Source: Heterodontus francisci
Lineage: Eukaryota
Direction: 5' to 3'
DNA length: 64,000 nt
NCBI RefSeq assembly: GCF_036365525.1
Contig: NC_090382.1
Location: forward strand, 111,448,372 to 111,512,371
Part shown: positions 1 to 64,000 of the stretch, in pieces
Numbering within the stretch: position 1 is the first letter of the stretch
Layout: every line of letters begins with the position of its first letter
Notes under the pieces: model-generated
Seen by the model: only the letters and a program-made list of their open reading frames with translations
The model's database searches: none
What the model was told of the DNA's origin: nothing
Program-made: the position numbers and the translations under genes

Positions 1-1117
1 GTCTTCGCCAGTCTACGTGACCGAGAACAATTCACCTGGTAATTCCATTGGATCAGTGACAGCGTTCGACGCAGATACTGAACAAAATTCTCAGCTTTCT
101 TACAGCATTCTGGAAAGTAATCTTCAGGGAGATCCAGTGTCCTCATATGTTTCTATCAACTCAAAAAATGGCTTCATCTATTCGCAGCGGTCATTTGATT
201 ACGAGCAGCTTAAAAGTTTTAAGATCCAAGTTCAAGCTCAGGATGCTGGACTCCCAATGCTTTCCGGGAATACCACTGTAAATGTCATTATTCTAGATCA
301 GAATGACAACCCTCCTGTAATTACATCACCTAGCTCAGTGAACTACAACAAGGCAATTGTGCCTCGATCTGCCAATCCAGGACTTTTGGTAACGAAGATA
401 ATTGCTTCTGATGCTGATTCTGGACAGAATGCACGAATTTCCTATCTACTCGTGCAAGCCACTGACCCGGGTCTTTTTAGAGTTTCTCATAGCACAGGAG
501 AAATAAGAAGCGTTCGCCGATTTAATGATGATGACGCCACCGCACAAAGACTAGTCATCCAGGTAAAGGACAATGGACATCCATCTCTCTCTGCCACTAC
601 CACGATTACGCTCACTATAATTGAACAGAGCGAACAAATTCAGTCAGAAGTTGTCAATCTTCACCGAGATTTACAGCAATCGTCCGATTTGGCTTTTTAT
701 ATAATAATTTCTTTGGGAATAATATCCTTCTTACTTCTTGTTATTATCATTGTTATTGTTATTGTCATTTGCCCAACCGACGGGCAACTTGACTGCAATG
801 AAATTTGCAGTCTTACCAATTGTTGCTGTGTCAGAGAATTAGACTCCAAAGCTAGAATGCATAATTCACACGTCGACCTTCATGTCGTGCCAGACTCCAA
901 GTTAATTAGGAATGTTCTTGAGGTTCGAGGGAATGGATCCATTTCAGATACATACCGTTATAAAGTTCGATTAGCACCAGAGGCAACCAAAATGGAATCG
1001 ATGTATTTCGTTCCAGTAAGTCCAACAAATTCTGGAACTTTTAGAAAGAATATTCGAACATGTGCGTCAGGACGAAATGCAAACATGACGGATAATTGGG
1101 CATATATACCTAGCGAA
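1..1117 (+). CDS. Clustered protocadherin variable exon A (5'-truncated): EC5-EC6, TM, variable cytoplasmic domain
   Basis: Cadherin motifs (ENNSPG, AFDADT, FDYEQ, LDQNDNPP, DADSGQNA, VKDNGHPSLS), TM FYIIISLGIISFLLLVIIIVIVIVIC, phase-0 donor GAA|GTGAGT with GT at 1118. ORF-track extension to 1375 is intronic read-through. Confidence 0.95.
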
Positions 1118-1681
1118 GTGAGTATTATACGTTACAATAAAGAAAACAAAAGTTGGAAGTGCACAACGTGTGGACCAGTATCTAGAGAAAGAGGCAACTT
1201 AAAATTCAGGTTCTGTTCCTGCTATTTAGCATTTCGAGCATTTTCTATTTTTGGCTCAGATTTGATTCTACCAAAAGTGCAATATATTGTGTCTTACTCC
1301 GTTGCCCGTTACACAATTTTGCTCAGTTTACTTTTTTTGGCAAATATGATGCACTCACGTTGCTTCTTTTCCTAAGGAGTGATTGTAACATAAAACAGAT
1401 CCTGGGGAATATAAGGCACGGATTTTAAAATGGGTAGGGTGTATAAACGGCCGAATTGGTGAGAGTAGTGATGTCATTGCGCACGTTCACTGTATTTGAC
1501 GAGCACACGCTAAACTATCTCAAACTAAACAATACTGATTCTTCACTATTATCCATAGCAACACACAAAACAAAAGGTTGAAAACGTAGGTATGAGTTCG
1601 CACTTCCCCTCTGGTGGGTTTTTTTTTGGTGAACTTCCTCATTCAATAATAATTGTGGGGACCAGGTTTAATCTGATACTC

Positions 1682-2369
1682 TAAAATAAAAGCAAAATAC
1701 TGCGGATGCTGGAAATCTGAAATAAAAACAAGAAATGCTGGAACCACTCAGCAGGTCTGGCAGCATCTGTGGAAAGAGAAGCAGAGTTAACGTTTCAGGT
1801 CAGTGACCCTTCATCGGAACTGACAAATATTAGAAAAGTCACAGATTATAAGCAAGTGAGGTGGGGGTGGGGCAAGAGATAACAAAGGAGGTCTAGATTG
1901 GACCAGGCCACATAGCTGACCAAAAGGTCACGGAGCAAAGGCAAACAATATGTTAATGGTGTGTTGAAAGACATTCTTTTTTACATTTTTTACAATCTTT
2001 TTTTTGCATTTATTTCATTTCATCTTAGTTTGTTCAGTTTGCTTACCCGCTGTTTTTTTTTCAGGTTTGCACTGCTGCTGTTCAATATTCAGTGTATTAA
2101 TACCTAATCTGTACTAATGCTTTGTCTTTCAAGACACCATTAACATATTGTTTGCCTTTGCTCCGTGACCTTTTGGTCAGCTATGTGGCCTGGTCCAATC
2201 TAGACCTCCTTTGTTATCTCTTGCCCCACCCCCACCTCACTTGTTTATAATCTGTGACTTTTCTAATATTTGTCAGTTCCGAGGAAGAGTCACTGACCCG
2301 AAGTGTTAACTCTGCTTCTCTTTTCACAGATGCTGCCAGACCTGCTGAGTGGTTGCAGCATTTCTTGTT
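1682..2369. mobile_element. Non-coding Penelope-like element insertion with inverted pseudo-LTR arms
   Basis: Arms ~1723-1973 and ~2123-2373 are reverse complements and match the 3' region of the GIY-YIG element at 24812-25285. Flanked by direct repeat TTTAATCTGATACTC (1667-1681, 2370-2384). Confidence 0.85.
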
Positions 2370-2646
2370 TTTAATCTGATACTCCACTGATTCCGCTGGA
2401 ATAAACGTCAAAAAATAATCCACTACAGTCGTGCTGCGCATTCAGCAGATGCTCACTCCAGACAGTAACAGAAGTTGCCTCTGGAATCTTCGATTAATCT
2501 GTTTCTCCAATTTGGTAGTTGTGCAAAAGTGAAGGTTGATCTTCTGATTTCACGTATGTTCTTTCTCTAATGTTAATGAGGCATCTTGCTCTATAAGGAT
2601 CATCCATATTAAGCTTTGTCCCTTCCATTTCACCCAAATTTTTTTT

Positions 2647-2912
2647 GAGATACAGCAGTGAAACAGGCCCTTCGGCCCACCGAGTCTGTGCAGACCAACA
2701 ACCACCCACTTATCCTAACCCTAACCCCATATTCCCTAACACCTACCTATACTGGGCGCAATTTACAATGGCCAATTTACCTGTCATCTGAAAGTCTTCG
2801 GCTGTGGGAGGAAACCGGAGCACCCGTCGAAACTCCACACAGGCAGTACTCATGATCGAACCCGGCTTCCTGGAGCTGTGAGGCTGTGGTGCTAACCACT
2901 GCGCCGCTGTCA
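2647..2912 (-). mobile_element. tRNA-derived SINE (HE1/V-SINE-like), internally deleted
   Basis: Matches the copies at 5536 and 14254: tRNA-like head and CR1-like 3' end GGGCCGAAGGGCCTGTTTC. Confidence 0.8.
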
Positions 2913-4509
2913 CACTCTCGAATTTGCAGCCCTAATTTCTGCTGTCACGATTTTTGGTAAGGCTTGCGTGTGAACATTTACTACTGTATTTTAATAGTTA
3001 GCATTCATTTTTGCTATCTCAGCTGTCATAATGTTCCAAGGCGAGCTTGTAGAAATACGACATATTCATCAACTACCATGGGCAAGGACGAGAACAATTT
3101 ACTGGTGTGCGCTAAACCAAAGCTGGTGTCACCTAATCAAAACTTGCTAATTAATCAAGGTCTTTTTATATATTTCTCAACCGCTTGAGGTATCTTACAT
3201 TTTAGGTATTAACCCACCAACTGGACTTCTCAGCAGAAAAAGACAGGAATGTTGTTGGAAATACATTAGTCTGAGCTCAATGTCATAATGCGTTGCTTAC
3301 TGTAGTTATGAAAAAATATTGTTACTTCATTCAAAAAAGAAATGATTTCTTCATTTAATCATGCCTCAGTTTGAGGATAGTTAATTAAGTATCATAAATA
3401 TGTATAATTGCGTATGATGCTTATATAGCGCAGACGTATTGCGAACTTCAACGTGCTAACAATGAATTGGACGGCCATAATGTGAGTATCAGCAGACAAA
3501 GCACGTCTACTTATGTGATCCGGTACTATTAACATAATCTGGGTGATCTGAGGAACCTACATGGGAGAGGCAAAATTAGACTAAATAATATGCAATAAAT
3601 TGTTGAAGCAATTTACAGTGAGACGTCACCTTGGAAGCAGCGCAATATGATAAAGGTTCGCACCATTTACGCTAGAGCGGAGAGATATACACATTCACTT
3701 TTCTGAATGTGAATTATGAAGAAAAACGGAGTGAAGGGAGGAGGACTTGGGTAGACATTTAGAAGGAAGGATATTAAAAACAAAACGTGTATAATTACAG
3801 ATTGCATTTATTATATTCAGAAAAGGTGCAATAGATAAAAGGAGCCTACATCTCTGGCGATGCAATTTACACAGAAAAGTAATCTTTGCATTGTCGTCTT
3901 CTGCCATTTCCAACAACTGCAACAGAAACATAACATAAGCACGTTTTGCTCTTACCTCCCTTGCTGTCTTTGGTGGGACCTGGCACCACCAGTTGCTTCT
4001 TCCAGCATCACCAGTAGATCCAGTTGTTTTTTTTCTTATAGCTTCTCAGTTAACTCCAGGAGATGAAAAAAAACTATTAGTTTACTTCCTGTCTCACAGA
4101 GGAGCATGTTTCCAAATATTCCTTTCATTTTAGTATGTTACATGCATTTTCTTCAATCTCGCAAACTTTTTTTTTCTGACGAAAATGCTGCCACATCTAC
4201 ATCAGGAAAGCTTAATATACATTGGGCGAAAACATTACTGAGGACCTTCATGCTCTACCATCTGTTATCCTGACCTCCATCTAGCTGGCCGCTTAAATTC
4301 CTCTCTGACCTCAATCACTTAGGCCTCCTACATGACTTCAATGAAGCTTCATGGCAGTATCTCAGGTTCAGAATGGTAGAAACTTTGGGGCATTTGCAAG
4401 TTTGAAAAAGGGTGAAAAATTAGGAAGGGGTGAAGACATGAGAATGAGCTTTCAATTATAAAGCATTGGCGATAGGAGTTAGTATAGGTCAGCACGTGTA
4501 GAATGATAG

Positions 4510-6945
4510 TTTCTTTTTATTTGTCATTGGGATGTGAGCATCGCTGGTAAGGCCACCATTTATTGCCCTTCCCTAATTGCCTTTGAGAAGGGGAGCCACT
4601 TTTATTAACCACTGTAGTCTATGTAGTGCAGGTACTCCCATAATGCTATTGTGTAAGGAGTTCTAGGATTTTCACCCGGCGTCAGTGAAGGAACGGTGAT
4701 CTAGTTCCAAGCCAGGATGGTGTGTGGATTGGCGGGAAACTTGGAGGTGGTGGTGTTCCCATATATCTGCTGCCCTTGTCCTTCTAGTTTGTAGAGGTGG
4801 CAAATTTAAAAGGTGCTGTCAAAGGAGCCTTGGTGAGTTGCTGCAATGCATCTTGTATATTAGTACACACTGCTGTCACTGTGCGCCAATGATGTAAGGA
4901 GTGAACGTTTAAGGTGGTAAATGGGATGCCAATCAATCAGGCTGCTTTGTCTTGGATGTTGTTGAGCTTCTTGAGTGTTGTTGGAGCTGCACTCATCCAG
5001 GAAAGTGGAGAATACTCCTTTGCCCTCCTGACTTGTACCTTGTAGATGGTGGACAGGCTTTGGGGAGTCAGGAGGTGAGTTACTTGCTGCGGAATTCCAA
5101 GCCTCTGGCCTGCTCTTACAGCCACAATATGTATATGGCAGTCCGGTTGATTTTCAGGCCAATGGTGGCCCCCCAGGATGTTAATGGTGGGGGATTCAAT
5201 GACGGAATTGCCATTGAATATCAAGGGAAGATGGTTAAACTCTCTCTTACTGGAGATGGTTCTTGCCTGGCACTTGTTTGGCATGAATATTACTGGATGC
5301 TTATCAGACCAAGCCTGACTATTGTCCAGGTCTTATTGTGAGTGGTATCGATTACTCTGCAATCATCAGTGGACATCCTCACTTCTTACCTTATGATGGA
5401 GGGAAGGTTAGTGATGAGGCAGCTTGAAGAAGTTTCGGCCTAGGACACTGCCCTGAGGAACTCCTGCAGCGTTGTCCTGGAGCTGAGTTGATTGGCCTCC
5501 AACAACCACAACCATCTTCATTTATGCGAGGTATGTTTAGTTTAGTTTAGTTTAGTTTAGAGATACAGCACTGAAACAGGCCCTTCGGCCCACCGAGTCT
5601 GTGCCGACCATCAACCACCCATTTCTACTAATCCTACACTAATCCCATATCCCTACCACATCCCACCTGTCCCTATATTTCCCTACCACCTACCTATACT
5701 AGGGGCAATTTATAATGGCCAATTAACCTATCAACCTGCAAGTCTTTGGCATGTGGGAGGAAACCGGAGCACCCGGAGGAAACCCACGCAGACACAGGGA
5801 GAACTTGCAAACTCCACACAGGCAGCACCCAGAATTGAACCCGGGTCCCTGGAGCTGTGAGGCTGCGGTGCTAACCACTGCGCCACTGTGCCGCCCCAAC
5901 CAGTATGACTCCAACCAGTGGAGAATTTTCCCCTGATTCCCATTGGCATGAAACTGGTTCAGGTTCATTGGTGTAACACTTGGACAAATGATGTCTTGAC
6001 GCCAAGGACAGCCACACTCACCTCACCTCTGGAATTCTGCTCTTTTGTCCATGTTTGGACCAAGATTGCAATGAGGTCTGGAGCTGAGGAGAACCTAAAC
6101 TGAGCATCAGTTATTTCTGAGTAGGTGTCGCTTGATCGTGCTGTTGACAACACCTTCCATCACTTTGAATTTGATTGAGAGTAGACTGATGGGACAGTAA
6201 TTGGCTGGGTTACATTCGTCCTCCTTTTTGTGGACAGGACATACCTGGGCAATTTTTCACGTTGTCGGATTGATGCCGGTGTTGTCACTGTACTGGAACA
6301 GCTTGGCTAAAGGCATGGCTAGTTCTGGAGCACGAGTCTTCAGTACTACGGCCGGGATGTTGTCAGAGCCCATCGTCTTTGCTGCATCCAGTATCTTCAG
6401 TTGTTTCTTGATATCACATGTAGTGAATCAAATTGTCTAAAGACCGGCATCTATGATGGTGAGAACCTTTGGAGTAGGCCGAGATGGATCATCGTTCAGC
6501 ACTTAGGATGAAGATGGGTTTCAAATGCTTCAGTCTTGTCTTTTGCACTGATGTGCTTGGCTTCCGATGGGGGCGTCTTCTGCTCCGGTTAGTAGTTTGA
6601 TTGTTCATGACCATTCACAAGCTTTGATCTGATCCATTGGCTGGGGGAATTGCTTAGCTCTGTCTATAGCATGCAGCTTCTGCTGTTTCGCATGCATGTA
6701 GTCCCTTATTGTAATTTCATCAGTGCGGCACCTCATGTTTAGGTATGCCTGGTGCTGCTCTTGGCATACTCTCCTGCACTCCTTATTGAACCAGGGTTGG
6801 GCCCCTAGCTTAATATTAATGGTAGATTGAGCTCTGCCGGGCCATGAGGTTACAGATTGTGGTGGAATGCAATTCTGTTGCAGCTGATGGCCTACAGCAC
6901 CTCATGGATGTCAGCTTTTGAGCTGCTGGATCTGTACTGAATCTA
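4510..6945 (-). mobile_element. Degenerate CR1-group LINE (RT region and 3' UTR), interrupted by a SINE
   Basis: ORF 4937-5284 (PNKCQARTIS...PTINILG...IYKVQVR..EYSPLSWMSAAPTTLKKLNNIQDKAA) is the C-terminal part of a non-LTR RT. Homologous to segments at 26640-27830, 47420-49340 and 61440-61910. Boundaries approximate. Confidence 0.75.
5536..5896 (-). mobile_element. Full-length tRNA-derived SINE (HE1/V-SINE-like) with (TAAAC)n tail
   Basis: Minus strand starts GGGCGGCACAGTGGCGCAGTGGTTAGC (A box) ... GGTTCAATTC (B box); CR1-like 3' end; microsatellite tail. Confidence 0.9.
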
Positions 6946-6949
6946 GTTG

Positions 6950-7740
6950 GGGCTTAGTGCAATATAGAATACGGGCAGCACCGTTTTGGATCAGCTGACG
7001 TTTACAGAACATAGAGGTTGCAAGGCTCCCAAGAAAGCATTGCCGTAGTTAATTGTAGAGGTGACAAATTCAAGGATTACGTTTTCAGTGGCTGAGGTAG
7101 AAGCACAGGTGGACAATGGAGTGGTCCTGGAGGTGGAAATAGCATTGTGATTGTCAGGATACGTGTTTAAACGCTAAGCTATGCGTCAGATAGGATGCCA
7201 TACGTTGTAAACCGTTTGATGCAGCCTGAGACAGTGGCCATGTACAGGCAGAGAGCAAGTAGCAAGTTTACATGATTTGTGGTGGGCCCAGAATCGATGG
7301 CATTAGTACTCTGGATGTTTAATGGAGGATTTGCGGCTCAGTCAAGATGAAAGGTGGGACAGGCAGTCTGATAGCAATGAGACAGCAAGTATTTCGAGAA
7401 TAGTGATGGAAATGCAGAGCTGTCTGTCATCAGCATACTGTTTGAAGTTGATCTCTTGTCTATGGATGATGTTTCCAAAGGCAGCATATGAATGTGGAAG
7501 ACGAGGGGATCAAGGACAAATTGTTAACGAATTCCAGAAGTAATGGCGTGACGGTAAAAAGAGAAGCTATGACTAGAAATATTCTGGGTACGACTGCATA
7601 TATAAGAATAGAAACAAGTTAGGATCGCCCCATTGAACTGAGCATCAGACATGCAACATCAAAGGTCGGTAGTGTGGTCAAATGTGTAAAAGACTACAGA
7701 AAGGTCGAGGATGATGACGAGAGATAATGCATCATAGTCA
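6950..7740 (-). mobile_element. Degenerate L2 LINE fragment
   Basis: Similar to the L2 piece at 14930-15650; remnant YADD-like codons on the minus strand near 7430; appears to continue at ~4400-4500 across the CR1 insertion. Confidence 0.5.
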
Positions 7741-8797
7741 CACTCATAAAGAATATCGAAGACTCTCCTTAATATCTATCTAATTGATGAAGCTTTTCCT
7801 CATGTCCCGTAATGCCTCTTTCTTTGGCTTCGTGCCATTTTTTGTCTGATTACATTTCTGTGAAGCGTATTGGGACGTTTAACTATGTAAACAATTCTAG
7901 TTAAATGCAAGTTGTTGTTAGGGGCTTTGGGTTTTACTGTCAAGTATGTTAGATCACCCCCATCTAGTGTAGTAATGAAAGAACTGGACTTATTTCTGGT
8001 GAAGAATGGATAGGGTAGAATTGTTTGGGGCTTGATGCCAGGTCATAGCATGAATGAAAAATGCATTTACATTTTTTTCTGAATCTTATATCCATTTTAC
8101 CTAAAGCCTTATGAAAATTTTATGAAGCAGTGGAAAACTATCAGGTTACATGGTCTTATTAGACAGGGATGTATAACCCAGATCAACGATACTTGTAAGG
8201 GTTGTGAACAGCTTAGCTCTCTGGAAGGAAAGCGATGCAGGTTGCCATCCATTTTCTTTCGCTGTGTCCCAATAATTTGTTTGTGGATGCGTTTAAAGTT
8301 GGTCTTGAAGTGTCTTTTCCAAAGCATTTTTTCAAATCATTTTCTCTGTTGGTTTTAAAATCAGCATGTTGTTGGAAAGCGGGAATCTATTCGATTCTCC
8401 GTCTTGAACTGTGGTTTAAGCAGTGACATATAGCAGGTTCGTCAAAGTGCTCCATTGTAACCCTATGCGGCTAAAGAGTTGATTCAAGAGGAACCTTGAA
8501 GCTACCAGGGTCATCGTTTTCAATTTTTGTATCCTGGCTGAATGCTCTAGGAAGTAGCAACTCTAGCTTGAACGCAAATCAGCAGTGCCATGCTGAGAAG
8601 AGACTAGAATACATCAGCTTTTGTTTTCTCTCGAGGAGCCAAATTGCTTAGTCCTTAGAATATCTGACTTTTAATCTGCGCATAAAGCTTTCAACTCCCC
8701 GTTCCACTTTCGGGTAGCCCAACGTAGCATTAGAATTTCACGCTGCTGCTCGATGCTGTCTCAATAAAAGCCGTGAATAAATATTTGATTTTTACGC

Positions 8798-9922
8798 ATC
8801 AGCCGTGGCTCAGTTAAAGTAGTCTGCCTGTAAGCCAGAGGGTTATGAGTTCAAGTTCTACTCAGAGACTTGGGCATATGATTCAAACTGACACTTTTGT
8901 ACAGTAATGAGCAAGCGCCGCATTATCATTATCTTTCGGAGGAAACATTAAGCCCAGGTCTGCCTGCCCTCCCATGTAGCCAGAAACGATCGGATGGCGC
9001 TGTTCGAAGGAGAGCAAGGATGTAGCCCCGATCCCCAGGTAAATGTTGATAGACTCGTAGAATCATTGAATGGTTACCGCACAGAAGGAGACCATTCGGC
9101 CCGTTATGGCCATGCCAGCTCTCTGCAAGAGCAGCTTATCTATTCCCATTCAGCGCTTTTTTTCGTAGCCCTGCATTTTTTCTCTGTTGATAATTCTCTT
9201 TTGAAAGGCTTGGTCGAATGTACTTCCCCCACACTCTCAGGCAGTGCACTCCAGATCCTAACAGTCGCTGCCGATCAGCTTAAATCGGTGTCCTGTGGTT
9301 CTCGATCCTTTTGCCAACAGGAACAGTTTCTCCCTGTCCAGACCTCTCATGATTTTGAACACCTCTATCAAACCTCCTCTTGATCTACTCTTCCATAAGG
9401 CAAGCAACCCCAGCTTCTCCAATCTATCCACCTAACTGAAGTTCCTCATCTTTGGAACTATTCTCATGAATCCTTTCTGCACCCTCTCTAATGCCTTCAC
9501 ATCCTTCTTAAAGGGCAGTGCCCATAACTGGGCACAGTCTGCCAGATAAGACCGAACCACATTTCTTATATCTGCCAGTTCTGAAGAAGGGTCACTGACC
9601 TGAAACGTTAAGTCTGCTTCTCTCTCCGCAGATGCTGCCAGACCTGTTGAGTATTTCCAGCGTTTCTCATTTTTATTTCAGATTTCCAGCATCCCGCAGT
9701 ATTTTGCTTTTACTCCAATGCTTTATACGGGTTTATCAATTAACATCAATTAAACAGATTATCTGGTTATTATCTTATTGTTGATTGTGAAACTTTGATC
9801 TGTGCATTTTGGCTGCTGCGTTTCCTACATTACCACGGTGAGTATACGTCAAAAGTATTTCATTAGCTGCAAAGTGCCTTGAAACGTTCAGAGGCCATGA
9901 AATGTGCTATAGAAATGCAAAT

Positions 9923-9953
<31 letters not shown>
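8798..9953 (+). mobile_element. Deu/SacSINE1-like SINE with L2-type tail, interrupted by a CR1 fragment and a PLE fragment
   Basis: tRNA-like head (GCCGTGGCTCAG...GTTCAAG) at ~8800. The 3' half (CAGATTATCTGG...GCTATAGAAATGCAA plus (TTTC)n) resumes at ~9745. Homologous copies at 34875, 60020 and 61975. Confidence 0.6.
9574..9711 (+). mobile_element. Short Penelope pseudo-LTR fragment starting at the hammerhead motif
   Basis: Near-identical to 25146-25283. Confidence 0.8.
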
Positions 9954-9954
<1 letters not shown>

Positions 9955-11006
9955 ATTTGTGTTGATGAGAGTAGAGTTTCAGCAGAAAGTTAACCTATTG
10001 TGTATATCTTTTTTTCCATACAATTATTTATGATTCAAAACTCTCAGATGTGCAATGGAGGGATTTCTCTTGTTCCATGTGCGATCTGCATTCCTTAGTT
10101 GTGAGGCGGATTCGTGAGGAAAAAGGTACATGGTTGCAGGAGGGTGGTCTAGCATAATCTAACTTGTCGTTTTGTATTTTGAATGAGCATTTGGTCACAT
10201 ATCTCTTTCCTAATTCTGCATACGTTAATATCTGGATTACGCAGTTGGTGACAATGAAAACGATGTCGCAGGAAGAAACAAATATTTGATATGGAAGCTT
10301 CCAATTTAGCTTGCACCCTGCGGAGTATCATATTTATAATTTAAATACTACTGCGTGATAAAGCGCATTTAGTAATATTAAGCGTGTTCCGCTAGATCGT
10401 ATTTAATCAGACTTGGGGGCAAGAAGTAGAAGAAATTGTTTCAGCTGAAGATTTAAAAAAAAATAAGTGGATGGTGAGCTGCATTCGAGGAAAATCAGAT
10501 TAAGGGAAGTAGTTCTCTTTTCTCGGTGTAACAGCATAATTCAGTGTCTGAGCCAATTTGTGATTTTTTTGTGTATCAAATTGGCAAGGCCTGACAGTAT
10601 TATGAATGGTCTAGCACCTGTAATTAAGCTACGGGACTGACTTCCAATGTGCTAACGTCCAGAAAAAAACTAGTTGGCAACTATTCCGGATTTTCTCTTG
10701 GACAGCGACATCATTTTAGTTATGCACGGAATATTCTGGTTACTGGCAAGAATTTATTTGAATCTTCTAAGAGAAAACAAATTATACAAATTAGTTGGCA
10801 AAATCTATTATCAAAAGTTATAGTACAGGCAGCATGCGTGATTGTCACTGCACAATTAAAATTTCTTTAACATTCGGTAATAGATTATTGAGTTCTCCGA
10901 AACTGATAGCACTATTCCAATTTGTTATGACAGAAGGATTACTACAGGTAAAATGCACATTGGCAATTTTTACACTGAGATAAGATATGACTTTAAGAAG
11001 TGCTAT

Positions 11007-11053
11007 GTGTAATTATTGGATAAAACTCTTTGTGTCGCTGTCTACCAATGAGG
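11007..11053 (+). promoter_or_regulatory. Conserved sequence element (CSE; CGCT core, putative CTCF site) of variable exon B promoter
   Basis: GTGTAATTATTGG-ATAAAACTCTT-TGTGTCGCTGTCTACCAATGAGG, ~290 bp upstream of the ATG; near-identical elements precede exons C and D. Confidence 0.9.
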
Positions 11054-11324
11054 AATTGAAAAATGAAGAGAGATCCATCAGCCCTCCCCCAGCACCGTAC
11101 ATACGGTGAAGAAGGAAGAGAAAGGAAGGCAGGCACCCAGATTGCGGTTGCATCTCAGCCATCTTTGTCCTTCTTTCCTTCTAGTGATTCTACATTCGGC
11201 GGACATGAGATTTATCAATCATTTTCCTTTGGACTTCGCACTAAGACAGGTGGCTTTAAGTAACATCTACTTTTTACTAATATTTACACAGCAGTGCGAA
11301 TGAAAGGACGTCTTCACACAGATA

Positions 11325-13769
11325 ATGCAAACGTTATCTTTCATAACTCTGCTATACGTCTGGGATTTTGTTTCTGCCCAGATTCGGTACTCGATTCCAG
11401 AAGAACTAGAAAACGGCGCTTTTGTTGGGCATATTGCTAACGATATTGGATTAGATGTAAGGGAACTGTCCAGGCGTAGATTCCGGATCATGTCAGCTGC
11501 AAAGAGGAGGTATTTTGAAGTGAATTTAAAAGATGGTATTTTGTTTGTTAACGACAAAATTGACAGGGAGCAGCTCTGCGGTCGAAGTCTTACGTGTTTA
11601 CAAAATCTCGAGATTGTCATCGAAAATCCATTAAAACTGTACCGTGCTGAGATTGAAATACAAGATATCAATGACAATTACCCCAGTTTTTCGCAGGATG
11701 AACTACGTTTGGAGATTCTTGAGTCAACTCCACCGGGAACTCGCTTTCCACTTCAGAGCGCGCATGATCCCGACGTGGGTACAAATTCTGTTCACACTTA
11801 CATCCTCAATCCGAATAACCATTTCACATTGGATGTTCGAAACAGCAGTGATGGAACAAAAAGTGTGTATTTGTTGCTTGAGAAAGTCTTGGATAGAGAA
11901 AAACAAGCCGTTCATCACTTATTTCTCAGTGCCTTAGATGGCGCGATTCCAAAGCGATCTGGTCGTGCCCAAATTATCATCACTGTCCTTGATGTCAATG
12001 ACAACGTGCCTGTATTTGATCAGTCGGTTTATTGGGTGAAAGTGATTGAAAATGTAGTGGACAATACGTTAGTTATTGATCTCAATGCTACTGATTTGGA
12101 TGAAGGTACTAATGCGGATATAATCTACTCTTTCAGCAGTAACACCCCAGACAGAATCCGGGAACTGTTTAGTGTCGAACCGTATACAGGAGAACTCATA
12201 GTTAAAGGAATGTTGGATTACGAAAAAGCCAACGTCTATGAGATTAATGTGGAAGCTAGGGATCGGGGTCCTACTTCTGTACCTGTATATTGTAAAGTTA
12301 TAGTGGAGATCGTGGACATGAATGACGTAAAACCTGAGATGACGTTGATGTCATTATCCAGTCCCGTAAATGAAAATGCGACAATCGGGACTATGGTAGC
12401 TCTAATTAGTGTAACGGATCCTGAATCTGGAGTAAACGGTAATACTAGTTGTCATATCGCCAATAACCTCCCATTCCAGCTGAAATCGTCTTTCAAGAAC
12501 ACTTACATGCTGGTCACAAATGGTTTATTGGACAGGGAAACTGTTTCTCAATACACAATTAACGTCAGTTGTTCGGACGCTGGATCCCCTCGTCTCTTTG
12601 CCAATAAAGTCATACTAGTGGAAGTCTCAGACATTAATGACAATGCGCCATGCTTCACGAAGGCATCATACACAGCTTACGTTACGGAAAACAATACACC
12701 CGGTGCATCCATCTGCTCCATGACAGCATTTGATTCAGACCTGGGTCAAAACTCTCACATTACTTACTCCATTAGGGAGAGTCAGATTCAAGGTCTGTCT
12801 GTCATGTCCTTTGTGTCTATTAATTCAGAAAATGGTCAAATATTTTCACAGCGCTCTTTTGACTATGAGCAATTTAAAAACTTTCAAATCCACGTTCAAG
12901 TTCGGGATGCTGGAATCCCACCCCTCAGCAGTAATGCTGTTGTGAATGTAGTAATCCTTGACCAAAATGACAACTCACCTGTAATTGTATCTTCCCTGAC
13001 AAATAATGGATCGCCGGTAATGATGCCTCGATCTGCGCATCCAGGCTACCTGGTTACCAAGGTGACTGCAGTCGATGCTGATTCTGGACAGAATGCGAGA
13101 CTGATGTACCAATTGATTCAAGCTTCTGATCGGAGTCTTTTCACTGTAGCACGCAATTCGGGAGAAATCAGAACCATACGACTCTTTGAAGACAGAGATT
13201 CCGCAACACAAGTGCTTGTAATCCTAGTGAAAGACAATGGACATCCCTCCCTGTCGACTACTGTCACAGCGACGTTGTCATTGATGGATAGGACTGCTGA
13301 AATGATTTCAGGCATGAGCAATATGCCCCAAAACATTGAGCATTCCTCGAATTTGGCCATGTATATGATAATAACACTAGGGACAGTCTCATTCATCCTT
13401 CTGTTGATCATAATTGTTCTCGTTACAACCATGTGCCACAATAGCAATGATCACGGTGACGAATGTTCTCTGATCACGTGTTGCTTTAGACGTGAGATTG
13501 CGAACAATATATTGAAGAAGTCTGATGCAAACATTCGGATGGCCTCCAGTGTTCAACCAACCGCAAATTTTGTGAAAGTTTGTGGTACTGGGTCTCTCTC
13601 TGAAACATACTGCTATAATGTTCGTCCAACAACTGAACCAGAGAACAGGAACTGTGTGTTCCTCACGCCTTCCAGTTCTGCAACGCGTAGAAGCTATACC
13701 AAGAACGCTGACATGCATTTCTCAGAGTGCAGTCAGCACGTGAAACAAAGCGCTAATGTTGCCAGTGAG
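11325..13769 (+). CDS. Clustered protocadherin variable exon B
   Basis: Signal peptide, QIRYSIPEE EC1 start, six cadherin repeats, TM, cytoplasmic segment; phase-0 donor GAG|GTGAGT (GT at 13770). Confidence 0.97.
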
Positions 13770-14253
13770 GTGAGTAAAATAAATGTCTCTGCACCCATAA
13801 TATGCCCATCTACGCGAAATGATAGGCTGATGGTTTTAAAATGCGGGAAATTACTTTGAGATTTGACATTTCATCTTAATACAGACGTTATCACCTTTAC
13901 TGTGACTAAATACAAAGGTGGACGAAGAAAACAGTTTGCCAGACTTTTAACAGCTCTGTTATACTGTGTTATTTAATACATTTTCAACTTACATCAGAGC
14001 TTCCAATATGTCTGTAATAGAACCTTTTGACGTGTTTATTTGATAGTCTTCACCAATAACCTACTTACCTGAGCAGAGAGGTCAATTAACCAGAAGGCAT
14101 AGATTTAAAGTAATTGGTAGAAGAGTTGAGAAAAAACTTTTTTTTTTACCTAGAGGGTGATGGGGGTCTGGAACTCATTGCCTGAAAGGTTGCAGAAGCA
14201 GAAACCCTTGTCACATTAAAAAATATCGATATACACTTGATGCGTGTAATCTC

Positions 14254-14581
14254 GGGCGGCACAGTGGCGCAGTGGTTAGCACCGCAGCCTCACAGCTCCA
14301 GTGACCCGGGTTCAATCCTGGATACTGCCTGTGTGGAGTTTGCAAGTTCTCCCTGTATCTGCGTGGGTTTCCTCCGGGTGCTCCGGTTTCCTCCCACATG
14401 CCAAAAACTTGCAGGTTAATAGATAAATTGACCATTATAAATTGCCCCTAGTATAGGTAGGTGGTGTGGGGATGTGATAGGAATATGGAATTAGTGTAGG
14501 GTTAGTATAAAATGGGTGGTTGATGGTCGGCACAGACTCGGTGGGCCGAAGGGCCTGTTTCAGTGCTGTATTACTAAACTA
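14254..14581 (+). mobile_element. Full-length tRNA-derived SINE (HE1/V-SINE-like) inserted in a CR1 3' fragment (~14070-14690)
   Basis: A/B-box head, CR1-like tail ending CTAAACTA; the flanks read as a continuous CR1 3' region. Confidence 0.88.
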
Positions 14582-14929
14582 TAGGGCTACTGGAACTGCA
14601 AAGTGGGATGAGACAGTTTAGTTCTTTTTCGGCGGGCACAGGCACGACAGGTGGAATGGCCTCTTTCTGCGCTAATAAGTGCTCCATGTTTCTATTTACT
14701 TGGATTAACAAACTATAACGAAACAAGGTCGATATGCCTTGTACAATTTAAGACTGAATTATTAAGTGTGTTATGAATTTTGCAGTGTGGTGGAACTAAG
14801 TGGGAAAACATTCATAGAATATGGGTGTATTTTGTTCTAGTTTTCTTCCTTTGTCTTCTGGAAAAGGTGATTAATTCTGTGTCGATTTCCATAGGTGTTC
14901 GTTCTCTCTACTGCCCGACTCAGTTCAGC

Positions 14930-15650
14930 AACATAGCTTCTATTTGCATAACACTTTAAAGTAGTTAAAAGTTTCAAGGCGTTTCACAGGGACGAAAATA
15001 CGCCAAATAAGGAGAGATTAGGACAGGGAACGAAACACTTGCTCACAGAGGAAGGTTTTCAGCAAAGTCTTAGAGGAGGAGACAGTTGGAGGCAAAAAAT
15101 GTTTTGGGGAGGGATTTCCAGAGATCATAGGAAGGCACAGCTCCCAATGCTGGGCGAAGGCAGTCGGAAATTCACAAGAGACCAGAGTTAAAGAAATGAG
15201 GAATACTCCGAGAGTTGTAGGGCTTCAGGAGGATACAGAGCGAGACCCCGGTACGACTGCATGGTGTTTTGTACATCAGAATTATATATTTAAAAAAAAC
15301 ACAAGACATTGGTCAATCGGGATCCAATGTAGTCCAGCGAGCACGGTTGTGATGAGTGAACAGGATTTGGTATGAGTTAGGATATGGCAAGCAGAATTAT
15401 GAATGAGCTCAGATTTATGGAGGTTTGAAGATGGGAGACATGTCCGGAGAAGATTGTTCGTTCTGGAGGCAACATGAGCGTGAATGAGGGTTTCAGCAGC
15501 AGATGGAATCAGGCAGGGGAGGAAACGGGCGATATTACAGAGATGGAAGTCGGCTGCCTTTGGGATGGAAGGGTCATGAGTCAAATGCTCAGCTCAGGTC
15601 AAATAGGACGCCCAGGTTCCAAACAGTCCAATTCAGCCTGGGGCAATTAT
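14930..15650 (-). mobile_element. L2 LINE 3' fragment
   Basis: ORF 15282-15584 HLCNIARFLPCL..SAAETLIHA..SR...HNSACHILT...ITTVLAGLHWIPI is the characteristic L2 C-terminus. Confidence 0.8.
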
Positions 15651-16080
15651 CATAAAGTGTTTGTTTTCTTTTAAACAAATGGAACATCTGACTGAACAAT
15701 AGCTTCAAAGTACGGCAGAATATTGCATTTATTATTTGTGTACATTCTAAAAATATTAAACTCTAAGAATATGAATGTTCTGCAACAAGGTCAAGACCAA
15801 CTTTCAGTTCTTATGCCAAGGTAGTTAATGTCCAATAAGTATAAACAAATATTAACTTTAAAATTGCGGTTAACAGCTCTGCTATTAAAATAATTGCACC
15901 CACTGATAGTGTCAGAGTCTGGATATCAGGACCGCTTATTTCATTACTCATTAATGTATCATAAGTATGAATAGAATGAATCTTGATAATAACGCAAAAT
16001 CGTGAAATGTACATCAGTTGTTGTTAGGAATATGACATGTCATTAATGGGCAGGACACATCCCCACTGCATTGAAAAAAT

Positions 16081-16168
16081 GGAATTTTGATTACATTTTT
16101 ACATTATTTTCAGGGTAAAGTAAGGGAATTTTGATTACATTTTTACATTATTTTCAGGGTAAAGTAAG
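16081..16168 (+). repeat. Exact 44-bp tandem duplication
   Basis: GGAATTTTGATTACATTTTTACATTATTTTCAGGGTAAAGTAAG twice (16081-16124, 16125-16168). Confidence 0.97.
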
Positions 16169-16299
16169 AGAAACATGAGCGCATATTCTGCACCCATTCT
16201 GACATCCATGCCTCAATGTTATAACTGTTACACGTGGTATTGTCTGCAATAGCCGTTTGTTGTTCAAGTTTGAGTTTCTCATCACCCTTTTTGGATGAG

Positions 16300-19200
16300 G
16301 CACAATTATAATTGAATCCTTTTTAGGCATTGATATTTAGCTCTAGGGAGGTTGCTGTTTAGAAAACCTGGTGCCTTCTATCTGTTTCCCAATTTTAAAT
16401 CCCAGTTATGTGTTGTCAAATTGGGTTGGATTGTCCCTCGCATCTTTTTGCAGTACTTTGGGAATTTTAATACCAACAGACATGTGGCTTTTGGTGAGTT
16501 TTGGGCGAAGTGGAAACTCGAATTGAACTCTTGAGCACTTGAAGGGATCGAATTTCACAGACATTTTTTCTTTTCCAAGGTTTGTAACAGAAACATTTCC
16601 ATTACTACATTTTTCTTGGCTTTTGCCAAATTTCGCTGCCTGCCAGGCCTTAACTCCTGCTTCCACAACAGCATGGATTTAATAGTTAGGTTTCGAGCAC
16701 ATTCATAATTCTTATCTTTAGGTTGTCAGCAGGTGGTGAACTGTTTTTAGCCCCTGTGAGTCATCTGGGTTTTCCTCCTGCCATTTGTCCATGGTGCGTT
16801 CTCAATCCAATTTGTTGGGTTTGGTTACCTTTGGATTTAGAACCAGACCATTTGATTCTTCAGTGGGCAAATTCACACTGGCCTCAGTTTTATTTTTCTT
16901 ATGGCTTTCACAAGTGCTGTTTACCTTAGGGCATATTACCTTCCCATTTCCCTTTACTTCGGGGAGGGTTTTCCCCAGTCTGCCACATGTTATCTGGGAC
17001 ACTATTGCTCACAACTGGCTATCCACCTTCCACTGCACTCCCGTGCAGTACTTCAGCTGGGTGAGGCATCTCCTTGACTATTGGTTTGCCTGTTCGGCAA
17101 CTTTCCTTGTCTCTATTTAAATCTTTAAAGAAGGTTTCTGCAAAGTATATATCTGGTGTATTCCCTTCAAACTTTGCTGAATTTATATTAGCATCGTTAC
17201 TTTCCTCTGGCTCTGCCTCCATCTCTTTAAATTCCATTGGCTTTCATTTAGCTTCTTTAATCTTCACTGGGCCTATTCACCCCCGATGGGATTTTGGGGA
17301 CTTCCTCAACCCTCAGCAGCTGCACAGAATTTTCCTTGTTCCCCTCAGATTCCCCAGTCTCTGTGGACGGTTCTGGGACCTTTGGAAACAATACTGCGCT
17401 TCCTGTTAAGTTATTGCCCAGCAATAGGTTGACCCTTGCATTGGTAAGCTCAGAATGAACCTAGCTGTCATTACCCCAGTGACCAACTTACTCTGCACTT
17501 TCTTTAACTGAGGGAATCTTCAAGCATTTGTCAGTAAGCCTTTATATCAATACTGTGGTGTTCATTCCGCTTTCGGGTGGCATCTCTGTAACCTTTGCTA
17601 CAAGTAGTGTTTGAAAACAAACGATTTCTCTGACGCAGATTATGCCTGGTCCCTGGGGTACAAAAAGAGTCATTTTTTACAAAAATTTCCTGTAGGTATT
17701 CTGGTCTTCTGCTACATTTGAGCACATGCTTATCACCTCCATAGCAACAGACACTGTCTTGACTGTATCTCCCCCTGTTGAGTTTTTAGAATACCAATAA
17801 TCTGCCTTGATATGCCCACGTTTTCCACACTGAAAACACAGAGGGCATACCCCTACCAGTTTCCCATCTTGGTTTCTTCTTTTAAAAGTTGGCAATTGAT
17901 CTGTTGTTCCTTCCCTACTCTTTCTTTCTTGACCCTATTTCTGCTTCATCTACATGCATCTTAACTCTCCCTAGTCTGTAAGAGTTACAAATTCATTGTC
18001 ATTGGCCATCACTGCAGCTTCTCTCACACTTGTAATTCTTTGCTCCTCAAGATGGGTTCTTATATTAACTGGGATATTATTTTTAAATTTTTCTAATAGA
18101 ATCACCTCTCTCAGATTTTCATAGGAGAGTTCTAGCTTGAGAGATGGGAACCAGTGATTGAAAGCCTTGTTTTTAATTCTTTAAAATTCAATATAGGTTT
18201 GGGTAGGTCTCTTCCTGGTGTTTCTGAATTTCTGTCGATGGGCTTCAGGTACTAACTCATAAGTATTTAGAATTGTCATTTTAGTCTGTTCATATTCGAG
18301 GAAGCTTTTTTCTGATAACAGGGAATAAACCTTATGGACTTTTCTTGTTAACTGACCATGCATCAGGAAGGCCCAAATTTATTCAGACTACTTTAACCTG
18401 TTTGCAAGCTTCTCAAATGACACAAAGAATGCTTCACCGTCCTCCTCACTAAACCTTAGTACCAATTGTGAGCAAATTAAGAGCTCAAAGCTCCATCCTT
18501 ATTTAGAGTCATTAGCCTTACTTGTGGTGTTTCCATTGGGTACAGCTGACCTTTCCCTACCGAGTTCAAGCTGCCTTAACTCCCTTTCCTGTTTGCCCTT
18601 TCAAAGGATCTCTCTCTCTCTCTCCCGCCACCCACACTGCCCCCCACACCGTGCCCCTCCCCCCACTCCCCGGAATTCCCAGTGTTGGAATTCTAACTCT
18701 AGCAGGTGAATTTTCGCCCATGTAGCCTGGTCTGTTTCAGGTTCCATGCCTGTTTCTTCTGGTTCAGGGACAAAATTAAAATGGCTCACCAAATTCTTCA
18801 CTATTTCAGGTTTCTTTGGGGGTTTTTTGGTTGAAAGTGACTCCCACTTGGACAGCTAAAGTTTTCAAATACAATACCTAATTTATGTAACTTATCATGG
18901 GATATGTCTGCCTATACTACAATATCTTCAGCATTAAATGTGGCCACATCTTTTGTTTCTAGCACTGTAGAGAAGAAAATAATGATATCAGAAAGAATGT
19001 TTGTTCAATTTTTTCCACATTTTTAGAGGTGGATTTTGCTCCCTTTTCCAAATCTCTCAATGAATCTGATTACTCAAAATCTCAGCTTCGAGCCCCCAAT
19101 TTGTTATGTACAGGTGGTAAGGGTTGTGGGTGGTTCCCACTGTTCACCTCCCAACATACCAAAGTAGTGTTATGTTTAAAATGGTGTTAGCCCCTGATTT

Positions 19201-20095
19201 TTTTTAGGATCAAATAAACAGAAAATCACGGTTTTACTCATAGTTTAAACAAAATATAACTATTTTGCACGATTCCCAAAATGATCACAACCTCGCCCAT
19301 GCATGCATGCACTCACACACACACAAGAATAGATAGATATACAGAAAAAAAGAGTAAGTTGTAATTAAAGTGAGACAAGTGGTCATGGTTTATGGTAAAT
19401 CTGCTGAAACTCAGGAGGGCGATCTTTGTTAAAGGTGCAGGCCTGGGTGTTTGTAGTCTTGAACTTGTTGAGGTGTTGCAGATTTCTGGTGGCTAAGACT
19501 TCAGAGGTGGTAGTTACTTTCAGTTCTCTGCTGCAGCAAGTTAAAGTGTAGAGTTAGCAGCAGGGCATCTTTCTTGTTTTTTTGTTGGATCTCTTTTCAC
19601 AGCATCTCCCTGGACTGCTTTCTATGATGATGTTGTGATTTGTCCCCTTTCTCCAGAGGGCTACCTTTTAAGGTAAAAATCCAACACATTAGCATTTTTG
19701 TTGTTTAACACAAGACCTTTTCCACTGGTGTGACCACACAATGGATCAGGATATGGAATCCATGATTATCTATTAATGTCTGGATAGGTACAATTTCATT
19801 TTACTGTGTCTACTTCACACCTTTTTTTCTCTCAGAAGAACACATTCAATTCAGGATTGTGTCTTGATGGCTGCAGTATGCGTGTAGTTAACACGTCTTA
19901 GTCTGGAATGTATCTTGTTTTATCCTTTCAAGACAGTGAGGCAGTTTTCACACAGACCAGATCATCTGACTTTCAGCGGTCATCTTTGCAGCACATTGTC
20001 CACTTTTTAAAATTAAATGTCAATTTCAACGTGTCCATATTGAATAAAGTTCATATATTAAAAGTTAGGAATATATGACTTTACTGGGCATGACA
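16300..20095 (-). mobile_element. Degenerate Gmr1-like Gypsy LTR retrotransposon (5' LTR ~19102-20095, PBS-Pro, SCAN-like gag, zinc knuckle)
   Basis: Minus-strand TG...CA segment 20095-19102 followed by TGGGGGCTCG (tRNA-Pro PBS, 19089-19098). Gag YELVPEAHRQKFR (18181-18363); knuckle CFQCGKRGHIKADY (~17800-17840). Left boundary uncertain; no RT or 3' LTR recognised. Confidence 0.75.
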
Positions 20096-20929
20096 CAGCA
20101 AGCAACCTAATAATGATTCATATTAAATATTTCGTGTTTGCAAATAGAATTTAATAAAGGTAAGTAAACTGCAAATACAAAACTACGGAGGATATTGTAC
20201 AAGTGTCAATTGCATTTCATTGTAGACAACTGGCAGTCATGAGAAGGATAGCACCTTATCAGCCTGTACTGTGTTCATCTGCCTTGTATCGCATCTGACT
20301 ATGGCGTCAATCTATCGCCTTCTTTGCCAAAGCTTCCATCACATTTAGTATCAAACCATCTATTTCTTGTAAACCACCATTGGTCTCTACTACAAATAAC
20401 GGTTTTCTTTGTTTATTCAAAAGTGCTTTGAGATGCCCTGTGACAGGCACTATATAAATGCTAGTTCGTTCTTTCTTTTACCAGAACTCTGTTGTTCAAT
20501 TAGTGTCTGTGTGTGCTTCATTAACATCAGTTCCCTAACTCCCCTGAACATCAAGCTATGAAAATTTGGAAGCTGCTCTCGCAAGTATTTTTGAAAGGCA
20601 TCCTCTTGTCCATCATGGCAAGTCTCTGGATAGTAGTTTAGGCAGAAAGGGTGCTTTGGGACCAAATAATATCATTGTTTTGGGAAGTGTATCACGGTTT
20701 TATCACTATTTTTCCAGAAGTTATGGAGGGCAGGTCCTATTTCACAACATTTGTCTGTAATTAATTATTGAACGTGTACAAACTGCTAGGCTTACAATTC
20801 CCAAGCTACCCAAATTCGGAGGCAGAACAACAGCAAGGAAGGCAGCAAAGACCTGAGCACTTTTCAAGAGGTCAAAGTAAACAAGAATGCAGGTATTATT
20901 ACAGCATTTGGATATTCGGGAACAGGAAT

Positions 20930-21680
20930 CAAAGCTCAACCTTACAGAGCAGTCTATCAGGCAGCTTATTTCAACAAAGAGTTAGTCACGTGCCTATGCC
21001 ATATTTGCACTAGGCCTTGCACTGCACTGCCAGTAGCAGTGAAGGTCGTGTGGTTCTAAGTAATTATGCTCTGGCTCTTTGCAAACTACTTCTACTGTCA
21101 TCAACAGCATCAGTCATTTTGCTGTCCACACAGCCATCTAGCAGGTCACTGAAGCACGGTTTGCAAGGCATTAATAGTTCTCCATGTAGATTGACAAGTA
21201 GTGAGTAAGAGCACAGGTATTTGATCACATTGCTGGATTCCCCTAGGTGTAGGGCATCATTACTGCATGCATGCACTCCCACATAACGAACCAGGTCTAT
21301 TTCTCAACAGGAAGGTCCTCCACTCCTTCAATGCTCAGCTTGTTTTTGACCTTAAGCAGCGAGTCACGAAGTCCGTTTTCCTAACAGGATTCCTAACATG
21401 TTCATATTGTGACAATCCTGAATAAGCCTACACCTAGAGAAATCAGGCTGTAGGATGGCTACTGGAGTACACCAGCCGGTAATGATTCCTGGCAGGAAAC
21501 CTGGCACAGATCTGGAGTGCAAATATAATGAGAGTCATGCAACATAAAGGGTCTGATTAAGCAGACCATTGGCGTACTGAAATAATGGTCTGCTGGCTGG
21601 ACAGCTTGGGAAGGATCTTCTGTATGACCAAAAGGAGTACCACAGTTTATTATCATTTGCTGCATACGCCACAATCTTGG
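20930..21680 (+). pseudogene. PIF/Harbinger (HARBI1-like) DDE transposase remnant
   Basis: Frameshifted + strand motifs TALPVAVKV, FDHIAGFP, LNRKVLHSFNAQLVFD, GWLL, KYNESHA, IKQTIGVLK, FIIICCIRHNL. A second C-terminal fragment (ICCMLHNF) lies at ~22710-22815. Confidence 0.8.
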
Positions 21681-21749
21681 TAAAGTGAAGTTGCCTCAGA
21701 ACTAAGAGGTTGAGAAAGAAAATTAATTAGGTTTCTAGAACAATATGTC

Positions 21750-23775
21750 AAGCAACCATCTAGAGAGCATGTTATTTTAGATCTAGCATTGTGTAATGAG
21801 ACAAGAATTATTCGAAATATTACAGTAAAGGATCACTTGGGAAGCGTAATCATACTGTGATAGAATGTTATAATAAGTTTGAGAGTGATATGGTTAAATT
21901 TGAAACCAGAGTCTTAAATTTAAACAAAGCCAATTATAGCGGTATGAGGGGCGAGTTTTCTGAGATAGATTGGAATATTAGCTGAAATAGTGAATAAGGA
22001 AATGAAAGAGACATTAAACACATGTTTTATGTCTGTTTTCACAGTAGAAGATATAGATAACAGACCAAAATTTATGGGGAACCAATGGTACAATGAAATT
22101 GAAAAACTCAAAGCAATTAATATTAGCAAAGTAAAGCACTTGAAACATTAATGGGACTAATTGTCAAAAATGCACTGAATCTGATGGCCGTCACCCTAAG
22201 GATTTAAAAATCAGGTTACACAGATAGTAGGCACATTGGTTTTGACCTACTCCTGCTTCTAATTCGGACGTTCCAGAATGTCATGGATTCCAGAATGGTC
22301 TCAGTGGAACGTTGCAAAGGCAACCAATAAAGGCGGGAAACAGAAAATGGAGAACTGCAGGCCAGTAAGATGGACATTGGTAGTACGTGCCAACAGGGAA
22401 CTTGGAAAATTACAGTATGATCTGGTGAAGCCAACACGGTTTTATGAAAGAAAAATTGTGTTTGACAAATCTATTAGAGTTTCTGAGGGTGTAATTAGCA
22501 GGTCCTATAAGGGGTAACCAGTGCATATAGTATATTTTGATTTTCGGGAGACACTTGATAAGATGCCACATAAGTGCTTGTTACACAAGATTAGGAATCA
22601 TGAGATTACAGGTAATTATATTACCATGCATCGAGGATTGGTTAGTGTACAGAAAACAGGGTGAGAATAAATAGATCTTTTTCAAGATAGCAGGTTGCAG
22701 CGAATGGAATTCCATAAGGATCTGGACAGGTTGGGAGGGTTCAGTATAGCTAAAGTAAAAGCAAGTAGCATGATTTATTACCATATGCTGCATGCTCCAC
22801 AACTTTGACATACAAAGAGTAGTTGTCTCAGCTAGTTATAATCTATCTGTATGACGTAAATGAGGGGAACGAGTGTAATGTATCCAAGTTTGCTGATGAT
22901 GTGCAGCTAGGTGGGAAATTAAGCAGTGAAGAGCATGCAAAGAGGCTGCTGAGTGATATAGGCTGGTTGCATACTTAGTCAAGAAGCTAGCAGATGGAAG
23001 GATGAATTTATCCCCTTTGGTAGGAAGAATGAAAAAGCAAGATTTTTTTTAAAGACGAGACAAGAGACTAGTAAATATTGGTATTCAGAGGGGTTTGGGT
23101 GTCCCTGTACATGAATCACTGAAAGTTAACATGCAAGCAATTAGGAAGGCAATGTTATTTTATCCTTTATTGCCAAGACATTCGCGTACAAGAATAAGGA
23201 CATTGTGCAGGAATACTGTGTACAGTCTGACCCCCTTACCTACGGAAGAATATACTTGCTTCAAAAGAGGGTGGTGCTGTGCAACGAAGATTCACTAGAT
23301 TGATTTCTGAGATGAGGGGTTTGTCCTATGAGGAGAAATTGAGCAGAATGGAACTATATTCTCTGCAGTTTAGAAGAATGAGAGGTGATCTCATGTAACA
23401 TATATAATTATTAGAGGGCTTGACAGGGTAGATGCTGAGAGTCAGTTTCTCCTGGCAGAAGAATCTAGATCCAGGCATCATAAGTTCAGGATACGGTTTT
23501 GGCCATTTTGGACTGAGATGAGGAGAAATTCCTTCACTCAGAGGGTTGTGATTTGTTGGAATCCTCTGGCTCAGAGAGCTGTGGATATTCAATCCATGAG
23601 TGCATTCAAGACTGAGATCGGTATATTTTGGGGTATTAAGAGAATTAAAGAATATGGGAATAGAGTGGAAAGTGGAGTTAATACAGAAGTTCAAACACAA
23701 TCATATTGAATGGTGGAGCAGGCTTCATGGAGTACGTGGACCACTCCTGTTCCAATTTCTTATGTGTTTATCTTC
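21750..23775 (+). mobile_element. Highly degenerate CR1 LINE
   Basis: SKFADD codons at ~22883-22900; CR1-type 3' region (CWNPL, FKTEI) and tail near 23750. Confidence 0.7.
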
Positions 23776-23806
23776 TTATGATGAGCTGCTGAGCAGTGCA
23801 GAAGTA

Positions 23807-25285
23807 TTCCCCTGTCAGCATTCCGAAGGGATCGTTCCCTCCGTGACACCCTGGTCCAATCCTCCATTACCCCCACCACCTCATCTCCTTCCCTTCCTCG
23901 ACTTCTCTGTCTCCATCTCTGGGATTGACTGTCTATTAATATCCATTATAAACCCACCGACGCCCAAAGCTACCTCGACTACACTTCTTCACACCCTGCC
24001 TCCTGTAAGGACTCCATTCCAATCTCCCAGTTTCTCCATCTCCGGCACATATGCTCTGATGATGCTACCTTCCAAGACAGCGCTTCTGATATGTCTTCCT
24101 TTTTCCTCAACCGAGGATTGCCTACCCCCACCCCCCCCCCCCCCCCCACACTGTGGTTGACAGGGCCGTCTACCGTATTCGGCCCATTTCCCGCACCTCT
24201 ACCCTCACTTTCCACCCCATCAGTCTCCATATCCAAAGGATCATCCACTGCCATTTCCGCCACCTCCAGTGTGATGCCACTACCAAACGCATCTTCCCCT
24301 CCGTTCCCCTGTCAGCATTCAGAAGGGATCGTTCCCTCCGTGAGACCCTGGTCTACTCTTCCATTACCCCACCACCTCATCCCCTTCCCACGGCACCTTC
24401 CCCTGCAATCGCAGGAGGTGTAATACCTGCCCATTTACCTCCTCTCTCCTCACTATCCCAGGCTCCAAACACTCCTTTCAGGTGAAGCAGCGATTTACTT
24501 GTACTTCTTTCAATGTAGTGTACTGTATTCTCGGCTCACAATGTGGTCTCCTCTACACTGGGGAGACCAAACGCAGACTGGGTGATCATTTTGTGAAACA
24601 CCTCCGCTCAGTCCACAAGCAGGACCCCGAGCTTCCGGTTGCTTGCCAACTCAACACACACCCCTGCTCTCATGCTCACATCTCTGTCCTGGGATTGCTG
24701 CAGTGTTCCAGTGAACATCAACGCAAGCTCGAGGAACAGCATCTCATTTATCGACTAGGCACACTACAGACTGCCAGACTGAACATTGAGTTCAATAATT
24801 TCAGAGCATGACGGGCCCCCCATTTTACTTTCATTTTTAGTATTTTTTTTCCTTTTTTATATATATATTCTTTTGTGTTTATTTTATTGTATTTCATCTT
24901 AGTTTGTTCAGTTTGCTTACCCATTGTTTTTATTTCATGTTTGTACTTGCTGCTGTTCAATTTTCAGTCCGTTAACACTGAATCTGTACGAATGCTTTGT
25001 CTTTCAACACACCATTAACTTATGTTTGCTCCATGCCTTTCTGGTCAGCTATTCTGTGACCTTGTCCTATCTACGCCTTCTTCTTTGTTATCTCTTGCCC
25101 CACCTCCACTTTACTTGCTTATAACCTTTTACATTTCTAATATTTGCCAGTTCTGAAGAAGGGTCACTGACCTGAAACGTTACCTCTGCTTCTCTCTCCA
25201 CAGATGCTGCCAGACCTGCTGAGTATTTCCAGCATTTCTTGTTTTTATTTCAGATTTCCAGCATCCACAGTACTTTGCTTTTTAA
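23807..25285 (+). mobile_element. 5'-truncated Penelope-like element: RT thumb remnant, GIY-YIG endonuclease, pseudo-LTR
   Basis: LPFLDFSV..HYKPT..SYLDYTSSHPASCKDSIP (frameshifted); 24482-24811 FTCTSFNVVYC..CGLLYTGETKRRL..H...EQHLIYRLGTL...LN; 10-bp target-site duplication TGCAGAAGTA (23797-23806, 25286-25295). Confidence 0.9.
25146..25189 (+). ncRNA. Putative minimal type I hammerhead ribozyme in the PLE pseudo-LTR
   Basis: CTGAAGA-A-GGGTCACTGACCT-GAAACGTT: CUGANGA and GAAA boxes flanking a hairpin. Confidence 0.6.
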
Positions 25286-26639
25286 TGCAGAAGTAGGGCC
25301 TGGTACAGAGTTACAGCAGGCTGCTGGAGCTGTTATAGGATTACATAGGATTATATGATCCAGAAATAAGCCATTCAGCCCAACTAGTCCATGCCAGCAT
25401 TTATGTTCTGTTTGAGCCTCTTCACATCTTTCCTCATCTAAATCTATCATCATAAGTCTCTATTTGCTTCTCCCTCATCTGCTTATCTAGCTTCCCCTTA
25501 AATGCATCTATACTATTCACTTCAACCACACCCTGTGGTAGTAAGTTCCACATTCTCACCACTCCTCAGAAAAAGAAGTTGCTTCTCAATTTGCTATTGA
25601 ATTTCATGATGGCTATCTCATATTGATGGCCTCTAGTTATGCTCTTCCCCACAAGAGAAAAATTCTCTCTGTATCCACTCTATCAAAACCTTGAATAATA
25701 TTAAAGATCTGTATGAGGTTACCACTCAGCCTTATTTTTTTTCAAAAAAGGCAGCATATTATTGAGCAGGGATTCTTCTGAACAATCCAATTCCTGCCCA
25801 AATCATCAGCATTTCCTCATTCCATTCAGTCAGTCCTGACACATACCATTGCAATATTATCAACGAGTACAAATTCAAGCATGTTGAGTATAAGAGTAAG
25901 GAAGCTTGCAGCGATTGTATAAGGCTTTGGTGAGACACAACCAGGAATACTGTGTACAGTTTGATTTCCTTATCCAAGGAAGAATGTACTTGCTTTAAAA
26001 GGGGGGGGGGGGGTGTTCAATGAAGGTTCACTACATCACTCAAATTATAAAGACCAACAAGTAGAGCAAATCACAACATTTACTTCTCGCAGCCGCAACT
26101 CTTGATTTCACTAATGGCTAAATGACTTGTACGTGACCACAAATCACTCTTAACAAAGCCCTAGTGCTGTCTTGCCTGCTCTTTTACCAAGTCTGGTGCT
26201 CCTGTGAGATGGTTTTTCAGTGTTTCAGAGATTGTGAGATGGAAGGCATTTGAATGTTCACTGATGTTATTTTAGTTGGGCGTGGTCAGCATCCTTGTAG
26301 AGCATATTTCAGCACCATTGATGAGTGGCAACAAACTGCTGTAGCTTAACTTTGGTGTGAATATAAACGGGAATGGTATCATAGTAGTAATGTTACTGGA
26401 CTAGTAATCCAAAGGTCTGGTCTAATGTCCACTGCAGCTGATGGGATTTAAATTGAATTCAATTAAAATAAATCTAAAAGCTAGTATCAGGAATGACGAT
26501 CATGAAACTATTGGATTCTTGTAAAAAGGACTATCTGGTTCATTCATGTCCTTCAAGAAGAAACCCTACCGTCTTTACCCAGTATGGCCTACATATGACT
26601 TCAAACCCATAACAATGCAGTTGACTCTTAACTGCCCTC

Positions 26640-27830
26640 TAAAATGGCCTATCAGGTGTCTCGGTTGCATCAAACCAGCACAGAAAATTCAAATAAGAAT
26701 ATAACTGGATGGACCATCTCGCATTGACCTAAGCACCGGAAACACCAAAGGCACACCCTGCCCTGTCAACACTGCAAAGTCCTCCTAACTAATATCTGGG
26801 GACTTGTGCCAAAATTGGGAGAGTTGTCCCACAGACTAGTCAAGCAACAAACTGACATAGTCATATTCACTGAATCAAAGCTTAAAGACCTCATTTCAGC
26901 CTTGGTCCAAACAGGGACAAAAGAGCTGAATACAAGAGGATAGCGATTTGCATTGACATGATGGCAGCATGTGACAAGAAGGGAGCTCCAGCAAAATTGA
27001 AGTCAATGGGAATTTTGGGTTTAAATCTCTACTGATTGGAGCCTTACCAAGCACAAAGGAAGATGGCAGTGCTTGTTGGAGGCCAATCATCGAAGTCCAA
27101 AACATCCCTGCAGGAGTTTCTCAGAATAGTGTCCTAGGCCAATTCAACTTAATGGCTTAATCAATGACCTTCACTCCATCATAAGGTCAGAGATGGGGAT
27201 GTTGACTGATGATTGCACAATGTTCAGTATCATTCACAACTCATCAGGCAATGATGCAGTCTGTGCCAACTTGCAGCAAGGCTTGCATGGCATTTAGCCT
27301 TGGACTAATAAGTAGTGAGTAACATTCGCACCACACAAGTTCCAGGCAATGACCATCTCCAACAAAAGGGAATCTAACCATCTCCCCTTGACATTCAGCT
27401 GCGTTACAATCGCTGAATCCCCCATCATCAACATCCTGCGGGGGGGGGGGGGGTGGGGGGGTGGAGGTGGTGGTACCCATGGACCAGAAACTTAACTGGC
27501 CCGGCCATATGCTGTGGCTACAAGAGCAGGGTCAGAGGTTGGACATCTTTTGGTGAGTAACTCACCTCCTGACACCCCAAAACCGGTACAACATTTACAA
27601 GGCACAAGTCAGGATTATGATGGAATACACTTCACTTGACTGCTTGAGTGCAGCTCCAACATCATTCAAAAAGCTCAACACCATCCAGGACAAAGAAGCT
27701 TGCTTGGTCCGCACCCCATCCACCATCTTAAACATTCACTGTTTCCATAATCGACCCACTGTGTGTACCATCTACAAGGTGCACTGCAGCAATCTCCCAA
27801 GCCTCCTTCGACAGCACCTTCCAAACTCAA
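26640..27830 (+). mobile_element. Internally deleted CR1-group LINE
   Basis: Homologous to 4510-6945; MEYTSLDCLSAAPTSFKKLNTIQDK. Boundaries approximate. Confidence 0.65.
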
Positions 27831-28092
27831 CATTTACTTGCATGGTCTCAATGCCACGCTCACAACTTGGAGCTAGATTCACCTATACTCTCCAATATTA
27901 TGTACAAGTGCAGTAGCAGGCAGCCGAGTGTACTGAGCAGGTCCATATGGATTGCCATCAGTCTTTTTATGTATAACAGGCCCTCTATGTGCTCATCTGT
28001 AGCCTGCACAGCAGGGCTGCAATGCAAGCTGTCCTTCTGGTGATCCACTTACGGGGCCATCCTATCATCTTGCTCCTGCAAACTCGTGTTAT

Positions 28093-28412
28093 AGAGAGAG
28101 AGAGAGAGATACAGCACTGAAACAGGCCCTTCGGCCCACTGAGTCTGTGCCGACCAACAACCACCCATTTATACTAATCCCTCATTAATCCCATATTCCC
28201 TACCACCTACCTATACTAGGGGCAATTTACAATGGCCTATTTACCTATCAACTTGTAAGTCTTTGGCTGTGGGACGAAGCCAGAGCATCTGGTGGAAACC
28301 CATGTGGTCACAGGGAGAACTTGCAAACGCCACACAGGCAGTACCCAGATCCAAACCCAGGTCGCTGAAGCTTTGAGGCTGCAGTGCTAACCACTGCGCC
28401 ATTGTGCCGCCC
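28093..28412 (-). mobile_element. tRNA-derived SINE (HE1/V-SINE-like) with (TC)n tail
   Basis: Homologous to 5536-5896; abuts the LTR at 28415. Confidence 0.85.
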
Positions 28413-28822
28413 TATGCTATATGGTCAGTGTGATGTTAGCATTAAATGAGGATAGTAGAGTTTGGGTCAAAGTAACAGGAGTTTATTTACAGGGGTCTTC
28501 TTACTAGGGTATCTACATGAACACTGAGCAGCACGAGGTTCAGACTCGTGGCATCATATCATTTGATGATGCTTATGTTCATTAAACATAATCTACCCAG
28601 CAACAGCTTATGTCCATTATACTACATCTCCCCCAAGTCTCTGACTTCATTCATCAGGTTTGTAATACTGCAACGTTCTCACGACTCTGCCATAGTGTGT
28701 GAGTGGAACTATTGGATGACGAATGTTCACTATTTTCACTGTCATCTGGGTGATCTGTTGTTGGTTGTATCACAAATTCATCGATTCTCTCTGGTAGCTG
28801 ATTCTCTCGATCTTTCATTAAT

Positions 28823-29381
28823 TCTTCTGGACGGTATTATCCCTTTGCAAGATGGAGGAGTACCATAACCGTCCCTTTCACGTGAGGGAGGTCCTCTTGA
28901 GCCACTTTCTTTTTCACCATACCTCCACTTTACGTTGGCCTCGAAGGAAGGGGCCTTTTAGGTGGTGGTACATTCCTCTTCAGATAGTACTTTTTTTTTC
29001 TCTCCTGAATGCACTCACCAAGACTACCTTTTTGAAGGGGACCACTCATTCCTCCTCAAATCCTCCTAGGCGCACCGTGGCTTCTTGGGGGGTGGGGGGG
29101 TGAAGGTAGTCTACGTCACCTACTATTTTCAAATGCTGGTATAGTAGCTTGGGTTTTCCATCCAAAGGCTTCCCATTCATAACCCATGCTGCATCTCCCA
29201 CATCCCCTTGACTTTCATTGGTAACAAAAGCAAAAGTCCTTGACTTATTTGTTTCGCAATCCTCCATCAGCTGGACTTCTACTATTCTTCCCTATATGTC
29301 AAACACCACTTCAAGTGCCTTTTCATTTGTTTCAGTATTCAGACCACCAATGAAACGTTTTCTGGGATGATCTACTTCCAC
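28823..29381 (-). pseudogene. RBMX: Processed RBMX (hnRNP G) retrocopy: RRM plus P/R/G-rich region, inside the LTR element
   Basis: Minus strand reads [121 protein letters not shown], colinear with the RBMX N-terminus; stops, frameshifts, no introns. Confidence 0.9.
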
Positions 29382-29872
29382 CCTGCATAACTTCTGTAAG
29401 TCTAGGTAAGCTTTCTGACCGAGTATTGAACAGGCTTGGTTCTGAATAACATATAGGGTTTCTAGAATGGTGCTGTTTCTGTTTGTTAAGGTTGTCTGTA
29501 TTTCTCCAACAACCTTCAACTGAATCATTCCTGGACCATATAATTTTTTGTTGGTTTTCCTATGCCTTTCCTTCCTCTGCCAAGGTGTTTGGTCAGATAG
29601 GCTAGAAAGCACTGCTCCTGTATCTAATTTGAAATTTGTTTTATTTTCTAAGATTTCTGCTTCCCAGCAATCTTATTTTTTTTGTCCTTGCCCTTCTCCT
29701 AGGAAGAGACGATTAATTGCTTGTCCCACCTTTATTTCCTCTATCTTTTTACCAGCACTGCAGCATTTGTTTTCTGCTGCGACAGTCCTGCTGAAAGTGC
29801 CCCCTTCTCTTGCACCAGAAACATTCAGCTTCCTGGGCTGAGCAATTTTCCCACTGGTGCCATTCCCGAACA

Positions 29873-32800
29873 CATATAGAACACAGAACATAGAACAGTA
29901 CAGCACAGTACAGGCCCTTCGGCCCACGATGTTGTGCCGAACATTTAACCTACTCTAAGATCAAACTAACTACCTACGCTTCATTCCACTATCATCCATG
30001 TGCCTATCCAAGAGTTGCTTAAATGCCCCTAATGTATCTGCTTCTACTACCACCGCTGGCAGCGCATTCCACGCACCCACCACTCTCTTTGTAAAGAACC
30101 TACCTCTGACATCTCCCCGAAACCTTCCTCCAATCACCTTAAAATTATGCCCCCTGGTGATAGCCCTTTCCACCCTGGGAAAAAAATCTCTGGCTATCCA
30201 CTCTATCTATGCCTCTCATCATCTTGTACCCCTCTATCAAGTCACCTCTCATCCTTCTTCGCTCCAATGCGAAAAGCCCTAGCTCCCTCAATCTTTCTTT
30301 GTAGGACATGCCCTCAAGTCCAGGCAGCATCCTGGTAAATCTCCTCTGCACCCTCTCTAAAGCTTCCACATCCTTCCTATAATGAGGCGACCAGAACTGA
30401 ACACAATATTCCAAGTGTGGTCAAACCAGGGCATTATAGAGCTGCAGCATAACCTTGCGGCTCTTAAACTCAATCCCCCTGTTAATGAAAGCCAAAAGAC
30501 CATACACCTTCTTAACAACCCTATCAACTTGGGTGGCAACTTTGAGCGATCTATGGACATGGACCCCAAGATCCCTCTGTTCCTCCACACTACCAGGAAT
30601 CCTGTCTTTAAGCCTGTATTCCGCATTCAAATTCGACCTTCCAAAATGAATCACTTCACACTTTTCCAGGCTGAACTTCATCTTCCACTTCTCAGCCCAG
30701 CTCTGCATCCTGTCAATGGCCCGTTGCAACCTACAACAGCCTTCCACACTATCCACAACTCCAGCAACCTTCGTGTCATCGGCAAACTTGCTAACCCAGC
30801 CTTCCACTTCCTCATCCAAGTCATTTATAAAAATCACAAAGAGCAGAGGTCCCAGAACAGATCCTTGTGGAACACCACTGGTCACCGAGCTCCATGCTGA
30901 ATACTTTCCATCTACTACCAACCTCTGACTTCTATGGGCGAGCCAATTTTGTATCCAGACAGCCAACTTTCCCTGAATCCCATGCCTCCTTACTTTCTGA
31001 ATGAGCCTACCATGGGGAACCTTATCAAACGCCTTGCTAAAATCCATATACACCACATTCACTGCTCTTCCTTCATCAATGTGTTTTGTCACATCTTCAA
31101 AGAATTCAATAAGGCTTGTGAGGCATGACCTGCCCCTTACAAAGCCATGCTGACTGTCTCTTATCAAACCATGCTTTTCCAAATAATCATAAATCCTGTC
31201 TCTCAGAATCCTCTCCAATAATTTGCCCACTACCGACATAAGACTGACTGGTCCATATTTCCCAGGGTTATCCCTATTCCCTTTCTTGAACAAGGGAACA
31301 ACATTTGCCACCCTCCAATCATCCAGCACTACTCCAGTGGACAGTGAAGATGCAAAGATCATCGCCAAAAGCGCAGCAATTGCTTCCCTCGCTTCCCGTA
31401 ATATCCTTGGGTATATCCTGTCTGGCCCCGGGGACTTATCTGTCCTCATATCATTCAAAATTTCCAGCACATCCTCCCTCTTAACCTCAACCTGTTCGAG
31501 CATATCAGCCTGTTCCACGCTGTCCTCACAAACGACCAGGTCCCTCTCACTACTGAATACTGAAGCAAAGTATTCATTTAGGACCTCCCCTACCTCCTCC
31601 AACTCCAGGCACAAGTTCCCTCCACTATTCCTGATCGGCCCTACCCTCACTCTGGCCATCCTCTTGTTCCTCACATAAGTGTAGAATGCCTTGGGATTTT
31701 CCATAATCCTACCCGCCAAGACTTATTCATGTCCCCTTCTAGCTCTCCTCAGTCCATTCTTCAATTCCTTCCTGGCTACCTTGTAACCCTCTGGAGCCCT
31801 GTCTGATCCTTGCTTCCTCAACCTTAAGTAAGCTTCCTTCTTCCTCTTGTCATCCAAGGTTCCTTCACCCTGCCATCCCTTCCCTGCCTCATCGGGACAA
31901 ACCTATCCAGCAGTCGCAGCAAGTGCTCCCTAAACAACCTCCACATTTCTGTCGTGCATTTCCCTGAGAACATCTGTTCCCAATTTATGCTTCCCAGTCC
32001 CTGCCTAATAGCATTGTAATTCCCCCTCCCCCAATTAAATATTTTCCCATCCCGTCTGCTGTTGTCCCTCTCCATGACTATAGTAAAGGTCAGGGAGTTG
32101 TGATCACTATCACCGAAATGCTCTCCCACCAAGAGATCTGCCACCTGGCCTGGTTCGTTGCCAAGCACCAAATCCAACATAGCCTCCCCTCCAGTCGGCC
32201 TATCTACATATTGAGTCAGGAAACCTTCCTGGACACACCTGACAAAAACTGCTCCATCCAAACTATTTGCACTATGGAGGTTCCAATCAATATTAGGGAA
32301 GTTGAAGTCACCCATGACAACAACCCTGTTACTTTTGCACCTTTCCAAAATCTGCCTCCCAATCTGTTCCTCCATGTCTCTGTTGCTATTGGGGGGTCTA
32401 TAGAAAACTCCTCACAAAGTGACTGCTCCTTTCCTGTTTCTGACTTCCACCCATAATGACTCAGTAGACAAACCCTCCTCGACGACCTCCCTTTCTGCAG
32501 CTGTGATACTATCCCTGATTAGCAATGCCACTCCCCCACCTCTTTTACCTCCCTCCCTATTCCCTTTGAGACATCTCAACCCTGGAACATCCAACATCCA
32601 TTCCTGCCCCTGTGATATCCACGACTCTGTAATGGCCACAACATCGTAGCTCCAATTACTGATCCATGCTTTAAGTTCATCACCCTTATTCCTGACACTT
32701 CTTGCGTTAAAATAGACACACTTCAATCCATCATACTGGCTGCAACTTTGCCCTGTCAACTGTCTATCCTTCCTCACAGACTCTCTGCACTCGGTATCCG

Positions 32801-33780
32801 CCTGTTCAACAGCTACCCCATCCACTGATCTGTAGCTCCGGTTCCCATCCCCCTGCCAAACCAGTTTAAACCCTCCCGAAGAGCTCTAGAAAAACCTCCC
32901 GCCCAGGATATTGGTGCCCCCACCCCCCCCCCCCCCGCCCCAGTTCAGATGCAACCCGTCCTTCTTGTACGGGTCCCACCTTCCCCAGAAGGTATCGCAA
33001 TGATCTACATATCTGAATCCCTCCCTCCTGCACCAGTTCTGTAGCCACGTGTTCAGCTGCATTCGCTCCCTGTTTATAGCCTCACTAGCACGTGGCACCA
33101 GTAACAATCCTGAGAATACTACACTGCTAGTCCTGCCTTTCAGCTTCCAACCTAACTCCCTGTATTCACTTTTCAGGTCCTCATCCCTTTTTCTGGCTAT
33201 GTCATTGGTACCGATATGTACCACGACATCTGGCTGCTCCCCCTCCCCTTTAAGAATCCTGTAGACTCGATCCGAGACATCCCTGACCCTGGCACCCGGG
33301 AGGCAACATACCAGCCGGGAGTCTCGTTCGCGACCACAGAATCTCCTGTCTGTTCCTCTAACCACTGAATCTCCTATCACTATCGCTCTCCTATTCTCCC
33401 CCCTTCCCTTCTGAGCCACTGGGCCAGGCTCAGTGCCAGAGACCTGGCCAATGTGGCTTTCCCCTGGTAGGTCGTCCCCCTCAACTGTATCCAAAATGGT
33501 ATTTTTATTATTGAGGGGACGGCCACAGGGGATCCCTGCACTGTGCGTCTATTCCCTTTCCCTCCCCTGACGGTCACCCAGCTACCTTTATCCTGTAACT
33601 TAGATGTCATTACTTCCCTATAACTGCTCTCTATCACCCCCTCAGCATCCTGAATGATCCGAAGTTCATCCAGCTCCAGCTCCAGTTCCCTAATGCGGTC
33701 TGCGAGGAGCTGGAGTTGGGTGCACTTCTCACAGGTGAAGTCAGCAGGGACACCAGTGGTGACCCTCACCTCCCACCTCA
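29873..33780 (-). mobile_element. Near-full-length CR1 (HER1-like) LINE: ORF1 zinc finger/coiled coil/SGNH esterase, ORF2 APE-RT
   Basis: ORF1 CEKC..LELELDEL and IVIGDSVVR..CLPGA..VHIGTND..DGLHLN (32886-33781); APE YFNARS, ITESW, MGDFN, SDH (31824-32825); RT QHGF, YMDFSKAFD, GVPQGSVLGP, FADD (30421-31719); TTCT(A/G)TG-type repeat tail. Confidence 0.95.
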
Positions 33781-34874
33781 CACCTTCTGCAATTCAGTGT
33801 TGCTGCCTGTAGGTGTCTTCCCTGCCTCTTGGGCTTTCTGGTGCCATTACTCTCTGCCTTCTCAATGGACTCAACTGATTCCAGAATTTTTGAGGCTGGA
33901 CCGCCCCCGAACACCCCAAACTAGTGGTTGATGAAACTTTCATTCCTCTGCCTGCCTGCTCAATAAAATAGCTTTTCTCAAAGTCAGATCTTCTTTTGGC
34001 TGAACCTGATCTGTCATCTATAACCCTGACTACTATTTTGTCCCAAATCAGTTTGTCTCACATACTCCCGTAGTTGCAGTCCTCAGCTACTTTTTACAGG
34101 TCATTAATAAATGAATCGATACTTGCACCAGCTTTTTGGGTTCACTTGCTGAACTTATTCCTTTCCACGATTATATTCTTCCTCATCTGAAAGTATTCCT
34201 CCAATGTTTAAATCACTTTGCCATATGGGGTTTCTTTTTTGTCGATCCCCAGGGTAGTCAGAATGTCATCCGCACTGTCTCCCATGTCATAAAGCAAAAC
34301 ACTGACCTGTTCTTGGTCCGGTTGTGCTGTTAAACCCGATGGGGAATGGTACCTGTCGAATCTTTGAATCCATCTAGACTGCGCTTCAGCCTGGTCGGGC
34401 CCCACCACTTGCTTAAAGCTCTCTGGTAAAGGTAGAGACTTTGACATATTTGTTATCTCTTCTGTTTTCTTATGCTGCAAAAGTCTTTTTTTTTTGCCGC
34501 TGCCACCATGAATTATATTGTCAGTGTGATATTAGTATTAAATGAGGATTGTAGAATTTGGGTCAAAGTAACAGGAATTTATTTGCAGGGGTCTTCTCAC
34601 TAAGTTATCTACTTGAACACTGAGTAGCACGGCTTAAGGTCTACGTACATAATCTACCCAGCAACAAGTTATGTCCAGGAACATCTCCATCTGCAAGGGT
34701 AAGTTGAATGATAGCTCCTGGTTTACACTGTTGTGTATTTGCCTTATTATTCTGATTACTGGGAGCTAAGTGGAGTTTCTGGAACAAAAGTGTAAACAGG
34801 AGACAAGAATTGCCCTGGGAAAGCTGATTTCTAAAAGCAGCAGTAGTTTATCATTTATCATTTGTGAGGATAAA

Positions 34875-35270
34875 AAAGAAAGACTTCCATTTATACAGCA
34901 ACTTTCGTGACCACCGAGTGTCCCAAAGCACTTCACAGCAAATTAAGTACTTTTTGAAGTGCAGTCCAAGTTGTCGAGTAGGAATCGCGCCAGCCGATTT
35001 GTGCACATCAAGCTCCCACAAATAGCAGTGTGATAATGACCAGATAATCTGCTCTTGTGATATTGATTGAAGGATAAATAATGGCAGTATTCTGGGGATA
35101 ACTCCCCTGCTCTTCTTTGAAATACAGTCAGGGGATTTTTACGTCCACCTGAGAGGGCAGGCAGGGCCTCAGTTTAATGTTTCATCTGAAAGACAGCACT
35201 TCCTTAGTACTGCACTAGAGTGTCAGCTTAAGTTCTCATGTCCTGAAGCAGTACTTGGACCTAGAAGAAT
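34875..35270 (-). mobile_element. Deu/SacSINE1-like SINE
   Basis: Reverse-complement homology to 8798-9953. Confidence 0.6.
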
Positions 35271-36501
35271 GACTGTAAGTGACTAGGGAAGGGAAAAAAA
35301 GATGGCTTGAAATATGCAGGACTTCTCCTTCAGCTTCAGCAGGTCCCATGTTCCTGATTCGCCCCTGGCCCACTTTGTCCATTACCCACTCTTAAATTTG
35401 TGACAGCACATGGGTGGAACGTGGACCTCCTATGGTTATCTGCGGTGTATTTTCTGTTTTTTTGAATAAGGACAGTAAAAATTGAAAAGTTTGCCCTATT
35501 GCATGTGCTATTCATAAAATTATAGAATGGTACAGCAAAGAAGGAGGTAATTGGGCCCATCGAGTCTGTGCCAGCTCTTTCAGAGAACAACCAGTTAGTC
35601 CGACTTTCCCGCTCTTTTCCCATATCCCTGCACTACGCTCATTCATCCTTTCTGCTACCTCAACAAAAAAGACTAATTTGCGTTAGTTAAGCATGATTTT
35701 CCCTTAATCAATCCATACTAATTCTCCTATATTAGTGTATGCTTCTGCAAGTGGCTGCTAATTTTGTCCCAAATTATTCTTTCTAAAAGCTTCTTTACCA
35801 ACTACGTTAAACGTCTTGTGCTGTAATTGCCAGATTTATCTTTCTCCCCGTTTTTTAAACAAAGATGTAACATCTGAAATCCTCCAGTTCTGTGGCAGCA
35901 ACCCTACATCTTAAGGAGGATTGGATGATTGTGATCAGCACCTTTCAATTTCTACTCTTATTTCTTCCGCAACCTAGGGTGCATCCTGTCAAGACTGGGT
36001 TACTTATCGACTTTATGTACCATGCATACATGATGGTTGCATGACTGAACTTATAAAACTTTAAAAAATAATATGTAGTGTGAGTTCAGCTCTTCCCGTG
36101 TGCCGTGATTGTTTGCGCTAATTTACGCTAAGATGTTTGTTGGGAATATTATAATTAGATTGGCAGGGAATTCCGGCATATTTTGAGATTGGGAGAAAGA
36201 GCTAATTTTCGTGTCGGACCCCTGCCATGAGCCCGCGTGCGGAATTCAACGTCAATACGCGAAGAAATACGGGATACCTTCAATATTCTTTAAACCGCAA
36301 CTTTCCTTTCAGAGATAAGTATAGATAATCAGAACTTAATGATCAATGTTTGAATTTTGACGCAATATTCCTACCCTAAGAGTTGAGTTGGAGGCAATGG
36401 AACATTCGTTAAGTTAGACAGTTACTTTCCTTGCTCAGTGCAAACACAAGAATAAGCGTAACTTTCACACTTTGCATACGTCCATCTTTAATAAGCGTTC
36501 A

Positions 36502-36548
36502 GTGTAATTATTGGCAAAGACTCTCTGTGTCGCTGTCTACCAATGAGG
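36502..36548 (+). promoter_or_regulatory. CSE of variable exon C promoter
   Basis: GTGTAATTATTGG-CAAAGACTCTC-TGTGTCGCTGTCTACCAATGAGG, ~260 bp upstream of ATG 36791. Confidence 0.9.
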
Positions 36549-36790
36549 CGCTAAAATGCTGCAAGCGATCTATCCCCCCTCCCCCAATACTACGCATAAT
36601 GCAGAAACAGAGAGGAAAACAGACTCTCACTATTTGTAATCGTACATCGGAACCGTCTTTTCTGGTACTCTGATTCCTATGTATTCCGTTTTGGTTGGTA
36701 TATACTGGATATCAGTAACAGTTTTTGTTTTGGGTGGAGTGTAAATTATTTTTGCATCACTGTGAATGCAACTGCGAATTCGGACAGAGA

Positions 36791-39226
36791 ATGCAAGCTT
36801 TGTTTACAGTTTTCCTGCTTTGTGTCTGGAATATCGTTTATACTCAGATTCGTTATGCTATTCATGAAGAATTGAAGCATGGTGCCTTCGTTGGGAACAT
36901 TGCTCAAGATCTGGGGCTGGATGTAAGACAGCTGTCTCGTCGCAGGCTCCGCATAATGTCTGCAGTAAGAAAACGGTATTTCGAGATTAATTTAGAGAAT
37001 GGCGTTTTGTTTGTGAATGAAGTGATAGACAGGGAGTACGTGTGTAGGCAGAGTCCTACTTGTTTTATGAATCTGGAGTTTGTAGTAGAAAATCCATTGG
37101 AACTCTATCGTATTGAAGTGGAGATACTAGATATAAATGACAATTCCCCCAGTTTTTCGAATGCTGAGATCCGTTTGGAGGTCCTAGAATCAGCGCCACC
37201 GAGAACTCGTTTCCTTCTTCAGAGTGCCCATGATCCGGACTTGGGCATCAATTCTGTCCGCATTTATTATCTCAGTCCAAATGAACATTTTGCTTTAGAA
37301 GTACAGAATAGCGGGGATGATAGTAAGTTTGTCCACCTACAGCTGGAGAAATACCTGGACAGAGAACAACAGGCAATTCATCGTTTACTTCTGACTGCCG
37401 TTGACGGAGGTTCCCCAGAGAGAACTGGTACAGCCCAAGTTATCGTCACTGTCCTCGATGTCAATGACAACTCTCCTGCATTTGACCAGACGTTCTTTAA
37501 AACTAGCTTAATGGAAAATGTACCGATAGGTACTGCAGTTATCAAATTAAATGCCACCGATCTGGACGAAAGCACTAATGCAGAGATAGTGTATTCTCTC
37601 AGTGACCTTACTCCTAGCACGATCCGCGAACTTTTCAGTATGGACTCCCAAACAGGTGAAATTATAGTAAAGGGGATTGTAGACTTTGAAGAAGCCAAGA
37701 CTTATGAAATTATAGTAGAAGCCAAAGACAAAGGTCCATTTGCACTCCCCGTGCATTGCACTGTCCTCATAGACATCAACGATGCCAATGATAATGCCCC
37801 CGACATGACTCTGATGTCAGTATCCAATTCGGTTCGTGAGGATGTACATTCTGGAACTGTGATCGCGCTAATCAGTGTCACCGACCAAGATTCTGGGGAT
37901 AACGGACTCACTACCTGCCTGATTCAGCCCAACCTACCGTTTGAACTCAAATCGGCTTTTAAAAATTCGTACACTGTTGTTATCAAGCACGCACTGGACA
38001 GGGAAACTACGTCTGAATACCAAATTGGGATCTCTTGCCATGACTCCGGATTTCCTCCTCTATCCACAAATAAAACTATTCAAGTGCAGATATCAGATGT
38101 AAACGACAACCCACCGCGCTTTGCAGATAGGTTGCATACTGCATACGTGATGGAGAATAACGCTTTTGGGGCTTCTATCTGCTCGGTGTCCGCTTTTGAC
38201 CCTGACTTGGGTCCAAACTCCCACCTTTCCTATTCCGTTCTCGACAGCCTGGTTCAAGGTGCCTCCATCTCATCGTACGTCTCTATCAATTCAGAGAACG
38301 GGATAATCTATTCGCAGCGCTCCTTTGATTACGAACAGCTCAAGAATTTCCAGATTAACGTTCAAGTGCAGGATGCTGGCTTGCCTCCACTCAGCACTAA
38401 TCATACAGTGAACGTAGTCATCCTGGATCAAAATGACAATGCACCTGTAATCGTATTTCCGCTAACAAACAATGGGTCCGAAGTAACCATTCCTCGAATA
38501 GCAGATCCTGATTACTTGGTGGTCAAGGTCATTGCTGTTGATTCCGATTCTGGGCAGAACGCACGATTGTTTTATCAGCTTCTCCAAGCTACCGATCAGA
38601 ATCTTTTCACTATGAGGATTAACTCGGGAGAAGTAAGGACGACCCGTCAAATTAACGACAGAGATGTCGCAACACAGATGATGGTCATATTGGTAAAAGA
38701 CAATGGGCATCCACCTTTATCTACCACTATCACCATCACACTCGCAATAATAGACAGTTTTGAAGACGTCATTCATGCCGTTACATTCATGCCTAGAGTC
38801 CCTGATGATCCCTCTAGTACAGCCTTTTATATAATTATATCGTTAGGGGCAATCACACTTACACTAATGCTGGCCCTAATTGCGCTCGTGATCACAATTT
38901 GTCGCAGTGCAAGCAATGATGAGGACTGGTGTTGGTGTTTTGAACATAACGATTCAGATACGATATATCAAAATTCCAATCCAAATTTTCACACGGTGCC
39001 AGACTCCAGTCTAATTAAAAATGTTATTGAAGTGCGTGGATCTGGTTCTCTTGCTGAAACGTACTGTTATACTCTTCGGTCTGCTCCAGAATCGGTTAAA
39101 AGCGATTCCAAGTTGCTGTCACAGTTAAATGCAGCATCCGCCAGATACCAATCTGATGCTGCTGACAGATATTATTCAGACTGCAATGTAAAAGAAATGG
39201 ACAACACGACAATTTTAGCCACTGTG
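36791..39226 (+). CDS. Clustered protocadherin variable exon C
   Basis: Start at MQALFTVFLLCVWN (aligns with the signal peptides of B and D); six cadherin repeats, TM; phase-0 donor GTG|GTAAGT (GT at 39227). Confidence 0.96.
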
Positions 39227-41202
39227 GTAAGTGATGTGAACTTTAAGACCTCAGGTCGTCATATTTCTTTAATTATTTTGCGGTTTCTCCTGTGTTATAA
39301 TGTAACCCTTCATTTATGTAATGGAAAATATACATTTTCATCTTTGAAGCATGGCAACCAAATACTGAAGAGTGAAAATTAATGTTGCTAATAAATGAGT
39401 GATTGTTTTCCTTCCTAATCTTTCTGTTTGAACGGTGGTAACGCATGCAATTGTCAATTCTTCTTGGAGGAACACTATCAGCGTACTGTTCAACTGTAAC
39501 TCCCTTCTTACCGAGCGCACAAACACTTCAAGAAGTCCATTATGACAATAGTCTTCGGGGTTTGGGATACCTGGCAGAATTTTCTCAACTACCCTGACGA
39601 TCCAAATGTGCTTGCAATATTCCTGTTGCCCCTAAAACTAACTCGATACAGACCAGAATTTTAAACCTAAATTCGACTGGTAACTTAGGTTAATACTTTC
39701 GATGTAAACAGGCGACTAAGAGAAATTCCATGTTTAACACGAATTCAGTGTTATTTTGCATGTATTTTGCGATCAAATACCACAATTCGAGTTGCTTACA
39801 GTGTGGGTTTATCATGCTTGAATTAGCATGCGGAACACAGGGTCAGACGAACGAAGGAAAGAGACCACCTCATCCATCGAGCCAGTCCAGTCATGTCGTA
39901 ACAAAGCATCGTGACTCGCAGTCTTTCTTGCAACTATTAGGCATCTAGTCCGCCGAGAAAGGCAACAATTAGATTTTTAAAAAATTCTAGACCAATCAAG
40001 AACAAGAAAACAGAGTATTTCCGCTGTGGTCCTCTAAAATAACCAAAAACACTAAGGTATCACAGTGACCATGTAGTACAAACCGAAGTCCCGCCTAGTT
40101 TATTTATCCATTGATATTAGCCACAGTGAGGAACTTGTGCAGTTCCTTTTTGGGGCCATTCGTATTGCACGCAATTGTGGGATTTGCCAAGACTTGGTAT
40201 TATGTTCCTCATAAGTACACACGATCATTTTTTGAAAAGTTTTAATTCCATGGATGTAGGCGTCGCTGGCAAGACCAACATTTATTGTTCATCCGTGACT
40301 GTTATGAGAAGTTGATGATACAACGGATTGCCCTGTCAGGCAGTTCAGAGGGCAGTAGGTAAGGACAGCAGTTTTCCTTCACTAAAAGAACCAGTTTTTA
40401 CGACAATTTGTGGTCACTTTTGCTAACAGGTGGTGATACAACTGAATGACTTGCTAAGCCACTTCAGAAGGCAGTTAACACTTAGACACATTGGTATATT
40501 CCAGAGTCATATATAGGCCAGACCAGATAAGGACAGCAATTTTCTTCCGTAAAATGACCAGTCAGGTTTTAACGACAGTCCAACAGATACATTGGCAAGA
40601 ATGCTTCCAGCCACATGGAGGTGGCTTTAGAGGCGGGGGTAGCGTAGGAATTTGGAATGTAGCCCATCGTGCCAGCTCCCGAAATGCTCACACCTCCAGG
40701 GGCTTCTCCCAGAGGGGAGGCGCCCAGTGGCAATTGCTACCTGGCAGTGGTGGATAGCCAATTAAAGTGTTTAATATGGCAATGATCCAATGTTCTGGCA
40801 AATCACTGAAATTTTACCGATGGCGCATGGACCCCAGCTGTCTCTAGAGCCCGGCAACGCTTCAGAGGTGATTTCACAGTGGGACGTCAGAAGGAAATCA
40901 TAGACTGCTGCAAATGCCTGTATCAATATTCCCAAAGACTGAAGGCTGTACATCTGCGTCCAAACACATTCATATGGAGTTGTTTCCCCTGACAGTTCTG
41001 GACCTTTTAAAATATGCTGTCTGCACGCTTTCATAAGTGCCTCCATTTTGAGGTGCCACCGAGAACACCCTCTGCCTGAAAAGCTCTCACCTCTTCCAAT
41101 GGCGCTACTAGCCGACCCTCTTGTCGAACCCTCCAATTGCTCCTCTTGCGTTCATGTGCCACACGCTGTTCCTAAATGGATGACAAATGAGGAGGCGGCC
41201 TT

Positions 41203-41822
41203 TTCATCGGTCGGGGCATTGAGTATAAAAATTCGCAAGTCATGCTGCAGCTGTACAGAACCTTAGTTAGGCCACACTTGGAATATTGCGTATAATTCTG
41301 GTCGCCACACTACCAGAAAGATGTGGAGGCTTTGGAGAGGGTACAGAAGAGGTTTACCAGGATGTTTCCTGGTCTGGAGGGTATTAGCTATGAAGAGAGG
41401 TTGGATAAACTCGGATTGTTTTCACTGGAACGACGGAGGTGGAGGGGTGACCTGATAGAGGTTTACAAAGTTGTGAGTGGCATGGACAGAGTGGATAGTC
41501 AGAAGCTTTTTCCCAGGGTGGAAGAGTCAGTTACTAGGGGACATAGGTTTAAGGTGCAAGGGGCAAAGTTTAGAGGGGATGTACGAGGCAAGTTTTTTAC
41601 ACAGAGGGTGGTGAGTGCCTGGAACTTGCAGCCGGGGGAGGTGGTGGAAGCAGGTATGATAGCGACATTTAAGAGGCATCTTGACAAATACATGAATAGG
41701 AAGGGAATAGAGGGATATGGACCCCGGAAGTGCAGAAGGTTTTAGTTTAGACAGGCATCGTGATCGGCGCAGGCTCGGAGGGCCGAATGGCCTGTTCCTG
41801 TGCTGTACTGTTCTTTGTTCTT
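41203..41822 (+). mobile_element. CR1 LINE 3' fragment
   Basis: ALERVQKRFTRM..LFSLERRR.RGDLIEVYK..FFTQRVVSAWN; GTTCTTT tail. Confidence 0.9.
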
Positions 41823-41979
41823 TGTTAATTGGCTGTCTCCCGTAATATTGTGCAGGCAGGCAGACCATTGACATAAGCTGGGTTAGGACCTGGAACTGGC
41901 CCTGCCGCCCATGAATTATAAAAGTCCTGAAGATTACATCCTTGGTCACTTTTACCGACAGCAATTATTTACAGTCATA

Positions 41980-44900
41980 GTCATTTCTGGCAGAGAAGGA
42001 GGTCATTTGACGCATCGAGTCTATGCTAGCTGTCCACAGAAAATGTGGCCCTGCAAGTTTATTTCCTTCAATTGTCCATCCAATTTATTTTGAAATCATT
42101 GTTGCCTCTGCATCCACCACACTTGTGGGCAGCGAGTTCCAGGTCATTATCACTCGTAGCATAAAAAAAGTTTTTCCTCATATTCCCCCTGCGTCCTTGT
42201 ACCATCATTTAACAGGAACAGTTTTTCCTTATCCAACTTATCCAAGTCTGTCGTAATCATGTACACCTCTATCAAATCTCCCCTCGATCTCTCATGCTCC
42301 AAGGAGAACAATCCCAACTTTTCCAACCTAATCTTGTAACTAAAATTCCCCATCCCTGGAACCATTCTGGTAAATTCCCTTTGCGTCGTCTCAAGGACCC
42401 TCACATCCTTCCTAAAGTGTGGTGACCAGAACTGGACATAATACTCTAATTGGGGCCTAACCAGAGCTTTATAAAGGTTCAGCATTACTTCCCTGCTTGT
42501 GTACCCAATGCCTCTTTTTATGAAGCCCAAGATCCCATATACATTGCTAACTACTCTCTCAATATGTCCTGCCACCTTCAAACATTGATGCACCTGCACC
42601 ACAGGATCCCCTGCTCCTGCACACTCTTTAGACCTGTGGTATTAAGTCAACCTATCCCTTCTGTCAAAATGCATCACTTGTCTGTTTTAAATTCCATCTG
42701 CCTCTTGTCTGCCCAGTCTGCTAGCCTATCTATGTTCTGCTGCAGGTGGTTCATCCTCACTGTTTGCCACTCCTCCAAGTTAGGTATCATTGGTTAATTT
42801 TGAAGTTCTATTGTGTATTCCATGATTCAAGTCATCCATGCCTGGACTGGAGGGCATGTCTTAAGAAGAAAGGTTGAGGGAGCTAGGGCTTTCCTCATTG
42901 GAGCGAAGAAGGATAAGAGGTGACTTGATAGAGTGGTACAAGATGATGAGAGGCATAGATAGAGTGGATAGCCAGAGACCTTTTCCCAGGGTGGAAAGGG
43001 CTATCATCAGGGGGCATAATTTTAAGGTGATTGGAGGAAGGTTTCGGGGAGATGTCAGAGGTAGGTTCTTTACATAGAATGCACTGCCAGCGGTGGTAGT
43101 AGAAGCAGATACATTTGGGACATTTAAGCGACTCTTGGATATGTCCATGGATGATAGTGGAATGAAGGGTATGTAGGTAGTTTGATCTTAGAGTAGGTTC
43201 AAAGGTCGGCACAACATCGTGGGCTGAAGGGCCTGTACTGTGCTGTACTGTTCTATGTTCTATATGTAGAAAAAAAAACAGTGGACCTAGCACTGACCCT
43301 TGGAGAACACTTCATACTTCATACTTCAGACTGAAAAACAACCATTTACCATGACTTGCTGTTTTCTGTCCTTAAGCCATTTTTTTTATCCAATTGGACA
43401 CTGACCCTCCTATTCCGAGCCTCAATTTTGTTAATCAGCCTTTTATGTGGTAATTTATGAAACCCTTTCTTAAAATCCATAGAGACAACATCCACTACAT
43501 TCCCTTCATCAACCTTCTCTGTTACTTCATCAAAAAATTAATTACATTAGTCAAGCATGTTCGAGTTCTGAAGAAGGGTCACTGACCCGAAACGTTAACT
43601 CTGCTTCTCTTTTCACAGATGCTGCCAGACCTGCTGAGTGGTTCCAACATTTCTTGTTTTTACTCCATTTTACTAATCTGTGCTGGCTATCCTTAATTAA
43701 CACAAAACTCTCCAAGTGCCTGTTGATTTTTTTTCCTTAACTATTGTTTATAAATCCTTACCCACCACAGATGTTGAATTAACTAGCCTGTAGTTGCTAG
43801 GACTGTCGTTACACACTTTCTTGAACAAGGGTGTCACATTTACCACTCTCCAATCCTCTGGGACCTCCCCCACATCTAGGGAAGATTGAGAGATTATGGC
43901 AAGCCCTTGCACTATCTCCACCCTCACTTCCTTTAGCAACCTAGGATGCAAGACATCCACATCAGGTGGCTTATCTACTCTAAGCATAGCCAACCTTTCC
44001 AGTACCTCCTCCCTCTCAACTTTAACCCTATCCATTCCCTGTACTCTCTCCGCTTCAACCGATATTTTGTCAGATTCCTCTTCTTTAGTAAACACCAATA
44101 CAAAGTACTTATTAAGTATTACAACCTTGCTCTGTCCCTGTAAGCATATATCATCCTCATTGTCCCTAATAGGCCCCACTCCACCTCTTACTACCCGCTT
44201 ACTGCTTACATGCCTGTCAAAGATTTTTGGGTTCTCTTTTATGTTGACTGCCATTCTCATATTCTCTTTCCCAGTCTTATTTCCTTCTTCATCTCCCCTC
44301 TCAACTTGTTGTGTTTGGCCCGGTTCTCACTTGAATAATTCACTTGACATGGATCCTCTTATATGTCATCATAATCTGTATCTCTCTCATCAGCCAAGGA
44401 GCCCTATTCTTGGTTCCCCTACCTTTCACCCTTGTTGGAATGTACCTTTCCTGTACCTGAAACATAGTTTCCTTAAAGATAACCCATTGTTCCATTGCAG
44501 TTTTTCCTTTCAATCTTTGATTGCAATTTATCCTGGCTAGATCCCTTCTCATCCCATTGAAATTCGCCCTCTTCCAATCTTTTTGGGAGTTGTTCCACCT
44601 TACATTGTTCCTTGCTTTTCTGCATTTTGAGTCTAAACCTTATGATAGGATGATCACTCTTATCTAAGTGTTCCCACACAGACACTTGTTCCACCTTATT
44701 TCTCAGAACCAGATCCAGAAGTGCCTCCTTTCTAGTTGGGCTGAGAATATACTGGTCAAGGAAGTTCTCCTGAACACAAACCAGAAATTCCTCCCCCTCC
44801 TTTTACTTTGTCTAAATTATCCCAATTGATATTTGGGTAATCAACGTTCCCCAATATCACCACTCTATACTTCTTGCACATCTCTGTGATTTCCCTGCAG

Positions 44901-45170
44901 ATTTGCTCCTCTATCTCTCACTATTTGGAGGCCTACAGCATACCCCTAGTAGCGTGATTTTGCTTCTCACCTCTAACCAAATGGATTTTGTCCTTTACCA
45001 TCAATGACATCCCCTCTTTCCAACACTACAATGTCTTCCCTCATCAGCACTGCCACCCCATCCCCCATTTTTCTTTCTCTATGTTTTCCGAACGCTTTAT
45101 ATCTATGTATAGTAAATGTCCAGTCCTTACCATTTTTAAGCCACATTTCTGTTATTGCCACTCCATCACA
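41980..45170 (-). mobile_element. Older CR1 LINE with nested CR1 3' fragment (42838-43265, +) and PLE fragment (43563-43660)
   Basis: ORF2 remnants at 44973-45200 (AITEMWL), 43748-44260 (PEDWRVVNVTPLFKK) and 42150-42602 (LVRPQLEY..FWSP). Confidence 0.85.
43563..43601 (+). ncRNA. Putative minimal type I hammerhead ribozyme (best-preserved copy)
   Basis: GAGTT-CTGAAGA-A-GGGTC(ACT)GACCC-GAA-ACGT-T-AACTC: stem I GAGTT/AACTC, stem II, palindromic ACGT stem III. Confidence 0.65.
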
Positions 45171-45336
45171 TTCCCAAATTTTGTTTTTAATTAAATTCAA
45201 ATTCTAAAATCAGCATGATGAGATTTGAACTAATAATGTACTGGATTATTTGTTCATTGCTCTGGATTTCTAGGCTGGTAACATAACCATTAGACTACCA
45301 TACCCATGCAGGTGAACTAAGGATGAAGAAGGGTCT

Positions 45337-46709
45337 TTGACCCTCTATGTTGCTTTCATTGATCTCACCAAAGACTTTGACCTCGTCAGCAGAATTGGTC
45401 TCTTCAGACTACTAGAAAAGATTGGATGCCCACCAAAGCTACTAAGTATCATCACCTCATTTCATGACAATATGAAAGGCACAATTCAGCATAGCGGCAC
45501 CTCATCAGACCCCTTTCCAATCCTGAGTGGCGTGAAACAGGGCTGTGTTCTCGCACCTACACTGTTTGGGATCTTCTCTCCCTGCTGCTCTCACATGCAT
45601 TCAAGTTCTCAGAAGAAGGAATTTTCCTCCACACAAGATCAGGTGGCAGGTTGTTCAAGCTTGCCCATCTAAAAGCGAAGACCAGAGTACGGAAAGTCCT
45701 CATCAGGGAACTCCTCTTTGCTGATGATGCTGCTTTAACATCTCACTCATGAAGAGTGCCTGCAGAGCCTCATCGACAGGTTTGCGGCTGCCTGCAATGA
45801 ATTTGGCCTAACCATCAGCCTCAAGAACGTGAACATCATGGGACAGGACGTCAGAAATGCCCCATTTATCAATATCGGCGTGCATGCTCTGGAAGTGGTT
45901 CAAGAGTTCACCTAACCAGGCTCAACTATCACCAGTAACCTGTCTCTCGATGCAGAAATCAACAAGCGTATGGGAAAGGCTTCCACTGCTATGTCCAGAC
46001 TGGCCAAGACAGTGTGGGAAAATGGTGCACTGACACAGAACACAAAAGTCCAAGTGTATCAAGCCTGTGTCCTCAGTTCCTTGCTCTACGGCAGTGAGGC
46101 CTGGACAACGTATGTCAGCCATGAGCAACGTTTCAATTCATTCCATCTTCGCTGCCTCTGGAAAATCCTTGGCATCAGGTGGCAGGACTGTATCTCCAAC
46201 ACAGAAGTCCTCGAGGCGGCCAACATCCCCAGCATATACACCTTACTAAGCCAGCAGCGCCTGAGATGGCTTGGCCATGTGAGCCGTATGGAAGATGGCA
46301 GAATCCCCAAGGACACATTGTACAGCGAGCTCGCCACTGGTACCAGACCCACCGGCCGTCCACGGCTCCACTTTAAGGACGTCTGCAAATGCGACATGAA
46401 GTCCTGTGACACTGATCACAAGTTGTGGGAGTCAGTTGCCAGCGATCGCCAGAGCTGGCGGGCAACCATAAAGGCGGGGCAAAAGCATGGTGTGTCGAAG
46501 AGACTTAGCAGTTGGCAGGAAAAAGGACAGAAGTGCAAGGAGAGAGCCAACTGTGTAACAGCCCCGAGAGCCAATTTTGTCTGCAGCACCTGTGGAAGAA
46601 TCTGTCACTCTAGAATTGGCCTTTAGAGCCACTCCAGGCGCTGCTGCACAAACCACTGACCACCTCCAGGCGCTTACCCATTGTCTCTCGAGACAAGGAG
46701 GCCAAAGAA
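45337..46709 (+). mobile_element. RTE-clade LINE, 5'-truncated
   Basis: FIDLTKDFDLVSR..IGCPPKLL..GVKQGCVLAPTLF, LFADD, LLYGSEAWT, RLRWLGHVSRM..RIPK..LY.EL, terminal C..CGR.C.SRIGL.SH. Confidence 0.92.
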
Positions 46710-47419
46710 TTGATCCATCTATAGAAAACATAACATCCCCTCATTGTAGTTGGCAGTTACTTTATAAATGATTTCAGGATTTTTGTTTCCAGTATTCCAC
46801 TCTTGGTGTGTAGAGTTTCCTGATATGAATCTTAAGTTATCTTTTACTAGCTTAAACCTGCGCCCTCTGCCTCTCTATGCATAACTATCTTACATAGCCC
46901 CACAGGAACAGCTCTTAGACATCTTTCTGAGCTGAAAAGCCCATGTTTCTCCAGTCTTTCCTCATAAATCAGACCTCTCACATTGGGATTAGACTCACAG
47001 CTCTTTTCATGCCTCCAGTGCTTGAAAGTTTCAGAACTGATTGGAGCTTCAAGGAACCACAGCACTGCCTCCTCTGATTTATATTCTATTCTTTTGGCTA
47101 CATAATTGGCTTTGTTGATTTGTTTATCTGCATTGAGTCTACTAAGACTACTGGTAGGACTCTTTCAGATTCATCCCTGGCTATATCAATAACATTCATA
47201 AAGTCTGTATTTTGTCTGCATTTTGAAATCCTGTTTGGTGTTTCCAACAATTTAACTATTTTTAAAAAGTCTTCATCAAAACTTAACATATTGTCGGCCT
47301 GAAAATGACAAGAAAGGACATGCCATAAGACACAAAGATGGGAGAACAATAGGTAGAAGTCAATAGGCCAAATCTACTAATGATCCTCAGGAAACAAGAA
47401 AACAAATTCCAAACCTGTG

Positions 47420-49340
47420 TCCTGTACCACCTAGAAGAACAAGGGTAGCAGGTGCTGTGGGTGTGCTTACACTACATGGACTTCATCAGTTCAAGAAGGT
47501 GGCTCACCTCTACCTTCCCAAGGGCAAAGACCTGATTTCCGTAGATGAGGTTAGATTGACTGCCCCTGACATCAAGGCAAGATGTGGCATCAAGGAGCCC
47601 TTACAAAATTGATATCAATGTGAATCAGGGGAATAACCTGGCTGGAGTCATATCTAGCAGAAAGGAAGATGGTTGTGATCATTGGAGGCCAATCATCTCA
47701 GTCCCACGACATTCCTGCTGGAGTTCCTCAGGGCAGTGTACTAGGTCCAACCATCTTCAGCTGCTTCATCAATGATCTTCCATGCATCATAAGGTCATAA
47801 GTGAGAATGTTCATTGATGATTGCACAGAGTTTCAGATAATGAAATAGTTTGTGCCCTCATACAGCAAGACATAGACAACTTTCAGGCTTGGGCTGGTAC
47901 GTGGCAAGTAACATTCATAGGAACATAAAAGCAGGAGTAGGCCTTCAGCCCATGGAGACTGTTCCACCATTCAATATGATCATAGCAGATCATCCACTTC
48001 AATGCCTTTTTCCCACACAAACTGCATATCCCTTTATGTCATTGGTATTTAGAAATCTGTCAATCTCTGCTTTAAACATACTCATTGACTGGGCTTCCAC
48101 AGCCTTCTGAGGTAGAGAATTCCAAAGATCACAACCTTTTGAGTAAAGACATTTCTCCTCATTTTGGTCCTAAGTGGCTTTGCTCTTATTTTGAAATTGT
48201 GTCCCTTGGTTCTAGACTCCTTAACCAGGGGAATCGTCTTCCCTGCATCTACCCTGTCGATCCCTTAAAGTATTTTGTAGGTTTCAATGAGATCATCTCA
48301 CATTCTTTGAAACTCTAGAGAATACAGGCCCAGTTTCCCTAATCTCTCTTCATAGGACAGTCCTGCCATCCTGGGAACAAGTCTGGTGAATCTTTGTTGC
48401 ACTCCCTCAATGGCAATAATATCCTTCCGAAGATAAGGGGACCAAAACTGCACACAGTATTCTATCTAACCAAGGTTCTATACAATTGAAGCAAGACTTC
48501 GCTACTCCTGCACTCAAATCTTATTGTGATAAAGGCTCACATACCATTAGCCTTCCTAATTCCTGCACCTGCATGTTTTCTTTACACTAGACAAGTGCCA
48601 GGAAATGACCAACACCAGCAAGATAGATTCTAACCACCTCCACTTGACAGTCAATGGCATTACCATCGCCAGATGCCCCACCATCAACATCCTGGGGTCA
48701 TCAGAAACTGAATTGGACCAGTCACATAAGTACTGTGGCTACAAGAGCAGGTGAGAATCTGGGTGTTCTGCATTGGGGGACTCACCTCCTGACTCTCCAA
48801 AGCCTTCCCACAATCTACAAAGCACAAGTCAGGAGTGTGTTCGAATATTCTCTATTTACCTGCATGAGTGCAGCTCTAGCAACACTCAAGAATCTCGACA
48901 CTATCCAGGACGAAGCAGACTGCTTGATCGGCACCCCATCCACCACCTTAAACATTCACTGCCTCCACCACTGGTGCACAGCGACAGTGGTGTATACCAT
49001 CTGCAAGACGCACTGCATCAACTCACCCGGGCTTCTTCAACAGCACTTTCCAATCCCATGAGCTCCATCATCTAGAAGGACAAAGGAAGAAGGTGTATGG
49101 GAACATCACCACCTGCAAGTTCCCCTCCAAGTCACCCACATCCTGATGTGGAAATACATTGCCATTCCTTCACTGTTGCTGGGTCAAAAACCAGGAACTC
49201 CCTCCCTAACAGCACTTTGGGTGTACCTACTGGAGCAGTTCAAGAAGGCGGCTCACCACCATCTTCTCAAGGCCAATCAGAGGTGGGCAAAAAAATGCTG
49301 GTCTTGCCAGTGATGCTCACATTGAAAGAAAGAATTTAAG
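47420..49340 (+). mobile_element. CR1-group LINE fragments with a nested minus-strand CR1 3' piece (~47915-48580)
   Basis: ORF 48654-49061 KLNWTSHI..IYKAQVRSVFEYS; homologous to 4510-6945. Confidence 0.65.
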
Positions 49341-50329
49341 AACTACACATGATGACCATAGTAATTCTTACTATACTACTTCAAATATGGCTACATCGGC
49401 ACAGATAAATGTGCTGAATTTTACTCGGACAGCAGAGATCCCATTGCCAGGAGGTTGCCCAGCTTCAAAGGACAGTGGGACCTGGGTCCGCATTTTATGG
49501 TCGCAACCACTTCATTGGCTGTCTCTAGGTCTGCTGTCCCATTTAGGATGATGGCCTGCCTCCAAAATCTGCCTGCCCAATCTGAGGACCAGCAGCTCAG
49601 CAGCCTGGGCATCACACTTTAGAAAGTATATCAAAACATTGAAGAGGATGCATGGGAGATATATGTGCATGGTACCAGGGATGAGGAAATTTAGTCGCAT
49701 CAAAAGACATTAGATAACAAAGTTAAATGAGCTTGGATAGAATTCTTAGAACAGCAACCATATTTTTTCCCTCTCTTTTCCAGTTCACTCATTATAGCTG
49801 CTGTCTTCTGGGCACTTTCAATAGCTGAAAAATCCTTTTTTACTGTGACAACCAAATCTGTACATAGTATTCTATGTGATGTTGCACCAATTATTTATAA
49901 AGTGGCAGGATTGTATCATCATTTCTGTTCAGTATTGTTCTTTTAATACATCCCAACATCTGACTTGCTTTACATAATGCTGCCAAGCTGTGCTTTGCCG
50001 TAATAGCTTCAATTTATTGTCTATCAGGACCCCCAGATCTAGTTGTCTAACTGTTGACAGAGGTTTAAAGTTAATGTTTGTAATGTTACAGAAAAAATGA
50101 ATACAATCGATTAACTTAAAAGCAGTAAAATAAAAGCAAAATACTGCGGATGCTGGAATTGGGCATTTGGGTTTATGGTTTTTATACACATGAACTGCTA
50201 CCAATCTTTATATGGATGAATTTGAAGACTTGTTTTTTTTTTAAACTCTATTTGCAACTACAGTACAGAAACAGACCTATCAGTTCTTAAAGATATACAA
50301 ATTAGTCCCATTCCCCTATTCATCCGAGG

Positions 50330-52595
50330 CATGAAATTAAAAAGGAAATTCGGAAAGTGAAAAAAGGGTATGAAAATATTAACAAGTAAAATCAAGAAAA
50401 ACCCAAAGATGTTTTACAAAAATAAAGATCAAGAGGACAACTAAGGAAAGAATTGGGCCTATAAAAGACCAAAAGGGTAACTTATGTGTGGAGGCAGAAG
50501 ATGTGACCATGGTTCATAATGATACTTTGCATCTGTCTTCACAAAATGAGGGACAATGCAAATATTGTAGTTAAGGAGGAAAAGTATGAAATATTGGATG
50601 GATTAAACAGAGGGAGAGGGGAAAGATTAAGGGGTTTAGCATCTTTGAAAGTGGATAAATTGGCGGGCCTGGATGAACTGCATCCCAGGCTGCTAAAAGA
50701 AGCAATGGAGGAAATAGTGGAGACTCCATCATCATTTTCCAATCATCTCTGACTGCAGGCATAGTGCCAGAGAACTGGAGGACTGCTAACATGGTACCAT
50801 TGTTTAAAAAGGAGAAAGAGATAGATTGAGTAATTACAGACCAGTCAGCCTAATATTTGTCATGGGCAAATTATTGGAAAAAGTTTTGAGATGCATTATT
50901 AATCTTCGTTTGGAAAGGCCCTGATTAATCAAGGACAATCAGCATGGATTTGTTCAGGGAAGGTTGTGTCTAACTTAATTGACTTTTTTGAGGAGGTAAC
51001 AAGGAGGGTCGATAGGGATAGGATGTTAGATGTAATTTACATGGATTTTAGCAAGGCTTTTGACAAGGTCCCACACAGCAGATTAGCCAGAAAGACCCAA
51101 GGGAAAGTGGCATGTTGGTTGAAGTGTATGCCCACTGATCCCTGAAGGTAGCAGTACAGATGGATAATGTGGTTAAAAAGGCATGCCAGATACTTTCCAT
51201 CATTGGCTGAAGCATAAAATGTAAGAGCAGGGAGGTTATGCTAGAACTGTATAAAATACTCGTTAGGTCACAGCTAGAGTACTGCATCAAATTCTGGTCA
51301 CCACATGACAGGAAAGATGTGAATGTGAATGTAGATTTATGAGGATGTTGATAGGAATGGAAAATTTTAGCTATGCAGTGTGGTTGGATAGGCTGGTGTT
51401 GTTTTCTTTAGAACAAAGGAGACTGAAGGCAGATTTAATTGAGGTGTATAAAATTGTGTGTCCTAGACAGCGTGAATAGAAGGACCTATTTCCCTTCTTC
51501 GTAGGCAGTCCCTCGGGACTGAGGATGACTTGTTTCCACTCCAGTTCAGTGACTTTTAACATGGCTAACAAGTCTGATGCATGATCAGCAGATTCTAACA
51601 CATGTGGGGCAGATGGTATTTGAAGAGTTGGATAGACAAGTTACTTGGTGGGGGGGAGGGGGGGTTGCTGTGCACTCCTTCCACTGCCTGGACTTGGCTT
51701 CCACACATTCCTGTCGAAATTTCATGTGGTGTTCATTACCTTCCCAAATGCATCTTCTCCACTTTGAGTGGGCAAGGTTCAGGGACTCCCATGAGTCAGT
51801 GGGTTTGTTGGATTTCTTCAGGGATACCTTGAGAATATCCTAGTGCATCTCCACTGTCCTCCTGGGAGTCATTCGCCATGGTGAAGCTCGGGATAGAGCA
51901 GTTGCTTCGGGAACCTGATGTCAGACATGCAAGTGATGTGGCCCACCCAGCAAAGCTGGTTTTGGGTGATCAGCATCTCCGTGCTGGGAATGTTGGCTTA
52001 GGAGAGGATGGTGACATTAGATTGCCTATCCTGCCAAAGAATGAGAAGGATTTTGTGGAGACAATGTTGGTGGTATTTCTTCAGTGCCTTGAGGTGCCTG
52101 CTATAGATTGTCCAAGTCACCAAAGCATGTAGGAGCGCAGGCATCACAACTACCATGGTATACCATGACCTTCGTCCTGAGTTTGAGGTGTTGATCCTTG
52201 AGTATTCTCTTCCTCATTCAGGCAAAGCCAGTGGTGAATTTGATCATCTATGTCTGCCTTCACTGAGAGGAGACTCCCGAGATATGGAAAATGGTCCATG
52301 TTTGAGAGGGCAATAACAGGGGGCATATATTTACAGCAATTGATAGAAGCATTAGAGGGGAGTTGAGAGAAACAGTTTTGGTGGGGTATTGGAACTCACT
52401 GCCTGAAAGGGTGGTAGAGGCAGAAAACCTCGTCACATTTTAAAAAGTACTTGATATGCACTCGAAGTTTTGTAACCTACGAGGCTATGGACAAAGAGTT
52501 AGAAAGTGAAATTAGGCTGGATAGCTCTTTTTCAGCCAACACTGACTCGATGGACCAAATGGCCTCCTTCTGTGCCTTACATTTCTATGATTTTA
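50330..52595 (+). mobile_element. Degenerate CR1 LINE interrupted by a minus-strand RTE-like fragment (~51495-52300)
   Basis: LHPRLLKEA, PENWRTANMVPLFKK, QHGF, YMDFSKAFDKVPH motifs; CR1 3' sequence resumes after 52300. Confidence 0.75.
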
Positions 52596-53804
52596 TGATA
52601 ATGCTTTCTAAATGGCCAAATAGGATTAAGTATCACTATCAATAGTTCTGTAGTTCTGTAACATAAGAAAACGTTAAGCAACTGATAGGTGTTATATTAT
52701 CAACATATTGTGTGTTTTTTAACTGATGCAAACTCAAGCAATTGTATCAGTTTTGAATGTTCGTTTGTCCGTATCTGTCCCTTTTTTGTTGTGACCTTAC
52801 AGTCAGATAAGGATCGTCTTAAAATGACACTTGGTTTGGGTTATTGTGCTCAACCTGACAACTTTTCTTCTCTGCCAGCATTTTAAAAGCTTGGCTGCCC
52901 TGTTGATGCATTCTGCCTGACAAGTTTTCTTTTACGTAGCTGCAGTCAACATCAACTTTAGCAGTGCATTGTTTGATAAATGTACTGATAGAAAAATCCT
53001 AGACCTGTACGTTGGGAAACATTTATTTTGATTAAATAAAGTAGCACCATCTTGAATACAGCGGAAATAAAATTAAAACTGTGGTCCTTGCTCTGGAGAA
53101 CGAAATTAACTTTCCAGTAAATATTGTCTTTAACTTCTTGTCCTTGTTTTTGACTGTATCTGGAATATTAAACAGTGTAGGCTAACTGCACATTCCGCTT
53201 TGCTTTTATTTGCCAGAGATTTTCGACAACGGTGTCAACGCAGCAGCGAAGTGGTTTCCCAGTAATATTTTGATATTCCTGAACTGTTGTAGACAAACTG
53301 TTGTCCGGGCTAGGAGCAATTGACTATACTTTAAAGTACTGGCTTTAAACATATACAATGTTCGTGAACAAAGTAAGGATATCTAATACCGCAAAATGCT
53401 AGGCGATTATGATTTCTGCTGGACAAAATGGGTGCTTTCAATTACATTTTAAAAGCCGAGAAGTCAGCAAGATACTGTAAATAGTTAAACTTCAAGTTCA
53501 GTTAGCTTAACTAATTAATGAAAAGGAAACTGGCAGTAAGAGTTCTGGACTCACAATAACGTTTCTGGGAGTTTTATCTTCGCCATTGCTTTTCAGGAAC
53601 TGACGAACACAGTAGCGGGAATGATTTCCACTGCACAGACGAAATTAAATCTGACTGTTAAAATTTTAAAAGAAATAGAAATACAGTAGAAACGCTGTGC
53701 AGATTCCGTGTAACGTAGGCATATATAAACCTTTTACTTTTACCGAAACTGCATGCCAAATGACAACTTCCTTCTGCACTGTTGACGCAGTAGACGACTG
53801 TGCC

Positions 53805-53851
53805 GTGCAATTATTGGTGGAGACTCTTTGTGTCGCTGTGTACCAATGAGG
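53805..53851 (+). promoter_or_regulatory. CSE of variable exon D promoter
   Basis: GTGCAATTATTGG-TGGAGACTCTT-TGTGTCGCTGTGTACCAATGAGG, ~260 bp upstream of ATG 54093. Confidence 0.9.
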
Positions 53852-54092
53852 TACTCAAAATACTGCCAGAGATCCATCACTCCTCCCCCTTACACCACGT
53901 ACAACGAAGAAACAGTGTTTACATTCACATCCAACAGCCATCTTTCCCATACAATCTTTCTCAACTGTTAGGAACGGATACCGAGTATTCATCGCGATAT
54001 TTTGGATCTTACACTGCATACAGGTGGTTGCCGCAATTTCTTGGTTTGGATTCCTACAGCACTCCGAATGCGAGGACTAATTCAGTCAGAGA

Positions 54093-56537
54093 ATGCTAGC
54101 GTGGTCTTTTATTTTACTGCTTTGTATCTGGAAAAATGTCTCTGGACAGATCCGCTATTCAATTCCTGAAGAGCTGGAGCACGGAGCCTTTGTTGGGAAT
54201 GTCGCCAGGGATTTAGGCTTAGACGTGAACGAGTTAGCTAATCGCAAGCTTCGGTTAATGTCTGAGACCAATGAGCGGTATTTTAAGGTAAACTTAGATA
54301 ACGGAGAGTTGCGTGTGAATGTTAAGATAGACAGAGAGAAACTCTGTGGACAAAACGCTAAATGTGTTCTTACTAATGACATTATAATAGAAACTCCTGT
54401 GGAACTCTACAGCGCTGAAGTCGAGATATTGGATATAAATGATAATTCACCCAGTTTTTCGAATGATGAGCTCCGTTTGGAGATCGTGGAATCAGTTCCG
54501 CTGGGAACACGCTTCCTGCTCCCTAGCGCGCACGATCCGGACGTGGGCACCAATTCCATCAGCACTTACCATTTGAACGCAAATCAACTCTTCGCTTTAG
54601 AAGTGAAGAACAGCAGCGACGGCAGTATAACTGCTGTCTTAGTGCTGACGAAGGCTTTGGACAGGGAAGCGCTGGCGACTCATCGATTACTTCTGACAGC
54701 TATTGACGGCGGAATCCCGGTGAGATCTGGCACTTCCCAGATCATCATTACTGTTCTCGATGTCGACGACAACTGGCCGGTATTCGACCAGGCAGTGTAC
54801 AAGGTGAAGCTACCGGAAAACGTGCCAATAGGTACTTTGGTTATCAAACTCAACGCCACTGATTTGGACGAAGGTTCAAATGGGGACATAAGCTATTCCT
54901 TCAGCAGCAGTACCCCGGCTAGAGTACGTGACCTCTTCAGCCTCGGGTCCAAAGTGGGAGAAATGAGAGTCAAAGGGGTACTCGACTTTGAGGAGAACAA
55001 TCTTTATGAGATTAACATTGAAGCAAAGGACAGTATTCACTTTGCAGTTTGCAAAGTTATAGTGGAGATAATTGACGTGAATGATAATGCACCCGAGGTA
55101 ACATTAATGTCAGTATCTACCCCGGTCCGAGAGGATGCCCAGCCTGGGACTGTAGTCGCTTTGATGCGTGTAACGGATCGAGACTCCGGAGTAAACGGAC
55201 AGTCTCAGTGTCAGATTCCACGTGACCTACCATTTAATCTCAAAACATCTTTAAAGAACACATATACACTGACCACCAGTCATACTCTGGACCGAGAGAT
55301 GGCTTCTCAATATACGGTTAACATAGTCTGCACTGATACAGGATCTCCTCCTCTCCCCACCAACAAAACCATTGTGGTTCAGATTTCAGATATTAATGAC
55401 AATGCACCACGTTTTTCACAGCTTTCCTATACAGTTTATGTCCCCGAGAACAACCCTGCTGGTTCTTCTATAGGTTCTGTCTCCGCTTTGGACCCGGATC
55501 AGAACCTGAATTCACATGTCGTTTATTCAATTCTGAACAGCCCAATTCATAACATGCCTGCATCAGCCTACGTTTCAATTAACTCAGGCACCGGGGTCAT
55601 CTATTCCCAACGATCGTTTGACTACGAGCAACTCAAAAACTTTAAGGTCCATGTTCAAGCGCGGGATGCTGGATTCCCTACGCTTGACAGCAACGTGACT
55701 GTGAACGTCATTGTTTTAGATCAGAACGATAACACCCCTCAAATCATTTCGCCATTGACCAAGAACAATTCTGGAATAAATTTGCCTCGTTCTGCGGACC
55801 CGGGCTCCCTCGTGACCAAAGTGATGGCTGTGGATGCAGATTCCGGCCAGAATTCTCGTTTGTCTTACCAGTTGCTCCAAGCCACTGATTCTGGCCTGTT
55901 CACCGTAGCACACAGTTCCGGAGAAATCAGGACCATTCGTCGTTTCGTGGAAAAGGACGACCCCATTCAGAAACTCGTTGTTCTGGTGAAAGACAATGGC
56001 CACCCATCCCTTTCCTCCACGGTTACCATCAGCTTATTAATAACAGACAGTGGCTCAGAAACTCTGTCAGACCAAATTCCGCAACCCCCGGACATTCGCC
56101 CTACTTCTAATTTAGCTTTCTATTTAATAATCACTTTGGCTTCAACCTCCTCTATTCTTCTTGTGGTTCTAATCGTCCTCATTGTGACCATGTGTCATTC
56201 TGATAGAAGTAGATCTCGTTGTTGCGAATCTTCCCCCTCATGCTGCAATTTAAAACCGTGGGATACGAACGACACTTTTCCAAGTTCCCATCTATATCTT
56301 CAAACTGTACCCGATTATAAAGGAAGCCCCCACTTCGTTGAGTTAGTTGGGAATGGGTCGCTCTCTCGAACATACTCGTATAAAGTTCGTCCAAATCAAT
56401 TATCAAGTAAGGGGGATTTCGTCTTTTTAACGCCATACAATACAGCAACATTGCAAAATGACGCGGCAAATACTGACACACTTCTGGCAGAATGGAGAGG
56501 GGAGTTAACAAATAATTGGAAAAATCCACATTCTGAG
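54093..56537 (+). CDS. Clustered protocadherin variable exon D (last variable exon before the constant region)
   Basis: Signal peptide, six cadherin repeats, TM; phase-0 donor GAG|GTGAGT (GT at 56538). Confidence 0.97.
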
Positions 56538-58299
56538 GTGAGTTGCACCGACGATAATTGTTCTAACTAATGTTGGGGAAGCAATGAGCACTTGACCGCT
56601 TTATATATTTCTAGTTTCCTGTACTATTTGATTTCATAAGATCACCTGAGGTATATTCACACTATGATAAGCAGAAACAAGTATGTACCAATGCTGATCT
56701 TGGAGTGTAAATTGAATACCAATGTCCTTCTTATTTCCAAATGAAAGAGTGTCTTTCATGCAGCTTCCTTCTAGTCCCAGGTTGATACTTGATGCCACGT
56801 TCAGAATGCATTAAAAGGTAACTGCAGCATTGGTGTCAAGACAAGCTACTTTGCAACAAAACTATGTTTTGGAGTTTGAATGCACCGTGGAACCTGCTTA
56901 GGCCCAGCTGACCAACATTTCAATTATATTGCTACTTTTATGTAGCTACAATGTATAAAGTGAAAAAGTGACTATCTGTCAATGGAGTGATTAGAAAACA
57001 TAAAACTTTACTAGATGTGGCTACTGAGATGAAGACCACACCATCTAATTAGTGAATTTCATGTGTATTTGAAGAACAGTATAAATGGGTACAGAGAAAA
57101 AGCAAGGAAATATGGGTCTCATAGATAGTTGCAGTTGAAAGGTTAGGTGTGATGGACCCAATGGCCTCTTCTTTGCTGTAATTTTTATGATTCCTACATG
57201 GAGAGCTGGCATGGACTCAATGGGCTGAATGGCCACTTTCTGTGCTATAAATGACTCAATGACTCTAAATGGGATCTTGATCCAACATCGAGTTGAGAGG
57301 TATGAGACCCCCTGAAGAAAATTATGCTTTAGCACTTCGCTTTGACATTGCGTTGAATAAAACTCCAGTGCAGTGCCAAATCTAGTTTTTTTTTTAAATC
57401 TCTTGAGCTCCTGGGTGCTTCACAAAACTACACAGAGCTTTAAATTTATTCTGCATGCAGACATTACACTCACACTGTCAAACCACATCTTGTTCATCTT
57501 ATTACCATCTGTGCAGAGATTTCTCTTCTAGTCTTGAAAATTCAATTTGGAGCTAGGCAGTAAAAATGAGTTACTGCAGTGCTACAATCAATATCATAGC
57601 TTCAGGTCTCAGAATCTGTTTTAACTTTGGAACTAACATAAATGCAGTCTTATAGATCCGTCTTTTCACTCCCTGTGGTTATGAAATCATAGGGTGATTT
57701 TCAACTCCTGCCTGCTTATTCATCACCTGATAAATGGATAGCCGGCAGAGGAAAAGCAAAGGGTTCTGTTATCCCTTCTATGCTCAAGGCCTGCCTGATA
57801 CAATTTTCAAGTGGGCTTATAAATGGTTGAAGAGCATTCTCATCTGTTTCAGGCAGGAAGCTATTTAAATATGAAAATTAAGGTTCTATGCCATTGTGGG
57901 ACCCAGATTGCCACATTAATGTACACGTCAATAGGAATGCTCCGTCCATTTGTACCAGACAGTGACTGGCCTCAGCAATGGCCCTCAAAGTGGCCACTGG
58001 TAGCCTCTTTTTTTTTTCTGGGCAAATAAGGAACAAGGGTGCTCCTTCTAGCTTCAGATAAAGAAAATGGCTCATGTCTGGCCTATGCTAACTCCCTCCC
58101 ACCTCATGCACTCTCCGAAAACCCGTCCTGTCCTAGTGGCTGGCTCAGCATAGCAGCCAGCTGATATCTCAGCTCTGACAACCAGGAAGCTGTAGTGGAG
58201 TGCCCATTTTGTGGCCACAGCTCACAGGCTGCATTCAAAAGTAACCTGAAACTAGAAAATGTTCAGGCTTTACAACATCAGCTTCAGACAGGTGACACA

Positions 58300-59440
58300 C
58301 CTGCTTCACAGATGTCAGACTTGGTTTGGATGCAGTTAGACAAACTCCTACCCCTTATCAGAAAGCTTGTTAAAAAGATGGAAGAGCATGGAATTAAGGG
58401 GAACCTGACAGCATGGATACTGAGCATAGAGACAGGAAGCATAGAGTGGTGGTAGATGGACATTTTTCAGGCTGGAAGATGGATTGCAGTGGTGTTCTCC
58501 AAAGGTCAGCTTTGGATCTATTACATGTTTTAAATGCAAATGATGCAAAACTTGACAATGTAATAGGTGGTGATGAGGATAGTTGTAGACTTCAGATGAT
58601 GTAGACTGAATGGTTAAATGGGAAGAAGCATTGTAGATGGAGATCAATGCAGAGAAGTGTGAAGTGCTGCATTTTGGGAGGACTAATATGGAAAGATAGT
58701 ATACTATAAATTGTACGATTTTGATAAGTGTGGATAAGCAGAGAGATACCTTAGTGTCCATATACACAAAGCTTAACAGTGGCAGGGCAAATTGATAAGG
58801 TAGTGAAAAAACCATATGGATAGCTTGGGTTTATAAATAGAGGCATAGTGTATAAAAACAGAGATTATGTTAGAACTTTGTGAATCACTGGTTATGCCTC
58901 AGCTAGAACATTGTGGACAATTCTAGGTACCACACTTCAGGAAAGATGTAAAGGCCTTAGAAAGGGTACAGAGAAGGTGTTACCAGGAATGAAGGACTTC
59001 AGTTATGAGAAGTTGAAAAAGTTGGACTGTTTTCCTTGGAACAGAGAAGGTTAAGAGGTGACTAAATAGAGGTTTTCAAGATTATGAGAGGTTTTGATAG
59101 ATTAGATAGAGAAAAAACAATGCCTCTTGTGAGTGGGTCAATAACCAATGATCAATAGATTTAAAATCGTTGGTGAGAGGGGAGAAGAGGGGAAGTGTTT
59201 TCACTCAGAGAGATCTGAGTGAGATCTGGAACACTGTACCTGAAAAGTTGGTAGAAGCTGATTCCAGTAATAATTTTAAAAGTGAGTTGGACAGGTACTT
59301 GAGGATGAAGTACTTACAGAGCTACAAATAAGAAGTGAGGATGTGGGAAAAGCATGAATGTTCTGTCAAACAACCAGATCTGTCAAACAATAGACTGAAT
59401 GGCTTCTTCCTGTGCTGTATGTTTTTTAACATTCTATGAT
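58300..59440 (+). mobile_element. Degenerate CR1 LINE 3' portion
   Basis: HGIKGNLTAWI, KCEVLHFG and LFSLEQRRLRGD-like remnants; TTCTATG tail. Confidence 0.75.
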
Positions 59441-60019
59441 TATATTTCTCAGTTCTTTGCATGGGTTCATACAACCAGTACTAATACAGCAATGTAAACT
59501 TTCAGTATCATTTTACCATGAATAAAAAGCTTTTGATTAGTTTTGTTTAAGTGTTTAAGTGATCTAAAACTCTAGTTAAGACGAGTGAAAATTGTGGCAG
59601 ATGTGGTCATACTGTTCTATACTGAGATAATGAATTTTCTTTCCTTAAAAACTGTGTATGTTACAGCTGAGGTAAAGAAAGTTAGTGATAGGGAATGGAG
59701 TAGCTTTCCAGTTCTTCCAATGAGTATCATGAGCAAATTCTGATAGGTTACCTGCAGCAGAGGGCTGGTTGTAGAATAAAGCTCCTTTAACTGCTGAAAC
59801 AATATTGTTTAATCTTGGTCACAGATGAAACCCTCAGACTGAAGCAATGTGACATTTTCCAATTTCCTTTGCACCAGCCATCACTGTGACTTTGCTCCAA
59901 TTTCATTACTGTTGAATTATAGATTGTTTTCTGCTCTAAATTTACACCCACCATGAAGTAGGTTGTGTCATTCAAAACCTATTTGTTTCAGAGACTATTG
60001 AAACCAACAGTGATCGAAA

Positions 60020-60440
60020 GAAAGAGGAAAGAACTTGCATTAAAATAGCACATTAGGACACCCTCAGAATCTCCCAAAACTCGATATAACTAATGAATTA
60101 TTTTGGAAGTGCTGTCGCTGTTGTTATGTAGGCAAATGTAGTAGCCACATTGCACACATGTATAGTCCCACAAATAGCAAATGATTTCAACAACCAGTTA
60201 CTCAGTTATTGGTTAATGAAACAAATTTAACCAGTACAGCATGAGAATGCCCTACTCCTCTTCAAATAGCACAAAGGAATCTTTTGTGCCCACCAAATGA
60301 GAAGACAGCAGCTCCCAAAATGCAGCATCCCATCAGTTCTACACTGAAGTGTCAGTCTCGATTGTGTGGTCAAGTAGAGCTTAAACCCACAACCTCTAAC
60401 CTAAGGCAAGAATGCTACCAACTGGGCCAAACTGGCACTC
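60020..60440 (-). mobile_element. Deu/SacSINE1-like SINE (degenerate)
   Basis: Homologous to 34875-35270 and 61975-62440. Confidence 0.55.
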
Positions 60441-61439
60441 AGAGATTTGCATCATAGCAATTAAGCCTGTGCAAACTCAGTTCTATGGGCAGACCTACAC
60501 TGCAGTTTGAGACAGGCAACTATAATTTGGGTTCCAGGCCAGACAGAGCCCTTTTTACATTTCTTGGCTCCTTGAGGGCTGAAATATAACTGTCCTTCCC
60601 AGGAAATTGGCTGGATACACACATGTACACAGGTTTTCTCCCAACAGTTGAAAACTTAAATGCTTAGAGAATAAGCATAGGAAAATCCCTGCTCTCTGAA
60701 GCTTAAAAGGGAAGTAAGATAGGTTTTTTAAATGGTCAGTAGATCCAACAAACCTCCTGAGCTCCTTTAAAACAGGCTTTGCATCATACTGGATTTGCCC
60801 CCCATGCAGTGGCCAATCAAAGTGGCATAAGAAACCTCCTCCGGGGATTCCTATTCTGCTCCAAAGTCAGGTCAGACCCTGAACCTAGATTTACATTGTA
60901 AGCTCAGCATTTGCACTATGCTAAAATTCACTAGTCTCACAACACTGTTTACACCTTTTCATATTGTTTATGAGTCCTATTTCATATTTAAAACACATGT
61001 ATGTATTCAAATTTGTCACCTCGGTTGGAATCATGAACTTTAAATATACTTTTAAAAAAAAGGCTATTGTTGTTTTCTCTTTGAGTGTTTCTATTATTGT
61101 ATATATCAAGGTTTCAAGTACTCTGACCATCAGCTCTATGAATTGTGTAAAAATAGCAATTACACTCTGTATTGCTGAAAAACAGTTTCAGTTTCATAGT
61201 AATAAAAAACATGCAGCATAACTGCAGTCAAACCAGGCTGAATGGAAGTTTTGGCTTCTGATGTGAGACTGCCTCAAGCAAATAGTCTCATACTGTCACA
61301 GCTTGATGCTGTCTACAGTATAATGAAAACTGTTGGAAAGCGAACTAAACTTTAAAATTGAAGCTTGAAAGTTTCCCAGACAGTCTTGTGAAGTGCCCTT
61401 AACATTTTAATGTTATTAATTGGCTGAAAGGACAATCAT

Positions 61440-61910
61440 TTTTTATTCATTCATGGGATGTGGGCATCACTGGCTAGGGCAGCCTTTATTGGTCATCACT
61501 AATTGCCCTTGAGAAGGTGGTGGTGAGCCGCCTCTTGAACCATTGCAGCCCATGTGGGGTAGGTGCATCCACAGTGCTGTTAGTAAGGGAGTTCCAGGAC
61601 TTTGCCCCAGTAACAGTGAAGGAATGACGATATAGTTCCAAGTCAGGATGGTGTGCGGTTTGGAGGGAAACTTGCAGCTGGTGGTGTTCCCATGCAACTG
61701 CTGCTCTTATCCTTCTAAGTGGTAGAGGTCGTGGGTTTGGAAGGTGCTGTCTAAGGAGCTTTGGTACTTTGCCGCAGTGCATCTTGGCAGATGGTACACA
61801 CTGCTGCCACAGTGCGTCAGTGGTGGAGAGCATGAATGTATGTGCAGGGGTGCCAATCAAGTGAGCTGCTTTGTTCTGGATGGTGTTAAGCTTCTTGAGT
61901 GTTGTTGGAG
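61440..61910 (-). mobile_element. CR1-group LINE 3' end
   Basis: PTTLKKLNTIQNKAAHLIG...AKSWNSL; same family as 4510-6945. Confidence 0.8.
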
Positions 61911-61974
61911 ACAACAGTAGTGTTAAAAATTTCACCTGCATTCAGGTGCTTGCAAGTTGATTTACATACATGAA

Positions 61975-62440
61975 AGATAAAGAAAAAACTTGAATTTAGT
62001 TTGCACCTTTCACAACCTCACAACATCCCAAAGTGCTTTACAGCCAGTGAAATACTTTTGAAATCCTCCTCTCATGTTTTCATGTAGGAAGCAGGGCAGC
62101 CAATTTGCATACAACAAGCTCCCACAAACAGCAATGTGATAATGATCAGATAATCTGCTTCAGTGATGTTGAGGGATAATTATTGGCCAAGAGATCAAGG
62201 AGAAATCCTGTGCTCTTCTTTGAAAAACTGCCATGGGATCTTTTACATGCAACTCTAAGAGCAGATAAGGCCTTGGTTTAACAGCTCATCTGAAAGGCAG
62301 CACAGCCAACAGATGATCACTCCCTCAGTACAGCACCGGAGTATCAGTCTAGTTAGTGAAGTCAGGTTTCTGGAGTAGGACTTGAACCCACAAATTTGCA
62401 ATTCAGAGATTAGCATTGTACCACTGAGCCACAGCTGACA
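61975..62440 (-). mobile_element. Deu/SacSINE1-like SINE
   Basis: tRNA-like head at ~62380-62440 (minus strand), central domain and L2-type tail. Confidence 0.65.
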
Positions 62441-62448
62441 CACACGCT

Positions 62449-63218
62449 CAGCTGGATTTTATTTTCAGTGACGGCGAAAAAAATGGTGGCCTACACGTGT
62501 GGGCTACATACCACCATGCCGCTGCTATCTAGCATGCGGCAGCTCATTATAATATGCAGGGCGGCGCCCAGCCCTCCAATCTCATGGCGGGGGCGGACTT
62601 GGTGACGCCATCAATGGTGCACCTGTTTCTGCACAGGCGCTGGCACCATTTCTAAAGGGCTGCCAGGTCTATGTTGACAGATGACAGTTGACTCTCTTCC
62701 TCTCTCCATCAACTACACTAAAAATAAATGTTTGGCCTGTCCCCCAGCCCAAATACACTGAAATTGCAGAGTTGATCCCTTCTCCCTCCACCTGCACAAA
62801 GTGCATAGGTCACCCCTTCCCCCCACCTACACTAAAAATGCATCTTTAACCCCATCTCCCCTGCACCCCCACTACACTAAAAATGCCCTGATTCCCCCGT
62901 TCCCCACCTCAGTGGCACCAGCTTTCCCTGGATGGGAAAGTGAAGGCATGTGAGTGCCACCCATCACACTGAAGATCTAGAACCGAAGGCAAGAATGCCG
63001 GGAATTTGGTTTAAGTGTATGCATGGAGTTTATTGAAATACTTAACGTTGGGTCCTGTTGCCGAGGGGTGGCAAGGCCACCTTGGAACTTCGCCACCACC
63101 AGGAAGATCAGGCCCAGCAATCCCAGTGTCGGGCTCTGTGGCAGGTTGTTGCCGGTGCGATCTTCCAGCCCCCACCAGCCACGGAGATGAATGTCGGGTG
63201 CTGAACAAAATTTAGCCC
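62449..63218. mobile_element. Possible non-autonomous TIR element (GC-rich)
   Basis: Imperfect inverted termini GCTGGATTTT / AAAATTTAGC; internal repeats CTACACTAAAA; composition differs from the flanks. Confidence 0.35.
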
Positions 63219-63616
63219 ATTCTTGCATGCACAGCACTGTGCTTTGTCTGTTTGGAAAGCAGATTACAGGCATATGTAATACTCAAAGCAGCTACTTTTC
63301 TTAGATGGTACCTGCAGTATACTATATGTTCTGTGGTCTTTGTGTAGTTGTCTACAAGTAACTACTAAACTTGCTCAGTAAGTGGGGTTTATAATTCAAA
63401 GTTAGAATTCTGAACCTAGAAATCTCTCATTGAAGGTTCAATAGTCCAGCTCACATATCCTGTTCGAACAAATATACAGTCGGATTCATATGAATGTGCA
63501 CAGGTAAAGCTAAAGTTGTTACTTTTGTGTTCTTTATTCTGGCAATTTATTTTCTTTGACCAAACTTCCTTGAGCAGATTATTAATTGTCCATATATGTC
63601 CATATATAATTTACAG

Positions 63617-63675
63617 GTGGGACAATTGAATACAGACTGGCGTTCTTCAGAGCCACATATCGTCGGAAAGATCAG
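63617..63675 (+). CDS. First constant-region exon of the protocadherin subcluster (59 nt)
   Basis: TTTACAG|GTGGGA...ATCAG|GTATTG; phase 0 in, phase 2 out; encodes VGQLNTDWRSSEPHIVGKI. Length and N-x-DWR motif match vertebrate Pcdh-alpha/gamma constant exon 1. Confidence 0.9.
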
Positions 63676-64000
63676 GTATTGCATTTTATTTTTATTTAAT
63701 CATTTTAAATTTAGCCCTTAGACTATTTACATACTGACGTAAGTCACGATTTTTAAATTTATTTCATTATTTATGCATGTTCAAAGCTGATTAGCTTATT
63801 TTGTTCACGTGTGAATTGGTGTTTTTACTTTTGCTTTGTAATCCTATAAAACTGACAGCCTACTTTTTAGCACTGCTGCACATATGAATAAGCAAATTGT
63901 GGTATAAAAATATGGGAATTCCATGAAAATTTTAAGCAACTATGTTCATGGTACATTTGTGCTACGTATATGGCTTTAACTTTAGATGTGAGACATGTGC

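Follow-up and report, generated by a model that had tools for sequence, protein, structure and literature searches.

Promoter choice and splicing are the usual explanation for the diversity of clustered protocadherins. In translational control, stress-regulated switches of the ATF4 type use an inhibitory overlapping upstream open reading frame (uORF). A close likeness to the locus presented here is found in the leaky-scanning overlapping ORFs of NF1, NF2 and IRF6 (PMC7253449), where the upstream ATG (uATG) also lies less than 50 nt from the CDS, out of frame and with its stop inside the CDS. Those are disease variants, whereas the shark uATG has a weak context, is ancient and common to three paralogues, and is known from sequence. 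The ATF4 type shares the inhibitory overlapping uORF, putative in our case, and one shark exon (B) even combines a short upstream ORF with the overlapping one. However, a conserved short first uORF is missing here, that of B being 32 aa long and unique and exon D having none. From the mu subcluster of clustered protocadherins the locus has one large variable exon per isoform, a CGCT-box promoter, a 3' donor and one-to-one orthology. The CGCT-box CSE of these promoters, and the part of CSE and CTCF in promoter choice, are described in PMC4978886.

A search by title and abstract found no literature on uORFs or translational control of clustered protocadherin leaders, although Yu et al. 2008 may cover leaders. 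Control by overlapping uORFs is a mechanism already known, of which mu6/7/8 would be a further case. If this holds, a conserved overlapping uORF adds translational control for one defined isoform clade. The locus also offers a dated case of signal-peptide start-codon turnover in which the old leader can probably still be read. General interest is limited, since overlapping uORFs are a widespread mechanism and the clade is confined to cartilaginous fishes.

The window, i.e., the whole 64,000-nt stretch of Heterodontus francisci DNA that was analysed, holds three variable exons, B, C and D (Table 1), each encoding cadherin repeats with a Cadherin_2 EC1 and a Cadherin_C_2 tail in a single exon ending at a splice donor. 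A quick tree of 140 units (no bootstrap) identifies them as the horn shark's orthologues of mu6, mu7 and mu8 among the clustered protocadherins of the elephant shark, names taken from records P0031, P0078 and P0025. The mu6/7/8 clade received 98% SH-aLRT in this tree, and the pairings of B with mu6, C with mu7 and D with mu8 99% each. Over its first 130 aa, the D CDS matches record P0003 of Heterodontus francisci with 100% identity. Met stands at -18 in 33/34 rows of the clade. B, C and D are neighbouring genes, and the mu6/7/8 clade is restricted to cartilaginous fishes.

Table 1. Features of the locus, in window coordinates.
Feature	Position	Strand	Basis
Preceding variable exon, 3' part; start outside window	2..1372	+	
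Promoter block B: putative inverted CCAAT (ATTGG), CGCT-box CSE, putative CCAAT, C-rich box	11012..11090	+	sequence comparison
B-only in-frame uORF, 32 aa; TGA stop overlaps the -25 ATG	11205..11303	+	
Conserved -36..-1 block B; uATG 11300; candidate third-frame relic 11308-11322, T-S-S-H-R	11289..11324	+	
Out-of-frame uORF overlapping CDS B (46 aa; Pfam: no match)	11300..11440	+	
CDS of variable exon B (mu6 orthologue): main ATG 11325, 18-aa leader, cadherin repeats, GTGAGT donor at end	11325..13769	+	
Promoter block C	36507..36585	+	
Conserved -36..-1 block C; uATG 36766; candidate relic 36774-36788, A-N-S-D-R	36755..36790	+	
Out-of-frame uORF overlapping CDS C (33 aa; Pfam: no match)	36766..36867	+	
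CDS of variable exon C (mu7 orthologue): main ATG 36791, GTAAGT donor at end	36791..39226	+	
Promoter block D	53810..53889	+	
Conserved -36..-1 block D; uATG 54068; candidate relic 54076-54090, T-N-S-V-R	54057..54092	+	
Out-of-frame uORF overlapping CDS D (33 aa; Pfam: no match)	54068..54169	+	
CDS of variable exon D (mu8 orthologue): main ATG 54093, GTGAGT donor at end	54093..56537	+	

The preliminary description had placed a uATG exactly 25 nt before the start codon of all three exons, and coordinates, ORF ends and -3 bases confirm this. The base at -3 is C, T and C at the uATGs of B, C and D, and A at all three main ATGs. In 3/3 exons the uATG is out of frame and meets no stop before the main ATG. 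Only 0.0015 shared offsets would be expected in 228 nt under independence, which excludes independent chance; this baseline is nevertheless unfair because B, C and D are paralogues of one clade, and neutral divergence provides the fair one. As members of a single clade with 18-aa leaders, they owe their three uATGs to a single inherited event. The uORF stop differs in B, is dictated by main-frame codons and is not conserved, and likeness of the uORF peptides past residue 9 is imposed by the CDS, so that they do not qualify as conserved-peptide uORFs. Further upstream ATGs lie at -120, -262 and -277 in B and at -112, -192, -235 and -248 in C, and these extra uATGs are unconserved; exon D has no ATG between -247 and -25. 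Stops in B and D preclude an N-terminal extension in the main frame. C and D each carry GAATG at two sites 25 nt from one another. That the start region was duplicated in tandem with a 25-nt unit was rejected: 9/15, 11/15 and 9/15 positions match (null fractions 0.064, 0.004 and 0.064), and the likeness does not reach across 25 nt.

Measured against neutral divergence, the sequence around the uATG is well kept. Three-way identity of B, C and D reaches 20/36 (56%) in the -36..-1 block compared with 23/133 (17%) at four-fold sites (Fisher p=1.6e-5), a difference which points to purifying selection on the block. Divergence at four-fold sites is close to saturated in each 100-codon bin, the first included (3/16), and identity in the ungapped stretch -72..-37 is only 5/36. 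GAATG is the longest identical run of the block, and the ATG itself is no better conserved than its surroundings, three identical bases being ~17% likely at 56% per-site identity. In D the conserved stretch reaches as far as ~76 nt, in C as far as ~50 nt. Block matches by codon position (8, 7 and 5 of 12) are uninformative.

The bases surrounding the uATG recur in 5/6 informative read-through orthologue models, from sharks and rays, as Glu-Cys (GAR-TGY) at codons -9/-8, at unchanged distance from the main ATG; this being protein evidence from models with an open main frame, GAA and GAG are indistinguishable, which leaves the uATG's initial A unconfirmed. The exception is elephant-shark mu7, with Glu-Arg at -9/-8 and hence no uATG at the homologous site. 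Rows P0131@1744 and P0160@2629 were judged to be spliced, and would count as uATG losses if genomic. Codons -17..-8 of C are identical to skate and stingray at 10/10 positions, compared with 14/18 and 13/18 for the signal peptide. In B against catsharks the UTR (6/10 and 5/7) is conserved no better than the signal peptide (13/18). The listed changes between D and a distant shark, which exclude 29 further rows, number 1 in the last 76 nt vs 10 in the preceding 102 nt (p=0.025, with the 76-nt boundary chosen post hoc); over 153 nt of CDS there are 11.

These observations can be brought together in a reading to which we give an even chance, namely that leader shortening left a third-frame relic and that a weak-context uATG is selected because it lowers output through leaky scanning. 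The likeliest target of selection would be a tuned pair of start sites, the weak-context uATG and the adequate-context main ATG. The uATG would capture a share of the scanning ribosomes, and the main ATG would be reached through leaky scanning by the others. Since the frame of the uATG stops 76-115 nt beyond the main ATG, captured ribosomes could not restart there. We infer from the sequence that the uATG is used and attenuates translation, which would mean less output per mRNA for the mu6/7/8 isoforms, perhaps with some nonsense-mediated decay. New uAUGs that make overlapping ORFs near the CDS are normally selected against (PMC7253449), so long retention in three lineages would be unexpected for a useless site.

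Alternatively, the block may be kept for another reason, such as an unrecognised binding site in the DNA or RNA, or the context of the main start, with the weak uATG as a tolerated passenger. This explanation carries appreciable weight, as conservation runs far past the ATG, the homologous site of elephant-shark mu7 does without it, and C and D have their second GAATG 25 nt away. However, the scans yielded no candidate element: the block has no stable RNA fold (z -0.08, -0.62 and +1.67) and no full TEAD-type GGAATG[CT] site, and for a REST/NRSE site, with its two half-sites at canonical or 5-10 nt spacing, the best matches, 9, 8 and 10 of 14, equal the background (333 sites with at least 10 in the window). 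That GAATG is itself the longest identical run of the block also speaks against a mere passenger.

The preferred reading further includes a change of the leader, for which the protein records of sister mu genes are the basis. Leaders of the sister clade have Met at -29 in 22/27 long-enough rows, Arg at -19 in 20/29 and Lys at -18 in 20/29, and the new main start probably arose from this Lys codon. A third-frame remnant of the old ~29-aa leader upstream of the main ATGs is moderately supported. In the broadest test, against 82 shark leaders, offset -17 of the third frame obtains the highest score (p=0.0024 for the maximum over offsets in 5000 column permutations), and the next three offsets also belong to that frame. 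Another permutation test gave 0/400 and the weakest, a wider one, 158/3000 (p=0.053), all relic testing being post hoc. An outgroup profile favours another third-frame register, offset -26, and the position of the old start could accordingly be -20, -29 or -32. Such a relic of a longer leader would account for the conserved TTC...CAGA. In two other sharks, to which D is ~94% identical, T>A at 54086 turns the D relic into T-N-S-D-R. A relic in the uORF frame is outranked by the third frame. One in the main frame (F-x-Q-R vs sister F-x-L-R-K) was rejected as weak, with null fractions of 0.33, 0.077 and 0.034, though in a model with a one-base deletion it could form the downstream half.

According to this scheme, the mu6/mu7/mu8 ancestor would have shortened its ~29-aa leader before the chimaera-shark split. 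The new ATG would derive from a Lys codon located 18 residues ahead of EC1. The former start would have decayed, and the first leader codons would have been stranded in the third frame of the present 5' UTR by a deletion that shifted the frame. The leader segment would have been triplicated afterwards. The age order in this scheme is established, the Lys-to-Met step moderately supported. Start-codon turnover in signal-peptide n-regions is seen likewise in P0085 and P0051 (Met -20), P0094 (18 aa), P0157 and P0047, the last of which parallels mu6-8 in its Met at -18 and carries Ile at -29. Among these mu start shifts, only in mu6-8 was the old leader noted to be frameshifted, with its leftover still conserved.

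The preliminary description had offered the uATG itself as a relic of the old start. What stands of this is that a remnant of the ~29-aa leader is present and that the 18-aa leaders are derived. Compared with residues 2-6 of full-length leaders, the codons following the uATG rank only 17th of 22 offsets against the 82-leader profile, and they come 65th and 87th among 114 registers in another scoring; together with the third-frame position of the relic, this makes the uATG probably not the old start. The -25 ATG would rather be an out-of-frame ATG within or just upstream of the relic. Displacement of the old start codon by a net 8-nt deletion thus looks unlikely. It would fit the shortening from ~29 to 18 aa, and the uORF-frame register G-R-L-H-T resembles mu3-type leaders, coming second-best with mu3 rows alone; the third frame nonetheless gives a much better score, and explaining the mu3 register takes two separate deletions.

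A bolder version of the preferred reading, which we advance tentatively and think doubtful, is that ex-leader coding remains were re-used: the stranded out-of-frame ATG became a selected attenuator and was kept in three paralogues, over what we take to be ~400 million years. In that event, clustered protocadherin dosage gains a translational layer above promoter choice, and in elephant-shark mu7 the Cys-to-Tyr codon, which lies one codon upstream of the lost site, should be TAT and so create at -32 an out-of-frame ATG that makes up for the loss.

Slow evolution in sharks, or an ancient gene conversion of the 5' segment, could also have retained the ATG neutrally. The slow change of D among sharks and the B leader, no better kept than its signal peptide, are in keeping with this, but the near-saturation of four-fold sites and the poor identity of -72..-37 are not. 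Moreover, paralogue-specific UTR features are common to sharks and rays, and gene conversion is reported to be limited in the elephant shark (PMC2764143). Neutral carry-over is thus very improbable.

The 5' UTRs had been held to be otherwise not visibly alignable, which is wrong: a promoter block of ~80 bp is conserved ~235-315 nt before the ATG, with 79-80% identity for B vs C and B vs D. The three blocks have ATTATTGG, TGTCGCTGT, CCAATGAGG and a C-rich box in common; the labels CCAAT and GC-box for these motifs are our presumption. Each exon has its own CGCT-box CSE promoter (CGCT at about -289, -260 and -259); the core promoter lies ~210-290 nt upstream of the uATG. Contigs were compared for exon D, over 801 nt and in 4/24 runs. 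X5 record 25 (53805-54520, 0 gaps) and X12 record 2 (53865-54520) span the D leader, both from runs that are probably RNA, a status that is a guess, with 0/24 runs recorded as RNA, and the contigs over these 801 nt list no joint with GT..AG ends in this leader. That the D uATG lies inside an unspliced leader is moderately supported by these contigs. Least probable of all is a uATG outside the mature mRNA, because of a transcription start below it or a leader intron: an acceptor-like pyrimidine-rich AG occurs near -34 in B and D, and the contigs show neither 5' end nor strand, so that antisense transcription could explain their cover, but the AG is missing in C, catshark B has a Pro codon there and so no AG, two D contigs bridge the leader without a listed GT..AG joint, and the core promoter lies well above the uATG.

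Finally, a metagenome pattern scan matched three loci, none of them shark DNA, with bony-fish-like leaders. Each contains 2-7 upstream ATGs which, together with the extra ones in B and C, show that such leaders tolerate uATGs.

Exons B, C and D, the three complete variable exons of these clustered protocadherins, each carry an out-of-frame ATG (uATG) 25 nt before the main ATG. Recomputation from the window sequence reproduced everything the preliminary description gives for them: positions, spacings, the lengths of the ORFs and the base at -3. All three long ORFs contain Cadherin, Cadherin_2 and Cadherin_C_2 domains (Pfam), each exon is closed by a GT donor, and over residues 1-130 D matches a Heterodontus francisci protein record exactly. 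The uATGs combine a pyrimidine at -3 with a +4 base other than G, and the main ATGs have an A at -3; the uORFs stop 76-115 nt into the CDS, and the next ATG past each stop is likewise out of frame. Structurally these are overlapping uORFs, and the likeness to the weak-context kind lies in the layout, the translation side being predicted from sequence. They do not belong to the conserved-peptide class, and Pfam gave no match to the three uORF peptides. B and C have further upstream ATGs, not common to the paralogues. The mechanism type is a common one. The feature itself is real and old, and apparently undescribed: a literature survey, mostly of titles and abstract openings and not extending to the original elephant-shark paper and its supplements, turned up no mention of uORFs for the leaders of clustered protocadherins.

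Landmarks of the variable exons (window positions)
Feature	B	C	D	Remarks
uATG	11300	36766	54068	
Main ATG	11325	36791	54093	
Promoter block	11012-11090	36507-36585	53810-53889	Highly conserved in all three exons
GCCATCTT	11158-11165	CCGTCTT at 36653	53937-53944	YY1-like, minus strand
ACAGGTGG	about 11244-11252	absent	54021-54028	Where the strongly conserved proximal leader begins; E-box-like
In-frame 32-aa uORF	11205-11303			TGA stop overlaps the -25 ATG
Imperfect 12-nt tandem repeat		36759-36782		9/12 alike, by eye; copy 1 contains the uATG
Site lacking ~24 nt			53911-53912	
Open-frame fragments				23600-24808, 30361-33793 and 41296-46623, between variable exons

The D uATG is spanned without a joint by contigs from two sequencing runs (53805-54520 and 53865-54520), whose RNA status is guessed and which carry no strand or 5' end information. 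The second contig measures 2723 nt, with 2697 nt from its 5' end to the D splice donor; it would end about 26 nt beyond the donor, as assembled spliced RNA might, which is a hint only.

The leader segment holding the uATG (-36 to -1) is identical in the three paralogues at 20 of 36 positions, against 23 of 133 four-fold degenerate sites (p=1.6e-5), and is therefore under constraint. Four-fold sites show no surplus identity in codons 1-100, and the adjoining -72 to -37 is identical at 5/36 positions, ungapped. Constraint is clear for the block as a whole, and any that is specific to the uATG does not stand out from it. Main-frame text 5' of the ATG came from twelve gene models, six colinear with the UTR and six set aside as spliced, two of the latter being uATG losses if genomic rather than spliced. 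The uATG can be followed in five of the colinear models (two catshark B genes and the carpet shark, skate and stingray C genes), where Glu-Cys at codons -9/-8 determines the spacing to the main ATG and all but one of the five GAATG bases; in elephant-shark mu7, Glu-Arg plus one extra codon leaves no ATG at the homologous site. C codons -17 to -8 are identical (10/10) in skate and stingray, and in B conservation of the UTR and of the signal peptide is about equal. Contigs covering D in two more distant sharks have one listed change in the last 76 nt versus ten in the prior 102, and none in the uATG, with 29 further difference rows outside the listing and the 76-nt boundary set after the fact.

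A quick tree was built from 140 EC-region units of chondrichthyan proteins among the matches listed (120 of 1540 in one search). It pairs B, C and D with elephant-shark mu6, mu7 and mu8, respectively, in a 34-row clade (98% SH-aLRT) adjoining a 38-row clade with mu3 and mu5. A Met lies 18 residues before EC1, the first cadherin repeat, in 33 of the 34 rows, the exception being a fused gene model. The triplication therefore took place before chimaeras and sharks diverged, some 400 million years ago, and the three uATGs are, on this pairing, a single inherited event. In the elephant shark, gene conversion is reported to be limited (PMC2764143). Public shark and ray gene models often wrongly fuse neighbouring variable exons (e.g., P0125, P0131, P0140, P0147, P0158, P0160, P0163-P0200), and some splice into or read through these leaders.

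According to the scanning model, an upstream ATG in weak context takes a share of the ribosomes and the others go on to the main start. Here, part of the scanning ribosomes would start at the uATG, cross the main ATG in the wrong frame and terminate 76-115 nt inside the CDS; the remainder would arrive at the main ATG. Since newly arisen overlapping uAUGs close to the CDS are normally selected against (PMC7253449), long retention suggests a brake that is wanted or at least tolerated. We hold a putative attenuation of main-ORF output via the uATG to be evenly poised between true and false. The uATG might instead be a passenger in a block conserved for another reason, a distinctly less probable reading; however, a search of the block for competing elements found no RNA fold and no NRSE or TEAD-type site (NRSE background from PMC2926608).

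Concerning origin, leaders of the mu3/mu5 sister group (29 of 38 rows, after dropping duplicates, internally shortened and spliced rows) have Met at -29 in 22 of the 27 rows that reach that far; Arg at -19 and Lys at -18 each occur in 20 of the 29. The mu6-8 Met falls on this Lys, one base change apart, and P0047 made the same swap independently. Repeated, independent start-codon shifts occur in other shark mu leaders (P0047, P0051, P0085, P0094, P0157). When every frame of the block was scanned against leader profiles, in tests that were post hoc, the top match was in the third frame, neither main nor uORF: -17 to -3 reads T-S-S-H-R, A-N-S-D-R and T-N-S-V-R, resembling the leader starts M-A-N-S-D-R (P0200) and M-R-H-S-D-R (P0083). 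Permutation equalled it in 0/400 trials (8/400 without mu3). Wider scans gave 158/3000 with the sister profile and 29/3000 with an outgroup profile, whose best register is another third-frame offset; 82 distinct leaders (86/105 rows) gave p=0.0024, the best four offsets all being third frame. The tests concur on frame, not register, so the old start may be at -20, -29 or -32. The preliminary description had proposed a relic of an ancestral start: old-leader remains do appear to lie in the block, and its conserved TTC...CAGA falls within the N-S-D-R codons, but the uATG is probably not that start, the codons following it ranking 17th of 22 offsets against the 82-leader profile. Whichever register applies, the uATG would be an out-of-frame ATG spanning an Asn codon and the next G. 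The uATG of C may have originated by a small duplication, its 12-nt repeat. Catshark B has Cys where the in-frame B uORF has its TGA, and the frame continues into the CDS (P0054, 58-aa leader), so the B stop looks recent.

The remaining 5' UTRs had been called not visibly alignable, which is wrong, as the upstream regions have a common promoter block. Its parts keep a fixed order (ATTATTGG, a CGCT box, CCAATGAGG and a C-rich box) and include two CCAAT-type words; the block matches a conserved sequence element described for other vertebrates (PMC4978886). The CCAAT word of the block itself includes an ATG common to B, C and D. The ~24 nt absent from D are present in X12, a close relative, as well as in both other paralogues (B and C), and X16 has similar insertions; the gap is read as a deletion particular to the D leader of Heterodontus francisci. 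Judging by impression from their translations, the open-frame fragments between the variable exons resemble LINE-type retroelement proteins.

Follow-up and report, generated by a model that had tools for sequence, protein, structure and literature searches.

Here we describe a family of non-autonomous Gypsy elements in the 6.0-Gb genome of Heterodontus francisci in which an intronless copy of the host gene RBMX has replaced, in frame, the reverse transcriptase (RT), RNase H and integrase core of the element, as shown by the junctions, the loss of introns and the reading frame. The elements have the layout LTR-gag-protease-RBMX-pol tail-LTR, are ~2.45 kb long and were retrieved from at least 106 distinct loci. 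Taken as a whole, the data are best explained, and in our judgment with good confidence, by capture of an RBMX mRNA, amplification of the chimera in trans and constraint on the captured RRM, although the parts of this account differ in strength and are weighed separately below.

The window copy and its family

The window (the whole 64,000-nt stretch that was analysed) contains a decayed RBMX-bearing Gypsy copy that runs from 34683 to 28415 on the minus strand, with its parts in the order 5' LTR, PBS, gag, protease, RBMX, pol end, polypurine tract (PPT) and 3' LTR, all on that strand. The two LTRs (34509..34683 and 28415..28626) have TG...CA ends and a K2P distance of 0.15, with ~38 nt missing from within the 5' LTR. 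The PBS (34497..34508) is complementary to the 3' end of tRNA-Leu(TAG), and genomic tRNA-Leu(tag) genes terminate in the matching sequence. The 5' part of gag (33778..34447, ATG at 34447) was matched in tblastn by residues 3-194 of P0181 and carries stops and one frameshift; the 3' part, with the CCHC zinc knuckle (29681..29869; P0181 residues 218-255), gave weak Pfam zf-CCHC matches below the cut-off. The aspartic protease (FKLDTGA; approximately 29385..29680) is in frame with RBMX and was matched by P0181, and has no Pfam match of its own. It is followed by the 5' switch point GGTGGAAG (29375..29382), common to pol and to codons 2-3 of host RBMX, by the RBMX piece (28823..29381; one stop and several indels), by a C-terminal pol tail (28635..28822) that lacks ~57 nt in this copy, and by the PPT (28627..28634). 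Separately, a tandem array of ~80 units of 3050 bp occupies 18.727-19.004 Mb of C34 (L206), and the single unit scanned holds tRNA-Leu(TAG) and tRNA-Ile(AAT).

The initial annotation, made from the sequence of the window, had placed the paired LTRs, PBS, PPT, gag, protease and RBMX at these positions and had called the copy pseudogenised; both readings stand. The short tail that it described as leading to the PPT is also present, and is in fact the C-terminal end of pol. Its statement that the copy has no RT or integrase core needs qualification. P0181, an intact single-ORF Gypsy polyprotein with Pfam RT, RNase H and integrase domains that was found by profile search, matches the window at residues 3-194 and 218-386 only, that is, in gag and protease, so the element lacks an RT, RNase H and integrase core of its own; an RT does lie within the coordinates, in a CR1 LINE that was inserted later on the same strand (29870..33777, borders approximate; Pfam esterase ORF1, endonuclease and RT). 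This LINE, which goes unmentioned in the initial annotation and makes up ~3.9 kb of the 6.3 kb, splits the first zinc knuckle of gag; it occurs in the window copy alone and is foreign to the family, and its borders were set from the uninterrupted copies L002 and L005, which join across the insertion site. The CR1 is near full-length; its ORF1 encodes a GDSL/SGNH esterase, and its RT is open over 433 aa. No recognisable target duplication flanks the window copy, possibly on account of a SINE-like repeat (labelled by eye) with a CT run at its end that lies on the minus strand directly behind the 3' LTR (~28100-28413).

The best protein matches of the window insert are shark and ray RBMX, and among solved structures the protease-RRM frame is best matched by the RBMX RRM (2mks, E 3.5e-27). 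Host RBMX is located on C15, a chromosome other than that of the window, and its exons have ~90-100% protein identity to catshark and smooth-hound RBMX. Its introns of 294, 2391, 749, 913 and 83 nt are missing from the element copies. The insert matches the host exons end to end, skipping the introns of 294, 2391, 749 and 83 nt, and consists of coding exons 1-3, the 5' part of an alternative exon, a deletion join and parts of the next two exons; four splice joins are crossed in the common form of the element and five in copy L168. The captured isoform carries the 105-nt alternative exon, which is also found in smooth-hound isoform P0003. From this exon to the next, 102 nt are deleted in frame at AATG(T/G)AC (join at 28954..28979) throughout the family. 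At codon 26 the host gene (L051/L052) encodes Ser today, and Ala is found in four other chondrichthyan proteins and in 77 of 81 element copies, so the change to Ser in the host postdates capture. Four clustered RRM-like protein matches at 197.67-197.91 Mb of C3 (L133-L136; 52-57% identity) were dropped as family members for want of any DNA match to RBMX or the element, and probably represent another RRM gene or its duplicates.

Across the genome, element parts accompany RBMX at all 106 loci (protease in 95, tail in 100, LTR in 96), and RT or RNase H at none (0/106), as the initial annotation had proposed in describing a non-autonomous element with spliced RBMX in place of its RT, RNase H and integrase. 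Where both LTRs are present (31 copies), the median length is 2435 bp. The best 40 of 135 candidates in a genome DNA search all matched, comprising the window itself and 39 others at 76-81%. Allowing up to two mismatches, the deletion-join motif had 70 genome matches compared with 0 for a reversed control, so this internal junction is not a product of chance; the motif recovers 22 of the first 30 copies, and the join itself is present in 95 of the 96 copies having both flanks. An integrase match in L027 was rejected, as it is not collinear with the pol-bearing family by DNA. Identical junction matches occur at C11:30018048 and C318:28524, the latter perhaps an unplaced duplicate of the former.

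Target duplications are 5 bp long; among copies whose ends could be scored, 8 of 13 chimeras and 3 of 3 pol copies match at 4 or 5 of the 5 bases. Because such duplications flank most scorable copies, the RBMX chimeras represent separate integrations. Median K2P distances between LTRs were 0.138 in chimeras (n = 31) and 0.143 in pol copies (n = 5). Every copy examined is old, and the majority are broken: the closest pair of chimeras has a p-distance of 0.09, identity to host RBMX is at most 92%, and no young or intact master was seen among the chimeras examined. Two strongly supported pairs with long shared branches, L130 with L140 and L030 with L101, may be late master copies or segmental duplicates. 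The most basal copy contains an insertion starting with TG (L180:3370-4500), possibly another LTR element.

The pol-bearing relatives were found by a search with LTR plus tail, which retrieved 30 loci, 9 with RBMX and 21 without, and all 21 of the latter run on upstream into pol. These copies are ~4.5 kb long, have the same LTRs as the chimeras and show the domain order RVT_1, RT_RNaseH, Integrase_H2C2, rve (L083/L084). Based on 218 genome matches to an integrase-tail motif that recovers 14 of 16 known pol copies, there are roughly 250 of them in the genome. The single ORF and tRNA-Leu PBS would fit the Mag lineage of Gypsy.

Junctions, relic copies and the proposed capture

Immediately behind the protease, pol reads GGTGGAAG followed by AGATC, and host RBMX reads GGTGGAAG followed by CAGATC. 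The chimeras track pol through the shared 8 bases and the host beyond them, with Val-Glu in the same frame. This 8-base sequence is exact in 10 of 16 pol copies, and the chance of a random join sharing at least 8 nt is 0.00023. The microhomology at the junction and the in-frame protease-RBMX fusion that had been postulated from the window are thus both present.

Two relics retain longer forms of the insert. L129 extends through the RBMX stop and ~100 nt of 3' UTR and then enters pol at GAGGT..AGGAC, with a gap; it is the sole copy with this long 3' form. L168 has the full alternative exon, neither of the two shared deletions and a longer pol piece, its 3' join having been removed by an insertion, and is sister to host RBMX in the tree (support 99/95). 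These relics indicate that the first capture would have reached from codon 2 into the 3' UTR and been trimmed later, within trees that are weakly resolved. Between the joins, the pol sequence has been substituted rather than duplicated. No poly(A) was present at any 3' join read, and L129 leaves the 3' UTR well before the downstream AATAAA.

The 3' joins of the short forms fall into at least four types (A, 22 copies; B, 1; C, 31; D, 15), with 18 copies ambiguous or other and 19 unscored; L130 joins pol further up, at a point of its own. Type A is concentrated near the root of the tree (3 label changes compared with 13.9 after shuffling), and the junction-side letters of types C and D match those of one helper subfamily. 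In the gag-protease tree, 13 pol copies are interleaved with 60 chimeras, giving 10 label changes, of which at least 4 are forced by strong branches; this tree and the RBMX tree both have low resolution, with bootstraps that did not settle. K2P distances between LTRs were 0.167 for type A (n = 5), 0.16 for type C (n = 8) and 0.137 for type D (n = 7), so copies of the basal type are not younger. From these patterns we infer a single capture, probably followed by trimming and by repeated switching with co-packaged helper RNA. The two template switches of the initial annotation are consistent with the original joins, and additional deletions and recombinations were required to reach the short form seen in the window.

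Several smaller features were also examined. Recurrent 1-nt indels, each in 5-8 copies and spread across junction classes, look like slippage. An excess of G-to-A changes on one branch, suggestive of an editing burst, was not significant (5 of 30 shared changes, p = 0.18), and a seeming 1-nt offset of protease relative to gag in the chimeras was an alignment artefact at an A-run.

The following sequence of events would account for these observations. A single-ORF Gypsy element would have co-packaged a spliced RBMX mRNA of the alternative-exon isoform, and at GAGGT..AGGAC its RT would have left the end of pol for the RBMX 3' UTR, to return at GGTGGAAG, just behind the protease. As a result, an in-frame RBMX from codon 2 to its stop would take the place of RT, RNase H and the integrase core. 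The product would have retained its LTRs, PBS, PPT and gag-protease and been copied in trans by the pol-bearing sister family, as suggested by the 5-bp duplications, the same LTRs and the same age. Over many rounds it would have lost 102 and 18 nt in frame and most of the 3' half of RBMX, and exchanged its gag-protease and 3' join with helper subfamilies, as seen in the junction classes and trees.

Reading frame, selection and rival explanations

A single frame runs through gag, protease and RBMX, with no stops common to the copies. Common stops in the gag or protease frame were absent from 42 chimeras, compared with 16/16 and 5/5 in the other frames, and the modal spacings of 183 and 251 nt in chimeras equal those in pol copies. 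The RRM frame is still open in 15 of 82 copies. Among the best 120 of 181 and the best 150 of 3365 database matches, no protease-RRM fusion protein was evident, and a protein search with the protease part alone gave nothing at E 1e-5 among 74 candidates. Three proteins taken up as possible fusions (P0172, P0260 and P0266) proved on inspection not to be. As evidence against fusions elsewhere, these protein matches carry little weight.

Selection on RBMX was assessed from variant counts in 82 copies, with 24 of the 106 loci excluded for insertions or short coverage, codons 111-118 skipped and CpG-decay alleles removed. Rare variants, which mostly arose after insertion, were neutral, with a ratio of replacement to silent changes (N/S) of 3.4 in the RRM against 3.45 possible, and rare replacements were equally dense per possible change in the RRM and the RG-rich part (0.92 and 0.95). 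Changes separating 63 derived from 19 basal copies were taken as made during replication. These lineage changes were 2N:7S in the RRM (p = 0.0006 against neutral) and 13N:5S in the RG-rich part (p = 0.52), with p = 0.037 between the two, and a stricter cut-off gave 0:4 and 10:4, respectively. The RRM signal amounts to 9 changes, and the domain boundary was chosen after a first look at the variants. For the gag-protease region, both alleles of common variants were present in pol copies at 60 of 75 positions (raw counts 23/26 in protease and 37 + 8 = 45/49 in gag), so the third-position bias there was possibly inherited from helpers. The in-frame deletions are weak evidence of constraint, because 308 of 494 short repeats in the captured coding sequence are spaced in frame.

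On balance, the substitution counts favour, by a narrow margin, selection on the RRM during replication of the family. The masters most likely made a Gag-protease-RBMX polyprotein in which purifying selection acted on the RRM and the RG part was drifting, to judge from the same counts and at a similar level of confidence. What the RRM did can be guessed at: it might have bound the element's own RNA for packaging or export. More tentatively, and again from sequence comparison, the RRM, taken from a splicing factor of the host, may have been a working accessory domain that let the chimera's own RNA outcompete that of the full-length helper in packaging or export, yielding >100 copies next to ~250 with pol.

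It is also quite possible, if short of an even chance, that RBMX was a pure passenger, its frame a product of microhomology and the RRM signal either small-number noise or the outcome of repeated copying of the RRM portion from host mRNA. RRM changes are few, the signal weakens to p = 0.03 when variants are defined by a frequency threshold (4N:5S), and the whole RBMX piece shows no significant departure (27N:14S, p = 0.20); moreover, short repeats favour in-frame joins, the family recombines often, and the pol tail is out of frame after the most frequent 3' joins. A passenger does not readily account for the deficit of replacements in the RRM, which appears without any use of silent changes (2 of 15 replacements, p = 0.006) while the density of rare replacements is the same in the two parts. 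Re-copying from host mRNA fits poorly with derived copies that depart from today's host where basal copies agree with it, and with basal-type copies that are not younger.

Selection could instead have acted at the level of the host, with one or a few masters serving as RBMX-like host retrogenes that also shed copies. This would suit a constraint limited to the folded RNA-binding domain, and LTR-captured genes can become host genes, as PMC13317346 describes for Bs1. We consider it improbable, given the lack of any young or intact master among the chimeras, the distances between copies and to the host, and a gag-protease that kept swapping with helper subfamilies, as expected of RNA cycling through particles. 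Least probable by far is a LINE-made RBMX processed pseudogene inside a Gypsy copy that lost pol before or after, the composite then being amplified. LINEs are abundant in this genome, and a CR1 lies within the window copy itself, but both original joins show microsimilarity with pol, the long form exits the 3' UTR without reaching its AATAAA, and pol between the joins is replaced. Neither mark of a processed pseudogene, poly(A) or a target duplication of its own inside a continuous target, was found at the joins read, and none of the 21 RBMX-free loci lacked pol. We retain capture by template switching, with amplification in trans, as the likeliest account of the family.

Comparison with known captures

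Most known cases of LTR-mediated gene capture in animals are young retrocopies that occupy one site or a few. The mechanism, LTR-mediated retroposition, is a known one; what is new here is how far one capture spread, that its intermediates survive and that the captured RRM seems constrained. One capture has given rise to a dispersed family with intermediates, whose later history of trimming, helper recombination and domain-by-domain selection can be read. If the RRM constraint is real, this would be a case of reverse domestication, in which a transposon put a retained host domain to its own use. The family also demonstrates a route to >100 RBMX-like pseudogenes that does not involve LINE machinery, a point relevant to the annotation of shark genomes. 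Like the shark element, acutely transforming retroviruses carry host coding sequence in place of pol, in frame with gag, and depend on a helper. Gag-onc retroviruses, however, are infectious, env-bearing and selected on cell growth, whereas the shark element is an env-less Gypsy of the germ line. Our search of the literature, which did not extend to Repbase or Dfam, where an entry may exist, found no report of an RBMX-carrying family or of shark RBMX retrocopies.

The LTR-mediated retrocopies described in the main text of Tan et al. 2016 (PMC5131818) share their mechanism with the shark family, which agrees with them in every feature examined: part of a spliced mRNA stands in place of a stretch of the element ORF, both LTRs are kept and poly(A) is absent; further rounds as a non-autonomous element were also proposed there. 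That text reports nine fly retrocopies with 18 insertion sites, attributes 5 of 7 young zebrafish retrocopies to LTR elements, and gives a median microsimilarity of 6 bp at the joins of metazoan LTR retrocopies, compared with 8 bp here; the word 'RBMX' has 0 occurrences in it. Unlike the cases it presents, the shark family combines one capture with at least 106 loci, nested subfamilies, relic intermediates, repeated helper recombination and an in-frame Gag-protease fusion. HERV-K FAM8A1, as cited in PMC5131818, likewise involves a vertebrate LTR element, a captured spliced mRNA and microsimilarity at the joins; it differs in being a retrovirus and in being described as a processed pseudogene that is not transcribed.

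Among captured hybrid ORFs the nearest parallel, described in PMC13317346, is Bs1 of maize, an LTR element with transduced host coding sequence in a hybrid ORF. A title cited in that article reports non-random mutation of the captured fragment. Bs1 is a plant element with three gene fragments, none of them full length, and is described as a transcribed and translated host gene. The shark family, in contrast, took up one vertebrate gene, at first with nearly its whole coding sequence, and its constraint apparently acted during replication of the element, with no surviving intact gene seen.
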